Below, one piece after another: positions 1 through 64,000 of a stretch of DNA of 64,000 nucleotides (within the stretch, counting starts at the first letter, position 1; each line of letters starts with the position of its first letter). A model generated the notes under the pieces. That model saw only the letters and a list, made by a program, of their open reading frames with translations. It was not told where the DNA came from and did not search any database. This stretch comes from an uncultured bacterium (lineage in GTDB: Bacteria; UBA8481): assembly GCA_964499705.1 (NCBI GenBank), contig CAZCME010000001.1, positions 8,943 to 72,942 of the forward strand, written 5' to 3'. The position numbers were made by a program, and so were the translations under genes.

Positions 1-1
1 A

Positions 2-580
2 ATTCGGCACGGATCCTCGTCCGGGTTCACGCTGATCGAGCTTCTCGTCGTCTGCGTTATCATTGGCGTCCTGGCGGCCATCGCTCTGTCCAAGCTCGGC
101 CGGTCCCTGGCTCATGCTAAACTGGCCCAGTCGATTTCCAATGCCAAGACGATCGAGCGCGCGGGCTGGATGTACAAGGCCGTGAAAGGGCAATTACCGG
201 TCATCGCGGCGGATGGATCAGGCACTCCGGCGCCCATGCAGAGCGGTTCGCCCGCATGCGACCAGATCGGATCGGGTCGCTATGCGGGTGGGTACAACGT
301 CTGTTCCTACATGAAGCAATGGATCAGCGAAGTTCCCAGGAATACCACCGGGTGCGGATCGGCCACGACGTTCATATGGAATTCCAGCCCTGACGATCTC
401 GACGATTATCCGGCCTCTGCCGAAGGGGGATTCCACTTTCAGCGTTGCTACGGGTTCGTGATGATCAACTGCAACACGTTTTTTCTAGATTCGGACAAAT
501 ACTATTACGAAATGGGGCAGTCGTGGACGGACGCGACCAAGCCCACTTCTCTTTCCGGCGCAACGTGCGCCTTTAATTAG
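2..580 (+). CDS. prepilin-type N-terminal cleavage/methylation-domain protein (type IV pilin / T2SS pseudopilin-like), 5' end outside window
   Basis: In-frame translation from nt 2 gives ...GFTLIELLVVCVIIGVLAAIALSKLG..., the class III signal-peptide/prepilin motif (G|FTLIEL + hydrophobic helix). The frame continues into track ORF 170..580 with no upstream stop. Cys-rich C-terminal part. Confidence 0.6.
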   Translation: MRHGSSSGFTLIELLVVCVIIGVLAAIALSKLGRSLAHAKLAQSISNAKTIERAGWMYKAVKGQLPVIAADGSGTPAPMQSGSPACDQIGSGRYAGGYNVCSYMKQWISEVPRNTTGCGSATTFIWNSSPDDLDDYPASAEGGFHFQRCYGFVMINCNTFFLDSDKYYYEMGQSWTDATKPTSLSGATCAFN

Positions 581-674
581 CTTGTATGAAGCTCGTGCCC
601 CTGCCTAAGATCGTCTCGGATAACATGACCTTCTTGTCTCGTCGCAGATCGTATCGTTCTCGGGCGTTCTAGAT

Positions 675-1583
675 ATGCGCTGGTATCTATTCAAGAACGA
701 AACCGTGTATGGGCCGTATGTCGAGGAGCAGCTCAGCGCGTTTTTGAAATCGGAAGATCTCGTCGCCCGGGAAGGCACGGCCACATGGATCAAGGCGGTC
801 GAGGATCCTGATCTGGCGGACGCCTTGTCCGGCATCATCCAGCCCGCCATGGAATGGCATATCGCTCCATTGCATCGCGCGCGCATGGGTCCCCTGACGC
901 GGATCGCCGTAGAGAACATGATCAAGCGAGGTGAACTCGGTCCGCAGGATATGATCCGACATCAGTCATGGCAGAAGGATGTGCCCTTGGGCCAGACCAA
1001 GCTCTACCATTTTCTCACGACGCCCTATGTCAAGATCGAGGACATCCCGCCCGAGGACCTCATCGTCGCGCCGCGCCAGGTGATGGCGCCGGGAAGTCCC
1101 TCGCCTGTCTCGTTCCGAGACAAGATCGTCGCGACCTTTCCGAAGGTCCGATTTGATTTCGCCGTGACGCCCAGGGTCAAGGCGATGATCGTCGCCGCGG
1201 TTCTCCTGCCGCCCTTCATCTGCAGCGTCCATGATTACGTCCGAAGCGCGCCGAAAATCTCGTCGGCGCAGAGGGAAGGATGGAGCATTCCTCGTCTGGT
1301 GGCAGGAGGTCGCGACGTGAAGATGGTCATCGGTCTTCCGCCGCAGCCCGGCGAGATCACGGTCGTCGCCGTGAATGAAGCAACGCAGGAATTCAGCCTG
1401 TTCGTCAAGCTCGATGCCCGAACGCCCCAGGTTACCTCCAAAGAGATCAACCTCCGGTTCGAGGAGATGGCGAAGAACGACAGCATCCGTCGCGTGCGCG
1501 TTCTGTATAAGAACGACATCATCGCCGAACGCAAGTTCTCCGCCATATCCGTGGAAAAACTCGAAAGGAAGAAACCGCAGTGA
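675..1583 (+). CDS. hypothetical protein with N-terminal DUF4339 (GYF-like) domain
   Basis: N-terminus MRWYLFKNETVYGPYVEEQLSAFLKSEDLVAREGTATWIKAVEDP resembles the DUF4339 'W-Y-Y..G..GP....L' motif. The stop overlaps the next start (GTGA). Confidence 0.4.
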   Translation: MRWYLFKNETVYGPYVEEQLSAFLKSEDLVAREGTATWIKAVEDPDLADALSGIIQPAMEWHIAPLHRARMGPLTRIAVENMIKRGELGPQDMIRHQSWQKDVPLGQTKLYHFLTTPYVKIEDIPPEDLIVAPRQVMAPGSPSPVSFRDKIVATFPKVRFDFAVTPRVKAMIVAAVLLPPFICSVHDYVRSAPKISSAQREGWSIPRLVAGGRDVKMVIGLPPQPGEITVVAVNEATQEFSLFVKLDARTPQVTSKEINLRFEEMAKNDSIRRVRVLYKNDIIAERKFSAISVEKLERKKPQ

Positions 1584-2866
1584 TCGATCCGTTGTCCGAT
1601 AACCCATCGTCCCCGTCTCCGCCGCCTCCGCCGCCTCCGCACGGGCGCGCGGATATCCGTGCGCGCCGCCCCGAGACACTGCCGATCCTGGCCGCGCTCC
1701 TCGTGGCGGCCGCGCTTATCGCTCAAGGGTCCGACTGGCTCGCGCAATGGTACGTGCCTCCCCCCTCGCATGACGAGGCTCCCTTCATCATCTGGCTCTT
1801 CAGCGCCGAGGCCGAGGCGATCGCGTTGCCGCTCGCGCAGTTCCGCGCGGATCATCCGGGTGTCAACATCGTCGTCCGGAAGTTCGAATGGGATTTTCCG
1901 CTCCTGGAGCAGATGCCTCTGCATAACGGTATGGAACAGCCGAGCCTCATCCAGATGGGAACTACGTGGCTGCCCGCAGCCGCCCGGGCCGGGCTCGTCA
2001 TTCCGCTCGACTCCCTCCTGGATCGTTCCAACATCGGTGAGGAGATCTTTCATCCCGAGGCGTGGCGCACCTGCGTGTTCGATTCCCGGACATATGGAGT
2101 TCCGTGGTATATGGAGGACCGGTGCCTTATCTATCGCACCGACATGCTGCCGCGGGCTCCGGTGAGTTGGGACGACTTCCGCGCCTGGAAGCCGCTCGTT
2201 GCGCCGAACAAGCCTCTGCTCCTGCCGCACGGCGAGTGGTCGGTCTTCGGAATCTTTCTTTTCCAGGAAGGAGCCGATCCGTTGAAGCCCCTCTCGCCCG
2301 AATGGGTCCGCGCGCTGGATCAATACATGAGCTTCTTCAAGGACGGCACCACGATTTACGGCGACACCCTCGCGGAATTCCACCATCTCGATGCGTTCGC
2401 GGAAGGCCGGTACGCGGCGTTCGTGGCCGGACCGTGGATTGTGCCGATCCTTGAAAAGAATTATTCGAAGCTCGCCGATTCGTGGACCGTCGTTCCGCTG
2501 CCCGCCTTGCGCGGCAGAAACACGTCACTGCTCGGCGGTTCGAACTGGGTCATCCCCACGCGTGCTCCGAAAGCCGAGCTCGCCTGGGACTTCATCGAGC
2601 AGATGTCGCGGCCGGGCGCGCAAGCGGAATGGAAACGGATCTCCGGAGGCCTGCCGGCCGTCAGAAAGGCATGGCGCTTCGATCACGAGGAAGGCTCCAC
2701 GGGCCGCGCCGCGTTCCAGGGGCAGTTGTCCGACGTTCGCGCCGCCCCGATTTCTCCGGCATGGGAGCGCATCGAGCATCGCTACGCGGAGATTCTCAAG
2801 GACGTTATCGGTGATACAATGACGCCCGCCGAAGCGCGCGCGGCGCTGGCGAAGGAAATGGAATGA
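1580..2866 (+). CDS. ABC transporter substrate-binding protein, family 1 (sugar-type), with Pro-rich N-terminal region
   Basis: Conserved SBP_bac_1-like segments (..IQMGTTWLPAAARAGLVIPLD.., ..GVPWYMEDRCLIYRTD..). N-terminal hydrophobic anchor LPILAALLVAAALIA preceded by PSSPSPPPPPPP. GTG start overlapping the upstream stop. Confidence 0.6.
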   Translation: MIDPLSDNPSSPSPPPPPPPHGRADIRARRPETLPILAALLVAAALIAQGSDWLAQWYVPPPSHDEAPFIIWLFSAEAEAIALPLAQFRADHPGVNIVVRKFEWDFPLLEQMPLHNGMEQPSLIQMGTTWLPAAARAGLVIPLDSLLDRSNIGEEIFHPEAWRTCVFDSRTYGVPWYMEDRCLIYRTDMLPRAPVSWDDFRAWKPLVAPNKPLLLPHGEWSVFGIFLFQEGADPLKPLSPEWVRALDQYMSFFKDGTTIYGDTLAEFHHLDAFAEGRYAAFVAGPWIVPILEKNYSKLADSWTVVPLPALRGRNTSLLGGSNWVIPTRAPKAELAWDFIEQMSRPGAQAEWKRISGGLPAVRKAWRFDHEEGSTGRAAFQGQLSDVRAAPISPAWERIEHRYAEILKDVIGDTMTPAEARAALAKEME

Positions 2867-4137
2867 GCCTGGACTTGAAGAACAATCGATTCCTGCTGGC
2901 CTGGGCGATCGTGGCGACCATGGGATGCGCGGGCCTCTTCATCTGGAGCCTGCGCGAGAAAGCCCCGCAGTCCATTCCTGGCGCGGAGTCACCGGCGGCG
3001 ATCCACATCGCAAGGCCGCTCGTCATCTGGGTCTACGGCGCGGAGGCGCAGAACATCAACCTCATCCTGTCCGATTTTCGCAAATCGTTTCCGAACGAAG
3101 ATGTGCGGATCGTCGGCAAATCCTGGGGAGAATACCCCGGGCCTCTTTTGGCGTCGCTTCCCTCCAAGGAACAGCCGGATCTCATCCAGATCGGCTCCAC
3201 CTGGGTCGCGCCGCTCGTGGAATCGGGGCTGCTGTTGGCCTTGGACGACAATATCAGGACGAGTATCGTGCGGGGAGACCGGATGATCTCCGAGGCGTGG
3301 GAACTGTACCGCGCGGATTCCGCGCAGGTCGCGATCCCCTGGTATCTTGATCTTCGCGCGCTCTACTACCGGTCCGACCTCGTTCCTGATCCGCCGAAAT
3401 CCTGGGATGATCTTCGCGGCATCGCCAGGCGTCTGCGTGTCGACGTTAACGGTGACGGCCGCAAGGACCGGTACGGCCTATCCTGCGGATTCGGCGACGT
3501 GAACAATTTCCTCAGCGTCTTCTGGTCGTCCAACGGTTCTCTCGATCGCCTGGACGGCAAGGAACTGGAGACGGCCTTCGACAGGTTCGTCGGAATCTTC
3601 AAGGACGAAATCGCCGCGTTCGGACCGTATGAGGAGACGCGCGACCCGGAAGCGATTCTCGCTCTCGGTTACACCCCGATGATGATCTCCGGTCCGTGGA
3701 ACATCCGTCTCATGCAGGCGGATTATCCCTGGCTGTCCGATTCCTGGTCCACCGCCGCTCTGCCGCGGTATGAACGACGCGTATCATTCGTGGGTGGCTC
3801 CGGTTGGGCGATTCCGAAGGGCGCTAGAAATCCCGAGGGTGCCTGGAACTTCATCGAGTACATGAGCAACGTCAATCGGCAGACAGAATGGTTCCAGATC
3901 TCGGGCGATCTGCCCGCGAACAAAGAGGCGTGGGAGAAGGAAGTGATGACCGCGCCCGTCCTGGCGGGCTTTCGCGAAGCGCTCACGGAGATCAACTACC
4001 CGCCCGTCGACTCCCGCTGGTCGGAGACCGAACGGAAATGGGGAGCGATCCTGAAAGATGCCATCGACGGCAGAATGAACCGGAGCCAGGCCCTGGCCGG
4101 GTTCCGCGCGGCGGCGGAATGGATACAAACCAGGTAA
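2863..4137 (+). CDS. ABC transporter substrate-binding protein, family 1 (paralog of the upstream gene)
   Basis: Collinear similarity to the preceding SBP (..IQIGSTWVAPLVESGLLLALDD.., ..IPWYLDLRALYYRSD.., C-terminal ..AW.FIE.MS....EW..ISG.LPA.K.AW). N-terminal TM/signal LLAWAIVATMGCAGLFIW. ATGA overlap with the upstream gene. Confidence 0.6.
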   Translation: MSLDLKNNRFLLAWAIVATMGCAGLFIWSLREKAPQSIPGAESPAAIHIARPLVIWVYGAEAQNINLILSDFRKSFPNEDVRIVGKSWGEYPGPLLASLPSKEQPDLIQIGSTWVAPLVESGLLLALDDNIRTSIVRGDRMISEAWELYRADSAQVAIPWYLDLRALYYRSDLVPDPPKSWDDLRGIARRLRVDVNGDGRKDRYGLSCGFGDVNNFLSVFWSSNGSLDRLDGKELETAFDRFVGIFKDEIAAFGPYEETRDPEAILALGYTPMMISGPWNIRLMQADYPWLSDSWSTAALPRYERRVSFVGGSGWAIPKGARNPEGAWNFIEYMSNVNRQTEWFQISGDLPANKEAWEKEVMTAPVLAGFREALTEINYPPVDSRWSETERKWGAILKDAIDGRMNRSQALAGFRAAAEWIQTR

Positions 4138-4164
4138 AACCCGGGAGTCGGAATCAGGGATTAT

Positions 4165-6777
4165 CTACTTCACTTCCACTTCGCCGGTCCATCGGATTTC
4201 CCGCGATGAAGCGCCGATCAGGAGCCGATACTTGCCCGGTGCCACGGTCCACTGCCGACGCGACGGATCCCAGTAGGCGAAGGACTCAGGACCCAATGCG
4301 AGGGTTATTTTCTTTCGTTCTCCCGCGGAAAGTTCAACGCGTTGAAAGGCCTTCAATTCCTTCGGAGGCCGCTCGATGGGTGCATCCGGAGCAGCGACGT
4401 AACACTGGACGACTTCCGCGCCGGACCGATCGCCCGTATTTCCCACCTCCAGAGTGACTTCGAATCGATTCTCTCCCGTGGCGCGAATCGAAGCGTTGCG
4501 GTAGTCGAACTTTGTGTACGAAAGGCCATGGCCGAACGGGTAGAGCGGCTCGATCCCTGCACGGTCGAAATGACGATAGCCGACATAAAGCCCCTCGTCG
4601 TAACGGACCTCGACGTGGTCGCCCGGAAAATTGTCCAGGCTGGGGACATCCTCCGCGCGGCGGAAGAACGTGGTCGGAAGCCTGGCCGATGGATTCACAT
4701 CGCCGAAGAGAATATCGGCGATCGAGTTGCCGCACTCCTCGCCCGGATACCACGCCTCCGCCAGGGCGGCCACACGGTCGATCCAACTCTCCATTATTAC
4801 GGGCGCGCCGGATTGGAGCACGACGACGGTTTTAGGATTCGCCGCCGCAACGGCTTCGATGAGCGCGTCCTGGCCTTCCGGCAGATGCAGGTCCGCCCGA
4901 TCCGTTCCCTCCGACTCGATGTGCTCCGTCAAGCCGACGAAAAGCAGAACCATGTCGGCCCTTCCGGCTATCTCGACGGCGCTGTCGATATGAGGCCGGT
5001 CCCTGGGAAGGAGCCATCCGAACCGCGCGGAAGCGTCGCCGCGGTTTTCGTAGTACTCGATCTTCACATCGTACGTTCGATCTGCTTCGAGGGAAACTCC
5101 GACGCGCCTGGTTTCGTGCGAGTGATTGCTCCAGTGATCGACAATTATCCGACCGTCGAGATAGAGCCTGATCCCGTCATCGGCGCCGACACCGAGCTGA
5201 TATTCCCCCGACACCCGCGGCGCGAGGCGCCCGGTCCAGCGCACGGAAAAATGGTCGGCGGGGAAACCGACGGCGGGCGATCCCGCTCCCCACTGGAAAT
5301 CCACGGCCGCATCCACACGCGTGAAAGCGGGGACGCCTTCGCAGTTCATGTTCGTGAAATACTCGCCCCGCAGTCCGTGGATCTTCCCCCCGGCCGGCGG
5401 CCGGAGGCATGAGGAGGGAACAGGCGGCATGTCATCGTCCATGGGACATCCGACTTCATACTCGATCGCGATCTTGTCGCCGCATCGGGCTCGCAGCGCT
5501 TCGAGAGGGGAGACGGACGAGAAGGGCGTAACGCGCGAACTTCCTCCGCCGCCATACCGGGCCACGGCCGCGTTCGGGCCGATGACAGCAATGCGCTTCA
5601 CGGTACGCGGGATCGGCAGAATGTCGCGCTCGTTCTTCAGCAGAACGATGCTCGCCGCGCCGGCGTCACGCACCAAGGCGCGATGCGCGACGGAGTTCAC
5701 GTCGGCGGGCTTGCCGCGCACCTGACCGTCGAATATCCCCGTCGCAATAAGGACGCGCAAAATTCTGCGAACCTTGTCGTCCAGGATCTCCTCCTTCCAG
5801 TCGCCGGAACGAAGGGCATCCCGGAGCGATCCGTTGAGATACCTGTCCTCGGGCATTTCGATGTCGAGGCCGGCGCGCGCGGTTGGCAGAGCGCTGTGCA
5901 CCGCTCCCCAATCCGACATGACGAATCCCTGGAATCCCCATTCCTCTTTCAAAATGTCGTCGAGCAGGAACGGATTCTCCGAGCACCACGCTCCGTTGAC
6001 CTTGTTATACGCCGACATTACGGACCAGACGCCGGCTTCCACCACCGAGGCGCGGAACGCCGGAAAATAAATTTCATGGAGCGCGCGTTCCGAGACACGG
6101 ACGTCGATATGCCCGCGGTCCGTTTCCTGGTTATTGGCGGCGAAATGTTTCACCGTCGCGACGACGCTTTCGGATTGAACGCCTCGAATGTACGCGACCG
6201 CCATGCAAGAGGCGAGATATGGATCCTCGCCGAAGCTCTCGAAATTGCGTCCTCCCTGGGGAACCCGGTGGATGTTGACGCACGGCCCAAGGAGAACGTT
6301 GCGGCCGTGACCTTTCGTCTCCCGCGCGAGCGCGACGCCGAGGCGTCGCACCATCCCGGGATTCCACGTGGCCGCCATGTTGATGCTGGCGGGGAACGCG
6401 GTGGAGCGGTCCCAGCGGACTCCCACGGGCCCGTCGGTCATGAGAAAAGCGGGAATGCCGAGCCGGGGGACGGGTCTCGATGCGAATCCGTCGCCGCCCG
6501 AATCGCGCCCGTTACCGGCGATCATGGAGATCTTCTCGTCGAGCGTCATGCGGACGAGAAGGTCTTGCACACGCTCTTCGAGCGTCGCCGGTGCGCGGCC
6601 GGGGTCGCCGCTTCGCGGATCGAGGGTAAGTCCGGCGCTCCTTTCCAGATCGACGACCGGTCCGGGTTCGGCTCCGCGCGCCAGGATAGCCATGATCAGG
6701 ACAGATCCCGCAAGAAGCCCGGCCGCCGCGGATCGGGAAAGCACGAATCTTTTCCGCGCGCGGGATTCAAAAATCAC
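4165..6777 (-). CDS. glycoside hydrolase family 3 beta-glucosidase with PA14 insertion and C-terminal FN3-like domain, secreted
   Basis: GH3 motifs (..LDEKISMIAGNG.., ..GIPAFLMTDGPVGVR.., ..NVLLGPCVNIHRVPQGGRNFESFGEDPYL.., ..FVMSDWGAVHS..). PA14 region (GLRGEYFTNMNCEGVP...YDVKIEYYENRGDA). Likely GTG start at 6777 overlapping the upstream stop (GTGA), followed by signal peptide IFESRARKRFVLSRSAAAGLLAGSVLIMAILA. The track ORF start at 7065 is probably too far upstream. Confidence 0.85.
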   Translation of the reverse strand: MIFESRARKRFVLSRSAAAGLLAGSVLIMAILARGAEPGPVVDLERSAGLTLDPRSGDPGRAPATLEERVQDLLVRMTLDEKISMIAGNGRDSGGDGFASRPVPRLGIPAFLMTDGPVGVRWDRSTAFPASINMAATWNPGMVRRLGVALARETKGHGRNVLLGPCVNIHRVPQGGRNFESFGEDPYLASCMAVAYIRGVQSESVVATVKHFAANNQETDRGHIDVRVSERALHEIYFPAFRASVVEAGVWSVMSAYNKVNGAWCSENPFLLDDILKEEWGFQGFVMSDWGAVHSALPTARAGLDIEMPEDRYLNGSLRDALRSGDWKEEILDDKVRRILRVLIATGIFDGQVRGKPADVNSVAHRALVRDAGAASIVLLKNERDILPIPRTVKRIAVIGPNAAVARYGGGGSSRVTPFSSVSPLEALRARCGDKIAIEYEVGCPMDDDMPPVPSSCLRPPAGGKIHGLRGEYFTNMNCEGVPAFTRVDAAVDFQWGAGSPAVGFPADHFSVRWTGRLAPRVSGEYQLGVGADDGIRLYLDGRIIVDHWSNHSHETRRVGVSLEADRTYDVKIEYYENRGDASARFGWLLPRDRPHIDSAVEIAGRADMVLLFVGLTEHIESEGTDRADLHLPEGQDALIEAVAAANPKTVVVLQSGAPVIMESWIDRVAALAEAWYPGEECGNSIADILFGDVNPSARLPTTFFRRAEDVPSLDNFPGDHVEVRYDEGLYVGYRHFDRAGIEPLYPFGHGLSYTKFDYRNASIRATGENRFEVTLEVGNTGDRSGAEVVQCYVAAPDAPIERPPKELKAFQRVELSAGERKKITLALGPESFAYWDPSRRQWTVAPGKYRLLIGASSREIRWTGEVEVK

Positions 6778-9005
6778 CTCGGCCCGATCTCGATCGGGCC
6801 CCGCCAGATTCCACCCCCCCTTCCCTCGTCCTCCCCGCGGATTGCGACGTTGTTCGCGCCGGACTTCAGAATCGAAAACGGCACGGCGTAGGATCGCGGC
6901 ATCCTGTACGCATCCGGTCCGGGCGGCGTGCGTCCGACCTCCACGCCATTGACGTAAGCCTGATCCGCGTCGTCCACCGCTCCGAGCGTCAGCGTGATTC
7001 GCGATCCCGATTTCTTCCATGCGTCGCGTTGTTCCTCGCTCAATATGAACTCGGTCCGGATCCATCCGATACCATCATATTCGTCCCACGCCCCGCCGAA
7101 ATTCTCCCATCGATCCGGCACGGCGACATCGGTCCACTCCACATCGGCGATGTCCGCGAGCGCGAATGAACCGTCCCCGCGATGCGCCTTCCACCGGGCC
7201 GATCGAGCGAGGTCGATCGATGCCGCGGGACCGTGGACGGCGCGGGTCTTCCAACCGATGCGGGATGTTGCTTCGCGGATCCAGGAATTCCGCATGAAGA
7301 GCTTCCACAGCAGGCCGCTTCGGAAATTTTCGCACGCGAGCAGCACCGTGCCCTGGTCGATGCCGATGACGCATCTGGTCACGAACCCTCGAGACTTGTT
7401 GACTGAATCCGGAAATCCATATTTGCCCCAGGAGTCGCGGTGATCGTCATACAGGCGGCGCAGCGTCGCCAGGGACAGGTTCGGAAGGAACGGTAACGAA
7501 CCCGCGGCGGCGTACACGACGAGGCTGCCGTCCATCGGAGGATTGCCCGGCGGAAATCCGTACACGATGTAGGCGTCGTCGAGACCGTCCGCGGGCCCCA
7601 GCCCCCACCGATCGGGCGCGTAGCTGCCCGGGAATTTCTCAGCCTCGCTCAAGCAGTACGCCCGCATTCCCAGCGACATGTTCGTCGCGTTCTCGAAGAA
7701 GTCGAGCCCGCTCTTATCCGTTTTCCCCCGGAAGTCATACCACAATGTCGGGTAGATATAGAGGGCCGTCTGAGCGAACGGGAGGGTCATGTATTCGTAT
7801 CCGTCGTATGATCCGGGTCTGCGTTCCAGAGCGTACCAGCTCTCGGCGTCCAACGGATACGTCGGACTGCCGAGACCGAGGATATAGACGAGCGGCGATT
7901 CATCCACGGCGGAGGCCCAGCGATAGGGAATGAACTTTCCATTCGCGCTCACGCCCATGGAAACGAGCCGGGGATCCTGGTCGCGCGCCCACGCCCAGTC
8001 GACCCGCTTGTAGATGCGCGTGGCCAGCGCGGAGACCACGGTATCGCCGAAATACTCCATGGCCGTAATCATGCCGGACAGGAAGAGGACGGTGTCGATG
8101 GTCGAAATTTCCGTGCCGGGCTCGTCCTCGCCGGTCGACATGTTCACAAAGTGAGGAAAGAATCCGTGGACGTTCCGGATGGGGCCGTCGGCGACCGTCT
8201 TCAGGGTCGCGCGAACGCGCTCGATCCCCTCGTCGCGCGCGACCCATCCGCGCTCCACTCCGATGACGCAGGCCGACAGAGCCCATCCGGTCGCCGCGAT
8301 GGAGGAAACCACCCACTCTTCGCTCGATGCGTAGTTGTGTCCCCGGTCCTTCGTGAGTCCGGTGACCGTGTCGGATTCCCACCAGAAATATGCGAACGCT
8401 CGCCGCTCGACCAGATCGAGAAACCGGTCATCCGTCAGTTCGGAGGATCGCGCGGGATCCTGCCGCGATTCCGCGAGGAGCCGATCGGCGATCGAGCGTT
8501 CCCAGGCTTCCCGCGGCGACGGCGCGGCTTTCCATCCGACCAGGTTCACCGCGGGCGGATTTCCATCGGCGCTGCCGTGAAACATGATCTCGTGGATCGA
8601 GCTTCCCCACGCCGTGGCGCGCTTCTCGCAATGGATCCGGACCTTTTCAGTCCGGACGGCTGGATTCAGCAGGAGCACATCCTCCATGCCCGTTCCGCCC
8701 CGCTTCGTCACGATCACGTTCCACCGGCCCGCCTCGTCCGGAACGCTCACCGTGTAATCGGCCGCTCTCGCTGTTTCCCAGCGGATGACGATCGAATCGA
8801 TCCAGACGGAGCGGTCGAATGTATTCTCGATCCACTGGTCGTCGGCGAAATCGCTCGACCATCTTGTCTTGCCGTCGCCGTCGAATGCGAATTGCGGAAA
8901 GTAACGTCCTTCCGTCGTGGATGCATTGGCGGCAACGACGTAGGCGCCGAGCGGTCCGCGGTGAAGAGGACTGGCCGCGCCGCAGGCTCCGATCAGAAAT
9001 ATCAC
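6774..9005 (-). CDS. secreted glycoside hydrolase-like protein: N-terminal F5/8 type C (discoidin) domain + six-hairpin PF10091/GH144-like (putative endo-beta-1,2-glucanase family) domain + C-terminal galactose-binding-like domain
   Basis: Discoidin signature (..FDGDGKTRWSS....QWIE..F......I.I.WE.A.A..Y.V....). Central region (..GLTKDRGHNYASSEEWVVSSIAATGWALSA..ERGWVARDEG..) recalled as the PF10091/DUF3131-type (alpha/alpha)6 fold. The family assignment is from memory and needs an HMM check. Confidence 0.55.
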   Translation of the reverse strand: MIFLIGACGAASPLHRGPLGAYVVAANASTTEGRYFPQFAFDGDGKTRWSSDFADDQWIENTFDRSVWIDSIVIRWETARAADYTVSVPDEAGRWNVIVTKRGGTGMEDVLLLNPAVRTEKVRIHCEKRATAWGSSIHEIMFHGSADGNPPAVNLVGWKAAPSPREAWERSIADRLLAESRQDPARSSELTDDRFLDLVERRAFAYFWWESDTVTGLTKDRGHNYASSEEWVVSSIAATGWALSACVIGVERGWVARDEGIERVRATLKTVADGPIRNVHGFFPHFVNMSTGEDEPGTEISTIDTVLFLSGMITAMEYFGDTVVSALATRIYKRVDWAWARDQDPRLVSMGVSANGKFIPYRWASAVDESPLVYILGLGSPTYPLDAESWYALERRPGSYDGYEYMTLPFAQTALYIYPTLWYDFRGKTDKSGLDFFENATNMSLGMRAYCLSEAEKFPGSYAPDRWGLGPADGLDDAYIVYGFPPGNPPMDGSLVVYAAAGSLPFLPNLSLATLRRLYDDHRDSWGKYGFPDSVNKSRGFVTRCVIGIDQGTVLLACENFRSGLLWKLFMRNSWIREATSRIGWKTRAVHGPAASIDLARSARWKAHRGDGSFALADIADVEWTDVAVPDRWENFGGAWDEYDGIGWIRTEFILSEEQRDAWKKSGSRITLTLGAVDDADQAYVNGVEVGRTPPGPDAYRMPRSYAVPFSILKSGANNVAIRGEDEGRGGGIWRGPIEIGPR

Positions 9006-9045
9006 GATCGCGCAGAGCTCCCGTGACCTCTTGAACGCGCGCGGG

Positions 9046-12000
9046 TTAATATTCGATTTCGAGCTCCGCAGGCAGGGACTTCACCGCGATGGTCGTCTCC
9101 GTGAACTGCCCGTGGGTTTTTCCGTTTATCTTGACGGATCGAATCGGCCGGTCGAGAGGAGACTGCACAACGATCCCCCCCGGAGGCCGCGCCGTGCCCG
9201 AGAGGCCGATCCGCACGCCGTCGCCCTCTCGCACCGCGGTGTAGTTGAGAATCCCCCAGTAGGTCGGCGCTTTCTCGATGCCGACTTTCTCCCCCGACTC
9301 CAGCCACTCCTGCGGAATTCCCGCGTTGACGACCAACGTCCGGTCCGCGTCGCGCTCGTATACGAACATGCTCCGCACCGCCTTGATGTAATCCGAACCG
9401 AGCCATGTGTGCGGCATGTCGCCAATCCAGCGGCCGGGCTTCGGGTCGCGGAAGACGATCTCCGACCAGTGATTCCAGTTCGACGGGCGCTGGTCCTGGA
9501 AGAAAAACCCGAGGAGCTTATGCGCGCGATCTTTCTTTCCCATCATGATGAACGATTGCGCGTTTCGGATCTCGTACGGTGTGTAAGCCTCGCCCCATTC
9601 GGCGCCGGGAACCAGGCGCTTCTCGAAATCCTTCCAGTATTTTTCGAAGGTGATGTTCAACGCGGGTTGCGGAAGATGATCGAGCTCGCCGCCGGGGAAG
9701 AGCGCGATGGAGGTCGCGGTGGCGTCGAAGTCGCCCAGGTCGACCGCGCCGGGGATGTGATCGATGTGGAACATCTTCTGCGACAGCTCGATGGAATCGA
9801 GGATGCACTTCCGGAAATCCTCCGATTCGTCACGATATTTTCGCGCGAGTTCTTTCTTCCCGAGAATTTCGCAGATGGCCGAGGCATCCTTCATGCCCTT
9901 CAAGCAGAGAAAATCGTCCCAGAGCGAAAAAACGGGCTTGGCGGAGTATCCCTCGTGGCTGATGGATTCCTCAACGAGGCCGTATCCGACCCGCTTGGCG
10001 TCGGCCCCGTTCTTGTATTCGTCCGTCTTCCGGCGGTTCCGCATCGCGATGATGAATTCCGCCGCCTTCCGGATCTCCTCGAAGTGCTGCTGCAGGAAAG
10101 CGCGGTCGCCGGTGAAACGGTAATATTGCATGAAGCCGTATATGAACTCGCCGTTGGAATCATTTTCCGGGACGCCGTCGGCTCCGCGGTCGTCCACGAC
10201 GCACGGGACGCGGCCGTCGGGGAAGAGGAACTTCGCGTACCAGGTCAGATACTCTCGGACTTCCTTCTGATTGTTCATCCTGAGAATCGCCGCGGATGTC
10301 AGGGCTCCGTCGCGGATCCAGGAACGGAGGTAGCTGCGGGAACCCGGCTGCATCCGGTAGCCGTCGCGGTTCAGGAAGATGTAGGCGAGATTGGATTTCA
10401 GGGTCTCGATGTATTTGTTCGCGCTCGGCGGAACGTGAAAGACGACGCGATCGAGCCGGTCGGCCCACCAGTCGATCTGAGTCTTCATCTTGTCTCCGAT
10501 AAGTTTCGCCGCCGCACCCGGAGCCTGGTTCGTCGCGAGCGAAGGCGAAGCCTTGTGGAAGGGGACCGCGAGATGGAAGACGGCTGACTCTCCGGGAGCG
10601 AGATCGAAGGGGTATTCGAGAACGCCGGATCCGTATCCGTCCTGGTCCGCGATGGACTGTTCCGCCGGCACGCGGCCCTCCTTCAGGAATTCGGTGATGT
10701 CGCCGGATGCGTAGGGCGCCGCGCCGAAGGCTTGCGGCCTGGAGAGAGGAAGCACGCGCTGGTCGTCATTGACGCGGACGATCGCGTTGTCGTACGCGAT
10801 GGACCGGATCTTCGCGGCGCCGCCGACCTGGTTCAGCTTCTGCCAGGGGGGATTCACCTGGAAGGGGCGGATCGCGAGAAAGAGCTTGCCGGCCGCCCTC
10901 TGTTCGGTCGAAGGGTTGGAGACGACGTAGGACGCATAGAGCGTCGATGCTCCAGCCTGGCCGTCGGAGAAGAGCCGGGTCGAGAGCCGCACGTCGTTAC
11001 AGCTCCACCGTACTTCCGGGATCGGAAGGTAACCGCGTTCGAGAAACTGCGATGTCGTCACGTCCGCCCATGTGACCAGACGTCCTCCGCCGGCGGTTCC
11101 GAGATAGAGAAAAGGCTCTATGGAGAATTGCTCGCGGTCGACTTCGAAAGCCCCCTCCTCGTTGAAGAGAGCCTCCTTGACATCCTCCGTGACTCCGACG
11201 ATCGTCCAGTAGGTCGCATCCTGTGAAAAATATTTCGGAAAATATCCTCGCGGCGCTTCCTCCGCCATGATCTCGTACGTCTTGTTCTGGTCGCCGCCGG
11301 CTTTCGCTCCCTTCAGTTCGAGCTCCCTGATTTCATATCCGCCTGAGCCTTCGAGACAGACGATCTTGATGTGTCGCGCTTCGCTCTCATGGAATACCAG
11401 CCGATCCCGCCCGCCGTTTCCGCGCCGGGTCGCGTAAACTTCCGTCCAGCTCTTTTCGTCGGATGACAGGTACACTTCATAGTTCTTCGCGAAAGATTCT
11501 CCCCAGTGGATGTGAAGACCTCCGATGTCGCGGTCGCGGCCGAGATCGAGCGCAAGCCATGGCTCCGCGCCGGGCGTGCTGGCGCCGCCCGCGCTCTGCC
11601 ACTGCGTATGCATGTCACCGTCGCGCGCATTCGAGGCGGGCGATTGCTCCGAGGAAGCGGAGAGCTTGAGCTCGTCTTCGAGCCCTTTCATGGAGATCTC
11701 GAAGATGGAGTTACCCCACTCCGTTCCGCGCTTCTTCGCGTCGATCTTGACATAGCGCGCCGAGCGTTTACCGAAATACAGATCGTCGATCCCGCCCGTG
11801 CCCGCCTCGGTGGAGTAGACGCGCGCCCATTCGCGCCGATCGGTCGAAACGAGAATGTCATAGACTTTCGCGTAGGCCGCTTCCCAGTGAATGACCATGC
11901 CGACGAAGTCGCGGGTTTCGCCGAGATCCAATTCGATCCATTGCGCATCCTTGTGCTCGCTCGCCCAGCGGGACCCTTTGTCACCGTCGACGGCCTTGGA

Positions 12001-12675
12001 GGCGTCGGCGTCCGGATTTTCCATGGAGGAGGCGGTGGCGATCATCTTGAACTTCGTCCTGGCCGAGGAGAGATCGACAAGCGTCAGCTCGTCGATCGCG
12101 ACCGTGCCGCTCCCGCCCTCCCCGCACGAGACGGCGAATTCCATCTTCGCGACGCGTGATGGAACGCCGCCTCCGGCCGGACCCCACGCGAACGCGATCT
12201 GGCTCTTGCGGACGGAGACTTTCGTCCATTCGGAGGGGAACTTGAAATTCTCGAAGCGCTTCCAGAACGTGTTGCCGTCCTTGTCGATGAGCTTGAACTC
12301 GAGCGTGTTGTCGGGGCTGTTCCCCTTCACAAAGAAGGTGAACTTGTAATCGTCGGGCAGGTCGAACGGAGCGTCCTTCGCGGCGACGACATACCCGGAG
12401 GGCGTGGGGAAGGCGAATTCGAACTGAAGAGCATTTCCCTTCGATCCGTCGCATGCGCCCAGTTTCAGGGCGACGCCCTGTGCCGAGAGCGGCGACCAGG
12501 ATCCGGCGTTTTCGAAATCGTCGACCACCGTCTCGACGGCCCGCGGAATCACCCGCTCCGCTTCGCCCGGTGTCGCCACGGTCTTACCGCACGCTCCAAT
12601 GCCGATCATGAGGCCGAAGGGGATCACCAGGAGAAAAACGCAAAACAATCGTGATGTAAGCGGTTTCATAAGCAT
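9046..12675 (-). CDS. lipoprotein with at least three F5/8 type C (discoidin) domains and a C-terminal six-hairpin (alpha/alpha)6 glycosidase-like domain
   Basis: Lipoprotein signal MLMKPLTSRLFCVFLLVIPFGLMIGIGAC with GGAG 9 nt upstream of ATG at 12675 (the track start at 12771 is probably too far upstream). Repeated discoidin motifs (..DGDKGSRWAS....QWIELDLGE...., ..NARDGDMHTQWQS...). C-terminal ..RSWIRDGALTSAAILRMNNQKEVREYL.. is typical of six-hairpin glycosidases. Confidence 0.7.
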   Translation of the reverse strand: MLMKPLTSRLFCVFLLVIPFGLMIGIGACGKTVATPGEAERVIPRAVETVVDDFENAGSWSPLSAQGVALKLGACDGSKGNALQFEFAFPTPSGYVVAAKDAPFDLPDDYKFTFFVKGNSPDNTLEFKLIDKDGNTFWKRFENFKFPSEWTKVSVRKSQIAFAWGPAGGGVPSRVAKMEFAVSCGEGGSGTVAIDELTLVDLSSARTKFKMIATASSMENPDADASKAVDGDKGSRWASEHKDAQWIELDLGETRDFVGMVIHWEAAYAKVYDILVSTDRREWARVYSTEAGTGGIDDLYFGKRSARYVKIDAKKRGTEWGNSIFEISMKGLEDELKLSASSEQSPASNARDGDMHTQWQSAGGASTPGAEPWLALDLGRDRDIGGLHIHWGESFAKNYEVYLSSDEKSWTEVYATRRGNGGRDRLVFHESEARHIKIVCLEGSGGYEIRELELKGAKAGGDQNKTYEIMAEEAPRGYFPKYFSQDATYWTIVGVTEDVKEALFNEEGAFEVDREQFSIEPFLYLGTAGGGRLVTWADVTTSQFLERGYLPIPEVRWSCNDVRLSTRLFSDGQAGASTLYASYVVSNPSTEQRAAGKLFLAIRPFQVNPPWQKLNQVGGAAKIRSIAYDNAIVRVNDDQRVLPLSRPQAFGAAPYASGDITEFLKEGRVPAEQSIADQDGYGSGVLEYPFDLAPGESAVFHLAVPFHKASPSLATNQAPGAAAKLIGDKMKTQIDWWADRLDRVVFHVPPSANKYIETLKSNLAYIFLNRDGYRMQPGSRSYLRSWIRDGALTSAAILRMNNQKEVREYLTWYAKFLFPDGRVPCVVDDRGADGVPENDSNGEFIYGFMQYYRFTGDRAFLQQHFEEIRKAAEFIIAMRNRRKTDEYKNGADAKRVGYGLVEESISHEGYSAKPVFSLWDDFLCLKGMKDASAICEILGKKELARKYRDESEDFRKCILDSIELSQKMFHIDHIPGAVDLGDFDATATSIALFPGGELDHLPQPALNITFEKYWKDFEKRLVPGAEWGEAYTPYEIRNAQSFIMMGKKDRAHKLLGFFFQDQRPSNWNHWSEIVFRDPKPGRWIGDMPHTWLGSDYIKAVRSMFVYERDADRTLVVNAGIPQEWLESGEKVGIEKAPTYWGILNYTAVREGDGVRIGLSGTARPPGGIVVQSPLDRPIRSVKINGKTHGQFTETTIAVKSLPAELEIEY

Positions 12676-12722
12676 AGTTATAATACTCCGGCCGCGAAAG
12701 AACAAGGGGTATTTAAAGGATT

Positions 12723-13554
12723 TTAGCCGCCGTCCCGGGAGATCGCGTAGGCCGTCAGCGCGGCCGCGCACATCAGGAATCCGAGCGCGGCGCCGAAAAG
12801 CCGGAGCGAAGTGTGCGCGACGGCGCGGAACTGGCTCGATCGGAGCGAATACTTCAGGGCTCCGCGCGCAAGAAATAAGCCCGTCATGCCGGAGTTGATG
12901 AAGGCGACGGATTGCGCCGCGAGAGCGACCAGCAGAAGCGAGGCGCGGGCGAAATTCTCCGGATCCACGATGAGGAGCGACTGCAGCGCCGCCGAGGCGC
13001 CCATGCCTCCGTGCCGGATGAGAATCGCCATGGCGATGCCCCAGAGCGATCCGGTCCAGGAAAGAATGAGCGCCATGCCGGCTTCCTTGTAGATCGCCGC
13101 GAGGAAGAAGGAGATTCCCGTGAGGACGACTCCGGAGAGAAATGCCTTGCCGAACATCTCGCCGAAGGGGAGGCCGTAATAGATGAGCTTGTTGAAGAAG
13201 ACGCCGTTGATCTGGAAGGAGAAGAGGTCGAGAACGACGGATTTCCTGATCGTGACCGCGAAGAGAAAGAAGGCTGCGACGATTCCGAAGAGCACGGTCA
13301 TGAGATTGACGACGAGTTCAGTGGAAGCGGCATAGGGCGTGCCCGCGTCGGGATTCCAGGAGATATCCCGGTGGCGCGCGAAGAACTCGCGCGTAAGTTC
13401 CACAAGCCCGAGCGCCGTCATGGCGACGCCGAGCGCGCCGATGAACTGGAGGGCCAGAATTTTGGATGCGATGATGCCAGCGAGGCTATAGCTCATGCTG
13501 AGCAGAAAGAGCATGGGCCTGGCAGGGACGTGCTGAACGCCGGCGATATCTTTC
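12723..13554 (-). CDS. hypothetical polytopic membrane protein
   Basis: Multiple hydrophobic helices (LFLLSMSYSLAGIIASKILALQFIGALGVAMTALGLV, LMTVLFGIVAAFFLFAVTI, VVLTGISFFLAAIY...). Start at ATG 13554 (MKDIAG) is chosen by protein logic; the upstream part of track ORF 12723..13973 looks non-coding. Start is uncertain. Confidence 0.45.
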
Positions 13555-13755
13555 ATGCATGGAGGAGACCAGATTGGTTGTGGAGTGTCAACGGTGAATA
13601 ACCTGTGGAATGAATTTTCGATAAAAAACCCCGCTTTCCATTGTTTTGCCTTGACATATAACTGCATAAATTGAAACTTTCGGAAATACATCGACGCAGG
13701 CCAAGGATGAAGCATTGAACGCAGAACGCAGGTTGAAGGTATGAGGAGAGAACAG

Positions 13756-15003
13756 ATGGCGTCGCAGAGACAGCGCACCGTAGTCGGCCTCGATATAGGC
13801 ACCACCAAGGTGTGCGCCATCATCGGAGAAATCGGGGACAACGGGATCATCGACATCGTCGGAGTCGGCCAGTCCCCTTCGGACGGTCTTAGGAAGGGCG
13901 TCGTCGTCAACCTGGAATCCACCGTCAAGTCCATCACCAAGGCCATCGAGGAAGCGGAACTGATGTCGGGCACGGAAGTCTCTTCCGTCTACGTCGGAAT
14001 CGCCGGCGGCCACATCAAGGGTATCAACTCCCGAGGCGTCATCGCGGTCTCCCGGGCCGACAAGGAGATCACGCAGCCCGATGTCGATCGTGTCATCGAC
14101 GCGGCCCGCGCCGTCTCCATTCCGATGGACCGCGAAGTCATCCATGTGCTGCCGCAGGAATTCACCGTCGACGACCAGGACGGGATCAAGGATCCGGTCG
14201 GAATGTCCGGCACGCGCCTCGAAGCCGAGGTTCACATCGTCACCGGCGCCGTCACATCCGCTCAGAACATCGTTCGCTCCGTCAATCGCGCCGGCTTCGA
14301 GGTGAACGACATCGTCCTCGAGCCTCTTGCTTCCTCCTTCGCGGTGCTGACGGAAGACGAAAAGGAGCTCGGCGTCGTTCTCGTCGACATCGGCGGCGGC
14401 ACGACCGACCTCGCGCTCTTCGTCGAGGGCGCCATCTGGCAGACGGAAGTTCTCGCCATCGGCGGCGGCAATGTCACCAAGGATATCTCCGTCGGCCTCC
14501 GGACTCCGATCGCCGAAGCGGAGCAGATCAAGTTGAAATACGGCTGCGCGATGACGGAGCTTGTGAAGGCGGACGAGGAGATCGAAGTGCCGTCCGTCGG
14601 AGGCCGGAAGGCCAAGGGACTGCCGCGAACGGTGCTGGCGGAGATCATCCAGCCGCGGATGGAGGAGATCTTCCTCCTGCTCTCCCGCGAGATCAAGAAA
14701 ACGGGTTACGAGGACCTCGTGGCGGGCGGTGTCGTCCTGACGGGTGGCGCGTCGGCGATGGAAGGGGTGCAGGAACTGGCGGAGCGGATTCTCGACATGC
14801 CCGTCCGCATCGGTTCCCCGAAGGGCATCTCCGGTCTCGTCGACGTCGTGAACTCGCCGGTCTTTGCCACGGGTGTGGGACTGGTTTTTTACGGCGCGAA
14901 GAATTTCGAGGACGGCGGAGCCCACACGCCGCGATTGCCGGCGGGCGACCTGTTCCGCGGAATCACGAACAGGATGAAGGAGTGGTTCGGGGAGTTTTTT
15001 TGA
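13756..15003 (+). CDS. ftsA: cell division protein FtsA
   Basis: Actin-like ATPase motifs (VVGLDIGTTKVCAIIGE..., ..VLVDIGGGTTDLALF.., ..VLTGGASAMEGVQELAERIL..). GAGGAG RBS 8 nt upstream of ATG 13756. Confidence 0.9.
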   Translation: MASQRQRTVVGLDIGTTKVCAIIGEIGDNGIIDIVGVGQSPSDGLRKGVVVNLESTVKSITKAIEEAELMSGTEVSSVYVGIAGGHIKGINSRGVIAVSRADKEITQPDVDRVIDAARAVSIPMDREVIHVLPQEFTVDDQDGIKDPVGMSGTRLEAEVHIVTGAVTSAQNIVRSVNRAGFEVNDIVLEPLASSFAVLTEDEKELGVVLVDIGGGTTDLALFVEGAIWQTEVLAIGGGNVTKDISVGLRTPIAEAEQIKLKYGCAMTELVKADEEIEVPSVGGRKAKGLPRTVLAEIIQPRMEEIFLLLSREIKKTGYEDLVAGGVVLTGGASAMEGVQELAERILDMPVRIGSPKGISGLVDVVNSPVFATGVGLVFYGAKNFEDGGAHTPRLPAGDLFRGITNRMKEWFGEFF

Positions 15004-15011
15004 CATTCGTT

Positions 15012-15070
15012 ATCAGTCGTTGTTCATTCGTCATTTTTCATTGAAAAATGACGAATGAACAACGACTGAT
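15012..15070. promoter_or_regulatory. perfect 29-bp inverted repeat (atcagtcgttgttcattcgtcatttttca / tgaaaaatgacgaatgaacaacgactgat) in the ftsA-ftsZ intergenic region
   Basis: Read directly from the sequence. The arms are exact reverse complements separated by about 1 nt. It lies 8 nt after the ftsA stop and about 128 nt before the ftsZ start. Confidence 0.6.
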
Positions 15071-15197
15071 GAACACTGGAAAAGGAGGTATGAAGTAACA
15101 GCAGTCAACGCGGCAGGACACACAGATACGAACGAAGCTTCGCTCCCGGTCATCGACCGGCGGCGACATCGAAGCAAAGAAAGTCGGAGGGTTTAAC

Positions 15198-16385
15198 GTG
15201 CCATTCACATTTGATCTGGCGGATGAGGTTACTCAACGCCCCACAGTCATCAAAGTCATCGGAGTCGGAGGCGGCGGCGGAAACGCGGTGGACAGGATGA
15301 TCCAGTCGCGCATGCGCGGCGTCGACTTCCTGATCGCCAACACCGATGCGCAAGTCATCCGCAAGTCCGTCTGCCCCACGAAGCTGGCCATCGGCCAGAA
15401 AGTGACGGCTGGACTGGGTTGCGGAGCGAATCCTGAAAACGGAAGGATGTCGGCCGAAGAGGATCGCGAAATAGTCAAGTCTCAGCTTGAAGGCGCGGAC
15501 ATGATCTTCGTCACCTGCGGCATGGGCGGCGGAACCGGTTCCGGAGCGGGTCCTGTCATCGCGGGCATCGCGAAGGAACTCGGCGCCTTGACCGTCGGCG
15601 TCGTCACGAAGCCGTTTCATTTCGAAGGTCGGCACCGGATGCGCCAGGCGGAAAACGCCATCGAGGAACTTCGCGCCAACGTCGACACCTTGATCGTCAT
15701 CCCCAATGAAAAGCTCCTCAATGTCGCGGAACGCCGGACAGGCGTGCGCGAGGCGTTCCGGATGGCGGACGATATTCTCCGCAAGGGCGTCCAGGGTATC
15801 TCGGACATCATCCTTGTCCCCGGGGAGATCAATGTCGACTTCGCCGATGTCAGGACGATCATGCAGGAACGCGGCGACGCGCTCATGGGCATGGGAGCCG
15901 GCCAGGGCGAGAAACGCGCCACGATCGCCGCCAACCAGGCGATCCAGTCGCCACTCCTCGATGACATTAACATCTCCGGAGCGACGGGCCTCTTGGTCAA
16001 CATCACCGGAGGTTCCGATCTTTCGCTTGCCGAAGTCAGCGACGCGATGGACATCATCACCGCCGCGTGCGACGAGGAGTGCAACATCATCTACGGCCAG
16101 GTGATCGACGAGAGCCTGAATGACGAGTGCCGGATCACGGTGATCGCGACGGGCTTCAACAAGAAGAAGGAGATCGTCAAGCACGCATCCCCCAACGTTC
16201 AGCCGATCCGCGCCGTGACCGCCGGCCGTGTCGTCCAGCCCGTGCCGGGTCCGTTCGTCCGCCGGCAGATGCCGGTGGCTCCGGAACCTGCCGTGGTCGA
16301 TGAGGTCGTGACGCGCCGGCAGATCGGCCGCGCCGAGGATCTCGATACGCCCACATTCCTGAGGTGGGGCCAGCAGGAACACTGA
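15198..16385 (+). CDS. ftsZ: cell division GTPase FtsZ
   Basis: Tubulin signature ([17 protein letters not shown]..., ..[19 protein letters not shown].., ..[11 protein letters not shown]..). GTG start. Confidence 0.92.
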
Positions 16386-16419
16386 TTTCCCGGACGGTAA
16401 GATCGAATGGACACGTTTT

Positions 16420-16450
16420 CGCCCCGCACTTCGGTGCGGGGCGTTTGTCC
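16420..16450 (+). terminator. rho-independent terminator after ftsZ
   Basis: GC-rich hairpin cgccccgcac-ttcg-gtgcggggcg followed by TTTGT. Confidence 0.6.
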
Positions 16451-16504
16451 GGAGATCGAACATTAATTTTCGAAAAACGGCTTAACCCTTTACAATGAGT
16501 GCCC

Positions 16505-17593
16505 ATGCTTGACGACATTCTGAATTCCGCGGCCGCGCTCGGCGCGTCGGACATCCATTTCCATATCGGAGTCCAGCCCGTCGTGCGCCTGCACGGCGAC
16601 CTGACGCCCATGGAGAATTTTCCGGCCCTGTCGCCCGACCATCTGAAGGAACTGGCGGCGGCGATCTTCCGTCCCGGCCAGGCGACCGCGTTCGACCGCG
16701 GCGAGGAGATCGACACGAGCTATTCCCTGGCCGGTGTCGGGCGATTCCGGTGCAATATCTTCAAGCAGCGGGGAACGATCGGCATCGTCATGCGGCGCAT
16801 CTCCAACCACATACCGACGATCGATGAATTGAATCTTCCCGCCGGCGTCGAATACCTGACTCGTTATCAGCGCGGGCTCGTTCTCGTCACCGGTATGACC
16901 GGCTCCGGAAAGTCCACGACGCTCGCCGCCATGATCGGCCGCATCAACTCCACGCGCCGATGCCACATCGTGACGCTGGAGGATCCGATCGAATACCTGC
17001 ATCACGACAACATCAGCATCGTGACGCAGAGGGAGATCGGGCAGGATTCCATGGATTTCGCTCGTGCGCTCCGATCCGTCCTCCGGCAGGATCCCGACGT
17101 CATTCTCATCGGAGAAATGCGCGACGCGGAGACGATCAAGATCGCGCTCACCGCGGCGGAGACGGGCCACCTCGTCCTCTCCACGCTCCACACGACAACC
17201 GCGCCGCAGTCGATCGAGCGCATGCTGGAATATTTCCAGCCGGAAATGAGGCCGGTCATCCGGCAGCAGATGGCATTTCACCTGAGAGGAATCGTTTCGC
17301 AGAGGCTGCTGACGCGCCTCGACGGCCACGGCATGATTCCGGCCGTGGAGATCATGCTGATGAACCCGGTGGTCCAGAAGAAAGTCATCGAGGGCAAGAT
17401 CGGAATATTGAAGTCCGTCATTCACCAGGCGTCAAACGAAGGTATGCAGACGTTCGATCAGCATCTCGTCGCCCTGTATAACGCTCAGCTTGTTTCCTAC
17501 GAGGAAGCCCAGTCTCAATGCTCCAACCCGGATTCCTTCCCTCTGTATTGCCAGGGCTTCTTCTCCGATATCGTATCCGGCATGGAAGGCTAG
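16505..17593 (+). CDS. pilT: type IV pilus retraction ATPase PilT
   Basis: Walker A GMTGSGKSTTLAAMI. Conserved ..DPIEYLH.., ..ILIGEMRDAETIKIALTAAETGHLVLSTLHT.. Length ~360 aa (an alternative GTG start at 16499 is possible). Confidence 0.85.
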   Translation: MLDDILNSAAALGASDIHFHIGVQPVVRLHGDLTPMENFPALSPDHLKELAAAIFRPGQATAFDRGEEIDTSYSLAGVGRFRCNIFKQRGTIGIVMRRISNHIPTIDELNLPAGVEYLTRYQRGLVLVTGMTGSGKSTTLAAMIGRINSTRRCHIVTLEDPIEYLHHDNISIVTQREIGQDSMDFARALRSVLRQDPDVILIGEMRDAETIKIALTAAETGHLVLSTLHTTTAPQSIERMLEYFQPEMRPVIRQQMAFHLRGIVSQRLLTRLDGHGMIPAVEIMLMNPVVQKKVIEGKIGILKSVIHQASNEGMQTFDQHLVALYNAQLVSYEEAQSQCSNPDSFPLYCQGFFSDIVSGMEG

Positions 17594-17726
17594 ATTGACC
17601 ATCCGGAGGCCCGACCGTGCGATGGCGCGCACGATCGTGACGCGTGTGCGGAAGCATTCGCACCTGCGGCCGAGGTTGCGGATCGTTCCAGCGCGTGCGA
17701 ATCCTGGAATCACCCGCGACTTCGTG

Positions 17727-19004
17727 ATGCGCGCACTCCTGTACTGGTTCTTCGGCGGGATCGGAATCGGGATCGCCGTTCTCATTCTCGCGCAGGGCGC
17801 GGGCGCCGAGACGATCAAGCTTCCCGGGGCCAACGGAGTCCTGACGCCCGTGCCCGTCGTGTCCATAAAGGGGGCGCAGGCCGGAGATTATGTCGACGCG
17901 CGGGAGGTGGCGCGGATCCTCAGGGGAACCTACCAGTACAATCCCGCCACCAGGATCTTCGTCATCGATGCGCAGGGAAGAAAAACATCCTTCCTCGTGG
18001 GAAGCGAGCGATTCCTGATCCGCAAGACCGGCGTCGCTCCGGTCGCGGGCCGCGTCACGAAGCCGCCGATCCGGAACCGGGGACGAACGCTTATGCCCCG
18101 GACATCCGCATCCTCGTTTCTGAAGCAATTCAACAAGGCCGCGATGAAAACCATTCCGTCGAATCTCCTGGAGAATCTTCCGATTCCCATCAAGCCCGAC
18201 ACGAGGGCGACCTCCCCGGTTCCCGCTCCGTCCACCAACGCGACACCGGTGACGACGCCCGTTGCGATTGTGCCTGGTAACGCGCGCGTGGCGCCGTTTA
18301 TCCGCAATATCGTCATCGACGCGGGGCATGGAGACCAGGACGCCGGAGCCGTCGGACCGGGCGGGACGAAGGAGAAGGACGTCAACCTCGATGTTGCCGT
18401 GAAGCTCGCGGATTTTCTTTCGGCGCGGACCGCAGGCAAGGTGACGCTCACCAGGAAAGACGACACGTTTCTCTCCTTGAAGGAGCGAGTCGACCGCGCG
18501 AAGGGTGTTCATGCCGACCTCTTCATATCGGTCCACACGAATTCCTCCGGAGGCCGCAACCGTCGCCTGGCGACGGGTTCGGAAGTCTACTTCTTCTCCT
18601 CGCCGTCCGATGAGGACGCCCGTCGCGCGGAGAAACTGGAGGGCGGACCCTTCGATCCGAAGGCGGAAGGAATCGACCCGGTCCTGTGGGATCTCATGCT
18701 GGCCGGCAACGTCGTGGAATCGCACAAGCTCGCGGAAGCCGTGTCGGCGCGTCTCCCGAAAGCCGTCGGTCTTCCGAACCGCGGCGTCCGGTCGGCTCGC
18801 TTCTATGTCATGTACTACGGCGTCATGTCCAACATCCCGTCAATCCTCGTGGAGCTCGGCTTCGTCTCGAATCCCGACGAGGAACAGAAGCTCGCCGATC
18901 CGGAATGGCGGACGAAGGCTGCCGAAGCTATCGCGGGGGCGACCGTCGAATATCTCAAGGACCTGGAAAGGCGATACCCCGGAGGAAAAGGCTGGGTGAG
19001 GTAA
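17727..19004 (+). CDS. N-acetylmuramoyl-L-alanine amidase (Amidase_3, AmiC-like) with N-terminal signal/AMIN-like region
   Basis: Amidase_3 motifs (..IVIDAGHGDQDAGAVGPGGTKEKDVNLDVAVKLADFL.., ..ADLFISVHTNS.., ..VLVELGFVSNPDEE..). Signal-like MRALLYWFFGGIGIGIAVLILAQGAGA. Confidence 0.85.
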   Translation: MRALLYWFFGGIGIGIAVLILAQGAGAETIKLPGANGVLTPVPVVSIKGAQAGDYVDAREVARILRGTYQYNPATRIFVIDAQGRKTSFLVGSERFLIRKTGVAPVAGRVTKPPIRNRGRTLMPRTSASSFLKQFNKAAMKTIPSNLLENLPIPIKPDTRATSPVPAPSTNATPVTTPVAIVPGNARVAPFIRNIVIDAGHGDQDAGAVGPGGTKEKDVNLDVAVKLADFLSARTAGKVTLTRKDDTFLSLKERVDRAKGVHADLFISVHTNSSGGRNRRLATGSEVYFFSSPSDEDARRAEKLEGGPFDPKAEGIDPVLWDLMLAGNVVESHKLAEAVSARLPKAVGLPNRGVRSARFYVMYYGVMSNIPSILVELGFVSNPDEEQKLADPEWRTKAAEAIAGATVEYLKDLERRYPGGKGWVR

Positions 19005-19005
19005 A

Positions 19006-19671
19006 ATGGAAGCCATCACCGCATTTTCGTTCGACGACATGACGCTGCCGGACCAGGGGGGCGAATTCGATCTGGCCCTGCAGAATTACTTCAGCTTCAT
19101 CCGGCGTTTTGGTCTTCGCGATGGATGCGTGGCGCGACAGGTTCATGGCGCGTCGATCATCGAGGCCGCGGGATTGCCGCGAACGCGGCCCATCTTTCCC
19201 GTCGTGTACGGCGAGGCGGATGCGATCTGGACCGCGGAGCCGGATGTCTGGGTCGGCGTTTACACGGCCGACTGCCTGCCGCTGCTTCTGGATGCCGGTG
19301 AGCGAGTCATGGCGGTGCACGCGGGATGGCGGGGGCTCGCGGCGGGAATCATCTCCAACGCGATCGAAGCCGCCGGAGGCGCCTCCAGGGTCAAGAGCGT
19401 GACGCTCGGTCCGGCGGCCGCGGGATGCTGTTATGAAGTCGGCGGCGAGGTGCTCGACGCGATCGACAAGGCGGGAATCGAACCGGTCTCCTCGGGGCGC
19501 AATCTCGATCTGCCCCTGACCGCGGAGCGGCATCTGCGCGCGCTGGGCGTCGGCACGATTCTCCGGAGCGATCCCTTCGGCTGCACCATCTGCGACCGGC
19601 GATTCCGATCGTACCGGCGCGACGGCGACTGCTCAGGCAGGAACCTTTCTGTCATCGCGCTGAAGAACTGA
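19006..19671 (+). CDS. pgeF: peptidoglycan editing factor PgeF / YfiH (Cu-oxidase_4, DUF152)
   Basis: Hallmark motifs ..YTADCLPLLL.. and ..AVHAGWRGLAAGI.. Starts 2 nt after the amidase stop. Confidence 0.8.
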   Translation: MEAITAFSFDDMTLPDQGGEFDLALQNYFSFIRRFGLRDGCVARQVHGASIIEAAGLPRTRPIFPVVYGEADAIWTAEPDVWVGVYTADCLPLLLDAGERVMAVHAGWRGLAAGIISNAIEAAGGASRVKSVTLGPAAAGCCYEVGGEVLDAIDKAGIEPVSSGRNLDLPLTAERHLRALGVGTILRSDPFGCTICDRRFRSYRRDGDCSGRNLSVIALKN

Positions 19672-19673
19672 CC

Positions 19674-20783
19674 TTGCGCGTTCTCATCTCGTGCATCACG
19701 TATCATCCGACCGTCGGCGGCGCGGATGACTTCGTCCGCAGCATCGCGGAGGGTGTCGCCGCGGCGCGCCATGAAGTTCTCGTCGTCGCGTCCGATCTCC
19801 AGCAGCATGTCGCGGGCGTCAAGCTCGCCGACATCCGGCCGCGCAGGATGAACGGCGTGAGGATCGTGCGGTGCCAGAGCCGGAACATGCCGGGGCATGT
19901 CTATCCGGTATGGCCCGGTTTCTTCTCCCATGCGAAATCGTTCAAGCCGGACGTGGTTCATGGTTTCGGCCTCGGATACTGGAGCGCGGATGCCGCGGCG
20001 CGGCTGCGTTCTTCCTGCCCCGTCATCATCTCGCCGACGGGTGGCCGCTATCGATCCGGCCGCCTCTACGGCCTCCTGCGCGCCTCGCTCCTCAAGGATA
20101 CGCTCCAGGCCGATCTCTGGACCGCGCTCTCCCTCGATGAACGCGAGGCGCTTCGCGAAGCGCATCCGGGATCGCCGCGCATCGAGATACTCTCGCCTTC
20201 GATCGTTCCCGCGGAATGGACCCGCGAGCGGCTCGATCCGTTTCCCGATGTGCCTCGGCCGCGCGTCCTGTTCGCCGGGAGATTATCGCGGGACAAGGGT
20301 GTGTTCGACCTGATCGAAGCTGTCGGCCTCGCGCGGCGGACGTGCGAGGCGCGTCTTCTCATCGTCGGTCCCGATTACGGCGCGGGTGAATTGCCCCCGT
20401 CTGACGGCGTGCACTACGCGGGAGAACTGGATCGGGAGAAACTTGTCGCCGCCTATCAGCACTGCGATCTGCTCGTCCTGCCGTCCTACCATGAGGGATT
20501 TGGGATTGTTCTCCTCGAGGCCGGCGCCGCCGGAAAACCGGTGATCGCCTACGACAATTCCTCCATGCCGGAGCTCTGCCGCCACAACGAAAACGGGCTC
20601 CTCGTCGAGACGGGCTCGGTCGAAGCCCTGGGCTCCGCGATCGCCTCGCTTCTCTCCAATCCGTCCCTGGCCGGAAGGATGGGCGCCCGCGGCCGCGAGA
20701 TCGCGTTCCGGGATTATTCGAGGAGCGCGATGGTGGAGCGCGTTCTGGGATATTACAAGGAAGCCCTGGGCCGGATGTCTTGA
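19674..20783 (+). CDS. glycosyltransferase family 4 (GT-B, group 1)
   Basis: C-terminal GT1 signature (..RVLFAGRLSRDKGVFDLIEAV.., ..LLVLPSYHEGFGIVLLEAGAAGKPVIAYD...ELCRHNENGLLVE..). Non-ATG (TTG) start inferred. Confidence 0.75.
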   Translation: MRVLISCITYHPTVGGADDFVRSIAEGVAAARHEVLVVASDLQQHVAGVKLADIRPRRMNGVRIVRCQSRNMPGHVYPVWPGFFSHAKSFKPDVVHGFGLGYWSADAAARLRSSCPVIISPTGGRYRSGRLYGLLRASLLKDTLQADLWTALSLDEREALREAHPGSPRIEILSPSIVPAEWTRERLDPFPDVPRPRVLFAGRLSRDKGVFDLIEAVGLARRTCEARLLIVGPDYGAGELPPSDGVHYAGELDREKLVAAYQHCDLLVLPSYHEGFGIVLLEAGAAGKPVIAYDNSSMPELCRHNENGLLVETGSVEALGSAIASLLSNPSLAGRMGARGREIAFRDYSRSAMVERVLGYYKEALGRMS

Positions 20784-20865
20784 GGCAGGACGAATAAAGA
20801 CCCTGAACGGTGAACGTAAATCGCATTGATTCTCCCGGGGCTCTCACCGATAATCTATCATCACT

Positions 20866-21918
20866 ATGACCGTCATCCGTGCTCATCCGCGGGCGATTCA
20901 CTTCTTCTCGTCCATCATGCTCTCTTCCTCCGAGGCGGAGGTGGCCCGTCGATTCTGGGACCGCGTGGACTCCACGGAGCGGATCGTCATCATGTCCCAT
21001 ATCAGCCCGGACGGAGACGCCATCGGATCCATGCTGGGGCTCTATCACGCCCTGGTTTCCATCGGGAAATCTCCGCATATCGTCTGTCACGATCCCGCTC
21101 CGGCGCATTTCGCCTTTCTCTCCGGAAGCGACCTGATCATCTCCACGCGGCAATACCTCAAGGACCATGAAGCGCCCGATCTCGCGATCGTCCTGGACTG
21201 TTCGCATCCCGCGCGGCTGGGCTCGTCCATGGAGATCGTCGAGGCCGCGGAGCATGTCGCGATCGTGGATCATCACGCCGATCGTGCGTTCCTCGAGGGG
21301 ATCCAGCTGATCGACGAGCGTTCGTCCTCCACCGGCGAACTCCTCTTCAGGCTCCTGAAGCACGGCAACATCACCATCACATCCGAGGCCGCGCTCGCGC
21401 TGTACGTCGCGATCGTGACGGATACGGGTTCGTTCCGGTACGGCAATACGTCCTCCGTCTCCTTCAACGTCGTGGCGGAACTGATGCAGGCGGGAACCAT
21501 CGACGTCCAGAGCGTCGGCTATTCGCTCTTCGCGCGCGACACCTTGAACCGGATGAAGCTCCGCGGCATGGTGCTCGCGCACGCGCGGATCGACCACGAG
21601 ATCATCCATTCGATGATCACGCAGGAGATGATCCGCGCCTCGGAATGCGCGGAACCGGAAGCGGAAGGGATCATCGACGACCTTGCGCTCTGCGGGAACG
21701 CGGAGATTGCCGCGATCTTCTGGGAGCTTGCCGACGGATCGACGCGCGTTCAGCTCCGGTCGATCCGCGCCGGACATGTTCTGGGCATCGCGAGGGCGAT
21801 CGGCGGAGGCGGGCATCATCGAGCGGCGGGAGGACGAATGCCGGGCGTCGCCGTGGACGAAGCGCGCCGCCGTGTATTTGCCGCGGCAGGGGCATCATCC
21901 AGTTCCGCCGGATCATAG
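20866..21918 (+). CDS. nrnA: DHH/DHHA1 phosphoesterase, NrnA-like (oligoribonuclease / pAp phosphatase)
   Basis: Motifs ..IVIMSHISPDGDAIGS.., ..AIVDHH.., ..IVTDTGSFRYGNTS.., and C-terminal GGGH (..ARAIGGGGHHRAAGG..). Confidence 0.75.
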   Translation: MTVIRAHPRAIHFFSSIMLSSSEAEVARRFWDRVDSTERIVIMSHISPDGDAIGSMLGLYHALVSIGKSPHIVCHDPAPAHFAFLSGSDLIISTRQYLKDHEAPDLAIVLDCSHPARLGSSMEIVEAAEHVAIVDHHADRAFLEGIQLIDERSSSTGELLFRLLKHGNITITSEAALALYVAIVTDTGSFRYGNTSSVSFNVVAELMQAGTIDVQSVGYSLFARDTLNRMKLRGMVLAHARIDHEIIHSMITQEMIRASECAEPEAEGIIDDLALCGNAEIAAIFWELADGSTRVQLRSIRAGHVLGIARAIGGGGHHRAAGGRMPGVAVDEARRRVFAAAGASSSSAGS

Positions 21919-21944
21919 GTTCGACCGTGACGTGCCGCGTCGTG

Positions 21945-23339
21945 ATGTTTCTCCTCGGCATCCTCTGCGCCGCGCCTCCCGTTTCTGCGGAACCCGAACC
22001 CGGTTCCTCCCTGAAGATCCTCATTTGTCTCGACGGCGTTCCCCTCGAACTCATCCGAAAACTCCAGGACGAGGGACGCTTCCATTCTTTCCGGCCGCCG
22101 GCGCCGCTGATCAGCACTTTTCCGGCGATCACGGAGATCATGCTGACGGAGCTTTTTGGCGTGGAACCTCCTCCGGGGTACGGACTACGGTATTACGACA
22201 AAGCCGCCAATGAGCTCCGGGGAGGCCTGGGCGATGCTTCCGCGATATCCGTCTGGTTCAAGCTCTACGATTTCGTGACGCCCATGATGGATCGCGGGCT
22301 GACGTACATGTGGGGGCGGTGGAGCGTGCGGGATCTCGATTATCTCCGGAAGCACCTCGCGCGGGCCGACTCCGGGATTCTCCTCATGCATCTCGATTCG
22401 ACCGATGCGTTGATGCACCACGAGCGATCCGCGGTGACGGTGAACTGGCTGAGGAGCCTCGACTCGGCGCTCGTGGAATTTCTGGGGCGGCGGAACGGGC
22501 AGGACGTGGAGATCGTTCTCTTTTCCGATCATGGAAACGACATGCGCGAGACGCGCCGGATCCCGATCGAGGATCACCTGAAGCGATCGGGGTGGAAACC
22601 CGGGTCCGTCATCGACGGTGAGAGCGGGATCGCAATTCTGCCGACGGGGCTCATCAGCACCGGGTATGTATACACCGCGCGCGAAGCCGAGGCCGCGGCC
22701 TCCATCGCGGGGCTGCGCGGCGTGGAGCTTTGCGCGTACGAGGCCGGGGGAATCGCGCACGTTACGGGCAGAAACGGCCACGCGCGCGTCGAGCGGCGCG
22801 GCGATGCGTCGGGCTGGCGATACAGGTATGAAACGGATTCCGGAGATCCGCTCGCGATGGTACCCGTCATCCGGGCGATGAAGGATTCCGGTCTTCTGGA
22901 TGCGGACGGATTTGCCGATGATAGAGAATGGTTCACGGCGACGCTTTCGCACGAGTATCCGGACGCGTTGAACCGCGTGTACGGCGGAGTCACCGGTCAT
23001 GTCAGGAACGTCGGCGACGTGCTGATGTCCCTGGATCCGGGATGGCATTGCGGATCGCGCGTGCTTTCGGCGTTTCTCAACTTCAAGGGGACGCACGGCT
23101 CGTTGCGGAAGGCCTCGATCACCGGCTTCGCGATCTCCAACCGGCGCTCGCTTCGTCCGCTCCGCGCCGAGGAACTCCTCGACGAGCTGGGCTGGCGCAA
23201 TGAGGTCGGCATTGATGCGGCGACCCGAGGAGTAGCAATGCGGGGGACATTGCCTCCTCCCCGCGGCGAGCTGCGCGGCGTGCATGTGCTGGAGCATCGC
23301 GAAGGATGGGACCGCAGAGGCACGGACGCGGTGAACTGA
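21945..23339 (+). CDS. alkaline-phosphatase-superfamily protein (type I phosphodiesterase / nucleotide pyrophosphatase-like), secreted
   Basis: Signal MFLLGILCAAPPVSA. Metal-site-like motifs ..ILICLDGVP.. and ..IVLFSDHGNDM.. typical of the ENPP/AlkP core. Start chosen at ATG 21945; the track ORF from 21645 overlaps nrnA. Confidence 0.5.
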   Translation: MFLLGILCAAPPVSAEPEPGSSLKILICLDGVPLELIRKLQDEGRFHSFRPPAPLISTFPAITEIMLTELFGVEPPPGYGLRYYDKAANELRGGLGDASAISVWFKLYDFVTPMMDRGLTYMWGRWSVRDLDYLRKHLARADSGILLMHLDSTDALMHHERSAVTVNWLRSLDSALVEFLGRRNGQDVEIVLFSDHGNDMRETRRIPIEDHLKRSGWKPGSVIDGESGIAILPTGLISTGYVYTAREAEAAASIAGLRGVELCAYEAGGIAHVTGRNGHARVERRGDASGWRYRYETDSGDPLAMVPVIRAMKDSGLLDADGFADDREWFTATLSHEYPDALNRVYGGVTGHVRNVGDVLMSLDPGWHCGSRVLSAFLNFKGTHGSLRKASITGFAISNRRSLRPLRAEELLDELGWRNEVGIDAATRGVAMRGTLPPPRGELRGVHVLEHREGWDRRGTDAVN

Positions 23340-23356
23340 ACGGCGAAAGGGAGACG

Positions 23357-23800
23357 ATGACGGACGGAGCGGACAAAACGGGCGCGGAAGAAAAGTTCGA
23401 TGCCGCATTCGTGCCGGTGATCGAGGAGGAAAACGGCGTGGAGGAGATGGTCTCCCTGGACCGTTCGTCGTTATCCGTGGAGGATCGCCTGATAACGGCG
23501 GCGCTCGAGACCGAGGAAGTGGAGATCGCGGTCCGGATCGATCCTCGCCTGAAACTGGGAGTCGCTCTCGTGGCGTCTTCCTTCATCATCAGCCTTCTGC
23601 TCGGCCCGATCGTCGCGATCCTCTATGGCACGAAGTGGTTCGCCTACGCCTACGGATGCAGCTGGCTCGTCTTCTTCATCGGCATTGGGATCGGCGGCAG
23701 GCCCGCGAACGAGGCCGTGAAGAATTGGCGCGTCCGCGTGCACAGGACGATCAGCGAGCGGCTCCGCAAGCGCCTGGAGAAAAGGCGTTCGGAATCATGA
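23357..23800 (+). CDS. hypothetical small membrane protein (2 TM)
   Basis: Acidic N-terminal part then two hydrophobic helices (LGVALVASSFIISLLLGPIVAILYG, WLVFFIGIGIGG). No recognisable family. Confidence 0.35.
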   Translation: MTDGADKTGAEEKFDAAFVPVIEEENGVEEMVSLDRSSLSVEDRLITAALETEEVEIAVRIDPRLKLGVALVASSFIISLLLGPIVAILYGTKWFAYAYGCSWLVFFIGIGIGGRPANEAVKNWRVRVHRTISERLRKRLEKRRSES

Positions 23801-24607
23801 CGCCGCGAAATGCTCCGCGCATGCCCGGATAAATCCGGCCGAGCCGCCGATGACGCCTCCGAGCGTGACAGGTCTCGCGGAATTGAAGGGAATCGGCCGG
23901 GCGTTGTGCGTCGTCAACATCCCGCCGGCTGCTTCGAGAATCGCGCCCGCGCCGGCGATGTCCCATTCCGAGCGCGGCTCGATCGTAACGACTCCATCCG
24001 CTTCCCCCGCGGCGACCCTGCAGATCTTGAACGCGATCGAACCGCAGGGATCGAGATCGAATCTCGACTCATGCGGTTTCCACTGGCCGCGCCTGGTTTC
24101 GGACCGCGAGACGAAGATCTTCGGGCGTGCCGCCGGAGACGCCGCCAACGCGATCGGTTGATCGTTCAGGGTGGCCCCGCCGTTTTTCGAACCGCGATAC
24201 AGTAATTTGCGCGTCGGTTGAAAGACGACGCCGGCCACGATTTCCGGTCCGACAGCCAGGCCGATGGACACGACATACTCGGGAACACCGGAAATGAATT
24301 CCTTCGTGCCGTCGATCGGATCGATGATCCAGACGCGCTTCTTCGCCAGACGGTCCGTGGAGTCGGCGGTTTCCTCGGAGAGCCATCCGTCCTCGGGAAA
24401 CTCCCGCGAGAGTATCGCCTGGATCGCATCGTTGGCCTCGATATCGGCCACGGTGACGGGATGCCCCGGAGCCTTCTGGCGAGTATCGAGCTTATCCGTT
24501 CCGAAGTAGCGCTCGGTGATTTCTCCCGCCGCCAGAGCGGCGCGGGTCGCGGCGGCCAGCTCGCTCGAATAGGGGGCCGAACCGTTGCCGGAGATCGCCG
24601 CGGACAA
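23795..24607 (-). CDS. inositol monophosphatase / CysQ-family phosphatase (3'(2'),5'-bisphosphate nucleotidase-like)
   Basis: Motifs ..WLSEE.., ..VWIIDPIDGTKEFI.., ..VVSIGLAVGPEIVAGVVFQP.., ..WDIAGAGAIL... Confidence 0.7.
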   Translation of the reverse strand: MSAAISGNGSAPYSSELAAATRAALAAGEITERYFGTDKLDTRQKAPGHPVTVADIEANDAIQAILSREFPEDGWLSEETADSTDRLAKKRVWIIDPIDGTKEFISGVPEYVVSIGLAVGPEIVAGVVFQPTRKLLYRGSKNGGATLNDQPIALAASPAARPKIFVSRSETRRGQWKPHESRFDLDPCGSIAFKICRVAAGEADGVVTIEPRSEWDIAGAGAILEAAGGMLTTHNARPIPFNSARPVTLGGVIGGSAGFIRACAEHFAAS

Positions 24608-24653
24608 GGAAATTACACCCGTGCGACGTCGCGACAGTGCGATCCTGTCATCA

Positions 24654-25127
24654 TCACATTTTGTATTTCGACATCTCGTCGGGGCTCAGTTGTTCGAGGT
24701 ATTCCTTGTACTGCTCCGCCTGGGCTTCCTTCAGGAATTCCTCGATGTGGCTCGTCTCGTCGCAGACGGCTTTCTCCGCCAGGATGGGCGCGCCGGCCCG
24801 CAGGGCGAGCGCGATGGAGTCGCTGGGGCGGGCGTCGACGGCGACGTTTCTGCCGTCGAGCTCGAGGGCGATCTCCGCGAAGAATGTGCCGTTTTTAACC
24901 TCGTGGATGATGACGTATTTCATGGCGACGCCGAGCTTCTCGATCATGTCGAGCATCAGGTCGTGTGTCATGGGACGGGGGAGCTCCACTTCTTCCAGAG
25001 CCATGATGATCGACGTCGCTTCGTAGGGGCCGATCCAGATCGGGAGCCCGAACTTCTTGTCCTCGCTCTCCAGGATGACGATGGGAGTCTGGTTGCGCGG
25101 ATCGAGAACGACATTGCGGACCGTCAT
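24654..25127 (-). CDS. bifunctional nuclease family protein (DUF151/BFN) with C-terminal UVR-like motif
   Basis: ..IVILESEDKKFGLPIWIGPYEATSI...MTHDLMLDMIEKLG.....IHEVKNGTFFAEIAL....VAVDARPSDSIALALRAGAPI.. matches the BFN family. Start placed at ATG 25127 (MTVRNVVLD); the longer track ORF is probably not translated. Confidence 0.6.
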   Translation of the reverse strand: MTVRNVVLDPRNQTPIVILESEDKKFGLPIWIGPYEATSIIMALEEVELPRPMTHDLMLDMIEKLGVAMKYVIIHEVKNGTFFAEIALELDGRNVAVDARPSDSIALALRAGAPILAEKAVCDETSHIEEFLKEAQAEQYKEYLEQLSPDEMSKYKM

Positions 25128-25173
25128 CGCGATGATGCTGGGATTATCGGGCTCGGCGATCTTCCGGTATTGT

Positions 25174-26658
25174 TCAGCCACGGCCCGGCTTGCCGCTTCG
25201 GCCGTCCGGCGACGCGCGCGGTCCTTCGCCCTTTCCGAGGGGACGGAATTTGAATCCGAGACGCCTGGCGTCCGATGATTCGAGCATGATCTCAACCGCT
25301 TTCCTGTCGTTCTTGATGGACAATTCCGCGACGCCATCGCCCGCCAGGATGACGCCGGCGTGGAGCGTGCCGGCCACCGTCACGAGCGGCTTAAGATCAA
25401 GCGGCTTCACCTTTTTGGCAAGGACTTTCTCTTCCTCTTCCAGGGCGCTGATCCGCTCCTTCAGGCGCGGAAATCCCTCCGCGCTCTTGGCGAGCTGTCC
25501 GATCCTCTCCTTGTTCTTCTCGGGATCTTCGAGCGTGAGGCGGCGCATGTCCTGGAGCGCGCCGCGAAGCGCTTCGGACTGGGCGCGCAGATGAGCGAGC
25601 ACCTCCTCGATCTCCTCGATCCGCTTCTGCGCCTCCGCGCTCTGCCAGTCGCCCAGGAAGACAAGCGTGCGCGGATTGGCTTCCGCGCCCAGGTCGCGGC
25701 AGGACAGGGATTTCAGGAAGGAGATTTCGCCGCCGAGGATGGCGGCGGGAGTGTCTTCGAGCGTGATGCTTCCGCCGGCGCGGATCCTGGAATGATAGAT
25801 ATGTTCCTTCACAAGGACGTCGCCTCCGGCTTCCACGGTGGCATTCTCTATAAAGCGCGCGAAGATATTCTTCGCGGCGGTGATTCTTCCCTTGTTGTGG
25901 CCGCGCACGGCGTGCGCGAACGTGATCGATCCGTTCCGGCTCGTCACTTCGCTTCCTTCGCAATCTCCCTTGATGTGGATGTTTCCGCCCGCCACGACGG
26001 AGAAACCCTCGGCGACGCGGCCGCGGATCTCGCAGTCGCCGATGCAGTTGATGTTGCCCGTGGCGATGTCGACGGAAGAGCCGAGCACGAATGTCGGTTC
26101 GACGTGCAGTTCGAATTTCTTTCCCGCCGCCTGGACGCGCATCAGGTGGCCGTCCATGAGGGAGACGAGCTTGGAGCCGTCGGGAGTCGTGGCCGTGTTC
26201 TTGCCGGCCGGAAGGGGAGGATCGTGAACGGGCTTTGGGGGCACGGGTTGCCCGCGCACGTTCGTGCCGGGCAGCCCCGGCATTGCGGGTTCCTTTTCCG
26301 CCAGAATCTGCCCCTTTACGACGTTGTGGACGAGCTGGAGATCATGGAGGTCGACGCGGCCGTTTTCGAGCTGGCGGGGAGCGCGCGCCGTGGAAGGGTT
26401 TTCGCGGAGCGTGACGATCGCGTCGACGCCGGGCTTCGGAGGAGAACCTTGCGCGATGACGGACCGATGTCCGGAAGCGGCTTCCAGAGCACGCGCGATG
26501 GCCTCGTCATCGATGCCGAAGAGGACTCCCTCTTCCGCCAGCGCTGACTTGATATCCGCGGGCGTGGGTTTCTCGGCAGGATCCTTCCAGAAGACGCGGA
26601 TTGTGGCGGCCATGGCATCCCTGGAGATTTCGACCCGGATATTCTCGGATGGAGTCAT
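25174..26658 (-). CDS. FapA family protein (DUF342; beta-helix + C-terminal coiled coil)
   Basis: Repetitive beta-helix segment (..GSSVDIATGNINCIGDCEIRGRVAEGFSVVAGGNIHIKGDCEGSEVTSRNGSITF..) and C-terminal coiled-coil (..LRAQSEALRGALQDMRRLT..LEEEEKVLAKKVK..). Confidence 0.6.
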   Translation of the reverse strand: MTPSENIRVEISRDAMAATIRVFWKDPAEKPTPADIKSALAEEGVLFGIDDEAIARALEAASGHRSVIAQGSPPKPGVDAIVTLRENPSTARAPRQLENGRVDLHDLQLVHNVVKGQILAEKEPAMPGLPGTNVRGQPVPPKPVHDPPLPAGKNTATTPDGSKLVSLMDGHLMRVQAAGKKFELHVEPTFVLGSSVDIATGNINCIGDCEIRGRVAEGFSVVAGGNIHIKGDCEGSEVTSRNGSITFAHAVRGHNKGRITAAKNIFARFIENATVEAGGDVLVKEHIYHSRIRAGGSITLEDTPAAILGGEISFLKSLSCRDLGAEANPRTLVFLGDWQSAEAQKRIEEIEEVLAHLRAQSEALRGALQDMRRLTLEDPEKNKERIGQLAKSAEGFPRLKERISALEEEEKVLAKKVKPLDLKPLVTVAGTLHAGVILAGDGVAELSIKNDRKAVEIMLESSDARRLGFKFRPLGKGEGPRASPDGRSGKPGRG

Positions 26659-26736
26659 GGGAGAAGTATGAAGGATGAAGGGTGAATTATGAAGGAGGAA
26701 GTGGGGAGGGACGACGATTTCGATTCTTGATGCATT

Positions 26737-26790
26737 ATGAAATCCGAAATCCTAAATGCTTCCTGCGGAGGAAAAATTAGGATTTCGGAT
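26737..26790. terminator. 16-bp perfect stem hairpin (aaatccgaaatcctaa ... ttaggatttcggattt) between FapA-like gene and phosphoglucomutase; probable terminator
   Basis: Read directly from the sequence. Flanked by A/T runs on both sides. Located just downstream of the minus-strand pgm stop. Confidence 0.5.
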
Positions 26791-26802
26791 TTATTTTTCG
26801 TC

Positions 26803-28242
26803 TTATCCGTTCAGGAGATCCCGTCCTGCCTGCTCCAGGGCGGGCAGGCGATCCGGTGGCCCTTCGACGTAGATGCGGACGACGGGCTCCGTGCCGGAGA
26901 AGCGGGCCATGATCCAGGAGCCGTCATCGAGGAGGAACTTGGATCCGTCGATCTCGATTTTCCGGACGACGTTCCGACCCGCCAGCATCGCGGGTTTCGC
27001 GGCGGCGCGATCGAGGAGCTTCTGGCGATCCTCGGGTTTGTAATGGAGATTGATGCGATTGGACGCGATGTCTCCGGCGCGGCGCTTCAGGTCCGCGAGA
27101 ATTTCGCCGAGCGGCTTGCTACGACGGGCGACCATTTCGGCGACGAGGAGACACGCGAGGATTCCGTCTTTCTCGGGAACATGTCCGCGGATGGTGAGTC
27201 CTCCGGATTCTTCGCCGCCGATGACGAACGTGGGATCCTTGGCCATCTCCGCCGCGATCCACTTGAAACCGACCGGGACTTCGACGATGGAGCAACCATG
27301 CAGCTTCGCGACGGCGTCGACGAAATGGCTTGTGGCGACCGTCCTGACGACGGTGCCCTTCCACCCCCGGCTCTCCACCAGGTGATCAAGCAGCATCGCG
27401 AGGATCTCGTTGGCGTTGGGGGCGACGACAGGCTTGCCGGAGCCGACGGGCGCGAAGACGCCGAAGCGGTCGGCGTCTCCGTCGGTCGCCAGCCCCAGGT
27501 TGAAGCCTCCTTCGTCCAGCCGGGCGAGGAAATCGCCGACGTACGCGGGCGCGGGTTCCGGAGGCTTCCCTCCGAATCGCGCGTCGGGCTTGTCGTTCAT
27601 CACTTCGATCGGGCAGCCGGCTTCGGTAAGCAGCGCGTCGAGATAACCCCGGGACGTGCCGAACATGCAGTTGCAGAGGATCCTGAATCCGGATTTGCGG
27701 ATCGATTCGAGATCGACGATCTCACGAATTCGTTTCTTGTATTCGGAACAGGGGTTGATGCGATCGGCGGGAGCATCGCCCATGGGAATCGGCTGGCGCG
27801 CGATCTGCAATTCCATGATCCGGTGTTCCAGGGATTTCGTCAGTTCCTTGGATGCAGGCCCTCCGTTGGCGGGGGAGAATTTGATGCCTTGATATTCCGC
27901 GGGGTTGTGGCTTGCCGTGAAATTGATGCCGCCGGCCGCCTTGCCGCGGATGATCTCCCAGGCCACAACGGGCGTCGGGCAGTCGCGGTCGGTCAGGAGC
28001 GGCCGGACGCCCGCGGCGGCGAGGACGCGGGCGGCCTGGAGCGCGAACGTTTCGCCGAGAAAGCGTGTATCGTGGGAGACGACGACGCCCTTCTCGCCGT
28101 CGCCGTTCGCGTTGACCTCGTCCGCGATGGCGCGGACGACGAACCGGGCGTTCTCGAACGTGAATTCGTCCGCCAGGATGGCGCGCCATCCGGAAGTGCC
28201 GAAGGTGATGGGAGTGAGCGTGATGGTGGAATTCTGAGACAT
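26803..28242 (-). CDS. phosphoglucomutase/phosphomannomutase family protein
   Basis: Active-site region ..GINFTASHNPAEYQGIKFSP.. N-terminal ..ITFGTSGWRA.. Metal-binding ..GLATDGDADRFGV.. Confidence 0.85.
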   Translation of the reverse strand: MSQNSTITLTPITFGTSGWRAILADEFTFENARFVVRAIADEVNANGDGEKGVVVSHDTRFLGETFALQAARVLAAAGVRPLLTDRDCPTPVVAWEIIRGKAAGGINFTASHNPAEYQGIKFSPANGGPASKELTKSLEHRIMELQIARQPIPMGDAPADRINPCSEYKKRIREIVDLESIRKSGFRILCNCMFGTSRGYLDALLTEAGCPIEVMNDKPDARFGGKPPEPAPAYVGDFLARLDEGGFNLGLATDGDADRFGVFAPVGSGKPVVAPNANEILAMLLDHLVESRGWKGTVVRTVATSHFVDAVAKLHGCSIVEVPVGFKWIAAEMAKDPTFVIGGEESGGLTIRGHVPEKDGILACLLVAEMVARRSKPLGEILADLKRRAGDIASNRINLHYKPEDRQKLLDRAAAKPAMLAGRNVVRKIEIDGSKFLLDDGSWIMARFSGTEPVVRIYVEGPPDRLPALEQAGRDLLNG

Positions 28243-28295
28243 GGGAACCTCGATCGATTTCTGATTTCAAATTCTCACACGACTGATGTGAAACG

Positions 28296-28345
28296 CGCAC
28301 ATCATAAATCTGAAATCCTGAATCTGAAATCATAAATCTGAAATC
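28296..28345. repeat. three tandem degenerate ~14-bp repeats (ataaatctgaaatc / ctgaatctgaaatc / ataaatctgaaatc) sharing the core AAATC(Y)GAAATC with the 26737..26790 hairpin
   Basis: Read directly from the sequence, in the divergent promoter region between pgm (-) and the lptE-like gene (+). Confidence 0.5.
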
Positions 28346-28422
28346 GCTCTCCTTATCCACAGGGCGACGAATCGACCGCCGCCGCGATAGACAGGCCGAT
28401 TTTCATGAAGTAATTTACTTTC

Positions 28423-29019
28423 ATGCGGAGACGACACGATAACCTGAAAATGATATGTCTTATTTTCATGGCGCCCCTGCTGCTGGCCGCGGACTGCAAG
28501 GAACCGGAAATTTCACTTCCCTCCCACATTCGCTCCATCGCCATTCCCACGTTCGTCAACCGCACATCGCGGTCGGGCCTCGAACTGGACGTCACGCAGC
28601 GGGTTCTTAACGAATTCACGGCCTCGTCCAAGCTCGCGGTGACGCCGAATGTGTCCGAAGCCGATGCCATCATCATGGGCGAGATCTACGATTACCAGCG
28701 CACTCCGATATCCTGGGATCAGACGAATCGGATCGTGCAGTACAAGATCAAGATCCGGGCGCGGGTGAGCTTCGAGGATCGCACGACGGGACAAACGATC
28801 TGGCGCGTCGAGGACGTGGACGGGATCACGTCGTACTCGCAGATCGCCTCGCCTCCGGAGACGGAGGAATCGGGGATCTTCAAGGCAGCCGACGAACTGG
28901 CCCGCGACATCCTCTTTCTTGTCTTCGAGCAGCGCCAGTATTCGGAAGACGACCTGCTGTTCTCGGATAAGCGCGAGACATCGGGCGTGACTCCGGGCGC
29001 GGTCGAACGCCGCAGGTAG
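28423..29019 (+). CDS. lipoprotein, LptE-like (LPS-assembly lipoprotein) candidate
   Basis: Lipobox (..MAPLLLAADC..). Overall pattern (..IAIPTFVNRT......L...F.......V.P.....D..I.G.I..Y......) resembles LptE/RlpB. Sits immediately upstream of holA as in the conserved leuS-lptE-holA arrangement. The family call is from memory and synteny only. Confidence 0.45.
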   Translation: MRRRHDNLKMICLIFMAPLLLAADCKEPEISLPSHIRSIAIPTFVNRTSRSGLELDVTQRVLNEFTASSKLAVTPNVSEADAIIMGEIYDYQRTPISWDQTNRIVQYKIKIRARVSFEDRTTGQTIWRVEDVDGITSYSQIASPPETEESGIFKAADELARDILFLVFEQRQYSEDDLLFSDKRETSGVTPGAVERRR

Positions 29020-29042
29020 CAGCGGCTCCACGCGAGTACGCC

Positions 29043-30035
29043 TTGGCCACGGGCGCATCCCCAACCTTCCTGAACCGCGCCGCCGCGGAGCGGTGGTTCG
29101 ATCCAAAGGCTTCGCGTCGCAGCGTATTCCTTCTTGCCGGCTCAGACCTGATCGCGCTCCGTGAGCTCAAGCGAAAACTTATCCGGAACTTCGGCGGTGA
29201 GGATCCGCTCGGCCTGTCGCGGACGGAAGTGGACGCGGGCGACCTGTCTCCGGGGGAGATGATGGATCTTCTGGCGGAGCTGCCGCTTTTTGCCAGTTGC
29301 CGCGTGATCGTGGTTCGTTCCGCGGAAGAGCTGGCGGACGAGAAGAAATTTCCGGGCGCGCTCGCGACGATCGAGAAGCTCGATGAGTTGACGCTCCTGA
29401 TCCTGCTGATGGATGGATCGGCTAAAGAACTGGCCAGGCTGGACCTGGCGCAGAGATGCCTTGCAATGAAGACGGCGGCTTACTGCTATGCGCCGCGCGA
29501 CGACCGGGAAGCGGAGACATGGGTGAGGGAATTCGGCGCGAGGAATGGATTCAAGATGGACCTCGATGCGGCGAAATCGATTGTTCAGCTCGTCGGGAAC
29601 GATCCGGTGGAGCTGGCTCCGGAGATCGAGAAGGTCGCCTTCGCGACGGACGGGAAGATCAATGTCGCGTCGGTTCGGGAGAATCTTGTGTACCACCGGG
29701 AGCATCCTGTCTTCGACTGGGCGGAAGCGGTCATGAGTGGAAATCCGCGCGCGTTGCGATTGACGGCGCCCGCGACGGATTACGGCAAGGAGGGTGTTGC
29801 TGCGATCGGTGCCCTGGCTTCGAGGATCCAGGATCTCGACCGACTGGAGCGAGGCGAAAATCTTGGTTATTTCCCAAGGATCGCCGCGGAGAAATCGGTC
29901 CGGCTCTGGAGTGCGGAGCGGCGGAAGAACGCGCGTGAAATCCTGCTGGATCTTGATTTGGCGCTGAAATCCACGGCGCAGGAGCTGCATCTGGCCCGGA
30001 TAGAAATGGCGACACTTAAGATGATGGAAGCGTAG
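29043..30035 (+). CDS. holA: DNA polymerase III delta subunit HolA
   Basis: ..VFLLAGSDLIALRELKRKLI.., ..GEMMDLLAELPLFASCRVIVVRSAEEL.., C-terminal ..ILLDLDLALKST.. typical of HolA. Confidence 0.7.
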   Translation: MATGASPTFLNRAAAERWFDPKASRRSVFLLAGSDLIALRELKRKLIRNFGGEDPLGLSRTEVDAGDLSPGEMMDLLAELPLFASCRVIVVRSAEELADEKKFPGALATIEKLDELTLLILLMDGSAKELARLDLAQRCLAMKTAAYCYAPRDDREAETWVREFGARNGFKMDLDAAKSIVQLVGNDPVELAPEIEKVAFATDGKINVASVRENLVYHREHPVFDWAEAVMSGNPRALRLTAPATDYGKEGVAAIGALASRIQDLDRLERGENLGYFPRIAAEKSVRLWSAERRKNAREILLDLDLALKSTAQELHLARIEMATLKMMEA

Positions 30036-30230
30036 TCCATGTAAAAGGCTCCTGCCGGGGCGCTCCGCCAAGTCGGACACCTTCCTCAAAAATAGTTAAA
30101 CTTCCCCCATTGACAAAATAATCCAGGATAAAGTAAATTTATCTAAATCGGTTTAGTAAATCGGTTTTAGTCCTGCTTGTTGAGCGCTTTTAGTCATTAT
30201 TGTTTAGGTAAATAACGCGAGGAGGTTGCA

Positions 30231-30498
30231 TGTGACGCTGGAAATGAAACGAAACATGAGCGTTTTCCCGATTGCGTGTTTAGTGATAGGATGCCTGACA
30301 AGCTGCGGCCCTGTTCGGACTGTTGTCGTTCGCGTTGATGATCTTCGTTCAGATTTTATCGCTCTGGAGTCGAGTCTCGAGAACGAAACATGGCAGGAGC
30401 AACACAGTCGCCTGGATAAAAGAGAGAGCCATCGATCCGTCGCCGCCGCGCGCGTGTTGATCGTGGCCATGACCGCGCCGAGCGTGGGGAGGAGATAA
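30231..30498 (+). CDS. possible small lipoprotein (about 88 aa)
   Basis: aGGAGGt RBS 6 nt upstream of GTG 30231. Predicted lipoprotein signal MTLEMKRNMSVFPIACLVIGCLTSCG. Lies in an AT-rich island. No homology recognised. Confidence 0.3.
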
Positions 30499-30504
30499 GT
30501 CCGC

Positions 30505-31581
30505 ATGGTTAACAAGCAGAAGCCCGTCACGATAGAAATGGTCGCATCGCAGGCCGGCGTCTCCAAGACGACGGTCTCCTTCGTCCTCAACAATAATCCA
30601 TCCATCAGCGAAGCCACGCGCAAGAAGGTTCTGCAAATTGTCGACCAACTCGGCTACCAGCCCAACACCAACGCCCGGAATCTCTCCTCCAAGAAGACGC
30701 GAACGATCTGCATCGTCCTTCCCGAATTGGGACACATCTTCGAGGATCCCTACTTCGCCCGCGCCATCGGCGGTGTGTATGACGAAGTCGAAGCCGCGGA
30801 TTACCGGCTCATCCTGAAGAAAGCCTCGTTCGAATTCGCGAAGGACAAGGAATACCTGAACCTCTTCCGCCGGAAGGAAATCGCCGGAATGCTGTATGTC
30901 GGCTCCACGCTCGACGACCAGTACCTCGCCGAATTTGTCGACACCGGTTTTCCGTTCATTCTCGTCAACAGCTACCTGCCCGGGATCAACATCCCCTTCG
31001 TCATCTCGGACAACGTGACCGCGGCCTACGTCGCGACGCATCACCTGATCGAACTGGGTCACACGCGGATCGGGCATATCGCGGGATCCAGGAACACGAC
31101 GACGGCGATCGATCGGATCGCGGGATATCGAAAGGCGCTGGAGGAAGCCGGGATCGGCTTCGATCCCGACTTCATCGCCGAAGGCCACTACAACAAGAAC
31201 ATGGCATCGGCGGCGACGCGACGGCTCTTCGAGCTTTCCGAGCGGCCCACCGCGATCTTCGCCGGAAACGACATGATGGCGCTCGGCGTCCTGGACGCCG
31301 CTTCCACGCTCGGGCTCCGCGTTCCGGAAGATTGCGCTCTCGTCGGAGGCGACAACATCGAGATTTCGCAGTTCACGAATCCGCCCCTGACGACGATCGA
31401 TCAGCCGATCTACGAGGTCTCGCGGACGGCGATCCGGACGTTGTTCGAGCTCATCAGCGGGGAGATTCTCCCGTCGGAAGCGCGCAAGATGACCCCGACG
31501 CAGCTCATCGTGAGGAAATCCTGCGGCGCGAAATCGGGAGTGGAAAACGGAAAGAGGGTCGGAGCAGCCGGTGCCAAGTAG
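30505..31581 (+). CDS. LacI-family transcriptional regulator
   Basis: N-terminal HTH (..VTIEMVASQAGVSKTTVSFVLNNNPSISEATRKKVLQIVDQLGYQPNTNARNL..) and periplasmic-binding-fold C-domain (..ICIVLPEL.., ..IGHIAGS....DRIAGYRKALEEAGI..). Confidence 0.88.
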   Translation: MVNKQKPVTIEMVASQAGVSKTTVSFVLNNNPSISEATRKKVLQIVDQLGYQPNTNARNLSSKKTRTICIVLPELGHIFEDPYFARAIGGVYDEVEAADYRLILKKASFEFAKDKEYLNLFRRKEIAGMLYVGSTLDDQYLAEFVDTGFPFILVNSYLPGINIPFVISDNVTAAYVATHHLIELGHTRIGHIAGSRNTTTAIDRIAGYRKALEEAGIGFDPDFIAEGHYNKNMASAATRRLFELSERPTAIFAGNDMMALGVLDAASTLGLRVPEDCALVGGDNIEISQFTNPPLTTIDQPIYEVSRTAIRTLFELISGEILPSEARKMTPTQLIVRKSCGAKSGVENGKRVGAAGAK

Positions 31582-31836
31582 AATCGAAAGTACACACCGC
31601 ATGCCGGATCATGTGACACCTGTCATCTTGCCGTATGAAGCAACAAGTAAGAAAAAGTACACTGTGAATCGTTGGTCGCGTCGGTAATGAATCTTATGAT
31701 ACGCAGGGCGATTTTTTCATGAAGAACGATCGTCGCGGCACAGTGCATTTCATGAATCTATTCGCGGGAGAAAACAGGACGGTGCGGAGCAACTTGATGC
31801 GGGGCATGTCGGGGGCGACGGGACACGAATGATCTG

Positions 31837-34800
31837 ATGAAAACAAGGCGATCACCGTCGCAGCCTTCCTACGCTCTCCTCGCATCCCTCTTCCATCGAT
31901 TCATCCTCTTAGCATCTCTCTTCCTCGTCGTGACATCCGTGGAGGCATGGACTCTCGCCGATCAGCAGATGCCGACGTCCTGGGCCGGCCACTCGTACAC
32001 GCCGTCGCCCGGCGACTGGCGTTACTTCGGCGTCTATCAGGTGATGACCGACCGGTTCTACGACGGCAATCCTTCGAACAACACGGCGCATAATTATTCC
32101 ACCGACTTTGGCGCGCCCTCGGGCCAGCTTCCCACGGAAGGCAACCGCCGGACGATCGGCGGCGACTTCCAGGGCATGAAGGAGAACATCGACTACATCA
32201 AGTCGCTCGGTTACGACGCCATCTGGATCTCCAATCCGTTCATGGGCACCGAAGCCAACGGTTACGCGCCGACGACGTACAACTGCATCGACCCGAAGCT
32301 CGGCACGGTCCAGGAATTCCGCGATCTCGTCGACGCCGCGCACGCGCGCGGGATGTACGTCATTGTCGACATGGTCGGGAACCACTTCGCGAACTGGTTC
32401 ACCGATCACGCCTTCAACGGCGCCGGTTACGGCACTCCGACGTATGCCACGGATGCGTCCAAGCGTTACGGCGCGACCTTCAACGACGCGATCGGGGAGG
32501 GGAACTTCCACAACTACGGCAACATCTCGAACTGGAACGCGCCGTGGGACCTGGAGCACGGCGAACTGGTCGGACTTGACGACCTCATCACGGAAGACGC
32601 GTATGTCCGGAACTACGTCATCGACCACTACGTCAACATGATCAAGGCTTTCGACATCGACGGATTCCGCGTCGACGCGATCAAGCACGTGAACATCAAC
32701 GATTGGGCGTTGATCTGCTCCGGGATCCGCGCCGGAGCCGCCGCCGTAGGAAAGAGTAACTTCTACATGTTCGGCGAAGCCTTCTCCGGTTCGCACGACG
32801 CCGTCGGCTACTACACCGGCAACAAGGCCGGCACGGGCACGAAGATCATGAACGGCATGATGGACTACGCGATGTACCAGCAGGGTGTGCCGTGGATGCT
32901 CTTCAATGACCAGTGGGGCCTGAAAAACTGGGTCGCGGGAATGAACAACGCTTCGTACGACATGGGACAGGGGAACGGGACGACGGTGTGGAACTTCGGG
33001 AACATGAATGTCCACTTCGCCGACAACCATGACGTCGCGCGGTTTCTCTCGTCAGGAGACTGGGACAGGATGCTCTCGGTCCAGGGCATGCTGACGATGA
33101 TCGAGGGCCTGGGCGCGATGTACTACGGCGGCGAGCAGGCCTTCAACACGGCGGGGACGGACGGACGCGGGGCGTACGGCGCGCTGTACGATCATCCCTT
33201 CCAGTGGGACAACGCGGTCGGCGACAACGTCAATATGTCGTTCTGGTTGTATAAAAAGATCGCGAAGATGATGGCGGCGCGGCGACGCATCGGCGCCGGG
33301 CTCGGTACCGGAACGACGCTTCTGGATCCCCAGAACGGCATCTTCGCCTTCCGGCGCGGGAATGACGCCTTCGTCGCGATCAACGGCACGAACATGACGC
33401 AGTCGGCGACGTTCAACGTCGGGCTCTCAGGGACATGGACGAACCTCGTCGACGGATCGTCGGGTTCGGGCCCGAGCCTTGCGATTTCGCTTCCGAAGTA
33501 CGAAGTGGGCGTCTGGATCCGGAACATCGCGGATCCGGTTCTCGAGCCGATGGTGACGGATGTTTCTCCCGCCAACGGCGCCTTGACCGGCGCGACGACA
33601 TTGACGATCACCTTCGACCAGAACATGGATCCGGCATCGACGATCGCGGCGGCCTCGATCGCGCCGGATCCGGGCGGAACATGGAACGTGACCGGCGCGA
33701 CGCTGACGAGGACGGGGATGACGGTGCAACCGGGGGTCACGTACGTTGTGAAGGTCGCCAAGACCGCGACGAACGCGACCGGCAAGGCGATGTACGGCGG
33801 ATTCGTCTCGCGGTTCAAGGGGAGCTATTCTTCTCCCGTCGTCAACGGCAATGTCATTACGTTCAACTACCAGGGCGGAGCGACGGCCAAGGTTAAAGGA
33901 AACTGGGCGATTACGGGGGGATCGAACGGAGTCTACACGGCGGCTTACAACGCGGCGTGGACGGGCCCTGCCGTGGACATGATTCAGTCGAACGGTTTGT
34001 GGACCGCGACGATCACGCTGACGGAGAACACGGTCTTCGAGTACGGCTTCGAGATCAACGGCGCGTGGACGAACGATCCGGTGAACACGAATCATGCGGT
34101 AAACGGGAACGACAGGTTCACTTCCGGAGCGGGAACTCCTGCCGGTCCGGATTCCGTACCGCCGGTTTTCGGCGGTCTGACATCGGCGACGGACGCGGGG
34201 ACGAGCGGAAAAGTCAACCTCGCGTGGTCCGCCGCGACGGACACCTCGACGCCGATCAAGTACAACATCTTCTGGACCAATAACGCGGCGGATTCCGTCG
34301 CGAAGTCGTACGTCGACATGACCCCGAACGCGGTCGTTTCCAGCGCGACCTCGTACCAGGTGACGGGACTGACGAACGGCGCCCAGTACTGGTTTGTCGT
34401 CCGTGCCGAAGACGCCAAGACCGGAGCGGGCGGGCCGGGCGGCGGAAACCAGGAGACGAACCTCGTCGACAGGACTGCAACGCCGACAGGACTCGCTTCG
34501 CCGATCGTCAATGGCAATGTCGTGACGTTCGCGTTTTCGGGAGGCGGGCTCGGGAAGGTGAAGGGGAGCTGGATCGTGACGGGCGGGTCGAACGGGAACT
34601 ACACCGCCAACTACGATTCGACATGGAACGCGGGCGCGACGACGAACATGGTTCTTTCCGGATCGGTCTGGCGCTGCACGTTCACTCTTCCCGCCAACAC
34701 CACCTTCGAGTACGGATTCGAGATCGACAGCGCCTGGACGAACGATCCGTTGAACACGAATCATGCGGCGAACGGAAACGATAAATTCACGACGGGCGCC

Positions 34801-37800
34801 GCATCCAACGGAGACACGACGCCTCCATCCTTCGCAGGCCTGGCGACGGCGGTCGATTCCGGAACGGGCGGACGGGTATCCCTCGCATGGGCCGCCGGCA
34901 CGGATGCTACAGGCCCCGTCCGATACAACGTCTACTGGACGAACAGCGCCGCCGCGCAGGTCTCGAAGTCGTACGTCGACGGGACGCCCGATGCGACGAC
35001 GACATCGACGTCGTACCTCGCCAGTGGATTGACGAACGCGTCCCAGTACTGGTTCGTTGTCCGCGCGGAGGACTCCGCGTTCGGCAGCGGTCCCAACGGC
35101 GGCAACCAGGATACGAATCTCGTCGATCAGACGGCGACCCCCTCGGGCGCCTCCAACACGGCGCCTACCGCGAACGCCCAGAACACGACGACGCCGCAAA
35201 ACACGGCGAAGGTCATCACGCTGACGGGATCGGATCCCGAAGGGAGCTCGCTGACGTTCGCGATCGCGACGCAGCCTTCCAATGGAACGCTGTCGGCGAT
35301 CACCGCGATCAACGCGACGTCGGCGTCGGTGACGTACACGCCGAACACGAACTTCAACGGCAACGACGCTTTCACCTTCACGGTCAACGACGGCCTGCTG
35401 ACATCGGCGTCCGCCAATGTCGGCGTGAACGTCGTCTCGGGCGCGCGGCCGCCGATCTACATCTCCTTCCTCTGGCACATGCACCAGCCGAAGTACTGGC
35501 CGGACGAGCCGGCGACGGCGACGGAAGGGCGGACCGACTACGGATTCAGCATCCGGACGATCCACACGGACCGCACCGGGCCTTACACTTCGTGGCCGAT
35601 CGATGCGATCCAGAACGCGATGAACGCCGGTCTCGCAAACAGCGGAGCGCAAGTGACATTCACGGGATCCTTGACGGAAAACCTGAACGACTACGAGGCG
35701 GCCGGATGGGCTTTTGGCGGATGGAAGAACCGCTGGCGCGAAGGAATGCAATGGCGAACGGCGCTCAATAATCCCCGACTCGACATCACCCAGTTCCCTT
35801 ACTTCCACGTCCTGCAGCCGCTCATCGGCGACAAGTGGACGCGCGAGCACATCCGGCTGTTCCAGAACATGTACCAGGGAACGTTCTCCGCGGCGGCGCA
35901 ATCAAAAGGCATGTTCCCGACGGAGAATTGCGTCTCCGATTTCCTCATTCCGGCATGGAAGGACAACGGCATCGACTGGGTGATCGTGGACAATGTCCAC
36001 TTCGACCGCACGGCGCTGGGGTATCCTTGGAGCTCCGGCGGAAACCTGTACGAGATGAACGGCGCCGACATCCTCAATCCGAATCCGAACGACTGGGTCC
36101 AGTTGAATGGGCTCTGGGCTCCGACCAAGATCTCCGCCCGCTGGGGCCATCAGCCTCACTACATGCAGTACGTCGATCCGACGACCGGCACGGTCCGCAA
36201 GATGATCGCGGTGCCGGGATCGCGGTATCTCGGCAACGAGGATGCGCGCGGCGGGTACGGAGCGCTCCAGTATGACGCCGTCCTGTCGCAGCTCGAGCCG
36301 TTCAACACGGATCCGGCCCATCCGATCCTCGTCGTCCTGCCGCACGACGGCGACAACTACGGCGGCGGCACGGACGGGTATTATCACGGCAATTTCTCCG
36401 CGATGATCTCCTGGCTCCAGTCGAATCCCACGCGGTTCCAGTTGATCACGATCCAGGATTATCTCTCCATGTTTCCGCCGGACCAGAGCGACGTGATGCA
36501 CATCGAGCCGGGCGGATGGTCGGGCGCGGACAACGGCGATCCGGAATACAAGAAGTGGAACGGAGATCCGGCGGCGGACGGATACAGTCCGGACCGGAAT
36601 TCGTGGATGACGCTGATGGCGGCGGAGAACCGGGTCGAGCACGCGGAGCGGCTCCAGCCGACGAACGGCAACGTCGCGACGGCGATCCGGAAGATGATGG
36701 TCGGCATGACGTCCTGCTATTGGTACTGGGACGGCTCTCCGCCGTGGGACTACCACGTGACGCGCGCCTGCAACGAGGCGGTCGGGCTCGTCGATCCGAT
36801 CATCGCTGGCGGCGGCGCCGATCTCCAGCCGCCGACGGTCTTCCTGCCGCAGCGCGATCCGTACAATCCGGGCGGCAAGGAATGGAACATCCAGCAGGCC
36901 TCGAACCTGAAGGTCTTCACGCCGGCCTACGACGTCTCGGGCCTCCGGCGCGTCGAGCTGAAGTATCGCGTGGACGACGACGGGAATAATCCGATCGCCG
37001 ATGTCGCGAATGAGGTGTACGCGGGCGGCGCGGGTGTCGGCGCCTGGCAAACGCTCTCGATGACCGTCGATGCCTTCCCGGCGTCGCGGTCGAATCCGCA
37101 GCCGATCTATCGCGCCAACATCTACGCCGCGACGATAGACGGGACGAACCTGGCGAACAAGCTGGTGGATTATTACGTCGAGGCGGAAGACAACGCGGGG
37201 CTTATCACGAAGACCGTGATCCAGCATGTGAAGTGGGGCGGCACGGGTGGCGGCGGCGGCGGCACGACGATCTGGTCGCCCTCGGCGCCGACGTCATCGG
37301 ACACGATCACGGTGACGTGGACGAAAGCCAGCAAGCTCCATTGGGGCGTCAACAACTGGGTGGCGCCGAATGCGGTCTATTGGCCGGCGGGAAGCGTCGC
37401 GTGGGACGCTCAGTCGATCGAATCGCCCCTGGACGGCAGCTTCAAGATCGTGATCGGACCGTTCAATAATCCGGCCCAGACCGTGACGGAAGTGAATATC
37501 GTCTTCCACAACAACGACGGCACCTGGGACAACAACGGCGGACTCAACTGGAAGATTCCGATTCTCGTGGATACGGCGCCGCCCGCGCGTCCGGCGACAC
37601 CCATTCTCACCTCCGGCAATACGACGATCGATCTCACCTGGGCGGCCAATGGTGAAGCGGACTTGAACGGCTATCGCCTTTACCGCGCGCTCGCCGCCGC
37701 GGGACCGCACTCGCTCATCGCGACGCTCGCCAGGACCGCGACGACGTTCAACGACAGCGGGCTTTCGAACGGGACGACGTATCACTACGTATTACGCGCG

Positions 37801-40800
37801 TATGACAATGCGGCGAACACGTCGGACAGCTCGATCTCCACGTCGGCGACGCCGTCCGGCGTGGACGTCACTCCGCCGAGTATCACATCGGGCCTCTCGG
37901 CGCTCTCGCTACAGCAGGCGGTGCGGATTACGTGGAATCGCAATCTGGAATCCGACATGGATTCGTACGTGATCTTCCGCAGGACGAGCTCCGGCGTCTT
38001 CACGCAGGCGGCGCTGGCCGACAGCGTGACGTCGACATACACCGATACGGGGCTTTCGGCAGGGGAGACGTACACGTATCTGATCCGTGCGCGGGACCGT
38101 TCCGGCAATCTCGCGGACTCGTCCGCGACGGCGACGGCGGTTGCTCAGCCGAATACGCCGCCCGCGGCGCCGTCGGGCTTCTACGCTTTGCCGTGGGATT
38201 CCTCGGTACGGTTGCGGTGGAATCGGAACACGGAGGGCGACTTTGCGGGATACCGGGTCTTCCGCGCAGGTGTTACGGGCGGGCCCTACACGCAGATTTC
38301 CGGGTTGCTGACGGACACGCAGTTCACGGATTCGGGTCTTGCGAACGGGACGACGTATTTTTACGTTCTCGCCGCAGTGGATACCGCCGGCGGCCAGTCC
38401 TCCTATACCACAGAAGATTCAACGACGCCGCGCCCGCTCATCAATGTTCTCTTCCGCGTCGACGTCAACGGGCTTTCCGGCGTCACGATCGTCCGGATCG
38501 CCGGCGATCTCTTTACGCCCTCCTGGATCCCGACGGCCAATCCCCTGCGTGATCTTGGCGGCGGAATCTGGGGCGAGACCTTCGCGATGCCGATATCCAC
38601 GGCGCTTCAGTACAAGTACGTGACGAACGGCGCGAATTGGGAGAACGACTTCGCGACCGCTTCCGGCAAGCGCGAGATCACGGTTGTCTCTATGACTGCC
38701 GATTCGCGCATGTTCGTGAACAACAAGTGGAATGTCGCGGGCGATCCGGCGCCGACGTCGCCTCCGGGACTGCAGGCCACCGCCACGAGCCAGAAGGTGA
38801 CGCTGCGGTGGAGCAACTCCTTCGAGTACGACATCGTCGGATTCAACCTGTATCGTTCCACGACTTCGGGTTCGGGTTACTCGCTCATCGCGTCGCTCGG
38901 GACCGAGACGGGTTACAACGACACGAATGTGATCAACGGCGATACGTACTACTACGTGATGGCGGCGCGGGACCAGGTGGGACAGATCGGGCTTTTCTCC
39001 GCACAGGTCCAGGCGACGCCGGGCGCGAACCAGCCGCCCGCGGTTCCGAACGGGTTGAATGCGACGGCGGGTGATCGCCGCGTCACGCTCGTCTGGAACG
39101 CCAACGCGGAGGTCGATCTTGCCGGTTACCATCTTTATCGCGCGACGGTCGCAGGCGGGCCCTATGCGAAGATCAACACGGATACGATCCTCGGCACATC
39201 CTACGTCGACACCGGCGTCACGAACGGCGACACGTTCTATTATGTGCTAAGGTCGGTCGACATCTACGACTCGCAGAGCGCGTACTCCACGGAGGATTCC
39301 GCAACGCCTCGCGCTCCGGACACGACGGCGCCGCCGGTTCCGACCGGCCTTGTCGCGACTCCCGCTTCGGGCCAGGTCACGCTCAACTGGAACCACGTCG
39401 TCGCTGCCGACAGCACGGGCTACAATGTTTTCCGCGGGATATCCCCGTCGGGTCCTTTCGGCAAGATCAACGGGTCGCTTGCGTCGACGAACTCCTACGT
39501 CGATCTCACGGTCTCAAACGGCGTCTGGTACTACTACAACGTCCGGTCGGTCGATATGGTGAACAACCAGAGCGAATCGTCGGCGACCGTCTCGGCGCAG
39601 CCGCAGACCGCCGTCGGAGGAATCGAGGACCGGACGATCGACGGGAGCTTCTTCGACTGGAAGTACACGGACGTCCGTGCGCTCGACACATACGTCGACA
39701 ACAATTACCTCTGGTGGGACGGCTTTGCGAATCATCCGGTCGGGTACGATCCGAGCCGCGACCTGACTGCTGTGTACTCGCGCGAGGGAACTTCCGATTA
39801 TTTCTTCCGCGTCGATTTCCAGGATCTCGCGTTGGGCGTCGAGCAGACGAACATGAACCTGTATCTTGCGCTCGACTGGAATTCCGCGACAGGCCAGGCC
39901 TTCTTCCCCGACTTCGTCGACGCCCAGACGTCGCAACCGTGGGAGCTGATCATCGCGATCTACGACGGGGGCACGACAGGGAAGACTCTCTGGAAACCCG
40001 ACTGGACGACGATCGCGTCTCCGAATGTGCGCGCCTCGTTCAACAGTCAATGGGACGCGGTCGAGATCGCCGTGCCGAAATCGCACCTGACGAATCTCGG
40101 ATGGGTCTCGGGTCAGAAGATCCATCTCCAGGTCTTCACGACCCGCGACGGCACGAACAGCGGCGCGGGCGAGGTCGCGAGCCTGCCCGACATTACCGAC
40201 GCCATGCCCGACTCCTACACGCAGGACGCCTATTTGAACGGCGTCATCTCGACCGAGTCTACGGTCGGCCGCGCGAAGTATTCGGTCATCCTCCACGGCA
40301 ACCAGTCCCTTAACCCCGGCGGCGATATCAACAAGTGGATCTACGATGCTGTCGCGGTGACGCCGAACGGCAATCCGTCCGGCTATCACCGGGCGCTCCA
40401 GACGATGGAGCAATGCAACACGCCGGTGAACATTCACGTCTCCGGATCGCTCGCCGCCGTCATGGACATGGCGAACACGACGAACCCCCTGAACGACGGA
40501 CCGACATTCAACCAGCGGATTGCGGACTTCGTCGACGACGATTGGAACGACGGCCGCAAGGGTCACATCATCGGCGGCGTATACGCGGAGCACATCATGC
40601 CATATTTCCGCGACGACACATCGATCGGAATCACGATCAACTCCCGTGCGCAGGAACTCAAGACCGACGTCCTGACGAGTTTCTACTCCCTCTCCCGGCA
40701 TCCGAAGGTCTTCTGGATCCCGGAGCGCGTCGTCGATGGCCAGACGCTCGACAACGTCATCCTCGACCGCCGCACGAACACGCCGACCGGTTACACGACG

Positions 40801-43800
40801 ACGATTCTCGATAACCTGACGCACATTTACTACTGGCTCGGTTCGTCGTTCGCTCATACGAACGAGTTCAAGCTTCTCCGGATCAACGGCGTTAACGTCT
40901 TCCAGATCAACGACCATTACGATGACCGGAAGTTCTGGGCGCAGGACAACGCCGCTAATTACGAAGTCCGGACGCGGCTTCTTGATCTCGCGCGCGCCGC
41001 GGACCAGGAGCAGGTCATGATCGTCTTCGACGACTGGGAGGCCTACGCCGGCCGGTCTTTCGCGTCGCCGAACACAATCCACGACGGGCCGGACAACTTC
41101 GATGTCTCGATGAAGTGGATCGCGCAGCATCCGTGGGTCGAGGTCGTGACGCTGGAGCAGCTTCTCGACCGGAACTGGACGCCGGTCGACGCCGGGACGA
41201 ACCTGACGTATCCGAAATCGACTTATCAGTGGCTGCTGCATGCTTCGGAGATGGGCTACGACAACTGGTACTGGGGCAGCGCGCAGGAGGAGAATTTCAG
41301 CCAGCAGATTCCGCTTCTCACGGGAGATCGCTATTCGTCGCCGGCGGTTCTGAACCCGATCCCGTCCGGCAAGCGATACGGATCGATCTGGGACGCGGGG
41401 ACGATTCTCCGCGACGTCTGGAGCGACATCCAGGCGTTGCCGGGGAATCAGTTGAAGCGGCTATCGGAGCAGGGATACATCCACCTCATCTACGAGACGG
41501 CTTGGCACGACGAGGACATCTCTGATAAGGCGTGGGATCCTGTTACGCGGGTCTTCACTAATCCGGACAATACCTGGGACGGGACGAGCTATTGGGCGTA
41601 TGACCTCCACGGGCACGTGCGGCACATGGGGTATCTCGCGGAGGCGGCTCGATGGGCGGATTCGGTCTCCGCGGGGGCGCAGAGCGCGCTGACGGTGGTG
41701 CAGACGAAGGATCTGGATTACGACGGCGAGAGTGAATACATCCTGAAGAACTCGAGAGTCTTCGGCGTCTTCGAGAACGACGGCGGGCGCATGGTGCTGG
41801 GCGTCTCATACGACACGGCGCAGGGCGGATTCGTGATGGTCGGCAACATCATCACGAATGCTCCTTCGGAAGGCGAGGAAGAGGACGGCTCGCGGCGCAT
41901 CTCCGCATTCGCGGACATGAACAACAGCGCGTACATCAACGCGAATTACTCCGTCGCGACAGGGACGGACTCCATCGTCTTCACATCCCCGGATGGATTG
42001 ATCCGGAAGGATATCCGGTTGCAGCACGGTTCCGGGACGTTCGAGGCTGCATATCGCGAGAATCTTACCGGGCCCGTCTACATCAGGAACGGACTGATCG
42101 CGAACCTCCATGAGATGACGTACACCGGCGAGCGGTACGTCCAGATCGTCGGCGCGACGAACGGGTCGTACTACGGCGTGAAGAACACAAGAGCCGGCGG
42201 CGAGATTCGCCTTAACTTCGGCGGGACGACGTTCAACAGCGCCTTCACCGACGGAACGATGGATAACACGAATTCACCGTTCGTGAAGGCCGTCGAAGTG
42301 ACGGGCAACGGGAATTTCACGATGTCCTTGACGTTGAATACCGACGACACGTCGGTGATTCTCGATACGCCTCCTGTTCCCTCGGGGCTCTCGGCGACTG
42401 GTGGAAACGGCCAGGTCTATCTCTCGTGGTCGCCCGTTTCGTCGGCATCGCTCGCGGGATATCACGTCTATCGCGGCACGGTGAATGGCGGGCCTTATTC
42501 GAAGATCAGCGACACACGGGCGCAGACAAATTACACGGATACGGGTGTATCGAACGGGACGACGTACTATTACGTCGTGAAGTCGGTCTCGGTTCGCGGC
42601 GCGTCTTCGGCGAATTCGAACCAGGCAACGGCCACGCCGAATCCGCCGACCGATACGCCTGCGGCGCCGACCGGCGTCACGGCAACCGCGGGGAACACGG
42701 AGATCACGGTCAACTGGACCGCGACGGACACGACTCTGGCGGGCTGGCATGTGTACCGTAGCGCGGCGCAGGGCGGGCCGTACACGCAGGTCAATGGTTC
42801 GATTCTCACCGGAGGATCCTTCACATCGACAGCGCTCACGAACGGGACGCGCTATTACTTCGTCGTGAAGGCGCAGTCGTTGTCGGGATTGTTGTCCGCT
42901 TACTCGTCCGAAGTTTCTGAAACGCCGAGCGCGTCCGCGAATGTAACGACGGTGCTGACGGCGCCATCGGCGGGACAGACGCTGACGGGAGCGGTTCCGT
43001 TCACGGCGACCTGCACGGCGCCGCAGGGAGTGAATCGCGTCGAGTTCAAAGTCGATGGCGCGCTGGCGGGGACGGCGACGACGCCGGAGCAGGCCGGCGG
43101 CGACAGCGCGGCGGGAGTCTGGGGTGTCGGGAGCAAGACGATCACGATCGACGGCGTGAACACGGCAGGGGAGTGGACGACGGCGTGCCGGATCGCGCGC
43201 GACCCGGCATGGGATCACGCCAACGTCATGAACGGCGCATGGGCGACGCACGAGACGCCGTTCGACTACACGGATCTCTACGCCGCATGGGACGCGACGT
43301 ATCTCTACATCGGAATCCAGATCGTCGACGTGACCGACATCAAGGACCCATCGAACGCGGGCTCCTCGAATGGCACGCCCGCGCGCGCGATGAACCTGCC
43401 GCAGTGGCTCGCGTTCGACGTCGCTCCGGGCGGCTACACGGGTGTCAATGGCGCGGGTGCGAACACGGCGGAGTACGATGCGTGGAAGAAAGGCCAGCTC
43501 TTCGGAGGCGGCACCGGCGTCGATACGCAGATCTACTTTGCTTCGAACTTCTGGCAGGGACCGTTCCTCATTCCGTATCGCAATGGCTTCTTCCCGGATT
43601 CGAACACGATCGGGAAGCAACTGGGAGTCTTCCACGGCGCATCAGGCCAGGGATTGGCCGGAACGGAAGTCATCGGGCTCGACGGGACGAACTTCGTCGC
43701 TCAGGGACACAACACGGGCAGGAACTCCTTCTTCGAGCTTAAGATCCCTCTCTCGTATCTCGGCGGCCCGGATCTGGCCACGAGAACGATCGGGATCATG

Positions 43801-46800
43801 GTCGGCCAGGGGGACGGCACCAACGCGTCCGGAGTCGATTGCATTCCGGACGATCCGGCGACATTGAACACGCAGGGCGTCGAAGTGTACAACTCGCCGA
43901 AGGAATGGGCCGACGTCGACATCTTCACGGTTCCGTTCGCCAAGATCGGAACTTCGACGGGCGGCAGCGGCGCCTCGAATACCTACCGCGTCATCGTCAA
44001 CACCGCCAACTACCAGGACGGCGCGCGCGTCGTGACCGCGACGGGCATCGCGAATGGCGCGGGCGGCTCGGCATCATCATCAGCGAACGTCACTTTCGCC
44101 AACGCAGCTCCGCCGCCTCCGGCGCCGACCGGTGTCGTCGCGACGCCGGCTTCGACGCTAGTCGCTCTGAACTGGAGCGCGGCCACGGGCGCTACCGGCT
44201 ACAACGTCTATATGGCGACGGTTTCCGGCGGGCCCTACACGAAGCAGAATACGTCGCTCGTTGCGGGGACGCAGTATTCGATCCCGAGCCTGACGAACGG
44301 CACGACGTATTACTTCGTCGTGACCGCGGTGAACGGCCAGGGTCTCGAGTCGCCGTACTCGTCGCAGGTGCAGGGCATTCCGGCCGCGGGCGTCAACGTC
44401 GTCTTCACCGTCGACATGCGGAACGCCGGCGCATACTCAAGCGTCCAGGTCGCGGGCAACCAGTTCACGCCGGCGTGGACACCGTCGGCGACGCCGCTCG
44501 CGAACAACACGGGCGGGACCTGGACGGTCACGCGGTCGTTCCCGTCGGGAACGCAGATCCAGTACAAATACGTGAAGGACTCGACGGGTTGGGAAGCCGA
44601 CTTCGCGACGACGTCGAAGAATCGCGAGATCACGGTTGCCGACCAGGGTGGCGGAGTGATGTATGTCGATAACGTCTGGGGTCAGGAAGGCAATGCCGCT
44701 CCTGCCGGCCCGACGGGCGTGACCCTCACGGCCGCTCAATCGAGCATCACGGTCTCCTGGACGAGGAGCACATCCTTCGACGTCATCTCGCACTGCGTCT
44801 ACCGCTCCCAGACATCCGGCGGTCCCTGGAACCTCGTTCACGAGACCTCGACGGTGAACTCGTGGGTCGACACGGGTCTGACGAACGGAACGCGCTATTA
44901 CTATGTTGTAAGAGCGAAGGACCGCGCGAACCAATACTCCGCCTATTCGACCGAAGTGAACGCGACGCCGGGGAACGATCCGGCGCCTGCCGCGCCGACG
45001 GGCCTGGCCGCGACCGCAGGCGTCAACCAGATCGCGCTATCGTGGAATCCGAACACGGAGCCCGACCATTCCGGGTACAACGTCTGGTACACGGTCTCCG
45101 GCGGAAACGGCGTTCCCGTAAAGATCAACGGCGCGATCATTCCAACGGCCGGCTACACGCATACGAATCTCGATCCGAACCTGACGTACACGTACTACAT
45201 CACCTGCGTCGACTCGGGCGCCAACGAAGGGCCGGCGTCCGCGACGGTCGCACGCCAGCCGCTGAACGGAGGGAGCCAGCAGCCGATCTACATCGCGTAT
45301 CAGTGGCACATGCATCAGCCGATCTACTGGCCGTACGAGAATATCAGGACGACGTATACGACCCGCACGAACTACGCCTACGTCCGCGACGTCCTGGCGT
45401 GGCCCGACCGGGTGGATGCGTACACGCATAATCCGGTCGACGCCGTCGCGAACCACATGGCTTCCAAGCCCAACTGGGGCGCTCAGATCAGCTATTCCGG
45501 TTCCCTGCAGGAGAATATCAACAACATGGCCGCGGCCAGCGACGGATATTTTCCGGGATGGAACAACCGGTATGCGGAAGGACACGGCTGGACCACGACC
45601 CTCGGCAACCGCCGGGTGGATCTCGTCTCCTTCGGGTATCATCATCCGCTCCTGCCGTTCATCGATTATCGCGACGCCCGGCTCCAGATCCAGATGCACC
45701 GCCGCATCACGACCACGACATTCGGCAATCCCTACTCGCTCGGCATGTTCCCGGCCGAAAGCGCCTTCTCGGAGCGGATCATTCCGCAGCTTCTCGACGA
45801 GGGACTCCAGTGGGTGATGGTCGACAATCTCCATCTCGACCATTGCAACAAGAACTTCCCCTGGGCCGCGGGAGAAAAAATCAATCCCCCGAATCGCGCG
45901 GACGCCGTGAATCCTCCGCAGGGCACGTACATCAATCTCTCCTGCCAGACGAACACGAACTACAACGTCTCGCCCTGGGGATTGCGGCCGCACTACGCGA
46001 AATACGTGAATCCGAACGACGGCACGGAGCGGAAGATGATCATCGTTCCGCTCGAACGTTCTCTCGGCTACGACGATAGCTACGGCGACCGCACGCCGCA
46101 GGCTCGGCTCCAGGCTTTCCTGCCGCACAACACGGATCCGGCTCACCCGTTGCTCGTCGTGCTCGCGCACGACGGCGACAACGCGGGCGCTTCCGGGTTC
46201 CGGTATTACGTGGAGACGATGGGCTGGCTGGCGGGCGCGGATCCGAACCAGTTCCGATTCACGACGGTGCAGGATTATCTCCAGATGTTCCCGCCGGACG
46301 TCAACGACGTCGTCCACATCACGGACGGCTCATGGGTCGGCGCCGATCTCGGCGACCAGGAATTGAAGAAGTGGCTGGGCGATCCGTACCAGAGCGGCGT
46401 CGTGAACTTCGAGCAGGGCTTCAGCTCCGACTGGAACTCCTGGATGGTCATCACGGCCGGGAAGAACCGGATGCTGACGGCGGAAGCGATCGCGCCGGCG
46501 TCCGGCGACATCGGCGGGATCGTCTACAAGAACGGGAACAACACAGACAAGGCTTGGGCGGAGTTCCTTGTGGGCGAAGCGAGCTGCTTCTGGTACTGGG
46601 ACGGGACGGTGCAGTGGGACGAGCAGCCCTCTCGTGCCGTGGCGAACGCGATGGTGTATGCCGATCCGATCATCGCCTCCTCGCCGGGAACGGACAATAT
46701 CGCGCCGAACATCTTCTCGCTCCAGCGCGAGCCGTACAATCCGGGCGCGACCGAGGCCTTCAAGGGCGTCCAGCCCTCGGACTTCCAGGTCTTCACCTTC

Positions 46801-49800
46801 ATCTACGACGTAAACGCGGTTTCGAATGCGACGCTCTACTACCGCATCGACGCCGACGGCGAGAATCCGATCGGCGACAATGCGAACGAGATCTACGCGG
46901 GCGGAGCGGGAGTCGGGCCGTGGGTCGCGCTGACGATGGAGACGCGCGTCTACGCCATGCCGCCTGCCGCGCAGATCCAGCCGCAGTATCGCGCGGAGAT
47001 CTACCGCGCGTTCATCAACGGTCTCTCGAACACCCTCGTCGATTATTACGTCACCGCGACCGACGGCCGCGGGAATGTGTCGAAGTCCGATATTTATCAT
47101 TGCTACATCGGTGATCCGAATTCGGGAGGTGGCGGGGGACGCTGGACGCCGGCCAACCCGACGTCGTCCGACACGATCACCATCACCGGCGACAAGGCCG
47201 GAAAGCTTCACTGGGGAGTGAACGGCTGGGTAGCGCCGAACGGCGTCTACTGGCCCTCGGGCACGACGACGTATGACGCGCAGTCGGTCGAGTCTCCGCT
47301 CGACGGCACATTCAAGATCGTGATCGGGCCGTTCAATAACGCCGCGCAAGCCGTGACGCGCGTCGATTTCGTCTTTCACTACAACGACGGAACATGGGAC
47401 GCCAACAGCGGGTTGAACTATCGCATCGACATCACGAACGACACGACGCCGCCGGCCCAACCGACCGGCTTCACCTCATCGCCGGGCAACGGTTTCGTCC
47501 AGCTTGGGTGGACTCTCGGCGCGGGCGACGTCTCGTCGTACAAGATCTACCGCGGGACGACCTCGGGCGGGCCGTACTCCCAGGTCGTTTCGACCGGACG
47601 CGTCGCGACCTACACGGACACGGCGGTCGTGAATGCGACGACGTACTACTACGTCCTTCGTTCGGCCGATGCAACCGGCAATCTGTCCGATACGACGACG
47701 CAGATCTCCGCGACGCCTTCCGGCGTAGACACGACGCCTCCGGCGAAGCCTTCTAACGTGAACGCGACCGCGTCGGAGTTCGGCGCGACGGTCTCGTGGA
47801 CGGCGAACAACGAGTACGATCTGGCGGGCTATCGGATCTATCGGTCGATTACGGCAGGATCGAGCCACGTCCTTATCGAGACGACGTCGCTCACGTCGCG
47901 TTCGCACTCTGGCCTCAATCCCGCCGACACGTACTACTACGTCATCGTCGCGTTCGATTCTTCTGGAAACGCATCCGACACATCGACGGAAAAAGCGATC
48001 AAGCCGCTTGCGGCCCAGCCGCCGGCCGCTCCGACGGGCGTCGCCATCACGGCGGGCAACGCGGTCTGCACGATCACGTGGAATGCGAACGGGGAGCCTG
48101 ACCTCGCGGGATACAACGTCTACCGCGCTCAAGGCTCGTCCACCGCACCGTATGTGAAGGTGAATGGCTCGACGGTTGTCGTTACGAATTACGCCAACTC
48201 CGGCCTCACGAATGATACGACGTACTACTTCCGGATCCGCGCGGTGGACACGGCGGGCGCGGAGTCGGATTCGTCCGCGATCGTCTCCGCGACGCCCGTG
48301 GCAGGAATCACCGTGGCGTTCCGCGTGAACGTGACCGGATTCTCGCCGGGCGTGGTCCAGATCGCCGGCAATCAGTTGACTCCGACGTGGACGCCCTCCG
48401 CGAATCCCATGACGAACGAGGGCGCCAACATCTGGAAGATCGAGAAGACGTATCCGGTCGGTACGGTGATCCAGTACAAGTTTGTCCGCGACACGACGAC
48501 CTGGGAAAGCGACTTCCCGGCGGGCGCGTCGACGAATCGCGACATCACCGTTGTCGATCAGGGCGGCGGGAAGATGTACGTCAACAACACATGGAATGTC
48601 GACGGCGACGCGATTCCCGCGACGCCGACGGGATTGCAGGCGACGGCAGGAGCGGGGGCCGTGAACCTCACGTGGAATGCCGTGACCGTCTTCGACCTGG
48701 ACGGCTACTGTGTCTACCGCGCGACCGCCGTGGGCGGGCCGTATGCGAAGATCGCGAACCAGATCACGCTGACGAGCCGGAACGATTCGGGGCTCGTCAA
48801 CGGGACGACGTACTATTACTACGTCACCGCGGAGGATTCCGCGGGACAGGCGAGCGGCGCTTCGTCGACGGTGAACGCGACGCCGATCATTCCCGATACG
48901 ACCTCTCCCGCCGTCGTTTCCGGTGTCGACGCGACGGTCCAGGGCTCGACGATTCGCGTCGCCTGGAATCCCAACGGCGAAACGGATGTGGTCGGATACC
49001 GGGTCTACCGTTCCGCGAGCGCGAACGGCGCCTACACGCAGTTGAACGGGACGATCGAGACCGATTCCGACTATTCCGACTCCACGGTCTCCGTGAACAC
49101 GGTCTACCACTACCGCGTGAGGGCGCAGGATGCCTCGGGGAATCTCTCCGACACATCGAGCGCCGATTCCGCCTCGGTCACGGGCAATCCGATCGGCGTC
49201 GACGGCGATCCTTCCGAATGGACCGGCACGGGTCCAACGACCGACCGGACGTATAGCATCATCAACGGCCAGTGGATCTGGAGGGATCCGCCCGCCGACC
49301 AGCGGACGGATGCGACGGATCCGGACTCGAACTACGACCTGACGGAAGTTCGATTCACGGGCGATGTGAACGGCGTTTCGTTCCTCGGCAAGTTCACGGA
49401 TATTTCCGCCTCCAATCTTCCGTTCATCTCCCTGGCCGTCGACAAGGACCAGCTCGCCGGATCGGGCGAGGAGTGGTTCTCCTCGAACACCGACATGACG
49501 ATGGCGGACACGGGACGCCGCGATTACGAGATCGTCATCAACTCCAACAAGACCGGCTACTACGGCGTCGGCGACAACAACTGGAACTGGAGCGACACGG
49601 GATCGTCCTTCATCTCGCCGGGCAATAATGTGATCGAAGCGAACTTCCAGTGGTATTCGCTCGGGATCACCCTGCCTAAGCTCGTCCGGTTCACGATGGG
49701 CGTCGCGCAGCACGACGGCGCGGGAAGCGCCGCGGAGATCTTCGGCTCCGACGCGTTGGACGCCGTCACGACGGCGACGGGCAACACCTGGACGGAGATA

Positions 49801-52800
49801 TCCGACGGCCAGCTCGACTACAACTTCGACATTGGCTTCAACGCCGACGGCAAGGTGAACTCCGCTCCGGATACTCCGACGTGGATTGCGCCGGCGGACG
49901 GAGCGAACCTCACGTCGCCCCTGATCACGTTCCAGTGGAACCAGTCGGACACGGACGGCGCGATCGCGGTCAGTCCCTATTATGAGATCCAATACGCGAC
50001 GAACTCCGGCTTCACCACCGGGCTCGTCATCGATTCCGGCGCGGGCAACCTGACGTCGCGCGACAGGACATTCTCCGGCAGCGGCACGTACTACTCCCGC
50101 GTCCGGATGCGCGACGACTTCCTCTGGTCGGGCTGGTCCGCGACACGGACATTCTCCGTCGTCGATTCGACCGCGCCCGACGGCAGCGCGTCCGACTGGC
50201 TCGGCGTCGCCTCGACGACGGCCAACGAGAGCACGGTCGACAAGGGCGAGTGGATCTGGACGGACGCGAACACGGATGAGCGGACGGACGGCACGGATCC
50301 GGACGGAAACTACGACCTGAAGGAACTGCGCCTGAAGGGTGACACGAGCTATCTCTTCATCCTCGCGAAGTTCCGCGACATCACCACGACGACGCTGCCG
50401 TACCTGGCGATCGGCGTCGAGACCGACCAGATCTACGGAAACGGCCAGAAGTGGTTCGGTAACGGCTCCGACCTGCAGATGGACACGAACGCCTGGCGCG
50501 AACTCGAGCTCGTGATGAACAACAACAACGTCGGATTCTATTCGACGATCAACTCCTGGGTCTGGAACGACAGCGGAGCACGGACAATCTCGACGACGAA
50601 CGACCTGATCGAAGCGCGGTACGTCTGGTCGGATCTGAAGATCGTCCTGCCGAAGAAGCTCCGGTTCTCGGCGATGACGGCGGAGAACGACGCGGGCAAC
50701 GTGAAAGATCGGTACAACGCGGACGCGCTCGACGTCGTGACGCAATACAGCGGCAACACGTGGGGCGAGGTCCAGGATACCGTTCTCAACTTCTGGGTCG
50801 ATCTCGACTTCAACCGGAGCGGGCTCATCAATACCCGGCCCGGCAAGCCGTCGCTCATCGCTCCGCTCGCCGGCGTCACGCTGAACACGTCCACCGTCTC
50901 GTTCCAGTTCGCATGGAGTGACGCGGACTCCGGCGCGATCGCGAATCCGAAGATCGAGCTGCAGCTCTCGACCGATTCGGCGTTCCAGACGATCGTCGCC
51001 ACCTGCGTGGAGTTCGATCTCGACACGCTCTGCGCAGCGTCGCTTTCGTCCGGAGGCAACTTCTGGTGGCGCGTCCGGACGTTCGACGACTTCGAGACCT
51101 CGGTCTGGTCTGACACGCGCGACTTCCGCGCCGATTTCTACGCGGCGCCGATCACGCTCCTGGAGCCGCCCGACGGCATCGACACGAACACGTCCTTCGT
51201 CCGCTTCGCGTGGACGCAGCCGCTCGATGACCTCTCCGGTCTCGATTCGTTCCTCCTGGAGATCGGCACATCATCGACATTCGATACCTACCAGCAGACG
51301 CGGACGGTCGATTCGAATTCGTACCAGCTCCTGAAGCAGGGCGAGACGGTCTACTACTGGCGCGTCCGCGCGGTGGATCGAGCGGGCAACATGGCGACGA
51401 GCGCGACGCGGTGGCTGAGGCTTGACACGTCCGTGACGGTGAGCGCGGTGACGCCGACAGCGGGCGCGGCAACCAACGATTCGACGCCGACATACACGTG
51501 GACGGGCAACGGTTCGGTCTACGTCTTCCAGCTCGCGCCGGACGCGACCTTCTTCACGCTGCAGGATTCGGTGACGCTCCCCGGAACGACGTACGCTCCG
51601 AGCGGAGCGACGTATCACGCGCATGGTGGACACTACTGGCGCGTTCTCGCGTGGGACACGGTCGGCAATTCCGCTTCTACCGCGAGCCGCGCGATCGGAA
51701 TCGACACGTCGGTCAGCGTGAATTTCGGCGCGCCGGCGAACTCCACCGACACCAACCAGCAGCGGCCGGTCTTTTCATGGAGCGGCGATGCGGACACGTG
51801 GACGTTCGAGATCTCGCGCTTCACGGACTTCTCGGTTCTCTACGACAACACGACGACGGCGGCGCTGACCTATCAACCGGGCGCCAATTACGCGGGTGAC
51901 ACGTACTACTGGCGCGTCCGCGGACAGGACACGTTCGGGAATACTGCCACGGCCACCTACCGGCAGATCGTCATCGACACCGGCATCACGGTAAACCAGA
52001 CATCGCCGATCGACGGCGTCGAGACGAACGATGCGACGCCGACCTTTGCCTGGACGGGCGATGCGGACACGTACATCGTGGAGATCGCGACGGACGCCGG
52101 ATTCGCGGCGATCATGGACTCGAAGACGACGAACGGTCTCTCCCATACCCCGGCGGCGAATTACAACCAGGGACTCTTCTACTGGAGGATCCGCGCTCAG
52201 AAGACGGCCGGCTCTTCCAAGACGACACCGACGCGCACGTTCCGGATCGACACGTCCGTCGTCGTGACGCTCGTTTCGCCCGTCGCGAATCTTGAGACGA
52301 GAAGCCTCCGTCCCGTCTTCACATGGACGGGCGACGCGCTCTCATACAACTTCCAGGCTTCGACGTCGGCGACCTTCGCGACGCTCGTCGACACGACGAT
52401 CTCTTCCGGTTTGATCCGCACCGCCGCCGCCGACTATCGCGCCGACACCTACTACTGGCGCATTGTAGCGCGTGACACGGTCGGTAACATCGAGACGTCC
52501 CCGGTCCGGATCCTGATCGTCGATACCGGCGTGACCGTTTCGTCCTCCACGCCGGCTGACGGATTCCGCACGAACGATTCGACTCCGACGTTCACGTGGA
52601 CGGGGACAGGGGAGACGTACATCCTGCAGGTGTCGCGCTTCACGGGATTCGACACGTTGACGGACGTCGTCACGACGGCGGCATCGACTTATACGCCATC
52701 CGCTTACTACGGAGCCGCAGCGTATCACTGGCGCGTGATCGCTTCGGACGACGCCGGCAATATCGAGACGTCCGTCGACCGGATCGTCACGATCGATACG

Positions 52801-55800
52801 TCGATCACGGTCGCACTCTCCTCGCCGTCGAATGTGTTCCGGACGAACAGCACGGCTCCGGCATTCGCCTGGACCGGCGACGCCGACACGTGGACACTGC
52901 AGGTGGCGCGCGACGCGGCCTTCACGGCGATCGTGGAGAACCGGACCCAGACGCTTGCGTCCTTCACCGGAGCCGGTTACAGCGCCGACACGTACTACTG
53001 GCGAGTTTCCGGCGCCGACTACGCCGGGAATCGCGACACGACTTCGTCACGCTCATTCACGGTCGACACGACGGCGGCGGTGACGCTCACGTCTCCCGCC
53101 GCGTCGACGGTGACGAGCGACTCGACTCCGTCTTTCACCTGGACGGGCGACGGCGACACCTTCACGATCCAGGTCTCGTCCTCGTCCACGTTCGCGACCA
53201 TCCAGGACAGCGCGATCTCGGGCGGCTACACCTATACTCCGTCCGCCCGTTACTACGGTTCCGGCGTCTGGTACTGGCGCGTTCTCTCGCGCGACGTCGC
53301 GGGCAACGCGGAGACGACCGCGTCGCGGACATTCACGGTGGATACGGGCGTCGTCGTGACGCTCTCGACGCCCGCCGACGGCGCCCGCGTCAACTTCGTG
53401 ACGCCGACGTTCGCCTGGACGGGTGACGCCAACATCTACGTGATCCAGGTCTCGACCGCATCGACATTCGCCTCTCTCGTGGACTCGAAGACGACAACCG
53501 CCTTGAACCATACGCCGGCCTTCGCCTATCCCGCGGACACGGTCTATTGGCGCATCGTCGGTTTCGATACGGTCAATGTCGAGACGAGCGCATCGCGCGT
53601 TCTCGTGATCGACACGCAGGTGGCCGTCTCGCTCACGTCTCCCGCGAACGGATCCCGGACGAACGACTCGACGCCCGCCTTCGCGTGGACGGGCGGCGGC
53701 GACACATGGAACATCGAGGTCTCCCGCTTCTCCAACTTCGGATCGCTTCTTGACGCCGCCACCCTGGCCGGGACGACGACCTACACTCCGGCGCAGTACT
53801 ATCCGGCGGATACGCTGTACTGGCGGGTGACCGCGCGGGATTCCGTCGGCAATTCCGCGACCACGGCGTCCCGCTCGCTCGTCATCGACACCTCCGTCGT
53901 CGCTGCGCTCTCGTCGCCCGACGATCTCTTCCAGACGAACGACACGACGCCGGCGTTCGTCTGGACGGGCGACGCCCAGACCTGGCTCCTTCAGGTCTCG
54001 CGCTTCACGAACTTCAGCGTCCTCTTCGACTCGTCCGCGACCGCGTCCACCAGCTACACGACGACGATCCTGTATCCGACGGATACCTATTACTGGCGCA
54101 TCGCAGGGCAGGACGACGTGGGGAATCGCGAGACGACCGCATACCGGACGCTCATCATCGACACCGGCCTGGTCGTCAACCTCGCGACGCCCGCGGCGAA
54201 TCTCGAGACGAAGAGCCTGAGGCCGGTCTTCTCATGGAGCGGCAACGCGGACACGTACATCTTCCAATTGAGCGCATCGGCAGCGTTCGCGACGATTCTG
54301 GACAGCCAGACGGGCGCGACCGCGACCTTTACGCCCGTGGCCGATCGCGCCGCCGACACGTACTACTGGCGCGTCGTGGCGAAGGACAACGCGGGCAACA
54401 CGGAGACCTCCGCGTCGCGCGTTCTCTTCATCGACACGGCACCGCCGTCCGCCCCGGCGCTCGCGTCCCCCGCCGACAGCGCGACGACGCGTAACGTCAT
54501 CACGGTCTTCACGTGGACGGGCGATGCCGATTCGTACGCCATCGAGCTGGCGCGCGACTCCGTCTTCGCTTCCGTCGTCCTCGCGGAGACGAGGCCCACC
54601 GTTTCGGCGACGTCGCCTCAGCTCGGGCGCGACACTTACTGGTGGCGCGTACGCGGCTACGACGACGCGGGCAACGCGGGACCCTGGAGCGGCATGCGGG
54701 CTCTGTTCGTCGATACGCTCATCACGGTATCGGGCACGACACCCGCGGACGGCGCGCGGACGAACGACTCCACGCCGACCTTCACCTGGACCGGCAACGG
54801 CGACACGTACACGATCGAGGTGTCGCGCCTCGCCAATTTCGCCGCGCTCACGATCCAGGCGACGACGACGGCCTCGACCTTCACGGCCGGAGGTTCGCTC
54901 GGCGCCGACACGTACTACTGGCGCGTCAGCGCCGTCGATTCGTTCGGCAATGCCGGCGTTTCGACGACCCGTTCCTTCGCCGTCGACACGTCCGCGACGG
55001 TGACGCTCGCGACGCCCGCGGACAATACGGTCACGAACGACACAACACCCTCCTTCGCGTGGTCGGGCGACGGAGATACCTGGACGATCCAGGTCTCGCG
55101 ACTCGCCAACTTCTCGACGATCTACGACGCGTCGACCTCCGCCGTGGCGACATACACGACGGGAGGCTATTACGGAGCGGACACGTACTACTGGCGTGTC
55201 GTCTCGCTCGACCAGGCGGGCAACTCGGAGACCTCCGGATCGAGGATCATCGTGATCGATACCGCGGTATCCTCGACGCTCGCCACGCCGGCCGACAGCA
55301 CCCGGACGAGCGATTCGACTCCCTCCTTCACATGGACCGGCTCGGGCGACACGTACCGGCTCGATATTTCGAAGTCGATCACGTTCGCGCCGCTGCAGGC
55401 GACGGCCACGACGTCGGCGGTTTCGCATACGCTCACGACATACCTCGGCCAGGACACTTACTACTGGCGCATCGTTTCGCTCGACGTGGCCGGCAATACC
55501 GATACGTCCGCGGGCAGGATGCTTGTGATTGACACGTCCGCGACGGTGTCGCTGACGTCTCCCGCCGCAGGCACACGGACGAACGACTCAACGCCCGCGT
55601 TCTCATGGAGCGGGGAGGCGGATACATGGACGTTCGAGATCGCCCGGATCGCGGACTTCTCCGCGCTCGTGGAGAGCCGCGTCACCGCGGCGACGTCCTA
55701 TACGCCCTCGACCCTCTATTACGGCCATGACACGTATTACTGGCGTGTCTCGGGATCCGACGTCGCGGGTAATTCCGCCGTCGCCGCCTCCCGGACGCTT

Positions 55801-58800
55801 TACATCGATACGCTCATCTCCGTCAGCGCATCCTCGCCCGCCGCGAATGCGGAGACATTGGTGCTGCGGCCGGCCTTCGCCTGGACGGGAGCAGCGGACT
55901 CTTACCGGTTCGACCTCTCGCGGTCGGCGACCTTCGCGACGCTCGTGGAGACATCCGCGATGACGGCGCAGGGACTGACGATCGCCTCGAGCCTGACTGC
56001 GGACACGTACTATTGGCGCGTGGCGGCCTGGGATGCGGCCGGCAACGCCGACACGACCGCGGCGCGGACTCTCTTCGTCGACACGGGCGTCACCGTTGCG
56101 TCGGCGCCGCCCGCCGACAATACGAGGACGAACGATTCGTCGCCCTCCTTCACGTGGGCGGGCGACGGCGATTCATACACGTTCCAGATCGCGCGCGACA
56201 CATCCTTCGGTGCGATCGTCGATTCGAGAACCACGGCTGCGGCGGCCTACACGACCTCCTTCTACTACGGGGCGGACACGTATTACTGGCGCGTGCTGGC
56301 GACGGATGACGCGGGCAATCTGGCGTCTTCCGCCTCGCGGCTCATCGTGATCGACACGGGCGTCGTCATCGCGCTTTCATCGCCCGCCGACGGCGCGCTC
56401 TCGAACGATTCCACGCCGGCTTTCACGTGGACGGGCGACGCGGATACGTACGTTCTCCAGGTATCCAGCACGTCGACGTTCGCTGCGATCTTCGACTCGA
56501 GAACGACCTCGGCGACGACATATACGCCTTCCTCGGGATATGCGACCGACACCTACTGGTGGCGCGTGATCGGATACGACGCGCTGGGCAACGTTGAGAC
56601 GACGGCATCCCGGACGTTCCGGCTCATGACGGCCGTTGCCGTCAACCTCCTGACGCCGTCGGACAGTTTCTACGCGAACGTGCTCTCCCCGTCTTTCACG
56701 TGGACCGGCACGGGCGACACGTACACGTTTCAGCTCTCGTCGTCCCCGACGTTCGCGACGCTTGCGGAGAGCGTCCAGCAGCCGACGCTCTCGAGAACCA
56801 CCGCTCTCTCGCTGGGAGCGGGTGTCTGGTATTGGCGCGTCATCGCCCGCGACGTGGCCGGGAACACCGACACGGCCGTCGCGCGCGCGCTCGTCATCGA
56901 CACCTCCGCTTCGGTCGCACTGGCGACGCCGGCGGATGCGACGCGCACGAGCGATTCGACGCCGTCCTACTCATGGACGGGCGACGGGGACACATGGACG
57001 GTTCAGATTGCGCGCGACGCAGGCTTTGCAACAATCGTGCAGCAGTCGACGGTGAACGTTCAGACATACACCGCGACGATCCTCCCGGAGGACACGTACT
57101 ACTGGCGCGTGATCGCGAGAGACAAAGCCGGCAACTCCGACACGGCTGCCGCTCGCAGCTTCATCGTCGATACCTTTGTCAGTGTCGCGCTCGATACGCC
57201 GGGAGACCTGTACAAGTCCCGCGACGTCACGCCGAACCTTTTCTGGACCGGCACGGGCGATACGTACCGCGTGGAGATATCCCGCTCGGCGACCTTCGCG
57301 CCGCTTTACGAGACAGCGACTCTTGCGGCTTCGCCCTTCAACTCTGCCGTCGTTTACCCGGGCGACACCTATTACTGGCGCGTCATCGCGACGGACCAGG
57401 CGGGCAACTTCGACACGACAGCGGCGCGCCGGTTCATCGTCGACACAACGGCGCCGGACACATCAACGACTGTGACGCTCACGACGCCCGCCGATCAGCA
57501 CGACACGAGCGACTCGACGCCGACCTTCCTCTGGTCGGGCGACGCGGACACGTACATCATCCAGGTCGCGCGTGACACGTCGTTCGCGGCGCTTGTCGAC
57601 GCAGCGACGCTTTCCGGCGCGGTCTCGTATACGACGGCCGGATACTATGCGCAGGATACATACTACTGGCGCGTCATCGGATTCGACGTTGCCGGCAATT
57701 ACGACACAACGCCGGCCCGCCGCATTGCGATCGATACAACGGTGAACGTGGCTCTCGCGTCGCCGTCCGATGCCATTCAGACGCTCGATACGCGTCCGAC
57801 GTTCACGTGGACCGGCGACGGCGACACATATCTGCTGGAGCTCGCCTTCAACGACAACACCTTTGCGACGCTCCATGATTCCCAACTGAGCTCGGCGCTG
57901 ACCTACCGTCCCTCCGCCGCGAAATACATGGGAGCCGGGATCTACTACTGGAGAGTGACGGTCTGGGATCGGCTCGGCAATCAGAAGACCGCGTCCACCC
58001 GGTCGCTCTTTATTGACACGGAAGTCCGCGTCACGCTCTCGACGCCTGCCGACGGCGATTCGACGACGAACAACCGGCCGACGTACACCTGGGCGGGCGA
58101 CGCGGACACGTACTGGCTCCAGGTCTCCACGAGCGCGGTCTTCGCCACGATCTACGATTCGAAGTATCAGGCGGCGAACAGCTACACGCCGGGCTTCTCG
58201 TCATCCGGCGGCACTTATTACTGGCGCGTGACCGGCTACGATCAGGCCGGCAACATCTTCACAACGACCGGCCGGTCGCTGCTCATCGTGAACGCGCTGA
58301 CGCTCTCGCTCACAGCTCCGGCCGACAACATCCGCACGACCGATTCGACGCCGTCCTTCACCTGGACGGGCAACGGCGATTCCTACACGTTCGAGATCTC
58401 CAAATCGTCATCGTTTGCGACGACGATCGACACGAAGAACCTTACGGTGACGAATTACGCGCCCGCGGGCTACTACGGAGCCGACACGTACTACTGGCGC
58501 GTCATCGGCCGCGACTCGGCCGGCAACACCTTCACGTCGCCGACGCGCACGCTCGGCATCGACACCATCGCGGCGGTTTCCCTGACGTCGCCGGCGAGCG
58601 GCACGCGGACGAAGGATACGCGCCCGATCCTGGTGTGGTCCGGCGACGCGACGTCGAACGCGAGCGACGTCTTCACGGTCCAGGTCTCGACGTCCCTCTC
58701 CTTCGCGACGATCGCGGCGACGACGTCCGGCTATGTCTCCTCCTACCAGCCGACGCTTGTCGCGGATACATACTACTGGCGCGTGCTTCTCGTCGATGCG

Positions 58801-60819
58801 GCGGGCAATGCGGACACGTCCGCGACCCGCATTCTCGTGATCGACACGATCGCGCGCGTCACGCCGACGGCTCCCGCCGACGGGCTCCGCACGAACAGCA
58901 CGACGCCCGCTTTCACATGGACCGGCGACGGCGACGCCTTCACAATCCAGGTCTCGAAGGTGAATACGTTCGCGACGATCGCGGCGACAACGACCGGATC
59001 GATCTACAGCTATACGCCGACGCTTGCCGCGGATACGTATTACTGGCGCATCTTCGTCACGGACGCCGCCGGCAACGCGGACACATCCGCGACGAGATCT
59101 CTCGTCATCGACACGCTGGCCTCGGCGACATTGACCGTCCCGGCGGATAACCTCCGCACGAGCGACTCGCGCCCGATCTTCACATGGACGGGCGACGGAG
59201 ATACCTTCACGATCCAGGTCTCGAAGGCGAACACGTTCGCTTCGATCGCGTACACGAATACGTCCTCCGTGATGACATACCAGACGACGCTCGCGACGGA
59301 CACATACTACTGGCGTGTGCTCGCTTCGGACGCGGCCGGCAACGCGGGCGTTTCGGCCACGCGCACGCTCGTGATCGACACGAGCGTCGTCGTGACGCTC
59401 ACATCACCTGCAGATCTCTTCGCTCAGACGGAGACGAAGCCGACATTCACATGGACCGGCGACGCGGATACATACATCCTTCAGATCTCGACCTCCTCCT
59501 CCTTCGCGACGATCTTCGACTCGAAGACGACCTCGTCTACCTCTTACACACCTGCGCTCGGCTACGCGCTCGACACGTACTACTGGCGCGTTACAGGTCA
59601 GGACAACCTCGGCAATGTCTTTACGACCGCGTCGAGAACGCTCTATCTTGTCCTCATTCCGCCGCCTCCGGCGCCGAACGATTCGACGACGTCCTTTGCC
59701 GACGTCATAACGGTCTCGAGTTCGCTCGGTTCCTCCGGTCTCCGCGTGACCGGCACGTCCATTACGCTGTCGACCGGCTTCAGCGATTCCGTTCTCTCCG
59801 TCGTTTTCGAATATCGGACGGTGATGGACGCGACATGGCGCTCGTGCACGATCGCGACGAACAGCGGCTCGAACCCGGATACGAAGGGGCCGCTCTGGAG
59901 CATCTACTGGGATGTCTCGGCACTGCCCGAGGACACGTACTACCTCCGCGCGACCGCGACCAAGCTGGACGGAACGATGGACTCCACACCCTCCACGATC
60001 AGCCTGATGAAGAGCGCGATATTGCCGCAGATCCAGGAGTGGCACGACACGGCGCTGAACCGGCACATCCGCCGCCAGGCCGTGATGCGCGCGACATGGG
60101 ACACGATCATGATTGCCGACGGCACGATGCTCATTATTCCGCCGACCGCGATTCCGGGGACGGACAGCATGTGGGCGCGGGTCACGGCCCATGCCGCGGC
60201 TCCTGCGGAAGCGCCCGCTCCGGGCGCCGGCAGCGTTCTCGTAGCCGGAACATCAGGCACGTATCGCCGTTTCGAATTCGAGAACGGCCAGTCGACGTTC
60301 AACGATTACGTCACGATCGGGATGCCGTATTCCGAAGCCGGGCTCACCGTCACCGAAGGCGAACTGGCCATCTACTATTACGACGCGGGCCTCCAGAGCT
60401 GGGTCAAGACCGACAGTTGCTGGGTGGACACGGTCCGGAACATGGCCTGGTGCCGCGTCCGCCACTTCACGGACTTCGCCGTCTTCGGAGCCGCCGCCGC
60501 CGGAAATCTCGGCAGCGTCATCGTCTATCCGAATCCGTTCGTTCCCTATGACAACGACGTCCAGACCGGCCAGCCGTTCGTGCGGGGCGACAACACGACC
60601 GGCATCATCTTCTCGCGGGTCACATCCACGGTCGACATCGACATCTACACGATCGCGGGCCGCAAGGTCTCCACGATCCATGCGACGAACACGGGCGGCA
60701 ACGTCCAATGGGATGTCCGGAACGACGAAGGCCGTGAAGTCGCCTCCGGCGTCTACTTCGCCATCATCCGCGCGCCGAACGGCGAGCGGAGCGTGCAGAA
60801 GTTCATGGTGATCCGATGA
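31837..60819 (+). CDS. giant secreted multi-modular alpha-glucan-active protein (9,660 aa): signal peptide, GH13 alpha-amylase catalytic domain, CBM48-like x2, GH57-like catalytic module x2 plus one divergent GH57-like module, CBM25/26-like x2, CBM20-like x3, CBM9-like region, >25 FN3 domains, 32 tandem ~91-aa FN3-like repeats, C-terminal T9SS-type sorting domain
   Basis: Single uninterrupted ORF in the six-frame track. N-terminal signal (MKTRRSPSQPSYALLASLFHRFILLASLFLVVTSVEA). GH13 regions I-IV (..DAIWISNPF.., ..GFRVDAIKHV.., ..FGEAFS.., ..FADNHDVARF..). GH57 regions (..FLWHMHQP.., ..LPHDGDNYGG.., ..SCYWYWDG..) occur twice. C-terminal ..VIVYPNPFVPYDN....GIIFSRVTSTVDIDIYTIAGRKVSTIHATNTGGNVQWDVRNDEGREVASGVYFAIIRAPNGERSVQKFMVIR is T9SS-CTD-like. 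Confidence 0.8.
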   Translation: MKTRRSPSQPSYALLASLFHRFILLASLFLVVTSVEAWTLADQQMPTSWAGHSYTPSPGDWRYFGVYQVMTDRFYDGNPSNNTAHNYSTDFGAPSGQLPTEGNRRTIGGDFQGMKENIDYIKSLGYDAIWISNPFMGTEANGYAPTTYNCIDPKLGTVQEFRDLVDAAHARGMYVIVDMVGNHFANWFTDHAFNGAGYGTPTYATDASKRYGATFNDAIGEGNFHNYGNISNWNAPWDLEHGELVGLDDLITEDAYVRNYVIDHYVNMIKAFDIDGFRVDAIKHVNINDWALICSGIRAGAAAVGKSNFYMFGEAFSGSHDAVGYYTGNKAGTGTKIMNGMMDYAMYQQGVPWMLFNDQWGLKNWVAGMNNASYDMGQGNGTTVWNFGNMNVHFADNHDVARFLSSGDWDRMLSVQGMLTMIEGLGAMYYGGEQAFNTAGTDGRGAYGALYDHPFQWDNAVGDNVNMSFWLYKKIAKMMAARRRIGAGLGTGTTLLDPQNGIFAFRRGNDAFVAINGTNMTQSATFNVGLSGTWTNLVDGSSGSGPSLAISLPKYEVGVWIRNIADPVLEPMVTDVSPANGALTGATTLTITFDQNMDPASTIAAASIAPDPGGTWNVTGATLTRTGMTVQPGVTYVVKVAKTATNATGKAMYGGFVSRFKGSYSSPVVNGNVITFNYQGGATAKVKGNWAITGGSNGVYTAAYNAAWTGPAVDMIQSNGLWTATITLTENTVFEYGFEINGAWTNDPVNTNHAVNGNDRFTSGAGTPAGPDSVPPVFGGLTSATDAGTSGKVNLAWSAATDTSTPIKYNIFWTNNAADSVAKSYVDMTPNAVVSSATSYQVTGLTNGAQYWFVVRAEDAKTGAGGPGGGNQETNLVDRTATPTGLASPIVNGNVVTFAFSGGGLGKVKGSWIVTGGSNGNYTANYDSTWNAGATTNMVLSGSVWRCTFTLPANTTFEYGFEIDSAWTNDPLNTNHAANGNDKFTTGAASNGDTTPPSFAGLATAVDSGTGGRVSLAWAAGTDATGPVRYNVYWTNSAAAQVSKSYVDGTPDATTTSTSYLASGLTNASQYWFVVRAEDSAFGSGPNGGNQDTNLVDQTATPSGASNTAPTANAQNTTTPQNTAKVITLTGSDPEGSSLTFAIATQPSNGTLSAITAINATSASVTYTPNTNFNGNDAFTFTVNDGLLTSASANVGVNVVSGARPPIYISFLWHMHQPKYWPDEPATATEGRTDYGFSIRTIHTDRTGPYTSWPIDAIQNAMNAGLANSGAQVTFTGSLTENLNDYEAAGWAFGGWKNRWREGMQWRTALNNPRLDITQFPYFHVLQPLIGDKWTREHIRLFQNMYQGTFSAAAQSKGMFPTENCVSDFLIPAWKDNGIDWVIVDNVHFDRTALGYPWSSGGNLYEMNGADILNPNPNDWVQLNGLWAPTKISARWGHQPHYMQYVDPTTGTVRKMIAVPGSRYLGNEDARGGYGALQYDAVLSQLEPFNTDPAHPILVVLPHDGDNYGGGTDGYYHGNFSAMISWLQSNPTRFQLITIQDYLSMFPPDQSDVMHIEPGGWSGADNGDPEYKKWNGDPAADGYSPDRNSWMTLMAAENRVEHAERLQPTNGNVATAIRKMMVGMTSCYWYWDGSPPWDYHVTRACNEAVGLVDPIIAGGGADLQPPTVFLPQRDPYNPGGKEWNIQQASNLKVFTPAYDVSGLRRVELKYRVDDDGNNPIADVANEVYAGGAGVGAWQTLSMTVDAFPASRSNPQPIYRANIYAATIDGTNLANKLVDYYVEAEDNAGLITKTVIQHVKWGGTGGGGGGTTIWSPSAPTSSDTITVTWTKASKLHWGVNNWVAPNAVYWPAGSVAWDAQSIESPLDGSFKIVIGPFNNPAQTVTEVNIVFHNNDGTWDNNGGLNWKIPILVDTAPPARPATPILTSGNTTIDLTWAANGEADLNGYRLYRALAAAGPHSLIATLARTATTFNDSGLSNGTTYHYVLRAYDNAANTSDSSISTSATPSGVDVTPPSITSGLSALSLQQAVRITWNRNLESDMDSYVIFRRTSSGVFTQAALADSVTSTYTDTGLSAGETYTYLIRARDRSGNLADSSATATAVAQPNTPPAAPSGFYALPWDSSVRLRWNRNTEGDFAGYRVFRAGVTGGPYTQISGLLTDTQFTDSGLANGTTYFYVLAAVDTAGGQSSYTTEDSTTPRPLINVLFRVDVNGLSGVTIVRIAGDLFTPSWIPTANPLRDLGGGIWGETFAMPISTALQYKYVTNGANWENDFATASGKREITVVSMTADSRMFVNNKWNVAGDPAPTSPPGLQATATSQKVTLRWSNSFEYDIVGFNLYRSTTSGSGYSLIASLGTETGYNDTNVINGDTYYYVMAARDQVGQIGLFSAQVQATPGANQPPAVPNGLNATAGDRRVTLVWNANAEVDLAGYHLYRATVAGGPYAKINTDTILGTSYVDTGVTNGDTFYYVLRSVDIYDSQSAYSTEDSATPRAPDTTAPPVPTGLVATPASGQVTLNWNHVVAADSTGYNVFRGISPSGPFGKINGSLASTNSYVDLTVSNGVWYYYNVRSVDMVNNQSESSATVSAQPQTAVGGIEDRTIDGSFFDWKYTDVRALDTYVDNNYLWWDGFANHPVGYDPSRDLTAVYSREGTSDYFFRVDFQDLALGVEQTNMNLYLALDWNSATGQAFFPDFVDAQTSQPWELIIAIYDGGTTGKTLWKPDWTTIASPNVRASFNSQWDAVEIAVPKSHLTNLGWVSGQKIHLQVFTTRDGTNSGAGEVASLPDITDAMPDSYTQDAYLNGVISTESTVGRAKYSVILHGNQSLNPGGDINKWIYDAVAVTPNGNPSGYHRALQTMEQCNTPVNIHVSGSLAAVMDMANTTNPLNDGPTFNQRIADFVDDDWNDGRKGHIIGGVYAEHIMPYFRDDTSIGITINSRAQELKTDVLTSFYSLSRHPKVFWIPERVVDGQTLDNVILDRRTNTPTGYTTTILDNLTHIYYWLGSSFAHTNEFKLLRINGVNVFQINDHYDDRKFWAQDNAANYEVRTRLLDLARAADQEQVMIVFDDWEAYAGRSFASPNTIHDGPDNFDVSMKWIAQHPWVEVVTLEQLLDRNWTPVDAGTNLTYPKSTYQWLLHASEMGYDNWYWGSAQEENFSQQIPLLTGDRYSSPAVLNPIPSGKRYGSIWDAGTILRDVWSDIQALPGNQLKRLSEQGYIHLIYETAWHDEDISDKAWDPVTRVFTNPDNTWDGTSYWAYDLHGHVRHMGYLAEAARWADSVSAGAQSALTVVQTKDLDYDGESEYILKNSRVFGVFENDGGRMVLGVSYDTAQGGFVMVGNIITNAPSEGEEEDGSRRISAFADMNNSAYINANYSVATGTDSIVFTSPDGLIRKDIRLQHGSGTFEAAYRENLTGPVYIRNGLIANLHEMTYTGERYVQIVGATNGSYYGVKNTRAGGEIRLNFGGTTFNSAFTDGTMDNTNSPFVKAVEVTGNGNFTMSLTLNTDDTSVILDTPPVPSGLSATGGNGQVYLSWSPVSSASLAGYHVYRGTVNGGPYSKISDTRAQTNYTDTGVSNGTTYYYVVKSVSVRGASSANSNQATATPNPPTDTPAAPTGVTATAGNTEITVNWTATDTTLAGWHVYRSAAQGGPYTQVNGSILTGGSFTSTALTNGTRYYFVVKAQSLSGLLSAYSSEVSETPSASANVTTVLTAPSAGQTLTGAVPFTATCTAPQGVNRVEFKVDGALAGTATTPEQAGGDSAAGVWGVGSKTITIDGVNTAGEWTTACRIARDPAWDHANVMNGAWATHETPFDYTDLYAAWDATYLYIGIQIVDVTDIKDPSNAGSSNGTPARAMNLPQWLAFDVAPGGYTGVNGAGANTAEYDAWKKGQLFGGGTGVDTQIYFASNFWQGPFLIPYRNGFFPDSNTIGKQLGVFHGASGQGLAGTEVIGLDGTNFVAQGHNTGRNSFFELKIPLSYLGGPDLATRTIGIMVGQGDGTNASGVDCIPDDPATLNTQGVEVYNSPKEWADVDIFTVPFAKIGTSTGGSGASNTYRVIVNTANYQDGARVVTATGIANGAGGSASSSANVTFANAAPPPPAPTGVVATPASTLVALNWSAATGATGYNVYMATVSGGPYTKQNTSLVAGTQYSIPSLTNGTTYYFVVTAVNGQGLESPYSSQVQGIPAAGVNVVFTVDMRNAGAYSSVQVAGNQFTPAWTPSATPLANNTGGTWTVTRSFPSGTQIQYKYVKDSTGWEADFATTSKNREITVADQGGGVMYVDNVWGQEGNAAPAGPTGVTLTAAQSSITVSWTRSTSFDVISHCVYRSQTSGGPWNLVHETSTVNSWVDTGLTNGTRYYYVVRAKDRANQYSAYSTEVNATPGNDPAPAAPTGLAATAGVNQIALSWNPNTEPDHSGYNVWYTVSGGNGVPVKINGAIIPTAGYTHTNLDPNLTYTYYITCVDSGANEGPASATVARQPLNGGSQQPIYIAYQWHMHQPIYWPYENIRTTYTTRTNYAYVRDVLAWPDRVDAYTHNPVDAVANHMASKPNWGAQISYSGSLQENINNMAAASDGYFPGWNNRYAEGHGWTTTLGNRRVDLVSFGYHHPLLPFIDYRDARLQIQMHRRITTTTFGNPYSLGMFPAESAFSERIIPQLLDEGLQWVMVDNLHLDHCNKNFPWAAGEKINPPNRADAVNPPQGTYINLSCQTNTNYNVSPWGLRPHYAKYVNPNDGTERKMIIVPLERSLGYDDSYGDRTPQARLQAFLPHNTDPAHPLLVVLAHDGDNAGASGFRYYVETMGWLAGADPNQFRFTTVQDYLQMFPPDVNDVVHITDGSWVGADLGDQELKKWLGDPYQSGVVNFEQGFSSDWNSWMVITAGKNRMLTAEAIAPASGDIGGIVYKNGNNTDKAWAEFLVGEASCFWYWDGTVQWDEQPSRAVANAMVYADPIIASSPGTDNIAPNIFSLQREPYNPGATEAFKGVQPSDFQVFTFIYDVNAVSNATLYYRIDADGENPIGDNANEIYAGGAGVGPWVALTMETRVYAMPPAAQIQPQYRAEIYRAFINGLSNTLVDYYVTATDGRGNVSKSDIYHCYIGDPNSGGGGGRWTPANPTSSDTITITGDKAGKLHWGVNGWVAPNGVYWPSGTTTYDAQSVESPLDGTFKIVIGPFNNAAQAVTRVDFVFHYNDGTWDANSGLNYRIDITNDTTPPAQPTGFTSSPGNGFVQLGWTLGAGDVSSYKIYRGTTSGGPYSQVVSTGRVATYTDTAVVNATTYYYVLRSADATGNLSDTTTQISATPSGVDTTPPAKPSNVNATASEFGATVSWTANNEYDLAGYRIYRSITAGSSHVLIETTSLTSRSHSGLNPADTYYYVIVAFDSSGNASDTSTEKAIKPLAAQPPAAPTGVAITAGNAVCTITWNANGEPDLAGYNVYRAQGSSTAPYVKVNGSTVVVTNYANSGLTNDTTYYFRIRAVDTAGAESDSSAIVSATPVAGITVAFRVNVTGFSPGVVQIAGNQLTPTWTPSANPMTNEGANIWKIEKTYPVGTVIQYKFVRDTTTWESDFPAGASTNRDITVVDQGGGKMYVNNTWNVDGDAIPATPTGLQATAGAGAVNLTWNAVTVFDLDGYCVYRATAVGGPYAKIANQITLTSRNDSGLVNGTTYYYYVTAEDSAGQASGASSTVNATPIIPDTTSPAVVSGVDATVQGSTIRVAWNPNGETDVVGYRVYRSASANGAYTQLNGTIETDSDYSDSTVSVNTVYHYRVRAQDASGNLSDTSSADSASVTGNPIGVDGDPSEWTGTGPTTDRTYSIINGQWIWRDPPADQRTDATDPDSNYDLTEVRFTGDVNGVSFLGKFTDISASNLPFISLAVDKDQLAGSGEEWFSSNTDMTMADTGRRDYEIVINSNKTGYYGVGDNNWNWSDTGSSFISPGNNVIEANFQWYSLGITLPKLVRFTMGVAQHDGAGSAAEIFGSDALDAVTTATGNTWTEISDGQLDYNFDIGFNADGKVNSAPDTPTWIAPADGANLTSPLITFQWNQSDTDGAIAVSPYYEIQYATNSGFTTGLVIDSGAGNLTSRDRTFSGSGTYYSRVRMRDDFLWSGWSATRTFSVVDSTAPDGSASDWLGVASTTANESTVDKGEWIWTDANTDERTDGTDPDGNYDLKELRLKGDTSYLFILAKFRDITTTTLPYLAIGVETDQIYGNGQKWFGNGSDLQMDTNAWRELELVMNNNNVGFYSTINSWVWNDSGARTISTTNDLIEARYVWSDLKIVLPKKLRFSAMTAENDAGNVKDRYNADALDVVTQYSGNTWGEVQDTVLNFWVDLDFNRSGLINTRPGKPSLIAPLAGVTLNTSTVSFQFAWSDADSGAIANPKIELQLSTDSAFQTIVATCVEFDLDTLCAASLSSGGNFWWRVRTFDDFETSVWSDTRDFRADFYAAPITLLEPPDGIDTNTSFVRFAWTQPLDDLSGLDSFLLEIGTSSTFDTYQQTRTVDSNSYQLLKQGETVYYWRVRAVDRAGNMATSATRWLRLDTSVTVSAVTPTAGAATNDSTPTYTWTGNGSVYVFQLAPDATFFTLQDSVTLPGTTYAPSGATYHAHGGHYWRVLAWDTVGNSASTASRAIGIDTSVSVNFGAPANSTDTNQQRPVFSWSGDADTWTFEISRFTDFSVLYDNTTTAALTYQPGANYAGDTYYWRVRGQDTFGNTATATYRQIVIDTGITVNQTSPIDGVETNDATPTFAWTGDADTYIVEIATDAGFAAIMDSKTTNGLSHTPAANYNQGLFYWRIRAQKTAGSSKTTPTRTFRIDTSVVVTLVSPVANLETRSLRPVFTWTGDALSYNFQASTSATFATLVDTTISSGLIRTAAADYRADTYYWRIVARDTVGNIETSPVRILIVDTGVTVSSSTPADGFRTNDSTPTFTWTGTGETYILQVSRFTGFDTLTDVVTTAASTYTPSAYYGAAAYHWRVIASDDAGNIETSVDRIVTIDTSITVALSSPSNVFRTNSTAPAFAWTGDADTWTLQVARDAAFTAIVENRTQTLASFTGAGYSADTYYWRVSGADYAGNRDTTSSRSFTVDTTAAVTLTSPAASTVTSDSTPSFTWTGDGDTFTIQVSSSSTFATIQDSAISGGYTYTPSARYYGSGVWYWRVLSRDVAGNAETTASRTFTVDTGVVVTLSTPADGARVNFVTPTFAWTGDANIYVIQVSTASTFASLVDSKTTTALNHTPAFAYPADTVYWRIVGFDTVNVETSASRVLVIDTQVAVSLTSPANGSRTNDSTPAFAWTGGGDTWNIEVSRFSNFGSLLDAATLAGTTTYTPAQYYPADTLYWRVTARDSVGNSATTASRSLVIDTSVVAALSSPDDLFQTNDTTPAFVWTGDAQTWLLQVSRFTNFSVLFDSSATASTSYTTTILYPTDTYYWRIAGQDDVGNRETTAYRTLIIDTGLVVNLATPAANLETKSLRPVFSWSGNADTYIFQLSASAAFATILDSQTGATATFTPVADRAADTYYWRVVAKDNAGNTETSASRVLFIDTAPPSAPALASPADSATTRNVITVFTWTGDADSYAIELARDSVFASVVLAETRPTVSATSPQLGRDTYWWRVRGYDDAGNAGPWSGMRALFVDTLITVSGTTPADGARTNDSTPTFTWTGNGDTYTIEVSRLANFAALTIQATTTASTFTAGGSLGADTYYWRVSAVDSFGNAGVSTTRSFAVDTSATVTLATPADNTVTNDTTPSFAWSGDGDTWTIQVSRLANFSTIYDASTSAVATYTTGGYYGADTYYWRVVSLDQAGNSETSGSRIIVIDTAVSSTLATPADSTRTSDSTPSFTWTGSGDTYRLDISKSITFAPLQATATTSAVSHTLTTYLGQDTYYWRIVSLDVAGNTDTSAGRMLVIDTSATVSLTSPAAGTRTNDSTPAFSWSGEADTWTFEIARIADFSALVESRVTAATSYTPSTLYYGHDTYYWRVSGSDVAGNSAVAASRTLYIDTLISVSASSPAANAETLVLRPAFAWTGAADSYRFDLSRSATFATLVETSAMTAQGLTIASSLTADTYYWRVAAWDAAGNADTTAARTLFVDTGVTVASAPPADNTRTNDSSPSFTWAGDGDSYTFQIARDTSFGAIVDSRTTAAAAYTTSFYYGADTYYWRVLATDDAGNLASSASRLIVIDTGVVIALSSPADGALSNDSTPAFTWTGDADTYVLQVSSTSTFAAIFDSRTTSATTYTPSSGYATDTYWWRVIGYDALGNVETTASRTFRLMTAVAVNLLTPSDSFYANVLSPSFTWTGTGDTYTFQLSSSPTFATLAESVQQPTLSRTTALSLGAGVWYWRVIARDVAGNTDTAVARALVIDTSASVALATPADATRTSDSTPSYSWTGDGDTWTVQIARDAGFATIVQQSTVNVQTYTATILPEDTYYWRVIARDKAGNSDTAAARSFIVDTFVSVALDTPGDLYKSRDVTPNLFWTGTGDTYRVEISRSATFAPLYETATLAASPFNSAVVYPGDTYYWRVIATDQAGNFDTTAARRFIVDTTAPDTSTTVTLTTPADQHDTSDSTPTFLWSGDADTYIIQVARDTSFAALVDAATLSGAVSYTTAGYYAQDTYYWRVIGFDVAGNYDTTPARRIAIDTTVNVALASPSDAIQTLDTRPTFTWTGDGDTYLLELAFNDNTFATLHDSQLSSALTYRPSAAKYMGAGIYYWRVTVWDRLGNQKTASTRSLFIDTEVRVTLSTPADGDSTTNNRPTYTWAGDADTYWLQVSTSAVFATIYDSKYQAANSYTPGFSSSGGTYYWRVTGYDQAGNIFTTTGRSLLIVNALTLSLTAPADNIRTTDSTPSFTWTGNGDSYTFEISKSSSFATTIDTKNLTVTNYAPAGYYGADTYYWRVIGRDSAGNTFTSPTRTLGIDTIAAVSLTSPASGTRTKDTRPILVWSGDATSNASDVFTVQVSTSLSFATIAATTSGYVSSYQPTLVADTYYWRVLLVDAAGNADTSATRILVIDTIARVTPTAPADGLRTNSTTPAFTWTGDGDAFTIQVSKVNTFATIAATTTGSIYSYTPTLAADTYYWRIFVTDAAGNADTSATRSLVIDTLASATLTVPADNLRTSDSRPIFTWTGDGDTFTIQVSKANTFASIAYTNTSSVMTYQTTLATDTYYWRVLASDAAGNAGVSATRTLVIDTSVVVTLTSPADLFAQTETKPTFTWTGDADTYILQISTSSSFATIFDSKTTSSTSYTPALGYALDTYYWRVTGQDNLGNVFTTASRTLYLVLIPPPPAPNDSTTSFADVITVSSSLGSSGLRVTGTSITLSTGFSDSVLSVVFEYRTVMDATWRSCTIATNSGSNPDTKGPLWSIYWDVSALPEDTYYLRATATKLDGTMDSTPSTISLMKSAILPQIQEWHDTALNRHIRRQAVMRATWDTIMIADGTMLIIPPTAIPGTDSMWARVTAHAAAPAEAPAPGAGSVLVAGTSGTYRRFEFENGQSTFNDYVTIGMPYSEAGLTVTEGELAIYYYDAGLQSWVKTDSCWVDTVRNMAWCRVRHFTDFAVFGAAAAGNLGSVIVYPNPFVPYDNDVQTGQPFVRGDNTTGIIFSRVTSTVDIDIYTIAGRKVSTIHATNTGGNVQWDVRNDEGREVASGVYFAIIRAPNGERSVQKFMVIR
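31960..33530 (+). other. GH13 alpha-amylase-type catalytic domain of the giant protein
   Basis: Conserved regions at 32161..32240 (GDFQGMKENIDYIKSLGYDAIWISNPF), about 32662..32690 (GFRVDAIKHV, nucleophile Asp), about 32770 (FGEAFSG, acid/base Glu) and about 33016..33045 (FADNHDVARF). Confidence 0.8.
35441..36840 (+). other. GH57-like catalytic module 1 of the giant protein
   Basis: HMHQP at 35476..35490. ..MFPTENC.. (putative nucleophile Glu region). VVLPHDGDNYGGG at about 36328..36366 (GH57 region IV HDDGEKFG-like). SCYWYWDG at 36711..36734 (region V CNDAYWHG-like). Confidence 0.6.
40270..41300 (+). other. divergent third GH57-like module of the giant protein (possibly non-canonical or non-catalytic)
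   Basis: ..SVILHGNQSLNPGG.. in place of HQP. ..VFDDWEAYAG.. at 41023..41049 in place of HDDGE. ..YDNWYWGS.. at 41257..41280 in the region-V position. Confidence 0.4.
45270..46700 (+). other. GH57-like catalytic module 2 of the giant protein
   Basis: QWHMHQPIYW at about 45301..45330. ..MFPAESAFSE.. VVLAHDGDNAGAS at about 46153..46191. SCFWYWDG at 46582..46605. Collinear with module 1. Confidence 0.6.
50830..59650 (+). repeat. in-frame tandem array of about 32 FN3-like repeats (period ~275 bp / ~91 aa) inside the giant gene
   Basis: Each unit carries ..TP.F.WTGD(A)DTY..QVS....FA......T....YTP.....DTYYWRV.A.D.AGN..T...R.L.IDT.. The (Y/W)(Y/W)WR(V/I) core occurs 32 times between about 51060 and 59580 at 265-285-bp spacing. 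Nucleotide copies differ mostly at wobble positions. Confidence 0.85.
60530..60816 (+). other. T9SS-type C-terminal sorting domain (Por secretion CTD / FlgD-Ig-like) of the giant protein
   Basis: Last ~90 aa: YPNPF...(G)IIF........DIDIYTIAGRKV.........G..V.WD..N..G..VASGVYFAII....G....QKFMVIR is the canonical CTD pattern. Confidence 0.6.
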
Positions 60820-62273
60820 CCTTGTTTGTTAACCACAAAGACACAAAGACACGAAGAAGAACGAAAAAATATTATTTCGTTCTTCTTCGTGTCTTTGTGT
60901 CTTCGTGGTTATTTGCCGTTGCTTCCGATGCCGCCACATTTTCGGGCGCCGGATCCACGGGTGCGCAATTTCTGGAACTCGGCGTCGGAGCGAGGTCGGC
61001 GGCGATGGGGGAGGCTAATGCCGCGTGGGCGAACGACGTCTACGGCCTCTACTACAATCCGGCGGGCGTCGCCCGGTCCTCCCGATTCGAGGCCGGCTTC
61101 GTTCATAACAATCTCTTCAGCGAAATTTCCTACAATTACCTCGGCTATATCCATCCACTTTCCTACGGCGGGACGATCGGCGTTGATCTGACCTATCTCG
61201 ACCTGGGCACCGTCAAGCGCACCACGATCGCCTCGGGAACCGCCGGAACATTTCTCGGCACGGCCAGCGCTCATGATTTCGCGGTGGGTCTCACATACGC
61301 GCGGCCCTTTCGCTCCTTCCTCGACCTCGGCGGAAAGATCAAGGTCATCAACGAGAGCCTCGACGACAGGAGCGCGACCGCGGTCGCTGTGGACCTGGGC
61401 GCCACCTGGCGGCCTCCGGTTCAAGGATTGACAGTCGGTCTCTCCGCGTCCAACATGGGATCCTCCCTGAAATTCGTCCGCGAATCGGAGGACCTGCCAT
61501 TCACCGTCCGTCTTGGCGGCGGATACAGGAACGCCACGGGCCGATGGGGCGTCGTTTCCGATGTCGTATGGATCTCCAACCAGGATGTCGAGGCCAAGGT
61601 GGGCGGCGAAGTCTGGGTCTGGCCGGAGCATTTCGTCCTGCGGGCGGGATTCAACGCCGCGAATGAAGTGACACGCGGCGGAGCCACGGCCGGAGCGGGA
61701 TTCCACTGGGACGACCTTGCCGTCGATTACGCGTTCACGCCGTACGGAGATCTTGGCAACGGCCACCAGGTGTCCTTGACGTATCAGTTCGGACAGCCGC
61801 GTCGCGCGCCCGGCGGCGCCGTCATCAGGCGCGCCGATCCGGCATCGACATCCGCGACCGCGCCCCAGCCCGCGGGCTCCACGCGTCAGCAGTACATGCC
61901 CGTCGTTGCGCAGCAGCCCAACTCGCTCCTGGCCATGCCCTTCCGTTTCCAGTCGGGAGATCCTAAATTCGTCTGGCTGGGATCGGCCATCCCGGAGGTC
62001 TTTCATCATCTCTGGAAAAAGTCGAACCTTAAGGCCGCCGATGCCGTGAGCGCCGCCTACACAGTGGAAGGCGATTACTGGGTCGTCGACAATCTCCTCA
62101 TCATCACCGCGAAGCTGAATCACGAAGGATACGAAGCGAAGACCTTCCAGTGGCGCGGCGACGTCAGTCGCGCGTTTCTCATCTTCGACGACATGGTTCA
62201 TGACGTGAACAACGAATTGCTGTTGCGTGGCGTTTCGATCCCCATCCCCTCGTGGCCGCGAAGAAGGCGATAA
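60816..62273 (+). CDS. PorV/PorQ-family outer-membrane beta-barrel protein (T9SS cargo shuttle-like)
   Basis: Mature N-terminus ..GAGSTGAQFLELGVGARSAAMGEANAAWANDVYGLYYNPAGVA.. matches the PorV-family hallmark (..aqFL.lgvgARa.amGgAf.A.adD.sa.y.NPAGla). Alternating beta-strand pattern follows. ATGA overlap with the stop of the giant gene. Confidence 0.6.
   Translation: MTLFVNHKDTKTRRRTKKYYFVLLRVFVSSWLFAVASDAATFSGAGSTGAQFLELGVGARSAAMGEANAAWANDVYGLYYNPAGVARSSRFEAGFVHNNLFSEISYNYLGYIHPLSYGGTIGVDLTYLDLGTVKRTTIASGTAGTFLGTASAHDFAVGLTYARPFRSFLDLGGKIKVINESLDDRSATAVAVDLGATWRPPVQGLTVGLSASNMGSSLKFVRESEDLPFTVRLGGGYRNATGRWGVVSDVVWISNQDVEAKVGGEVWVWPEHFVLRAGFNAANEVTRGGATAGAGFHWDDLAVDYAFTPYGDLGNGHQVSLTYQFGQPRRAPGGAVIRRADPASTSATAPQPAGSTRQQYMPVVAQQPNSLLAMPFRFQSGDPKFVWLGSAIPEVFHHLWKKSNLKAADAVSAAYTVEGDYWVVDNLLIITAKLNHEGYEAKTFQWRGDVSRAFLIFDDMVHDVNNELLLRGVSIPIPSWPRRRR
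60831..60910. promoter_or_regulatory. about 36-bp-arm inverted repeat (aaccacaaagacacaaagacacgaagaagaacgaaa / tttcgttcttcttcgtgtctttgtgtcttcgtggtt, one mismatch) with an 8-nt aaatatta loop, 12 nt after the giant gene stop and inside the 5' coding region of the porV-like ORF
   Basis: Read directly from the sequence. Candidate intrinsic terminator/attenuator or RNA-processing structure. Its two arms encode the K/R-rich n-region and the hydrophobic h-region of the predicted PorV signal peptide. Confidence 0.55.
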
Positions 62274-62294
62274 GAGAAGGACGAGGGATGAGGG

Positions 62295-62876
62295 ATGAAG
62301 TACGGCTACTGCATGAGGATGGTATTCTTCATCTTTTTCCTCTCTTCCTGCGCTCCGCTTTACGCCGTCTTCGAACAGGACGATCCCCGGCTCATCATGA
62401 AAGTGGATCGTCTCTACCGGCTTCCACTTCCCGCTGACGGCGGCTCCTATCTCCTCATCCAGGGCGTCGGCGGCAAGTTGAGCCACACGGGCGACCAGAC
62501 GTGGGCGTTCGACTGGGCGATGCCGGAAGGGACGCCCGTTTGCGCGGCGCGTGCCGGCGTCGTGGAAACTGTGTTGATGGAGAGGGAGTCCGCGACGGTA
62601 CCTCTGGAATCGCGCGTCGCCGGAGAAGTGAGAATCCGCCACGCGGACGACACGCTGGGCGTCTACGCCCATATCCGCTCGGCCCGTGTTGAAAAGGGGA
62701 GACGAGTCGCGGCGGGGGATATTATCGCCGAGAGCGGCAACACGGGATTCTCCACGCGGCCGCATCTCCACTTTCACGTGGAGAAGGACGGCAGGAGCAT
62801 CCCGGTGGGGTTCAGCGATGTGGATGATGAAGAGGGAACGCCGCGTTCCGGCCGCGATTACGCGGCGCGGTATTGA
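62295..62876 (+). CDS. M23 family metallopeptidase (LytM/lysostaphin-like), lipoprotein
   Basis: M23 motifs ..HTGDQTWAFDWAMPEGTPVCAARAGVV.. (HxxxD) and ..GNTGFSTRPHLHFHV.. (HxH). Lipobox FFLSSCAPL. GAGGG RBS. Confidence 0.8.
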   Translation: MKYGYCMRMVFFIFFLSSCAPLYAVFEQDDPRLIMKVDRLYRLPLPADGGSYLLIQGVGGKLSHTGDQTWAFDWAMPEGTPVCAARAGVVETVLMERESATVPLESRVAGEVRIRHADDTLGVYAHIRSARVEKGRRVAAGDIIAESGNTGFSTRPHLHFHVEKDGRSIPVGFSDVDDEEGTPRSGRDYAARY

Positions 62877-62906
62877 AGCGAGCGAGGCGAACGAAGCGAA
62901 GGACGA

Positions 62907-63155
62907 TTACTTCGCGGCGGCCTTTTTTGCGACGCGGGATACGATCCTGGAAGCGGTGTTGCGGTGCAGGACGCCTTTTCTTGCCGCGCGTCCGACGGCG
63001 CTGGTGACCAGCTTCAATGCGGCATCCCGGTCTGCGCCCGTCGCCGCTTCAGCCTTCTTGCGCAGCGTCTTGATGGCCGCGATGGCGGACTGGTTTCTGG
63101 CTCGGCGCCTGGTGGCCTGACGCTCTTTCTTCAGGGCGTCCTTGTGTCGCTTCAT
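62907..63155 (-). CDS. rpsT: 30S ribosomal protein S20
   Basis: MKRHKDALKKERQATRRRARNQSAIAAIKTLRKKAEAA...AARKGVLHRNTASRIVSRVAKKAAA is a typical bS20 sequence. ATG at 63155; the longer track ORF start is unlikely. Confidence 0.85.
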   Translation of the reverse strand: MKRHKDALKKERQATRRRARNQSAIAAIKTLRKKAEAATGADRDAALKLVTSAVGRAARKGVLHRNTASRIVSRVAKKAAAK

Positions 63156-63370
63156 GTCAGTGGTCTCCTCGTTCAAATTGCCCGGTCCCTCAGGACGGCG
63201 CAACACAATACTCCAGGGAGTCGACACCGGTCAAGAAATTTGCAATTTGTGATTTTTTGTCTTTTCCTTGTCATTAAAATCATGTACAAAAACGCGCCGG
63301 CAGGTTGAAAGACCCGGATTTTAGGGTTGAAAAGCGATAGAATCTTAACGAACGCAAAGGATCGAGTCTC

Positions 63371-63874
63371 ATGGCGAAAACCGCGAAAACGAAGAAAGCC
63401 GTCCCCGGAAAGAAGGCGACGAAGGCTCCGGCGAAGAAATCCGCCCCGGTGAAGGCGCCCTCAGCCAAGGCGGTTGTGATGAAGAAGTCATCCAACGGAA
63501 AACCCGCAAAAGCAGCGCCTCTGAAGATCGAGAAAATCCGCGAGCAACTTCTCCTGGAGCAGGCCAAGCTGAAAAAGCGCATCGGTGTCATTCATGACGA
63601 CGATTCCACTTCGGATAACTCCGATGTCGGCGATATCGCCGACGTCGCGGCGTCCCACGAGACCCGCGAGATTCTCCGTGAGCTTCAGTCGACCGAGGAA
63701 GAACAATACAAGCAGATCCAGGCGGCCTTGAAACGGATCGAAGCCGGCACGTATGGGAAATGCCAGAGATGCGGCAACGCGATCGAGCCCGCCCGGCTCG
63801 AAGCCCTTCCCCATGCTCCCACATGCATCGCCTGCAAGCGCAAAGAGGAACGCGGCGAGTTTCCGAAGTCCTGA
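63371..63874 (+). CDS. DksA/TraR-family C4 zinc-finger protein with N-terminal histone-H1-like Lys/Ala/Pro-rich tail
   Basis: C-terminal ..LKRIEAGTYGKCQRCGNAIEPARLEALPHAPTCIACKRKEE.. is the DksA/TraR C4 finger. A coiled-coil-like region precedes it. The first ~55 aa (AKTAKTKKAVPGKKATKAPAKKSAPVKAPSAKA...) are low-complexity and basic. Confidence 0.7.
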   Translation: MAKTAKTKKAVPGKKATKAPAKKSAPVKAPSAKAVVMKKSSNGKPAKAAPLKIEKIREQLLLEQAKLKKRIGVIHDDDSTSDNSDVGDIADVAASHETREILRELQSTEEEQYKQIQAALKRIEAGTYGKCQRCGNAIEPARLEALPHAPTCIACKRKEERGEFPKS

Positions 63875-64000
63875 TCCGGAGCCGGTGCAGTTAACCACGT
63901 TTCTCATACGCTCCGTCGGGTTTCAATTTCTGCGCTCCTTTGCCTCGTCTTTTCGATCGCCGTCTCCGCGGATACCATCCATGTCATCCTGAAGGATCGG

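Follow-up and report, generated by a model that had tools for sequence, protein, structure and literature searches.

The window – the whole stretch of DNA that was analysed, 64,000 nucleotides in length – holds a single giant open reading frame with a LacI-family regulator gene before it and a gene for a PorV/PorQ-family outer-membrane protein behind it (Table 1). Translation of the giant ORF meets its terminal stop and no internal one. The base composition of the window (~62% G+C) gives a random codon a probability of ~0.029 of being a stop, and 9,660 stop-free codons would thus arise by chance with a probability of ~e^-287; GC3 in the frame of the ORF lies between 0.80 and 0.89 in all 19 bins of 1.5 kb. 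The frame is uninterrupted, its GC3 is uniform and an orthologue exists in a second species, all in agreement with the single 29-kb ORF of the original prediction. The giant ORF is a true gene; the bacterium that carries it belongs to Candidatus Hydrogenedentota and comes from the Hainich carbonate aquifer.

Table 1. Features of the giant gene and its immediate neighbours (positions in the window; aa, residues of the giant protein)
Feature	Position	Strand	Basis and remarks
LacI-family transcriptional regulator	30505..31581	+	Pfam LacI, Peripla_BP_1, Peripla_BP_3; 255 bp upstream of giant ORF
Giant ORF	31837..60819	+	9,660 aa, 1,038 kDa, pI 4.6; ATG start
N-terminal Sec-type signal peptide (predicted)	31837..31947	+	Residues 1-37, ending LFLVVTSVEA before W; n-h-c region read by eye
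GH13 alpha-amylase-type catalytic module and C-domain	31954..33516	+	aa 40-560; PF00128, Alpha-amylase_C
Big_5 Ig, two [CBM20/48-like + FN3] units, Big_9 Ig	33529..35430	+	Units aa 665-1094; Pfam Big_5, fn3, Big_9
GH57 module A	35449..37566	+	aa 1205-1910; catalytic part (E1363/D1504), beta domain, PF23166-like starch-binding-type domain
FN3 x3, CBM20, FN3 x3	37582..39609	+	Local HMM counts; CBM20 aa 2200-2302
Third catalytic module	39619..42336	+	aa 2595-3500; family-specific N-domain, GH57-fold (beta/alpha)7 barrel (model), galactose-mutarotase-like beta-sandwich
FN3 x2, Big_7 Ig, CBM74, trailing Ig-like segment	42370..44136	+	CBM74 by phmmer against PDB
FN3, CBM20, FN3 x2	44116..45267	+	CBM20 aa 4185-4285; PF00686; local HMM count
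GH57 module B	45289..47436	+	aa 4485-5200; catalytic part (E4641/D4779), beta domain, PF23166-like domain
FN3 x3, CBM20, FN3 x2	47452..49185	+	CBM20 aa 5490-5590; local HMM count; Pfam
X1 and X2, a ~220-aa domain present twice, Ig-like domain after each	49204..51144	+	X1 aa 5790-6010, X2 aa 6115-6335; self-comparison
31 tandem 91-aa Big_13-type Ig-like repeats, proposed stalk	51136..59652	+	aa 6434-9272; PF19077 327 bits
C-terminal cassette ending in putative T9SS type-A sorting domain	59764..60816	+	Cassette aa ~9310-9660, sorting domain aa ~9565-9660; TIGR04183; PorZ, PorU C-terminal matches
PorV/PorQ-family outer-membrane protein gene	60816..62273	+	NF033709 178 bits (cut-off 90)

Could so long a frame be an artefact of assembly – paralogous genes with repeats joined into a chimera, or a pseudo-fusion in which compensating frameshifts lie hidden? 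A short-read assembly from the same aquifer breaks the gene up, at residue 1824, and its next contig begins directly past the gene; the exact protein is absent from the public protein collection, in which the proteins of its neighbours are present; and the 3′ third (residues 6838–9660, the Ig array and tail) is known from one assembly, that of the window. Scans of metagenomes with the C-terminal cassette and with CBM74 returned nothing that extended the gene. Against an artefact, the short-read contig (L069, ENA ERZ1292634, Hainich well H51) is 100% identical to positions 31837–37309, a stretch of 5.5 kb and 1,824 open codons. A different species (L001, CAZJQD010000003.1) carries an orthologous ORF that runs without a stop from L001:1592 to the end of the DNA fetched, which makes at least 6,843 aa; it spans 70% of the length and is collinear with residues 24–6837 at 49–83% identity per 300-aa tile. 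The copies of the internal repeats share 60–81% identity at the DNA level, exact repeats within the ORF do not exceed 25 nt and every 27-mer is unique, which makes repeat-driven misassembly unlikely. The uniform GC3 in one frame argues the same way, as does the overlap of the stop codon with the start of the PorV-like gene, an arrangement that recurs elsewhere. Given the collinear orthologue, the exact short-read match and the lack of duplicated 27-mers, misassembly is rejected for residues 1–6837, and a chimera of repeat-containing paralogs largely so; for the gene as a whole we consider an artefact highly improbable.

Behind the putative signal peptide lies a GH13 module with strong matches to PF00128 (133.5 bits, cut-off 22) and Alpha-amylase_C (27.1 bits, cut-off 21.2). 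The four conserved regions that had been claimed for it are present as DMVGNH at 178, GFRVDAIKH at 276, FGEAF at 312 and ADNHDV at 395, and the triad of candidate catalytic residues – D280, E314 and D399 – is intact. Its closest solved relative in the PDB is an alpha-amylase (E 1.9e-32), whose DIVTNH, GFRIDTVKF and IDNHDM align with regions I, II and IV; for region III, an FGEVF on the PDB side stands near FGEAF in the alignment. The best NCBIfam rows are models of periplasmic alpha-amylases, far under their cut-offs.

At the level of the Pfam model, modules A and B bear out the prediction of two modules of GH57, a family related to GH119: both exceed the gathering cut-off of PF03065 (48.9 and 57.4 bits against 21.2), and the motifs HMHQP, HDGDN and CxWYWDG show little or no variation among 36 homologues. 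The modules are 40–63% identical to one another by self-comparison. In structure models the catalytic part of each (1205–1700 in A, 4485–4990 in B) forms a (beta/alpha)7 barrel followed by a helical bundle, the barrel being that of the solved members of the family – the 4-alpha-glucanotransferase of T. litoralis (1k1w), AmyC of T. maritima (2b5d) and amylopullulanases (9jlr, 7e1y). GH57 is defined by a Glu nucleophile on strand 4, an Asp proton donor on strand 7 and five conserved regions (PMC6037648). In the model of module B, residue E162 of the query (E4641 of the protein) comes directly past a short strand (157–158) and D300 (D4779) closes strand 294–300; both are invariant in 36 sequences, in which H12, H14, Q15, P16, E80 and W440–D443 are also conserved. 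A candidate Glu after strand 4 and a candidate Asp at the end of strand 7 agree with that definition, and the solved enzymes have the same arrangement and the same five regions; identity to them is merely 10–18%. The clade to which A and B belong consists of ~1,000-aa T9SS-tailed proteins of Ignavibacteria and Bacteroidota, none of them characterised.

The third catalytic module had been described as divergent and GH57-like. As to fold this stands: a structure model gives residues 2810–3500 the GH57 fold, and it is in the fold that the likeness consists. Every test for GH57 based on sequence went the other way. The module found no match in Pfam, in NCBIfam or, by phmmer, in the PDB; a profile of 35 sequences likewise found nothing meaningful in the PDB; and hhalign of that profile against the profile of A and B gave a probability of 1.7%, though regions 2 and 3 were aligned. 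Its N-domain (residues 2595–2810) matched nothing in the PDB, Pfam or NCBIfam. The module nevertheless has motifs, WIPERV and FDDWE, that resemble the WLTERV and HDDGE of GH57, even as it falls outside Pfam's GH57 model. In the structure model the Glu of WIPERV (E159) follows strand 154–156 and D261/D262 of FDDWE end strand 256–262; the Glu and the Asp are invariant in 35 homologues, and E2963 and D3066 would be the nucleophile and the proton donor. The family to which the module belongs comprises ~960 cluster representatives outside the models of Pfam and NCBIfam (a few members carry a precomputed PF03065 match) and was seen in Sumerlaeota, Verrucomicrobiota, Planctomycetota, Eisenbacteria and archaea of Desulfurococcales type. 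In other lineages the third module is fused with GH57 and CBM74 in proteins of 2,800–3,200 aa (L004, L005, L007) and with GH57 in an ORF of 2,341 aa (L044), a recurrence which argues that GH57, CBM74 and the third module work together.

The binding modules that can be assigned are all, as judged from their sequences, of starch type. Three copies of CBM20 had been predicted, and three are probably present: that at residues 4185–4285 matches PF00686 at 45.4 bits (cut-off 23.3), and the copies at 5490–5590 and 2200–2302, which reach 22.0 and 15.0 bits alone, are 45–52% identical to the first or to each other (45% in the latter comparison). The supposed CBM48-like pair, an internal duplication of a CBM20/48-like domain with its FN3 (57–63% identity), gave a CBM_20 signal of just 15.9–23.1 bits, below the same cut-off, and is called CBM20/48-like here. 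In place of the proposed CBM25/26-like pair we find matches to PF23166 (26.7 bits in module A). In gut microbiomes, CBM74 has been put forward as a marker for the degraders of resistant starch. Residues 3758–4045 (43108–43971), probably the stretch that had been read as CBM9-like, match the CBM74 of Ruminococcus bromii Sas6 (PDB 7uwv/7uwu; phmmer, E 1.9e-13) in two stretches, query residues 12–145 and 192–285 of 291; the ligands of CBM74 are granular starch and helical glucans (bioRxiv 10.1101/2022.11.20.514607). In front of the module stands a Big_7 Ig domain, reminiscent of the BIg domains on either side of the CBM74 of Sas6.

What the GH57-type modules do to their substrate is a separate matter. 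The GH57 family contains transferases and branching enzymes, and hydrolysis is therefore not assured: these modules, the third especially, could be glucanotransferases, enzymes of branching type or enzymes of other glycans, so that the protein would remodel polymer rather than simply hydrolyse it. The predicted extracellular location and the fusion to starch-binding modules and to a GH13 domain of alpha-amylase type fit depolymerisation, and the recurrent fusion with CBM74 points to helices of alpha-1,4-glucan as the substrate. We judge remodelling unlikely, albeit a reading to be reckoned with.

The modules are joined by small beta-sandwich domains. Where dozens of FN3 spacers had been expected, FN3 domains are indeed present, but local HMM counts give 18 of them, together with 33 Ig-like repeats of Big_13 type; the tandem array of the latter has a period of 273 nt and takes up one third of the protein. 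The ~220-aa domains X1 and X2 are ~40% identical to one another and are kept in L001 at 57%; the region (5790–6335) has no match in Pfam, NCBIfam or the PDB. Purifying selection has acted on all modules of the part shared with L001, with dN/dS against L001 ranging from 0.10 to 0.38. The lowest value in the protein is that of CBM74 (0.10), the four catalytic modules lie at 0.13–0.18, and the remaining segments – spacers, stretches containing CBM20, the N-domain of the third module and X1/X2 – at 0.21–0.38.

These values bear on the nature of the product. One alternative is that the gene encodes a precursor which, once exported, is cut into several enzymes that are free or attached only loosely, in which case there would be no 1-MDa machine at the surface. 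Every catalytic module, taken with the binding domains that belong to it, has its counterpart in other bacteria as a complete secreted enzyme of ~1,000 aa that stands alone. In both GH57 modules the beta domain is followed by short Gly-rich linkers, and cargo of the T9SS is normally cleaved at the tail. The Pfam and NCBIfam scans of the giant protein, on the other hand, revealed no protease or autoprocessing domain; the order of modules and the number of spacers are nearly perfectly kept between the two species (135 of 6,939 alignment columns are gapped); and dN/dS of 0.22–0.38 in the spacers fits a structural role in an intact chain. Processing of this kind seems to us quite unlikely, and the chain may survive at full length. 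A second alternative has attachment as the main role – to surfaces bearing alpha-glucan, to a biofilm matrix or to prey cells, by way of the 51 beta-sandwich repeats and the binding modules – with the enzymes as accessories. Among bacterial proteins of more than 5,000 aa, most are NRPS/PKS or serve in attachment at the surface (PMC11573180), and the share of the protein given over to Ig repeats would suit an adhesin. Yet the catalytic residues are kept in all four catalytic modules, which together with CBM74 rank among the segments under the strongest constraint, and the assignable binding modules are of starch type. Binding and degradation are in any case compatible rather than mutually exclusive. 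Attachment as the main role we regard as very unlikely.

The T9SS-type sorting signal of the original prediction was recovered at a marginal score: TIGR04183 gives 24.2 bits against a cut-off of 23, and PF18962 (Por_Secre_tail) stays below its cut-off (19.8 against 27). Immediately behind, the ATG of the PorV/PorQ-family gene overlaps the TGA of the giant ORF (ATGA). The C-terminal cassette is shared, at 39–56% identity, with proteins of ~560–610 aa, each followed by a PorV-like gene; the pair of cassette and PorV-like gene occurs three further times in related genomes, and the pairing is kept in L074 and L075. Residues 9270–9560 have no match in Pfam or NCBIfam beyond a weak pAdhesive_6 signal, and within the window the PorV/PorQ-family gene is the one T9SS component found. 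Taken together, the type-A tail, marginal as its score is, and the overlapping PorV-family gene support secretion and anchoring in the outer membrane.

As to the wider neighbourhood, the LacI-family gene had been named as a fitting neighbour, and a homologue with 60% identity likewise immediately precedes the orthologue in L001. The upstream regions of both species were searched for a LacI operator; neither has an inverted repeat of at least 12 nt, and just one short block is conserved. The phosphoglucomutase cited in support of a role in alpha-glucan use has no meaningful linkage to the gene: the PGM/PMM gene lies 3.6 kb off on the opposite strand, behind lptE and holA-like genes, which makes it weak context. 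No transporter for alpha-glucans or maltodextrins is adjacent; the neighbours are housekeeping genes. Upstream genes for a GH3 enzyme, a PF10091 protein and a sugar-binding protein were considered as members of the system and rejected because they are at least 23 kb away and of beta-glucan type.

We think it probable that the gene encodes a surface-tethered, single-chain, multi-enzyme degrader of alpha-glucan. The product would be exported by the Sec machinery through its predicted signal peptide and would cross the outer membrane by a type IX-like route that recognises the C-terminal cassette and type-A sorting domain; the PorV-family protein from the overlapping gene probably handles it, and its C-terminus would keep it tethered to the cell surface. 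The 31–33 membrane-proximal Ig-like repeats would form a stalk, roughly 110–140 nm when extended (an estimate that assumes ~4 nm per Ig domain). This stalk would hold out an N-terminal region of ~5,800 residues in which four putatively retaining, alpha-glucan-active modules – one GH13 of alpha-amylase type, two GH57 and one divergent module of GH57 fold – are set among FN3 spacers and eight modules of binding type (three CBM20, the CBM20/48-like pair, the PF23166-like pair and CBM74, which in characterised relatives grips the helical chains of granular starch). The protein would dock on insoluble or particulate alpha-glucan, be it starch granules, glycogen, or detritus or cells rich in alpha-glucan, and attack it with several complementary enzymes kept close together, a covalent single-chain counterpart of the amylosome. 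The adjacent LacI-family repressor would control the gene. The core of the original prediction, one giant gene for a secreted multi-catalytic surface protein directed at alpha-glucan and bearing a T9SS-type tail, is borne out to this extent.

There exist a number of parallels to known systems. SprB of Flavobacterium johnsoniae, a motility adhesin of ~6,500 aa without enzyme modules, is a giant cargo of the T9SS. Like it, the giants of Omnitrophota (bioRxiv 10.1101/2023.11.21.568195) are very long, repeat-rich proteins of the cell surface, and the two together argue that secretion of near-megadalton chains is feasible; the Omnitrophota proteins differ in their many transmembrane segments, their SecA-like domains and their position beside type II secretion genes. 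Closer in kind are the T9SS-linked multi-catalytic carbohydrate enzymes of Bacteroidota – the GH5-GH5 and ~1,900-aa six-GH5 proteins of 'Ca. Paraporphyromonas polyenzymogenes', and Flavobacterium ChiA (PMC5831590) – which likewise carry several GH modules and CBMs on one chain with a T9SS C-terminal domain at its end, and for which extracellular attack on insoluble polysaccharide has likewise been proposed. The giant protein is ~5 times longer, combines GH13 and GH57-type modules in one chain, has alpha-glucan as its predicted target where theirs is cellulose, xylan or chitin, has a stalk of 31 repeats and belongs to a member of Hydrogenedentota; it is an extreme yet recognisable version of these enzymes. 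The amylosome of R. bromii, with Sas6 (CBM26-CBM74-dockerin; bioRxiv 10.1101/2022.11.20.514607), is also a cell-surface multi-enzyme system for granular starch, and Sas6 also has an Ig-flanked CBM74 alongside other starch CBMs. There, many GH13 proteins are joined non-covalently by cohesin-dockerin pairs on a Gram-positive wall, whereas the giant protein is a covalent chain, includes GH57-type modules, has no cohesin or dockerin in the Pfam scans and is predicted to be held on the outer membrane by a T9SS-type anchor. MaAmyA and MaAmyB of Microbacterium aurum (PMC5093618) degrade raw starch with a GH13 domain followed by FN3 spacers and several starch CBMs, CBM25 and CBM74 among them; they differ in having one catalytic domain, far fewer residues and Gram-positive secretion, with no GH57 and no stalk.

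In the literature searched we found no description of such a protein, as had been claimed for a fusion of GH13 and GH57 on this scale. Each of its modules, however, occurs in other phyla as a stand-alone secreted enzyme or in fusions of 2,000–3,500 aa, and the novelty thus lies in the scale and the combination, not in the parts. A bolder reading, possible and offered tentatively, is that the third module represents a family of glycoside hydrolases of GH57 fold, as yet uncharacterised, with a specificity unlike that of classical GH57 and tied to the helical or crystalline alpha-glucan bound by CBM74, and that the 1-MDa protein stands on the surface uncleaved, a covalent 'amylosome on a stalk' and possibly among the largest single-chain polysaccharide-degrading machines described. 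The modules are small enough for separate expression, which makes these ideas directly testable, and the enzymes could be of practical interest in raw-starch processing.

The analysis brings to light two clades of extracellular GH57-type modules without a characterised member, one of them invisible to current family models, and places CBM74 in Hydrogenedentota of groundwater and in fusions with GH57 of Sumerlaeota type. Should the chain be produced and reach the surface whole, evolution would have brought enzymes close together on insoluble starch or glycogen by linking them covalently on a stalk of roughly 100 nm rather than by cohesin and dockerin, and a type IX-like pathway outside Bacteroidota would be able to handle an enzyme of 1 MDa. 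On the bolder reading, machinery for granular starch, so far known from Gram-positive gut bacteria, would extend to oligotrophic diderms of the subsurface.

The giant ORF is a real gene. It runs from an ATG at 31837 to 60819 (+) and encodes 9,660 aa (computed mass 1,038 kDa, pI 4.6); as the original prediction of a single 29-kb frame had it, ORF listing and translation place the only stop codon at the end. At ~62% G+C the probability of a random stop codon is ~0.029, and by our own arithmetic 9,660 codons would stay open by chance with a probability of ~e^-287. In this frame GC3 is 0.80–0.89 in each 1.5-kb bin, so a single frame is coding over the whole length. The internal repeats are ancient; copies share 60–81% DNA identity, exact repeats reach 25 nt at most, and every 27-mer in the ORF is unique.

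The window belongs to a MAG of Candidatus Hydrogenedentota: the PGM and FapA encoded in it are identical to NCBI MEK8024005.1 and MEK8024006.1, with neighbours located on a 507,892-bp NCBI contig. The same population was also assembled from short reads (Hainich aquifer well H51, ENA ERZ1292634). One contig (L069) corresponds to window 28432–37309 and all 16 of its mismatches lie upstream of the giant ORF, so that over its first 1,824 codons the ORF is the same in both and uninterrupted; another (L070) begins 25 nt past the stop, at window 60844. Coverage of this assembly is low (~4–5x), the gene being interrupted after codon 1824 (window 37309) and resuming at 60844, so its middle and 3′ parts are missing from the listed contigs.

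Stronger support against an assembly artefact than these same-population contigs comes from a different species (L001, on CAZJQD010000003.1 of GCA_964548165.1). There a LacI homologue (60% identity) precedes a giant ORF of no fewer than 6,843 aa, uninterrupted from L001:1592 up to where the retrieved sequence stops. It is collinear with residues 24–6837 at 49–83% identity, and the alignment contains 135 gap columns out of 6,939; for residues 6838–9660 the supporting sequence is this window alone. Nei-Gojobori dN/dS between the two ORFs is <0.4 everywhere – 0.13–0.18 in the four catalytic modules, 0.21–0.38 in the remaining segments – with its lowest value, 0.10, in CBM74, the segment of the protein under the tightest constraint. 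On a further fragment, L002, the third module is followed by CBM74, just as in the giant ORF.

Features of the giant protein and of the carbohydrate cluster at window 1580–12771
Feature	Residues	Window	Strand
Putative signal peptide	1–37		+
GH13 and its C-domain	40–560		+
Big_5 Ig domain	565–660		+
Two [CBM20/48-like + FN3] units	665–1094		+
Big_9 Ig domain	1107–1198		+
GH57 module A, beta domain, PF23166-like domain	1205–1910		+
FN3 x3, CBM20, FN3 x3	1916–2591		+
Third catalytic module (family N-domain, barrel, beta-sandwich)	2595–3500	39619–42336	+
FN3 x2, Big_7	3512–3750		+
CBM74	3758–4045		+
FN3, CBM20, FN3 x2	4094–4477		+
GH57 module B, beta domain, PF23166-like domain	4485–5200		+
FN3 x3, CBM20, FN3 x2	5206–5783		+
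X1, X2 (220-aa domain, two copies), Ig-like domain after each	5790–6436		+
31 tandem 91-aa Big_13-type Ig repeats	6434–9272		+
~350-aa cassette, putative T9SS type-A sorting domain at end	~9310–9660		+
Cluster: GH3 with PA14 insert		4165–7065	-
Cluster: PF10091 'glycoamylase'-type protein with F5/8-C domain		6774–9005	-
Cluster: 1,241-aa protein with two F5/8-C domains		9046–12771	-

The predicted GH13 alpha-amylase domain is borne out by a PF00128 score of 133 bits, by the presence of each of the four classical regions and by an intact Asp/Glu/Asp triad (D280, E314, D399). The third module, originally described as divergent and GH57-like, has no sequence-level match to any named family in Pfam, NCBIfam or the PDB; the description is supported at the level of fold. 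Of its candidate catalytic residues, E2963 (WIPERV) lies after strand 4 and D3065/D3066 (FDDWE) at the end of strand 7, an arrangement that is the catalytic layout of GH57 (PMC6037648); neither position varies among homologues. We therefore call it a GH57-fold module of an uncharacterised family rather than an established GH57 member. It has 330 close homologues; a profile searched against 1.84 billion representatives found 961 at E<=1e-3, of which 229 reach E<=1e-30. The family lacks a Pfam or NCBIfam model, and its conserved ~215-aa N-domain has no fold assigned.

Among the binding modules, CBM74 matches that of R. bromii Sas6 (7uwv/7uwu) at E 1.9e-13 in two stretches. CBM74 modules, ~300 aa long and flanked by Ig domains, have granular starch and helical alpha-glucans as ligands (bioRxiv 10.1101/2022.11.20.514607). 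The Big_7 match ahead of the one in the giant protein (window 42949–43086) covers no more than the initial two thirds of the profile, and an Ig-like stretch follows CBM74 (43972–44115); the module may interrupt an Ig domain or have Ig domains as immediate neighbours, as in Sas6. One of the three predicted CBM20 copies passes threshold, the other two being its clear paralogues. The supposed CBM48-like pair (residues 665–997) gives no more than a sub-threshold CBM_20 signal. The PF23166-like domains score 31.9 and 26.7 bits against a cut-off of 27. X1 (window 49204–49866, aa 5790–6010) and X2 (50179–50841, aa 6115–6335) are 40% identical to each other, 57% identical to their L001 counterparts and without a match in Pfam, NCBIfam or PDB sequences; both open with a 'DGxxxEW' motif that recalls how CBM74 and the N-domain of the third module begin.

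The proposed T9SS sorting signal is borderline: the C-terminus, similar to the tails of PorZ and PorU, scores marginally above the TIGR04183 cut-off (24.2 bits, cut-off 23) but below that of Pfam Por_Secre_tail. The next gene (60816–62273), whose ATG overlaps the giant ORF's TGA, belongs to the PorV/PorQ family (178 bits, cut-off 90). The cassette is also terminal in 560–610-aa proteins of related genomes, each followed by a PorV-like gene: L074, which shares its MAG with L001, has two such pairs and L075 has one. Counting this window (59764–62273), cassette directly precedes PorV-like gene in four places in three genomes (L074:8001–11200, L074:13119–16525, L075:8001–11319). This recurrence is the best evidence for a putative dedicated handling step, and suggests that dedicated cargo/PorV pairs exist in this lineage. 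In L075 an ftsA-ftsZ-pilT-like-amidase-Cu-oxidase_4 block (11556–17754) lies directly downstream of the pair; the window has the same order at 13741–19671, its giant-gene pair being elsewhere.

The predicted LacI-family regulator does lie directly upstream of the giant ORF, as in L001. Between the genes' upstream regions in the two species the sole conserved block is GTAAGAAAAAGTACAC / GTGAGAAAAATTTCAC (window 31655–31680, L001 ~1500–1530), the remainder being divergent; AAGTACAC has one further copy in the window, at ~31586. The block may act as a promoter or operator. We rejected the phosphoglucomutase (PGM/PMM, 26803–28242, -), once thought to fit an alpha-glucan role, as uninformative because lptE and holA-like genes separate it from the giant ORF. 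Elsewhere in the window lie genes for cell division and the envelope and, far from the giant gene, a cluster of beta-glucan type (1580–12771) that is unrelated to it and includes two sugar ABC binding proteins.

Counterparts of modules A and B are ~1,000-aa GH57 + PF23166 + T9SS-tail proteins of Ignavibacteria and Bacteroidota (identity up to 50%). Those of the third module are ~1,000-aa proteins of Eisenbacteria, Sumerlaeota, Planctomycetota and Verrucomicrobiota, with distant relatives in Thermogladius/Thermosphaera archaea (24–27% identity), and many members of its family sit within 2,000–3,500-aa fusions. L004 (2621–12100), L005, L007 and L044 (5024–12046), from Sumerlaeota-type MAGs, are single ORFs of 2,300–3,200 aa; all join an A/B-type GH57 to the third module, the first three together with CBM74, for which no match was found in the L044 ORF. 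CBM74 has been described mostly alongside GH13 enzymes of Gram-positive gut bacteria. Given these stand-alone homologues and fusions in other lineages, the parts of the giant protein and their partnership are widespread.

Literature searches found no paper describing such a protein, which is ~3x the length of any relative among those listed; its closest precedents are multi-catalytic cellulases linked to the T9SS and at most ~1,900 aa long (PMC5831590), the R. bromii amylosome (bioRxiv 10.1101/2022.11.20.514607) and giant surface proteins in general. The Hydrogenedentota protein adds a GH13, the stalk and a second GH57 module. On grounds of homology, fold, conservation and gene context we propose that it would be exported by Sec and then a T9SS-like route and tethered by its C-terminus, the stalk carrying a predicted four-enzyme alpha-glucan degrader.

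Follow-up and report, generated by a model that had tools for sequence, protein, structure and literature searches.

Three GH57-type modules in one giant bacterial protein: two paralogues from a common clade and a probable enzyme from a separate, unnamed family

The 64,000-nucleotide stretch of DNA analysed here (the window) comes from a Candidatus Hydrogenedentota MAG, an uncultured groundwater bacterium, and encodes three modules resembling GH57 glycoside hydrolases, the middle one with non-canonical motifs where the active site should lie. Are the three modules related to one another, and is the middle one an enzyme or a sugar-binding relic? All three lie inside one ORF of 9,660 aa, whose frame of 28,983 nt is open throughout, with no internal stop in either the ORF list or the translation. 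The overall build of this protein and its immediate neighbour is as follows.

31837..60819, + strand: single 9,660-aa ORF, whole multi-modular secreted protein (ORF list; translation with one terminal stop)
about aa 1-37, + strand: putative signal peptide, hydrophobic N-terminal segment, read from sequence
32038..33465, + strand: GH13 alpha-amylase catalytic domain and C-terminal beta domain (aa 68-543; PF00128, E=4.6e-38; PF02806, E=6e-6)
38428..38754, + strand: CBM20-like module copy 1 (aa 2198-2306; 43-47% identity to copies 2 and 3)
44374..44706, + strand: CBM20 starch-binding module copy 2 (aa 4180-4290; PF00686, E=1.4e-6, 28.4 bits against a cut-off of 23.3)
48295..48621, + strand: CBM20-like module copy 3 (aa 5487-5595; 52% identity to copy 2)
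51166..59649, + strand: about 31 tandem Ig-like (Big_13) repeats of about 100 aa (aa 6444-9271; PF19077, E=7.5e-44)
60592..60816, + strand: C-terminal T9SS type A sorting domain (TIGR04183, 26.6 bits against a cut-off of 23)
60816..62273, + strand: PorV/PorQ-family T9SS outer-membrane protein gene (NF033709, E=2.9e-52, 178 bits against a cut-off of 90)

The GH13 domain matched the NCBIfam alpha-amylase models below their cut-offs only. In the Pfam scan CBM20 copy 2 passes, copy 1 has no CBM_20 match of its own, and copy 3 matches PF00686 weakly (E=0.005, under the cut-off). The PF19077 match falls in seven stretches in the scanned part of the protein, and one Big_13 repeat used as a query returned 31 self-matches across aa 6444-9271; the array is presumably a stalk or spacer. 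Fn3 domains are also present. The sorting domain gave further Pfam matches to PF18962, PF13860 and PF13585, all weak, and the PorV/PorQ gene begins in overlap with the giant gene's stop codon. Elsewhere in the window, 20-29 kb upstream, are a GH3, a PF10091 and a solute-binding protein gene.

Could so large a gene be a product of assembly? The window derives from a MAG, the long internal repeats make copy number prone to short-read assembly error, and all that another assembly from the same site contributes is one 18-kb contig from upstream; each of these points would be in keeping with a chimeric or mis-joined contig. Yet the frame runs for its full 28,983 nt without a stop, base composition is even along the gene, a proper sorting domain closes it and is followed by the PorV/PorQ gene, and like fusions occur in independent proteins of 2,000-3,500 aa. 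The repeated modules are moreover just 42-58% identical (module 3 against module 1, across both parts), a divergence too great for them to have caused mis-joins. We therefore consider it highly improbable that the three-module arrangement is an artefact.

Modules 1 and 3 carry the conserved sequence regions (CSRs) of GH57 in the following positions.

35434..37566, + strand: module 1 (aa 1200-1910), GH57-type (beta/alpha)7 barrel, helical region and C-terminal beta domains (PF03065, E=7e-13)
35470-35490, + strand: module 1 CSR-1, LWHMHQP (HMHQP at aa 1214, nt 35476)
35776-35793, + strand: module 1 CSR-2, RLDITQ
35914-35931, + strand: module 1 CSR-3, FPTENC (FPTEN at aa 1360), predicted nucleophile E1363
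36340-36369, + strand: module 1 CSR-4, PHDGDNYGGG (HDGDN at aa 1503), predicted proton donor D1504
36709-36735, + strand: module 1 CSR-5, TSCYWYWDG (CYWYWDG at aa 1627)
45271..47436, + strand: module 3 (aa 4479-5200), paralogue of module 1 (PF03065, E=2e-15)
45301-45321, + strand: module 3 CSR-1, QWHMHQP (HMHQP at aa 4491, nt 45307)
45748-45765, + strand: module 3 CSR-3, FPAESA (FPAES at aa 4638), E4641
46165-46194, + strand: module 3 CSR-4, AHDGDNAGAS (HDGDN at aa 4778), D4779
46579-46605, + strand: module 3 CSR-5, ASCFWYWDG (CFWYWDG at aa 4917)

A first-pass annotation of this DNA had described modules 1 and 3 as collinear, and they are indeed paralogues, 43% identical over 624 aa (E=1e-157). 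With both also exceeding the gathering score of Pfam GH57 (PF03065; 48.9 and 57.3 bits against 21.2), the observation goes far beyond chance. Every motif quoted in that annotation was found at its place in the giant ORF, but modules 1, 2 and 3 all proved longer than it had stated. When the module 1 family was aligned by hhalign with 70 relatives of canonical 4-alpha-glucanotransferases, the match was strong (99.6%, E=5e-24) and paired E1363 with Glu123, D1504 with Asp214, D1506 with Glu216 and D1316 with Glu79. In the reference 4-alpha-glucanotransferase, from T. litoralis (1K1W/1K1X/1K1Y), Glu123 is the nucleophile and Asp214 the acid/base, and modules 1 and 3 align to this enzyme with all five CSRs. 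A profile search likewise set GIFPxEN of the module 1/3 family against GVWLTERVW, so the proposal that FP(T/A)E marks the nucleophile region was in the correct register. Against the PDB, the family profile retrieved solved GH57 enzymes (7e1y, 2.3e-6; 1k1w, 2.4e-4), and the top Foldseek matches of the module 1 AF2 model (pLDDT 88) were all GH57 (7e1y, 1.6e-19, then 1k1x, 3n8t and others). The GH57-type assignment of modules 1 and 3 thus has support from Pfam, profile-profile alignment and fold.

Do these two modules represent a new subfamily, as had been suggested from their DGDN in place of the textbook DGEK? The difference from the T. litoralis enzyme holds. However, all 27 aligned sequences (alignment A2, including module 3) share W-H-x-H-Q-P, E, H-D-G-D-N and W-Y-W, and HDGDN does not vary across a clade with over 1,500 database matches at about 55% identity. 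The claim was therefore overstated: judged by sequence, modules 1 and 3 are ordinary members of a very common, apparently uncharacterised clade, and we found no characterised member of it. The nearest solved enzymes are GH57 amylopullulanases (Staphylothermus marinus 7E1Y, Aquifex aeolicus 9IHU and related entries); 7E1Y is the best match both structurally (E=1.6e-19) and in the PDB profile search (E=2.3e-6), its nucleophile segment GIWTPEMAF aligning to GIFPxENAF. Identity to the amylopullulanases is only 12-14%, and, unlike them, the clade has an invariant HDGDN and S(D/C)YWYWDG and the usual architecture Ig_N_CWD1 + GH57 + T9SS tail. Relative to the T. litoralis enzyme, the segment from beta4 to beta7 is about 50 residues longer (Glu-to-Asp spacing 141 versus 91). 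A spacing of 141, found in 20 of 27 module-1-family sequences, is close to the 142 between the predicted catalytic residues of GH119 (Glu231 and Asp373), a family compared here by description only. GH119 (alpha-amylase IgtZ, Bacillus circulans) is a small sister family of GH57 and, as in the giant ORF, occurs in large multi-modular secreted amylases, a likeness again drawn by description; Pfam places modules 1 and 3 in PF03065 (GH57). GH119 is described as having its five CSRs and its catalytic machinery in common with GH57 (PMC6037648, PMC5347038).

Module 2 is built differently.

39604-42366, + strand: module 2 whole (aa 2590-3510), including N- and C-terminal beta-sandwiches
39604..40251, + strand: N-terminal beta-sandwich (aa 2590-2805; family alignment A1; beta strands in model)
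40252..41706, + strand: catalytic region (aa 2806-3290), divergent GH57-like (beta/alpha)7 barrel and helical region
40288-40308, + strand: CSR-1-like ILHGNQS (HGNQ at aa 2820, nt 40294)
40714-40731, + strand: CSR-3-like WIPERV (aa 2960-2965), predicted nucleophile E2963
41026-41055, + strand: CSR-4-like FDDWEAYAGR (FDDWEA at aa 3064, nt 41026), predicted proton donor D3066
41257-41280, + strand: YDNWYWGS (aa 3141, nt 41257), previously called region V
41491-41514, + strand: YETAWHDE, likely CSR-5 equivalent
41707..42366, + strand: C-terminal beta-sandwich (aa 3291-3510), like the C-domain of GH57 4-alpha-glucanotransferase

Module 2 itself has no Pfam, NCBIfam or PDB sequence match and no significant direct similarity to modules 1 and 3 (blastp E>=0.016), and hhalign of the two families gave a probability of 0.6%. 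Its kinship to them is visible only via the fold and via canonical GH57. The module 2 family matched the canonical 4-alpha-glucanotransferase family by hhalign (85%, E=6e-6), placing E2963 on Glu123 and D3066 on Asp214, and the best PDB match of the AF2 model (pLDDT 87, pTM 0.88) was 1k1x (Foldseek E=1.5e-18; global TM-scores low, 0.30-0.40). The first-pass annotation had read all three modules as GH57-like. This is supported, for module 2 by these fold and profile matches: the AF2 models of modules 1 and 2, the latter a confident one, have GH57 enzymes as best PDB matches, and canonical 4-alpha-glucanotransferases are matched by both families. The structural alignment of module 2 spans nearly the whole 636-residue T. 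litoralis chain, in the same order of (beta/alpha)7 barrel, helical region and C-terminal beta-sandwich. In the C-terminal domain, which also has Foldseek matches to galactose-mutarotase-like supersandwiches, the extended hhalign alignment paired the segment DLDYDGESEYILKN with DVDFDGREEIMLEN, NIHVSGSL pairing with NIHFSGPL of T. litoralis in the profile alignment. In the model, the Glu lies just past strand 369-371 and the Asp-Asp closes strand 471-477, which fits the GH57 definition of a nucleophile at beta4 and a proton donor at beta7 (PMC6037648).

Against this, identity to the T. litoralis enzyme is only about 11-17%. Module 2 has HGNQS for HNHQP (Asn for the second His, Ser for Pro), no equivalent of the CSR-2 residue Glu79 (not conserved in the module 2 family), Trp for Gly215, several insertions and an extra N-terminal beta-sandwich of about 210 aa; in addition, module 2 belongs to a secreted multi-module fusion, in contrast to the archaeal enzyme, which is one protein of 659 aa. 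In the N-terminal sandwich, positions D151, E154 and W167 are invariant or near-invariant (alignment A1), and most family representatives match the family profile from about position 17. The earlier pairing of HGNQ with HxHQP and of FDDWEA with HDGDN agrees with the profile alignments, but that motif set, though correctly quoted, lacked the nucleophile region WIPERV, and its region V, YDNWYWGS, was probably misassigned and is probably not the CSR-5 equivalent. CSR-5 is itself uncertain, as the alignment lends YETAWHDE no statistical support.

Is module 2 then a diverged third copy of modules 1 and 3? It has at least 326 homologues at 35-47% identity, and its family, which falls into 978 clusters at 50% identity, carries mostly the label "hypothetical" and consists mainly of stand-alone secreted proteins of about 1,000 aa. 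All 35 aligned homologues, drawn from several phyla, have HGNQ, PERV and FDDWEA, and TPERV(I/V)R and VFDDWEAxAG(K/R)SF are likewise invariant across phyla. PF03065 is matched by 8/35 members and PF09095 (AmyA-gluTrfs_C) by 1/35. With its own family of stand-alone genes and no significant direct likeness to its neighbours, module 2 is not a third copy; by sequence comparison it is a member of a separate, old, widespread and unnamed GH57-related family.

The first-pass annotation had allowed that module 2 might be a non-catalytic, lectin-like derivative, which would help the neighbouring catalytic modules hold polysaccharide. GH57 does include "-like" groups without one or both catalytic residues (PMC6037648), and the missing Pfam match, the non-canonical CSR-1 and CSR-2, and the replacement of the Asp in about 28% of divergent representatives (it is kept in 75/104) are consistent with such a role. 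But in module 2 itself the Glu and Asp line up with Glu123 and Asp214, 87/90 (97%) of divergent representatives keep the Glu, and the flanking motifs are invariant across phyla. The predominance of stand-alone secreted members also argues against a binding-only role, as do members with their own CBM53 and CBM25, modules for which a purely binding domain would have no need. A binding-only function is thus quite unlikely, and module 2, which retains its catalytic residues, is probably an enzyme and no relic that merely binds sugar.

On what substrate would it act? Fusions in other proteins join the family to GH57 (P0259), to GH13 (P0263) and to CBM53 and CBM25 (P0255); those of GH57, module 2 and a T9SS tail, and of GH13 and module 2, are independent. 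At one locus (L005) three genes follow each other on one strand: a module-2-type gene, a module-1-type GH57 gene that has HMHQP and HDGDN and shares 47% identity with module 1, and a GH13 gene. At another (L008) it lies among alpha-glucan phosphorylase, GH13, ABC permease and pullulanase genes. Among seven stand-alone genes examined, four lack neighbours related to carbohydrates; a further one lies in a locus of GH1, two PF10091 genes, an ABC importer and GH94 that looks beta-glucan-directed. This locus would suit an enzyme active on a non-starch glycan, either another alpha-linked one or one co-occurring with starch-like material, as would the GH3, PF10091 and solute-binding protein genes 20-29 kb upstream in this window. 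The fold clan also holds GH57 alpha-galactosidases and GH38 alpha-mannosidases, the latter (for example Bl_Man38B 7UFS and Golgi mannosidase II) sharing the (beta/alpha)7 barrel and beta-sandwich and giving the next-best Foldseek matches (E=2e-13); the changes in CSR-1 and CSR-2 would also fit a different -1 subsite. GH38, however, uses an Asp nucleophile and a metal site, the module 2 motifs align with the GH57 Glu/Asp pair instead, and Pfam GH38 is matched by none of 35 members. The fusion partners of the module 2 family are all alpha-glucan-related, with repeated fusion to GH13, module-1-type GH57, CBM20, CBM25 and CBM53; the operon with GH57 and GH13 and the locus with phosphorylase and pullulanase point the same way, and the best fold match and sole significant profile match is an alpha-glucan-active 4-alpha-glucanotransferase. 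A non-starch substrate is a minority possibility, perhaps one chance in five, and an alpha-glucan remains the substrate that we infer from sequence and model.

We favour, with a probability of roughly two-thirds (0.68), the following reading of the locus. The type IX secretion system probably exports the giant protein and places it on the Candidatus Hydrogenedentota cell surface, where four catalytic modules (GH13, modules 1 and 3, and module 2), with CBM20 starch-binding modules and Fn3/Ig spacers between them, would break down alpha-glucan (starch or glycogen). For modules 1 and 3 we predict retaining hydrolase activity on alpha-glucan, the nucleophile being Glu1363/Glu4641 in FP(T/A)E, which follows strand beta4, and the acid/base Asp1504/Asp4779, the first Asp of HDGDN, where beta7 ends. 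Module 2, a 4-alpha-glucanotransferase-type barrel, helical region and C-terminal beta-sandwich with an extra N-terminal beta-sandwich, is predicted to be active and retaining too; its nucleophile would be Glu2963 in WIPERV and its acid/base Asp3066 in FDDWEA. Its specificity is possibly altered and its reaction may be hydrolysis or transglycosylation; it is probably an uncharacterised retaining alpha-glucan enzyme.

Every motif that a first-pass annotation had picked out was found where it had been placed, within one uninterrupted open reading frame on the forward strand (31837..60819) that encodes a protein of 9,660 aa. The three GH57-type parts of this giant protein are referred to here as module 1 (aa 1200-1910), module 2 (aa 2590-3510) and module 3 (aa 4479-5200). 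Pfam and NCBIfam scans gave the order of its domains, which is listed here with the flanking genes.

Domains of the giant protein and flanking genes
30349-31602, reverse strand: 417-aa open reading frame, divergent from the giant gene, with no match in Pfam or NCBIfam
N-terminus of the giant protein: hydrophobic segment, a putative signal peptide read from sequence only
After the N-terminal segment: GH13 alpha-amylase domain (PF00128, E=4.6e-38)
Between GH13 and module 1: duplicated Fn3-containing segments and Big_9
Between modules 1 and 2: Fn3 repeats and a CBM20-like module
Between modules 2 and 3: Fn3, Big_7 and CBM20
C-terminal of module 3: Fn3, then a CBM20-like module
49174-49866 and 50179-50835 (aa 5780-6010 and 6115-6333): two paralogous domains of ~220 aa, 41% identical, without Pfam assignment
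51166-59649, forward strand (aa 6444-9271): ~31 tandem Big_13 Ig-like repeats of ~100 aa each, a count that assembly may have altered
C-terminus (last 160 aa): sorting domain of T9SS type A (TIGR04183, 26.6 bits; cut-off 23)
60816..62273, forward strand: gene for a PorV/PorQ-family T9SS outer-membrane protein (NF033709, E=2.9e-52)

The giant protein carries the C-terminal sorting domain of T9SS type A cargo, and the start of the PorV/PorQ gene overlaps the giant gene's stop codon, which suggests that the two are translationally coupled and that the PorV/PorQ protein is a dedicated secretion or anchoring partner. The Big_13 array makes up 30% of the protein, each repeat bearing a conserved signature (DTYYWRV and F(T/A)WTGD), and is presumed to form a stalk. 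The 235-bp gap upstream of the giant gene (31603-31836) is presumably the promoter site. An assembly artefact was considered as the source of the three-module gene and judged unlikely. The same sequence is present in Hainich groundwater metagenomes, and proteins encoded nearby are identical to NCBI entries from a Candidatus Hydrogenedentota MAG. Some of the intervening stretches have features of their own. The region C-terminal of the GH13 domain (aa 665-1100; 33829-35136) holds an internal duplication (aa 665-881 against ~887-1100, ~58% identity), and both copies contain one weak CBM20-like segment and one Fn3 domain. Further along, a ~390-aa stretch (aa 3700-4090; 42934-44106) has Big_7 as its sole match; this stretch and the paralogous ~220-aa pair open with D-G-x-x-x-E-W-like segments and recall carbohydrate-binding beta-sandwiches.

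BLAST shows modules 1 and 3 to be clear paralogues, 43% identical over 624 aa (E=1e-157). Both score well above the cut-off of the Pfam GH57 family PF03065 (48.9 and 57.3 bits, respectively, against 21.2). No NCBIfam model matched module 1, 2 or 3. HMHQP lies at aa 1214 in module 1 and aa 4491 in module 3, followed by FPTEN (aa 1360) or FPAES (aa 4638), HDGDN (aa 1503 and aa 4778) and CYWYWDG (aa 1627) or CFWYWDG (aa 4917). A PDB sequence search with module 1 as a single query returned no relevant match; the family profile found a GH57 amylopullulanase (7e1y, E=2.3e-6) and the Thermococcus litoralis 4-alpha-glucanotransferase (1k1w, E=2.4e-4), pairing GIFPxEN with the nucleophile segments of both. 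When an alignment of 27 members of the module 1/3 clade was compared by hhalign with 70 full-length relatives of the T. litoralis enzyme taken from genomes (the canonical family), the two matched at 99.6% probability (E=5e-24, 404 columns). E1363 and D1504 of module 1 fall on the nucleophile Glu123 and the acid/base Asp214 of that enzyme, D1506 on Glu216, D1316 on Glu79, and the Cys of SCYWYW on Asp354; in module 3, E4641 and D4779 occupy the Glu123 and Asp214 positions.

All five conserved sequence regions (CSRs) of GH57, with the Glu/Asp pair, were located in both modules: HMHQP as CSR-1; RLDITQ as CSR-2, with Asp replacing Glu79, invariant across the clade; FPTENC/FPAESA as CSR-3; PHDGDNYGGG/AHDGDNAGAS as CSR-4; and SC(Y/F)WYWDG as CSR-5. 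The position of Asp354, which is Cys1627 (36715-36717) in module 1 and Cys4917 (46585-46587) in module 3, is polymorphic (17 of the 27 clade members have Asp, 10 have Cys), and this split could mark two functional subgroups. An AF2 model of module 1 (pLDDT 88, pTM 0.90) has the (beta/alpha)7 barrel and helical region, and its 18 best PDB matches in Foldseek were all GH57 enzymes; the same fold is expected for module 3 from identities of 42-58%.

The register proposed in the first-pass annotation for modules 1 and 3, with D-G-D-N standing for D-G-E-K, is therefore borne out by the hhalign mapping, the fold and PF03065. The suggestion that they form a new subfamily fared less well. More than 1,500 homologues were found at E<=1e-3, the best ~55% identical; most are ~1,000 aa long, come from Ignavibacteria, Bacteroidota and Rhodothermales, and have an Ig_N_CWD1 + GH57 + T9SS tail architecture. 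None of the 27 aligned sequences departs from W-H-x-H-Q-P, the FPxE Glu, H-D-G-D-N or W-Y-W. HDGDN is thus constant within a very common clade and no novelty of this gene, and on their own modules 1 and 3 are ordinary members of that clade. The pair are not recent internal duplicates, since module 1 resembles homologues outside this protein more (~54% identity) than it resembles module 3 (47%).

The clade may also belong to, or lie near, GH119. The spacing between the catalytic Glu and Asp is 141 in 20 of its 27 members and 91 in the canonical glucanotransferases. In GH119 the predicted pair, Glu231 and Asp373, lies 142 apart, and the near-identity of the two values is the lead for this placement; the Glu231 mentioned in PMC5347038 belongs to a GH13 enzyme. 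In the literature searched, on GH119 in Ignavibacteria or alongside the T9SS and on GH57-like proteins of the phyla concerned, there was a description of neither this clade nor that of module 2, though CAZy may already list both.

Module 2 is a different matter. Its motifs, HGNQ (aa 2820), FDDWEA (aa 3064) and YDNWYWGS (aa 3141), had been read as those of one degenerate copy among three. Yet no significant BLAST similarity was found between module 2 and modules 1 and 3, and hhalign of the two family profiles gave a probability of 0.6%, so the idea of a diverged copy was dropped. Instead, the giant protein contains two families, in a 2+1 arrangement, and stand-alone relatives of both are numerous. 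For module 2 there is no Pfam match at E<=0.01, PF03065 included, and neither its sequence nor its family profile has a PDB sequence match. A database search returned at least 326 homologues that align with 100% of the query at 35-47% identity, almost all of them "hypothetical proteins" of ~1,000 aa from Planctomycetota/Phycisphaerae, Sumerlaeota, Eisenbacteria and others. An exhaustive profile search, clustered at 50% identity, yielded 978 representative clusters at E<=1e-3, 226 of them at E<=1e-30. In an alignment of 35 members, HGNQ, NIHxSG(S/T)L, GGVxAEHIMPYFE, TPERV(I/V)R, VFDDWEAxAG(K/R)SF and ETAWH(D/E)ED are invariant or nearly so. PF03065 is reached by 8 of these 35 (best E=1.2e-8), and one matches the family for the C-terminal domain of GH57 glucanotransferases. 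The module 2 family also has a conserved N-terminal beta-sandwich of ~210 aa that the T. litoralis enzyme lacks. We conclude that module 2 represents a widespread, divergent and unannotated GH57-like family.

The GH57 affinity of module 2 comes from its fold and from profile alignment. The AF2 model of aa 2590-3509 (pLDDT 87, pTM 0.88) contains a GH57-type (beta/alpha)7 barrel, and its top PDB match in Foldseek is the T. litoralis 4-alpha-glucanotransferase (1k1x, E=1.5e-18), with nearly the whole chain aligned. GH38 mannosidases follow (2e-13), and then the GH57 amylopullulanase 7e1y and AmyC (2b5d). We considered a GH38 identity and rejected it: the fold matches are weaker than those to GH57, and none of the 35 members matches PF01074 or any other GH38 Pfam family. 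In hhalign, the module 2 family aligns with the canonical family at 85% probability (E=6e-6, 294 columns), pairing ILHGNQS with GIHNHQP, NIHVSGSL with NIHFSGPL, VFWIPERVV with GVWLTERVW and MIVFDDWEA with VAVFHDDGE. This places E2963 on Glu123, D3066 on Asp214 and E3068 on Glu216.

The model has E2963 directly after strand 369-371 and D3065-D3066 at the end of strand 471-477, in agreement with the definition of GH57, in which the nucleophile is at beta4 and the donor at beta7 (PMC6037648). By alignment, E2963 and D3066 are accordingly the predicted CSR-3 nucleophile and CSR-4 proton donor. Both positions are invariant in the 35-sequence alignment, and among 143 divergent representatives Glu is found in 87 of the 90 sequences covering its position and Asp in 75 of 104. 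The binding-only, lectin-like derivative once suggested for module 2 is not supported, given this retained pair. HGNQS, as CSR-1, keeps the first His and the Gln, with Asn for the second His and Ser for Pro. Where the T. litoralis enzyme has Glu79, the giant protein has His and the family Ser or Ala. Most of the original motif assignments stand, but the nucleophile region of module 2, WIPERV, had been missed, and YDNWYWGS is probably not CSR-5: in an extended alignment, the invariant E-T-A-W-H (aa 3220-3224) falls on D-A-Y-W-H, although this region aligned alone to canonical GH57 is not significant.

What might module 2 act upon? Gene context points to alpha-glucans. At one locus elsewhere (L005), a module-2-type gene is followed on the same strand by GH57 and GH13 genes; this GH57 contains HMHQP and HDGDN, is 47% identical to module 1 and belongs to its clade, so that the three catalytic types are those fused in the giant protein. 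At another (L008), the neighbours are an alpha-glucan phosphorylase, a GH13, ABC permeases and a pullulanase. Module-2-type domains are also fused to GH57 (P0259), to GH13 (P0263) and to the starch-binding modules CBM53 and CBM25 (P0255). On this basis, the most probable role of module 2 is that of a catalytically active retaining enzyme acting on alpha-glucans together with GH13 and GH57.

Action on some other substrate is a serious alternative, though a less probable one, given how these loci and fusions tie the family to GH13, GH57 and starch-binding modules. In its favour, a third locus (L002) has the module-2-type gene (10001-13144) among a GH1, two PF10091 genes, an ABC importer and a GH94, and the window has a GH3/PF10091/solute-binding set of its own, 20-29 kb upstream.

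Upstream GH3/PF10091 cluster of the window
2863-4137, forward strand: solute-binding protein
4165-7065, reverse strand: GH3 with PA14 insert
6774-9005, reverse strand: PF10091 "glycoamylase" protein with F5/8 type C domain
9046-12771, reverse strand: F5/8 type C protein of 1,241 aa

PF10091, which includes GH144 endo-beta-1,2-glucanases, is common to this cluster and L002, by coincidence or through some link. Four of the seven stand-alone loci examined have no carbohydrate-related neighbours. On two unrelated large contigs (L004, 8169-13102; L007, 7957-13045), the module-2-type gene adjoins the secE-nusG-rplK housekeeping cluster, a conserved synteny without carbohydrate genes close by.

Returning to an alpha-glucan enzyme, a bolder and rather doubtful extension is that module-2-type proteins constitute a new GH family, or a deep GH57 subfamily, catalyzing an alpha-glucan reaction beyond those of GH13 and ordinary GH57. 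Its members have in common a distinctive beta-sandwich at the N-terminus and a -1 subsite that would be remodelled (HGNQ and FDDWE, with nothing in place of Glu79). Candidate reactions would be a particular transglycosylation, debranching or an exo-activity, and a distinct reaction would explain the recurrent fusion or operon with GH13 and GH57. The family is spread through Planctomycetota, Sumerlaeota, Eisenbacteria, Hydrogenedentota and others, almost all of its members labelled "hypothetical".

GH57 and GH119 make up a small second alpha-amylase lineage with few characterised members. The module 2 family would add to it a large, essentially unannotated GH57 relative that appears to retain the catalytic pair and that, across several little-known phyla, is linked genetically to modules for starch degradation. 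It offers a candidate, open to testing by mutation of defined residues, for a CAZy (sub)family or amylolytic specificity that would be new. The 9,660-aa protein itself is a striking single-polypeptide array of four catalytic modules predicted to act on alpha-glucans, which the T9SS of this member of the Hydrogenedentota would export to the cell surface, and bears on how uncultured groundwater bacteria harvest polysaccharides.

What the first reader, a model, noticed from the sequence alone, without database searches (positions are those of the whole stretch)
50830..59650. 32-unit in-frame tandem array of ~91-aa FN3-like repeats (about 8.8 kb) with strict Y-Y-W-R-V core
The periodicity is about 275 bp. 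Every unit keeps W-T-G-D-(A)-D-T-Y, Q-V-S, F-A, Y-T-P, D-T-Y-Y-W-R-V, D-x-A-G-N and I-D-T positions, while nucleotide copies diverge mainly at third positions. This indicates an old array maintained by purifying selection rather than a recent slippage expansion. Such arrays act as rigid stalks or spacers, or as multivalent binding surfaces. Here it would project the catalytic N-terminal half about 100 nm from the cell surface if the CTD-anchored end is at the membrane. It is also an assembly hazard. Copy number may vary between strains.
Basis: seen in the sequence. Interest (0 to 1): 0.7.

Follow-up and report, generated by a model that had tools for sequence, protein, structure and literature searches.

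The report
Ancient 32-domain stalk in giant amylase
The 8.8-kb repeat is real: 32 diverged FN3-like (Pfam Big_13) domains form the probable stalk of a 9,660-residue surface starch-degrading enzyme of a groundwater Hydrogenedentota-like bacterium; such arrays are common, and this one is old and stable in length.

Summary
Window 50842-59649 encodes 32 head-to-tail units of about 91 aa inside one 9,660-aa ORF (31837-60819). A 33rd, diverged unit lies just upstream. Units average 42% aa and 55% nt identity, and the longest exact DNA repeat is 25 bp. Pfam assigns the array to Big_13. The AlphaFold model (pLDDT 96) is a 7-strand FN3-like sandwich, and a 3-unit model best matches SiiE. The array sits between a starch-degrading head (GH13, two GH57, CBM20) and a conserved tail plus T9SS sorting domain. 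A PorV/PorQ gene overlaps the stop codon. An ortholog whose tail module is only about 50% identical keeps the units in the same order, including two irregular junctions 11 units apart. An independent, 99.94%-identical groundwater contig reproduces units 1-13. The array is therefore ancient and fixed, not a slippage product and not a variable-length "Periscope" array. It most likely acts as an extended spacer of roughly 100 nm; this function is inferred, not shown. The domain family is very large (36,296 cluster representatives, arrays of up to 63 units). This is a new member of a known kind and of modest interest.

The parts
31837..60819 (+). Single 9,660-aa ORF: giant secreted multi-domain alpha-glucan-degrading protein. 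By eye, the N-terminus (aa 1-37) looks like a Sec signal peptide.
   Evidence: domain map
32038..33147 (+). GH13 alpha-amylase catalytic domain (aa 68-437), part of the enzymatic head
   Evidence: PF00128, 132 bits
35464..36051 (+). First GH57 domain (best Pfam stretch aa 1210-1405). The block aa 1203-1810 is 43% identical to aa 4480-5100.
   Evidence: PF03065; internal duplication
44392..44649 (+). CBM20 starch-binding domain (aa 4186-4271)
   Evidence: PF00686
45304..45834 (+). Second GH57 domain (aa 4490-4666)
   Evidence: PF03065
49189..49866 (+). X1: domain of about 225 aa with no Pfam match (aa 5785-6010), paralogous to X2
   Evidence: X1 and X2 are 42% identical. An ortholog fragment, P0047, has the same X1-unit-X2-array order.
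49876..50160 (+). Diverged 33rd unit (aa 6014-6108), between X1 and X2
   Evidence: unit HMM, 19.1 bits, i-E 6e-8
50149..50841 (+). X2 (aa 6105-6335), immediately before the array
50842..59649 (+). The array: 32 tandem FN3-like / Big_13 units (aa 6336-9271), mostly 91 aa each
   Evidence: PF19077 E 5e-99. AF2 single unit pLDDT 96.1; 3-unit model pLDDT 93.3.
54433..54450 (+). Irregular proline-rich junction between units 13 and 14 (DTAPPS...), a candidate hinge that is conserved in orthologs
   Evidence: giant IDTAPPSAPALASPAD, L007 IDNAAPAVPTPVAPAD, P0023 IDTTPPAAAVLVSPAD
57442..57456 (+). Junction between units 24 and 25, longer than the standard one (DTTAP-DTS...). It is conserved in L007 and lies 11 units after the first irregular junction in both species.
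58561..59376 (+). Units 29-31, among the most similar units (60-66% aa). Units 30 and 31 have no positional partner in the L007 ortholog, so this is the youngest duplication, yet dS is still about 0.9-1.1.
59650..60591 (+). Conserved tail module (aa 9272-9585) with no Pfam family. In relatives it also occurs as a stand-alone protein of 525-612 aa next to a PorV-like gene.
60592..60810 (+). T9SS type A sorting domain (CTD), aa 9586-9658
   Evidence: TIGR04183, 24.9 bits against a cut-off of 23; weak FlgD_ig match
60816..62273 (+). PorV/PorQ-family outer-membrane protein gene. Its start overlaps the giant gene's stop codon (ATGA).
   Evidence: NF033709, 178.3 bits against a cut-off of 90; 44% identical to the syntenic gene in L002

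Best explanation
The array is the shaft of a cell-surface enzyme. The gene encodes a Sec-exported, T9SS-sorted protein of 9,660 aa. Its N-terminal two thirds carry alpha-glucan-degrading and starch-binding modules (GH13, two GH57, CBM20, many ordinary fn3 spacers). Its C-terminus carries a conserved tail module and a T9SS type A sorting domain, which in characterised systems is cleaved and replaced by a covalent anchor to the outer membrane.

Between head and tail lie 32 (plus 1) FN3-like beta-sandwich domains. They are joined by linkers of about 5 residues with a conserved D-T. They most likely form an extended, rather stiff rod of roughly 100-130 nm that holds the amylolytic head away from the cell envelope. 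The conserved residues are of two kinds. The first is the classical FN3 core: the Trp in strand B and Y-x-W-x-V in strand F. The second is Asp/Asn/Thr in the linker and in the BC, FG and A-B loops, which by FN3 topology face the inter-domain junctions. This pattern suggests SiiE-like junctional Ca2+ sites.

The units are deliberately dissimilar (42% aa). Their order has been kept since before the divergence of species whose tail modules are only 50% identical. It is therefore a fixed-length stalk with two conserved irregular junctions, not a recombining variable-length one.

Shown: anatomy, fold, age, collinearity, genomic context. Inferred: surface anchoring, extension and rigidity, Ca2+ binding, spacer function.
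For: - Array anatomy and conservation.
- Pfam: Big_13, E 5e-99; 24 of 32 single units match.
- Head, tail and context: GH13, GH57 and CBM20; TIGR04183 above its cut-off; PorV/PorQ gene overlapping the stop codon; synteny of tail module plus PorV-like gene in relatives.
- Age: dS about 1, dN/dS 0.2-0.5. Unit-order alignment with L007 scores 177 against 92 +/- 9 for shuffled order. Landmark junctions are conserved.
- Head independence: the same array + tail + CTD chassis carries heads that are not homologous to this one in P0054, P0055 and P0034.
- Precedent: SiiE, the Big_13 archetype, is a 175-nm rod stiffened by Asp-lined Ca2+ sites at its domain interfaces (PMC6272769; PMC5466336).
Against: - There is no experimental or proteomic evidence that the protein is made, anchored or extended.
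- The 3-unit model has pTM of only 0.60, and its TM-scores to SiiE are about 0.3, so the inter-domain geometry is not confidently predicted.
- Ca2+ binding is inferred only from conservation and topology.
- Only one T9SS component (PorV/PorQ family) is visible in the window, and T9SS anchoring chemistry is unknown in this phylum.
- Y69 and R71, which by strand alternation should be exposed, are highly conserved and unexplained by a pure spacer role.
Confidence: 0.6

Rival explanations
1. The array is a multivalent binding surface rather than a passive spacer. It would bind carbohydrate or act as an adhesin, with each unit contacting alpha-glucan, another polymer, or another cell.
For: The best structural matches of a unit are accessory sandwiches of carbohydrate-active enzymes: a heparinase II/III-like enzyme, CelAly B1, CbhA Fn3-like modules and rhamnosidase N-domains. 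There are weak SusE and Ig_Rha78A_N/DUF4962 profile hits. R71 is invariant and Y69 nearly so, and both are probably exposed. Positional orthology of units could mean that the units are not interchangeable.
Against: No CBM family matches the units. Most conserved positions map to the FN3 core or to junction-facing loops. The same chassis is attached to unrelated, non-amylase heads, so its role is independent of the substrate of the head. Dedicated CBM20 modules already sit in the head.
Confidence: 0.2
2. It is a Periscope-type stalk: a tandem array whose copy number expands and contracts by homologous recombination, tuning how far the head projects.
For: The general architecture (functional head, repeat stalk, C-terminal anchor) and the Big_13 family are both listed for Periscope Proteins (PMC9704523). 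Orthologous arrays do differ by a few units. Another family member, P0022, contains near-identical adjacent units.
Against: The defining feature, highly identical repeats at the DNA level, is absent: 55% mean nt identity, longest exact repeat 25 bp, dS about 1 even for the closest pair. Unit order is conserved between orthologs whose tail modules are about 50% identical. A 99.94%-identical contig has identical units 1-13.
Confidence: 0.04
3. The array, or its count of 32, is an assembly artefact: collapsed, expanded or chimeric repeats.
For: Repeat arrays are known to fragment short-read assemblies (bioRxiv 10.1101/2023.11.21.568195). Four related contigs end inside their arrays.
Against: The units are effectively unique sequence, with the longest exact repeat at 25 bp. 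The reading frame is open for 29 kb. An independent contig from ENA ERZ1292634 matches window 44862-54564 with 6 mismatches. The L007 ortholog shows the same unit order and the same landmark spacing.
Confidence: 0.03

Closest known systems
SiiE of Salmonella enterica (53 BIg domains; archetype of Pfam Big_13, PDB 2yn3/2yn5)
   Same: Both are giant surface proteins built from tandem beta-sandwich domains of about 90-100 aa in the same Pfam family, with short linkers. Conserved Asp residues lie in the linker and loops, where SiiE has its junctional type I Ca2+ sites. SiiE is the best multi-domain structural match of the 3-unit model (PMC5466336, PMC6272769).
   Different: SiiE is a T1SS substrate and an adhesin with no enzymatic head. 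This protein has a Sec signal plus a T9SS CTD and carries glycoside hydrolases. Sequence identity is only about 17%, and single units mostly fall below the Big_13 gathering score. Ca2+ binding is not shown here.
Periscope Proteins (SasG, Rib, Sgo0707 and others; PMC9704523)
   Same: A single-chain rod of tandem folded domains is thought to project an N-terminal functional region from a C-terminal anchor.
   Different: Periscope arrays are defined by near-identical repeats and strain-to-strain length variation. This array is highly diverged, its units are positionally orthologous between species, and its length is essentially fixed.
Fn3-like (X1) modules and N-terminal sandwich domains of carbohydrate-active enzymes (C. 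thermocellum CbhA 3pdd; heparinase II/III-like 6ljl; rhamnosidase 3w5n; Pfam Ig_Rha78A_N and DUF4962)
   Different: Those modules occur singly or in pairs next to a catalytic domain, not as a 32-unit array separated from the catalytic modules.
Uncharacterised giant T9SS-CTD repeat proteins of candidate phyla (e.g. Ca. Hydrogenedentota RMH57425.1 = P0023; Ca. Lindowbacteria OGH63894.1 = P0022 and OGH59977.1 = P0024)
   Same: They contain the same unit family at about 100 bits per unit and a T9SS CTD. P0023 has the same tail module and CTD as the window protein, and P0022 a partly similar tail.
   Different: All are annotated only as hypothetical or T9SS-target proteins, and most are truncated by contig ends. 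The window appears to give a complete example with the head attached.
Titin-type eukaryotic FN3/Ig arrays
   Same: They are long arrays of FN3-fold domains whose neighbours are only about 30-45% identical. The Periscope review links low identity between neighbouring repeats to a lower misfolding risk. The weak best PDB sequence hit of the unit profile is a titin FN3 domain.
   Different: Titin is intracellular and eukaryotic, acts as an elastic element, and has no secretion or anchoring signals.

Membership tests
Pfam Big_13 (PF19077) bacterial Ig-like domain | Whole-protein score at or above the gathering threshold (27 bits) | tested here: met
   325.9 bits, E 5.2e-99, 14 stretches in the C-terminal half
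Pfam Big_13 (PF19077) bacterial Ig-like domain | Individual units recognisable as Big_13 | tested here: inconclusive
   24 of 32 units match at E <= 0.01 (best 3.6e-8). For the one unit whose score was tabulated, the score was 22.7 bits, below 27. Five units also hit Ig_Rha78A_N.
Pfam Big_13 (PF19077) bacterial Ig-like domain | Fold like the SiiE BIg domains | tested here: met
Pfam Big_13 (PF19077) bacterial Ig-like domain | Junctional Ca2+ sites formed by conserved Asp residues (SiiE type I) | not testable with these tools
   Conserved D1, D29/D31 and D76/N80 lie in the linker and in the BC and FG loops, as in SiiE (PMC5466336). No coordinates or metal modelling were available.
Canonical fibronectin type III (Pfam fn3, PF00041) | Sequence match to PF00041 | tested here: not met
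   No unit hits fn3 at E <= 0.01, whereas the ordinary fn3 domains of the head do. The unit HMM gives only faint scores on those fn3 domains (up to 12.7 bits).
Canonical fibronectin type III (Pfam fn3, PF00041) | Seven-strand FN3 sandwich with a core Trp in strand B and Tyr/hydrophobic residues in strand F | tested here: met
T9SS type A cargo protein | C-terminal sorting domain (TIGR04183 Por_Secre_tail) at the extreme C-terminus | tested here: met
   24.9 bits against a cut-off of 23, aa 9586-9658 of 9660. The CTD is 76% identical to that of P0023, which NCBI names a T9SS C-terminal target domain protein.
T9SS type A cargo protein | N-terminal Sec signal peptide | tested here: inconclusive
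   The N-terminus MKTRRSPS...LLASLFLVVTSVEA|W looks like a signal peptide by eye. No predictor was available.
T9SS type A cargo protein | T9SS machinery encoded in the genome (PorK/L/M/N, Sov, PorU, PorV...) | tested here: inconclusive
   Only a PorV/PorQ-family gene is present in the window (NF033709, 178 bits). The rest of the genome was not available.
Periscope Proteins | Tandem repeats highly identical at DNA and protein level | tested here: not met
   Mean identity is 42% aa and 55% nt (maximum 66% aa). The longest exact repeat is 25 bp.
Periscope Proteins | Repeat-number variation among closely related strains | tested here: inconclusive
   The only near-identical sequence found covers units 1-13 and shows no difference. 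Distant orthologs differ by about 3 units. No strain panel was found.

The most novel reading that the evidence does not exclude
The array + tail module + T9SS CTD, together with a dedicated PorV/PorQ-like partner, may be a reusable 'long-reach display chassis' of Hydrogenedentota and neighbouring candidate phyla, onto which unrelated enzymatic heads are grafted. Here the head is a 6,000-aa multi-amylase; elsewhere it consists of long regions not homologous to this head. The stalk would not be a string of interchangeable spacers. It would be a defined structure whose unit order and two hinge-like junctions (11 units apart) have been kept between orthologs with only about 50%-identical tail modules. 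That would imply position-specific roles, such as defined bending points, lateral assembly into a surface layer, or docking sites for partner proteins.
Probability: 0.2. Interest if true: 0.55.

Novelty: new member of a known kind. Interest (0 to 1): 0.33.

Why it matters
The window gives a complete, apparently correctly assembled example of a giant T9SS-sorted surface enzyme from a poorly known phylum. All related records found are truncated inside their arrays. It also gives a clear contrast to the Periscope paradigm: a bacterial stalk whose repeats are kept dissimilar and whose order and length are conserved over long evolutionary time, as in titin-type arrays. If the rod model holds, these groundwater bacteria would hold a starch- and glycogen-degrading machine about 100 nm or more from the cell. 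That bears on how such organisms forage for polymeric carbon. The array itself, however, belongs to a very large and already catalogued domain family.

Tried and rejected
- The word-indexed homolog search with the 32-unit alignment returned only 5 weak hits. It was uninformative and was superseded by the exhaustive HMM search.
- The exact-sequence look-up of the downstream PorV-like protein found nothing.
- The metagenome-contig scan with the tail-module alignment found only distant hits at 26-36% identity. No strain panel is therefore available for a copy-number comparison.
- A first 3-unit alignment built from overlapping windows was mis-registered by MAFFT (488 columns). It was replaced by non-overlapping triples.
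- PDB sequence searches gave only marginal hits, both for the unit profile (best E 0.0047, titin) and for the tail module.
- Model coordinates are not exposed, so the stalk length, the junction contacts and the exposure of Y69 and R71 could not be measured.
- Literature searches for Hydrogenedentes/-ota together with T9SS or amylase found nothing relevant.
- Rejected: recent slippage expansion (dS about 1), a Periscope mechanism, an assembly artefact, and canonical fn3 membership by sequence.
Full report
**1. Observation**

The window contains one uninterrupted ORF, 31837..60819 (+), of 9,660 aa. Downstream of aa 6300 the motif [YWHF]WR[VIM] occurs exactly 32 times, at spacings of 89-97 aa and mostly 91.

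Cutting at the conserved D-T junction gives 32 units spanning aa 6336-9271, nt 50842-59649. An HMM built from the units finds the same 32 domains at 50-116 bits each. It also finds a diverged 33rd unit at aa 6014-6108 (19 bits) and faint similarity (up to 13 bits) to the ordinary fn3 domains elsewhere in the protein.

P11, W26, F43, W70, R71 and R87 are invariant. D1, T2, P22, G28, D76, G79 and N80 are at 90% or more. The two tyrosines of 'YYWRV' are present in 25 and 28 of 32 units, and units 1-2 are deviant, so 'strict' is somewhat overstated.

**2. Age of the array**

- Mean pairwise identity is 42% aa and 55% nt. Third positions are 47% identical, against 38% expected from composition at GC3 85%.
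- Nei-Gojobori estimates give a median dN of 0.57 and dS of 1.10. The closest pairs (u21/u32, u30/u31, u29/u30, u16/u20) still have dS 0.7-1.4, with dN/dS 0.2-0.46.
- The longest exact DNA repeat in the 8.8 kb is 25 bp, and TRF sees only units 29-31.

There has therefore been no recent slippage or gene conversion. The fold-determining positions are under purifying selection, while most other positions have drifted.

**3. Fold and family**

- Pfam assigns the region to Big_13 (PF19077, E 5e-99), with weaker Ig_Rha78A_N and DUF4962 signals. Scanned singly, 24 of 32 units hit Big_13 and none hits fn3.
- AlphaFold2 on the 32-row alignment gives a 7-strand sandwich with pLDDT 96.1.
- A 3-unit model has pLDDT 93.3 but pTM 0.60, with about five non-strand residues between consecutive domains. 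Its best Foldseek hits are SiiE BIg50-52 aligned over all three domains (E 2e-11), though at TM of about 0.3.

'FN3-like' is thus correct at fold level, and Big_13 is the sequence family.

The conserved residues split into two groups. One is the classical FN3 core (W26 in strand B, Y68-x-W70-x-V72 in strand F, F43, and L/I in strand G). The other is Asp/Asn/Thr/Gly in the linker (D1, T2), the BC loop (D29, D31), the FG loop (D76, G79, N80) and the A-B region (D13, T17, N18, D19). These positions are equally conserved in 59 units from three orthologs.

By FN3 topology these loops face the inter-domain junctions. In SiiE the type I Ca2+ site is formed by one Asp at the end of domain n-1 and two Asp residues of domain n, and it stiffens the rod (PMC5466336; PMC6272769). 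A comparable site here is an inference.

**4. Context within the protein and the locus**

- Head: GH13 (aa 68-437); two paralogous GH57 blocks (about aa 1203-1810 and 4480-5100, 43% identical); CBM20; Big_5, Big_9 and Big_7; and many fn3 domains.
- Just before the array: X1, then the diverged unit, then X2. X1 and X2 are 42% identical and have no Pfam match.
- After the array: a 314-aa tail module with no family, then a T9SS type A sorting domain (TIGR04183, 24.9 bits against a cut-off of 23).
- The next gene (60816-62273) overlaps the stop codon and is a PorV/PorQ-family protein (178 bits against a cut-off of 90).
- Other neighbours (LptE, holA-like, FapA, GH3, a glucoamylase-like protein, solute-binding proteins) indicate a diderm chromosome.

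**5. Relatives**

The tail module has 40-55% identical homologs. Most of these are stand-alone proteins of 525-612 aa. In two loci they lie downstream of giant repeat proteins and upstream of a PorV-like gene that is 44% identical to the window's.

A genome scan places the relatives in Candidatus Hydrogenedentota MAGs. Three of them have the fused form (array + tail + CTD), and in each the contig begins inside the array:
- L005: at least 12 units.
- L007: at least 26 units.
- P0023/L016: at least 21 units.

P0025 is an exact substring of the window protein (aa 4343-7576). Its 9.7-kb contig comes from ENA ERZ1292634 (record name Hain_H51_02um, coverage 4). It equals window 44862-54564 except for 6 silent mismatches, and it independently confirms units 1-13.

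**6. Positional orthology**

I aligned unit order by dynamic programming on double-centred identities. L007 against the window scores 177, against 92 +/- 9 for shuffled order. L007 units 4-25 pair with u7-u29 and unit 26 pairs with u32. u10, u30 and u31 have no partner. L005 against L007 scores 113 against 62 +/- 10. P0023 shows weaker but visible collinearity.

Idiosyncratic junctions are conserved:
- The proline-rich junction after u13 is found in the window, L007 and P0023.
- The junction after u24, which is longer than the standard one, is found in the window and L007, 11 units further on in both.
- The 'IDTEVRV' junction after u26 and the D-T-less junction after u27 recur in L007, L005 and P0023.

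The tail modules of these proteins are only about 50% identical. The array architecture therefore predates these lineages and has changed by only a few units.

**7. How common the family is**

An exhaustive profile search of 1.84 billion representatives finds 36,296 proteins at E <= 1e-3 and 3,054 at E <= 1e-30. In the top set plus cluster members (164 proteins), arrays have a median of 15 units and reach 63 (P0174, 7,641 aa) and 54 (P0185). A T9SS-like CTD ends 39 of the 164.

Several have the same layout of head, array, tail of about 480-530 aa, and CTD: P0030, P0033, P0054 and P0055. In P0054, P0055 and P0034 the tail module is homologous to the window's, but nothing matches the GH13 or GH57 head. 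The closest named members are 'hypothetical' proteins of Ca. Lindowbacteria and a 'T9SS C-terminal target domain-containing protein' of Ca. Hydrogenedentota.

**8. Interpretation**

The best-supported reading is a fixed-length, extended stalk between a C-terminal T9SS anchor and an N-terminal amylolytic head. At the SiiE value of 3.3 nm per domain (175 nm for 53 domains, PMC6272769), 32-33 units give about 105-110 nm; if each domain rises somewhat more, up to about 130 nm.

It is not a Periscope Protein. That class is defined by highly identical repeats and by strain-level length variation (PMC9704523), and the array fails the identity criterion. The low identity between neighbours (mean 44%) resembles titin-type arrays, where dissimilarity is thought to limit misfolding (as discussed in PMC9704523).

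A binding role cannot be excluded: Y69 and R71 are conserved and probably exposed, and the nearest folds are accessory domains of carbohydrate-active enzymes. It is disfavoured, however, because the chassis is independent of the head and no CBM signature is present. An assembly artefact is effectively excluded.

**9. Verdict**

The stalk function is plausible but untested. The predictions about copy-number variation and assembly hazard are mostly not borne out. Giant surface proteins with Ig-like repeat shafts are a recognised class (PMC11573180; bioRxiv 10.1101/2023.11.21.568195). This is a new member of a known kind, of modest interest. Its points of interest are the complete multi-amylase architecture, the conserved unit order, and the modular stalk-tail-CTD/PorV chassis.

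Noticed in passing
window 31837-50841 (aa 1-6335 of the giant ORF): The head is itself remarkable. It is about 6,300 aa, with one GH13, two paralogous GH57 blocks (43% identical over about 630 aa), CBM20, alpha-glucan-water-dikinase-like Ig domains, about 20 ordinary fn3 domains, and long stretches (aa ~2590-3500 and ~3700-4090) with no Pfam match.
   Followed up: partly
window 60816-62273: A PorV/PorQ-family outer-membrane protein gene starts 4 nt before the giant gene's stop codon (ATGA overlap), which suggests translational coupling of a T9SS shuttle or anchor component with its cargo. It has an extra C-terminal region of about 150 aa beyond the PorV profile, and this region is conserved in L002.
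   Followed up: partly
window 59650-60591; loci L001, L002, L003, L006, L008: The family-less tail module also exists as stand-alone proteins of 525-612 aa, several per MAG. These lie next to PorV-like genes and downstream of other giant Big_1/LTD repeat proteins. This suggests a conserved anchoring cassette that is sometimes fused to its cargo and sometimes separate.
   Followed up: partly
window 49189-50841: Two paralogous domains of about 225 aa with no known family (X1 and X2, 42% identical) bracket a diverged 33rd unit just before the array. The same order is present in the ortholog fragment P0047 (55-61% identical).
   Followed up: partly
window 49523 and 50177-50213, compared with locus L015: The Hainich groundwater contig differs from the window at only 6 silent positions in 9.7 kb. 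Five of them are clustered within 37 nt, in X2 just upstream of the array. This may be a small recombination tract or microdiversity.
   Followed up: no
protein P0022 (Ca. Lindowbacteria OGH63894.1): This family member contains adjacent, nearly identical units (for example two consecutive copies of VVVDTQVSVSLTSPSDTYETNDTTPSFTWTGDGETYTFQISTST...). Some arrays of this family therefore do undergo recent duplication, unlike the one in the window.
   Followed up: no
window 4165-12771 (- strand) and 1580-4137 (+): Upstream there is a glycan-utilisation neighbourhood: GH3 with a PA14 insert, a glucoamylase-like protein (PF10091) with a discoidin domain, a 1,241-aa protein with discoidin (F5/8 type C) domains, and two ABC solute-binding proteins.
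   Followed up: no
window 12723-18725 (- strand): Five consecutive ORFs of 311-472 aa (some overlapping) have no Pfam or NCBIfam match. Given the 62% GC content, some may be spurious.
   Followed up: no
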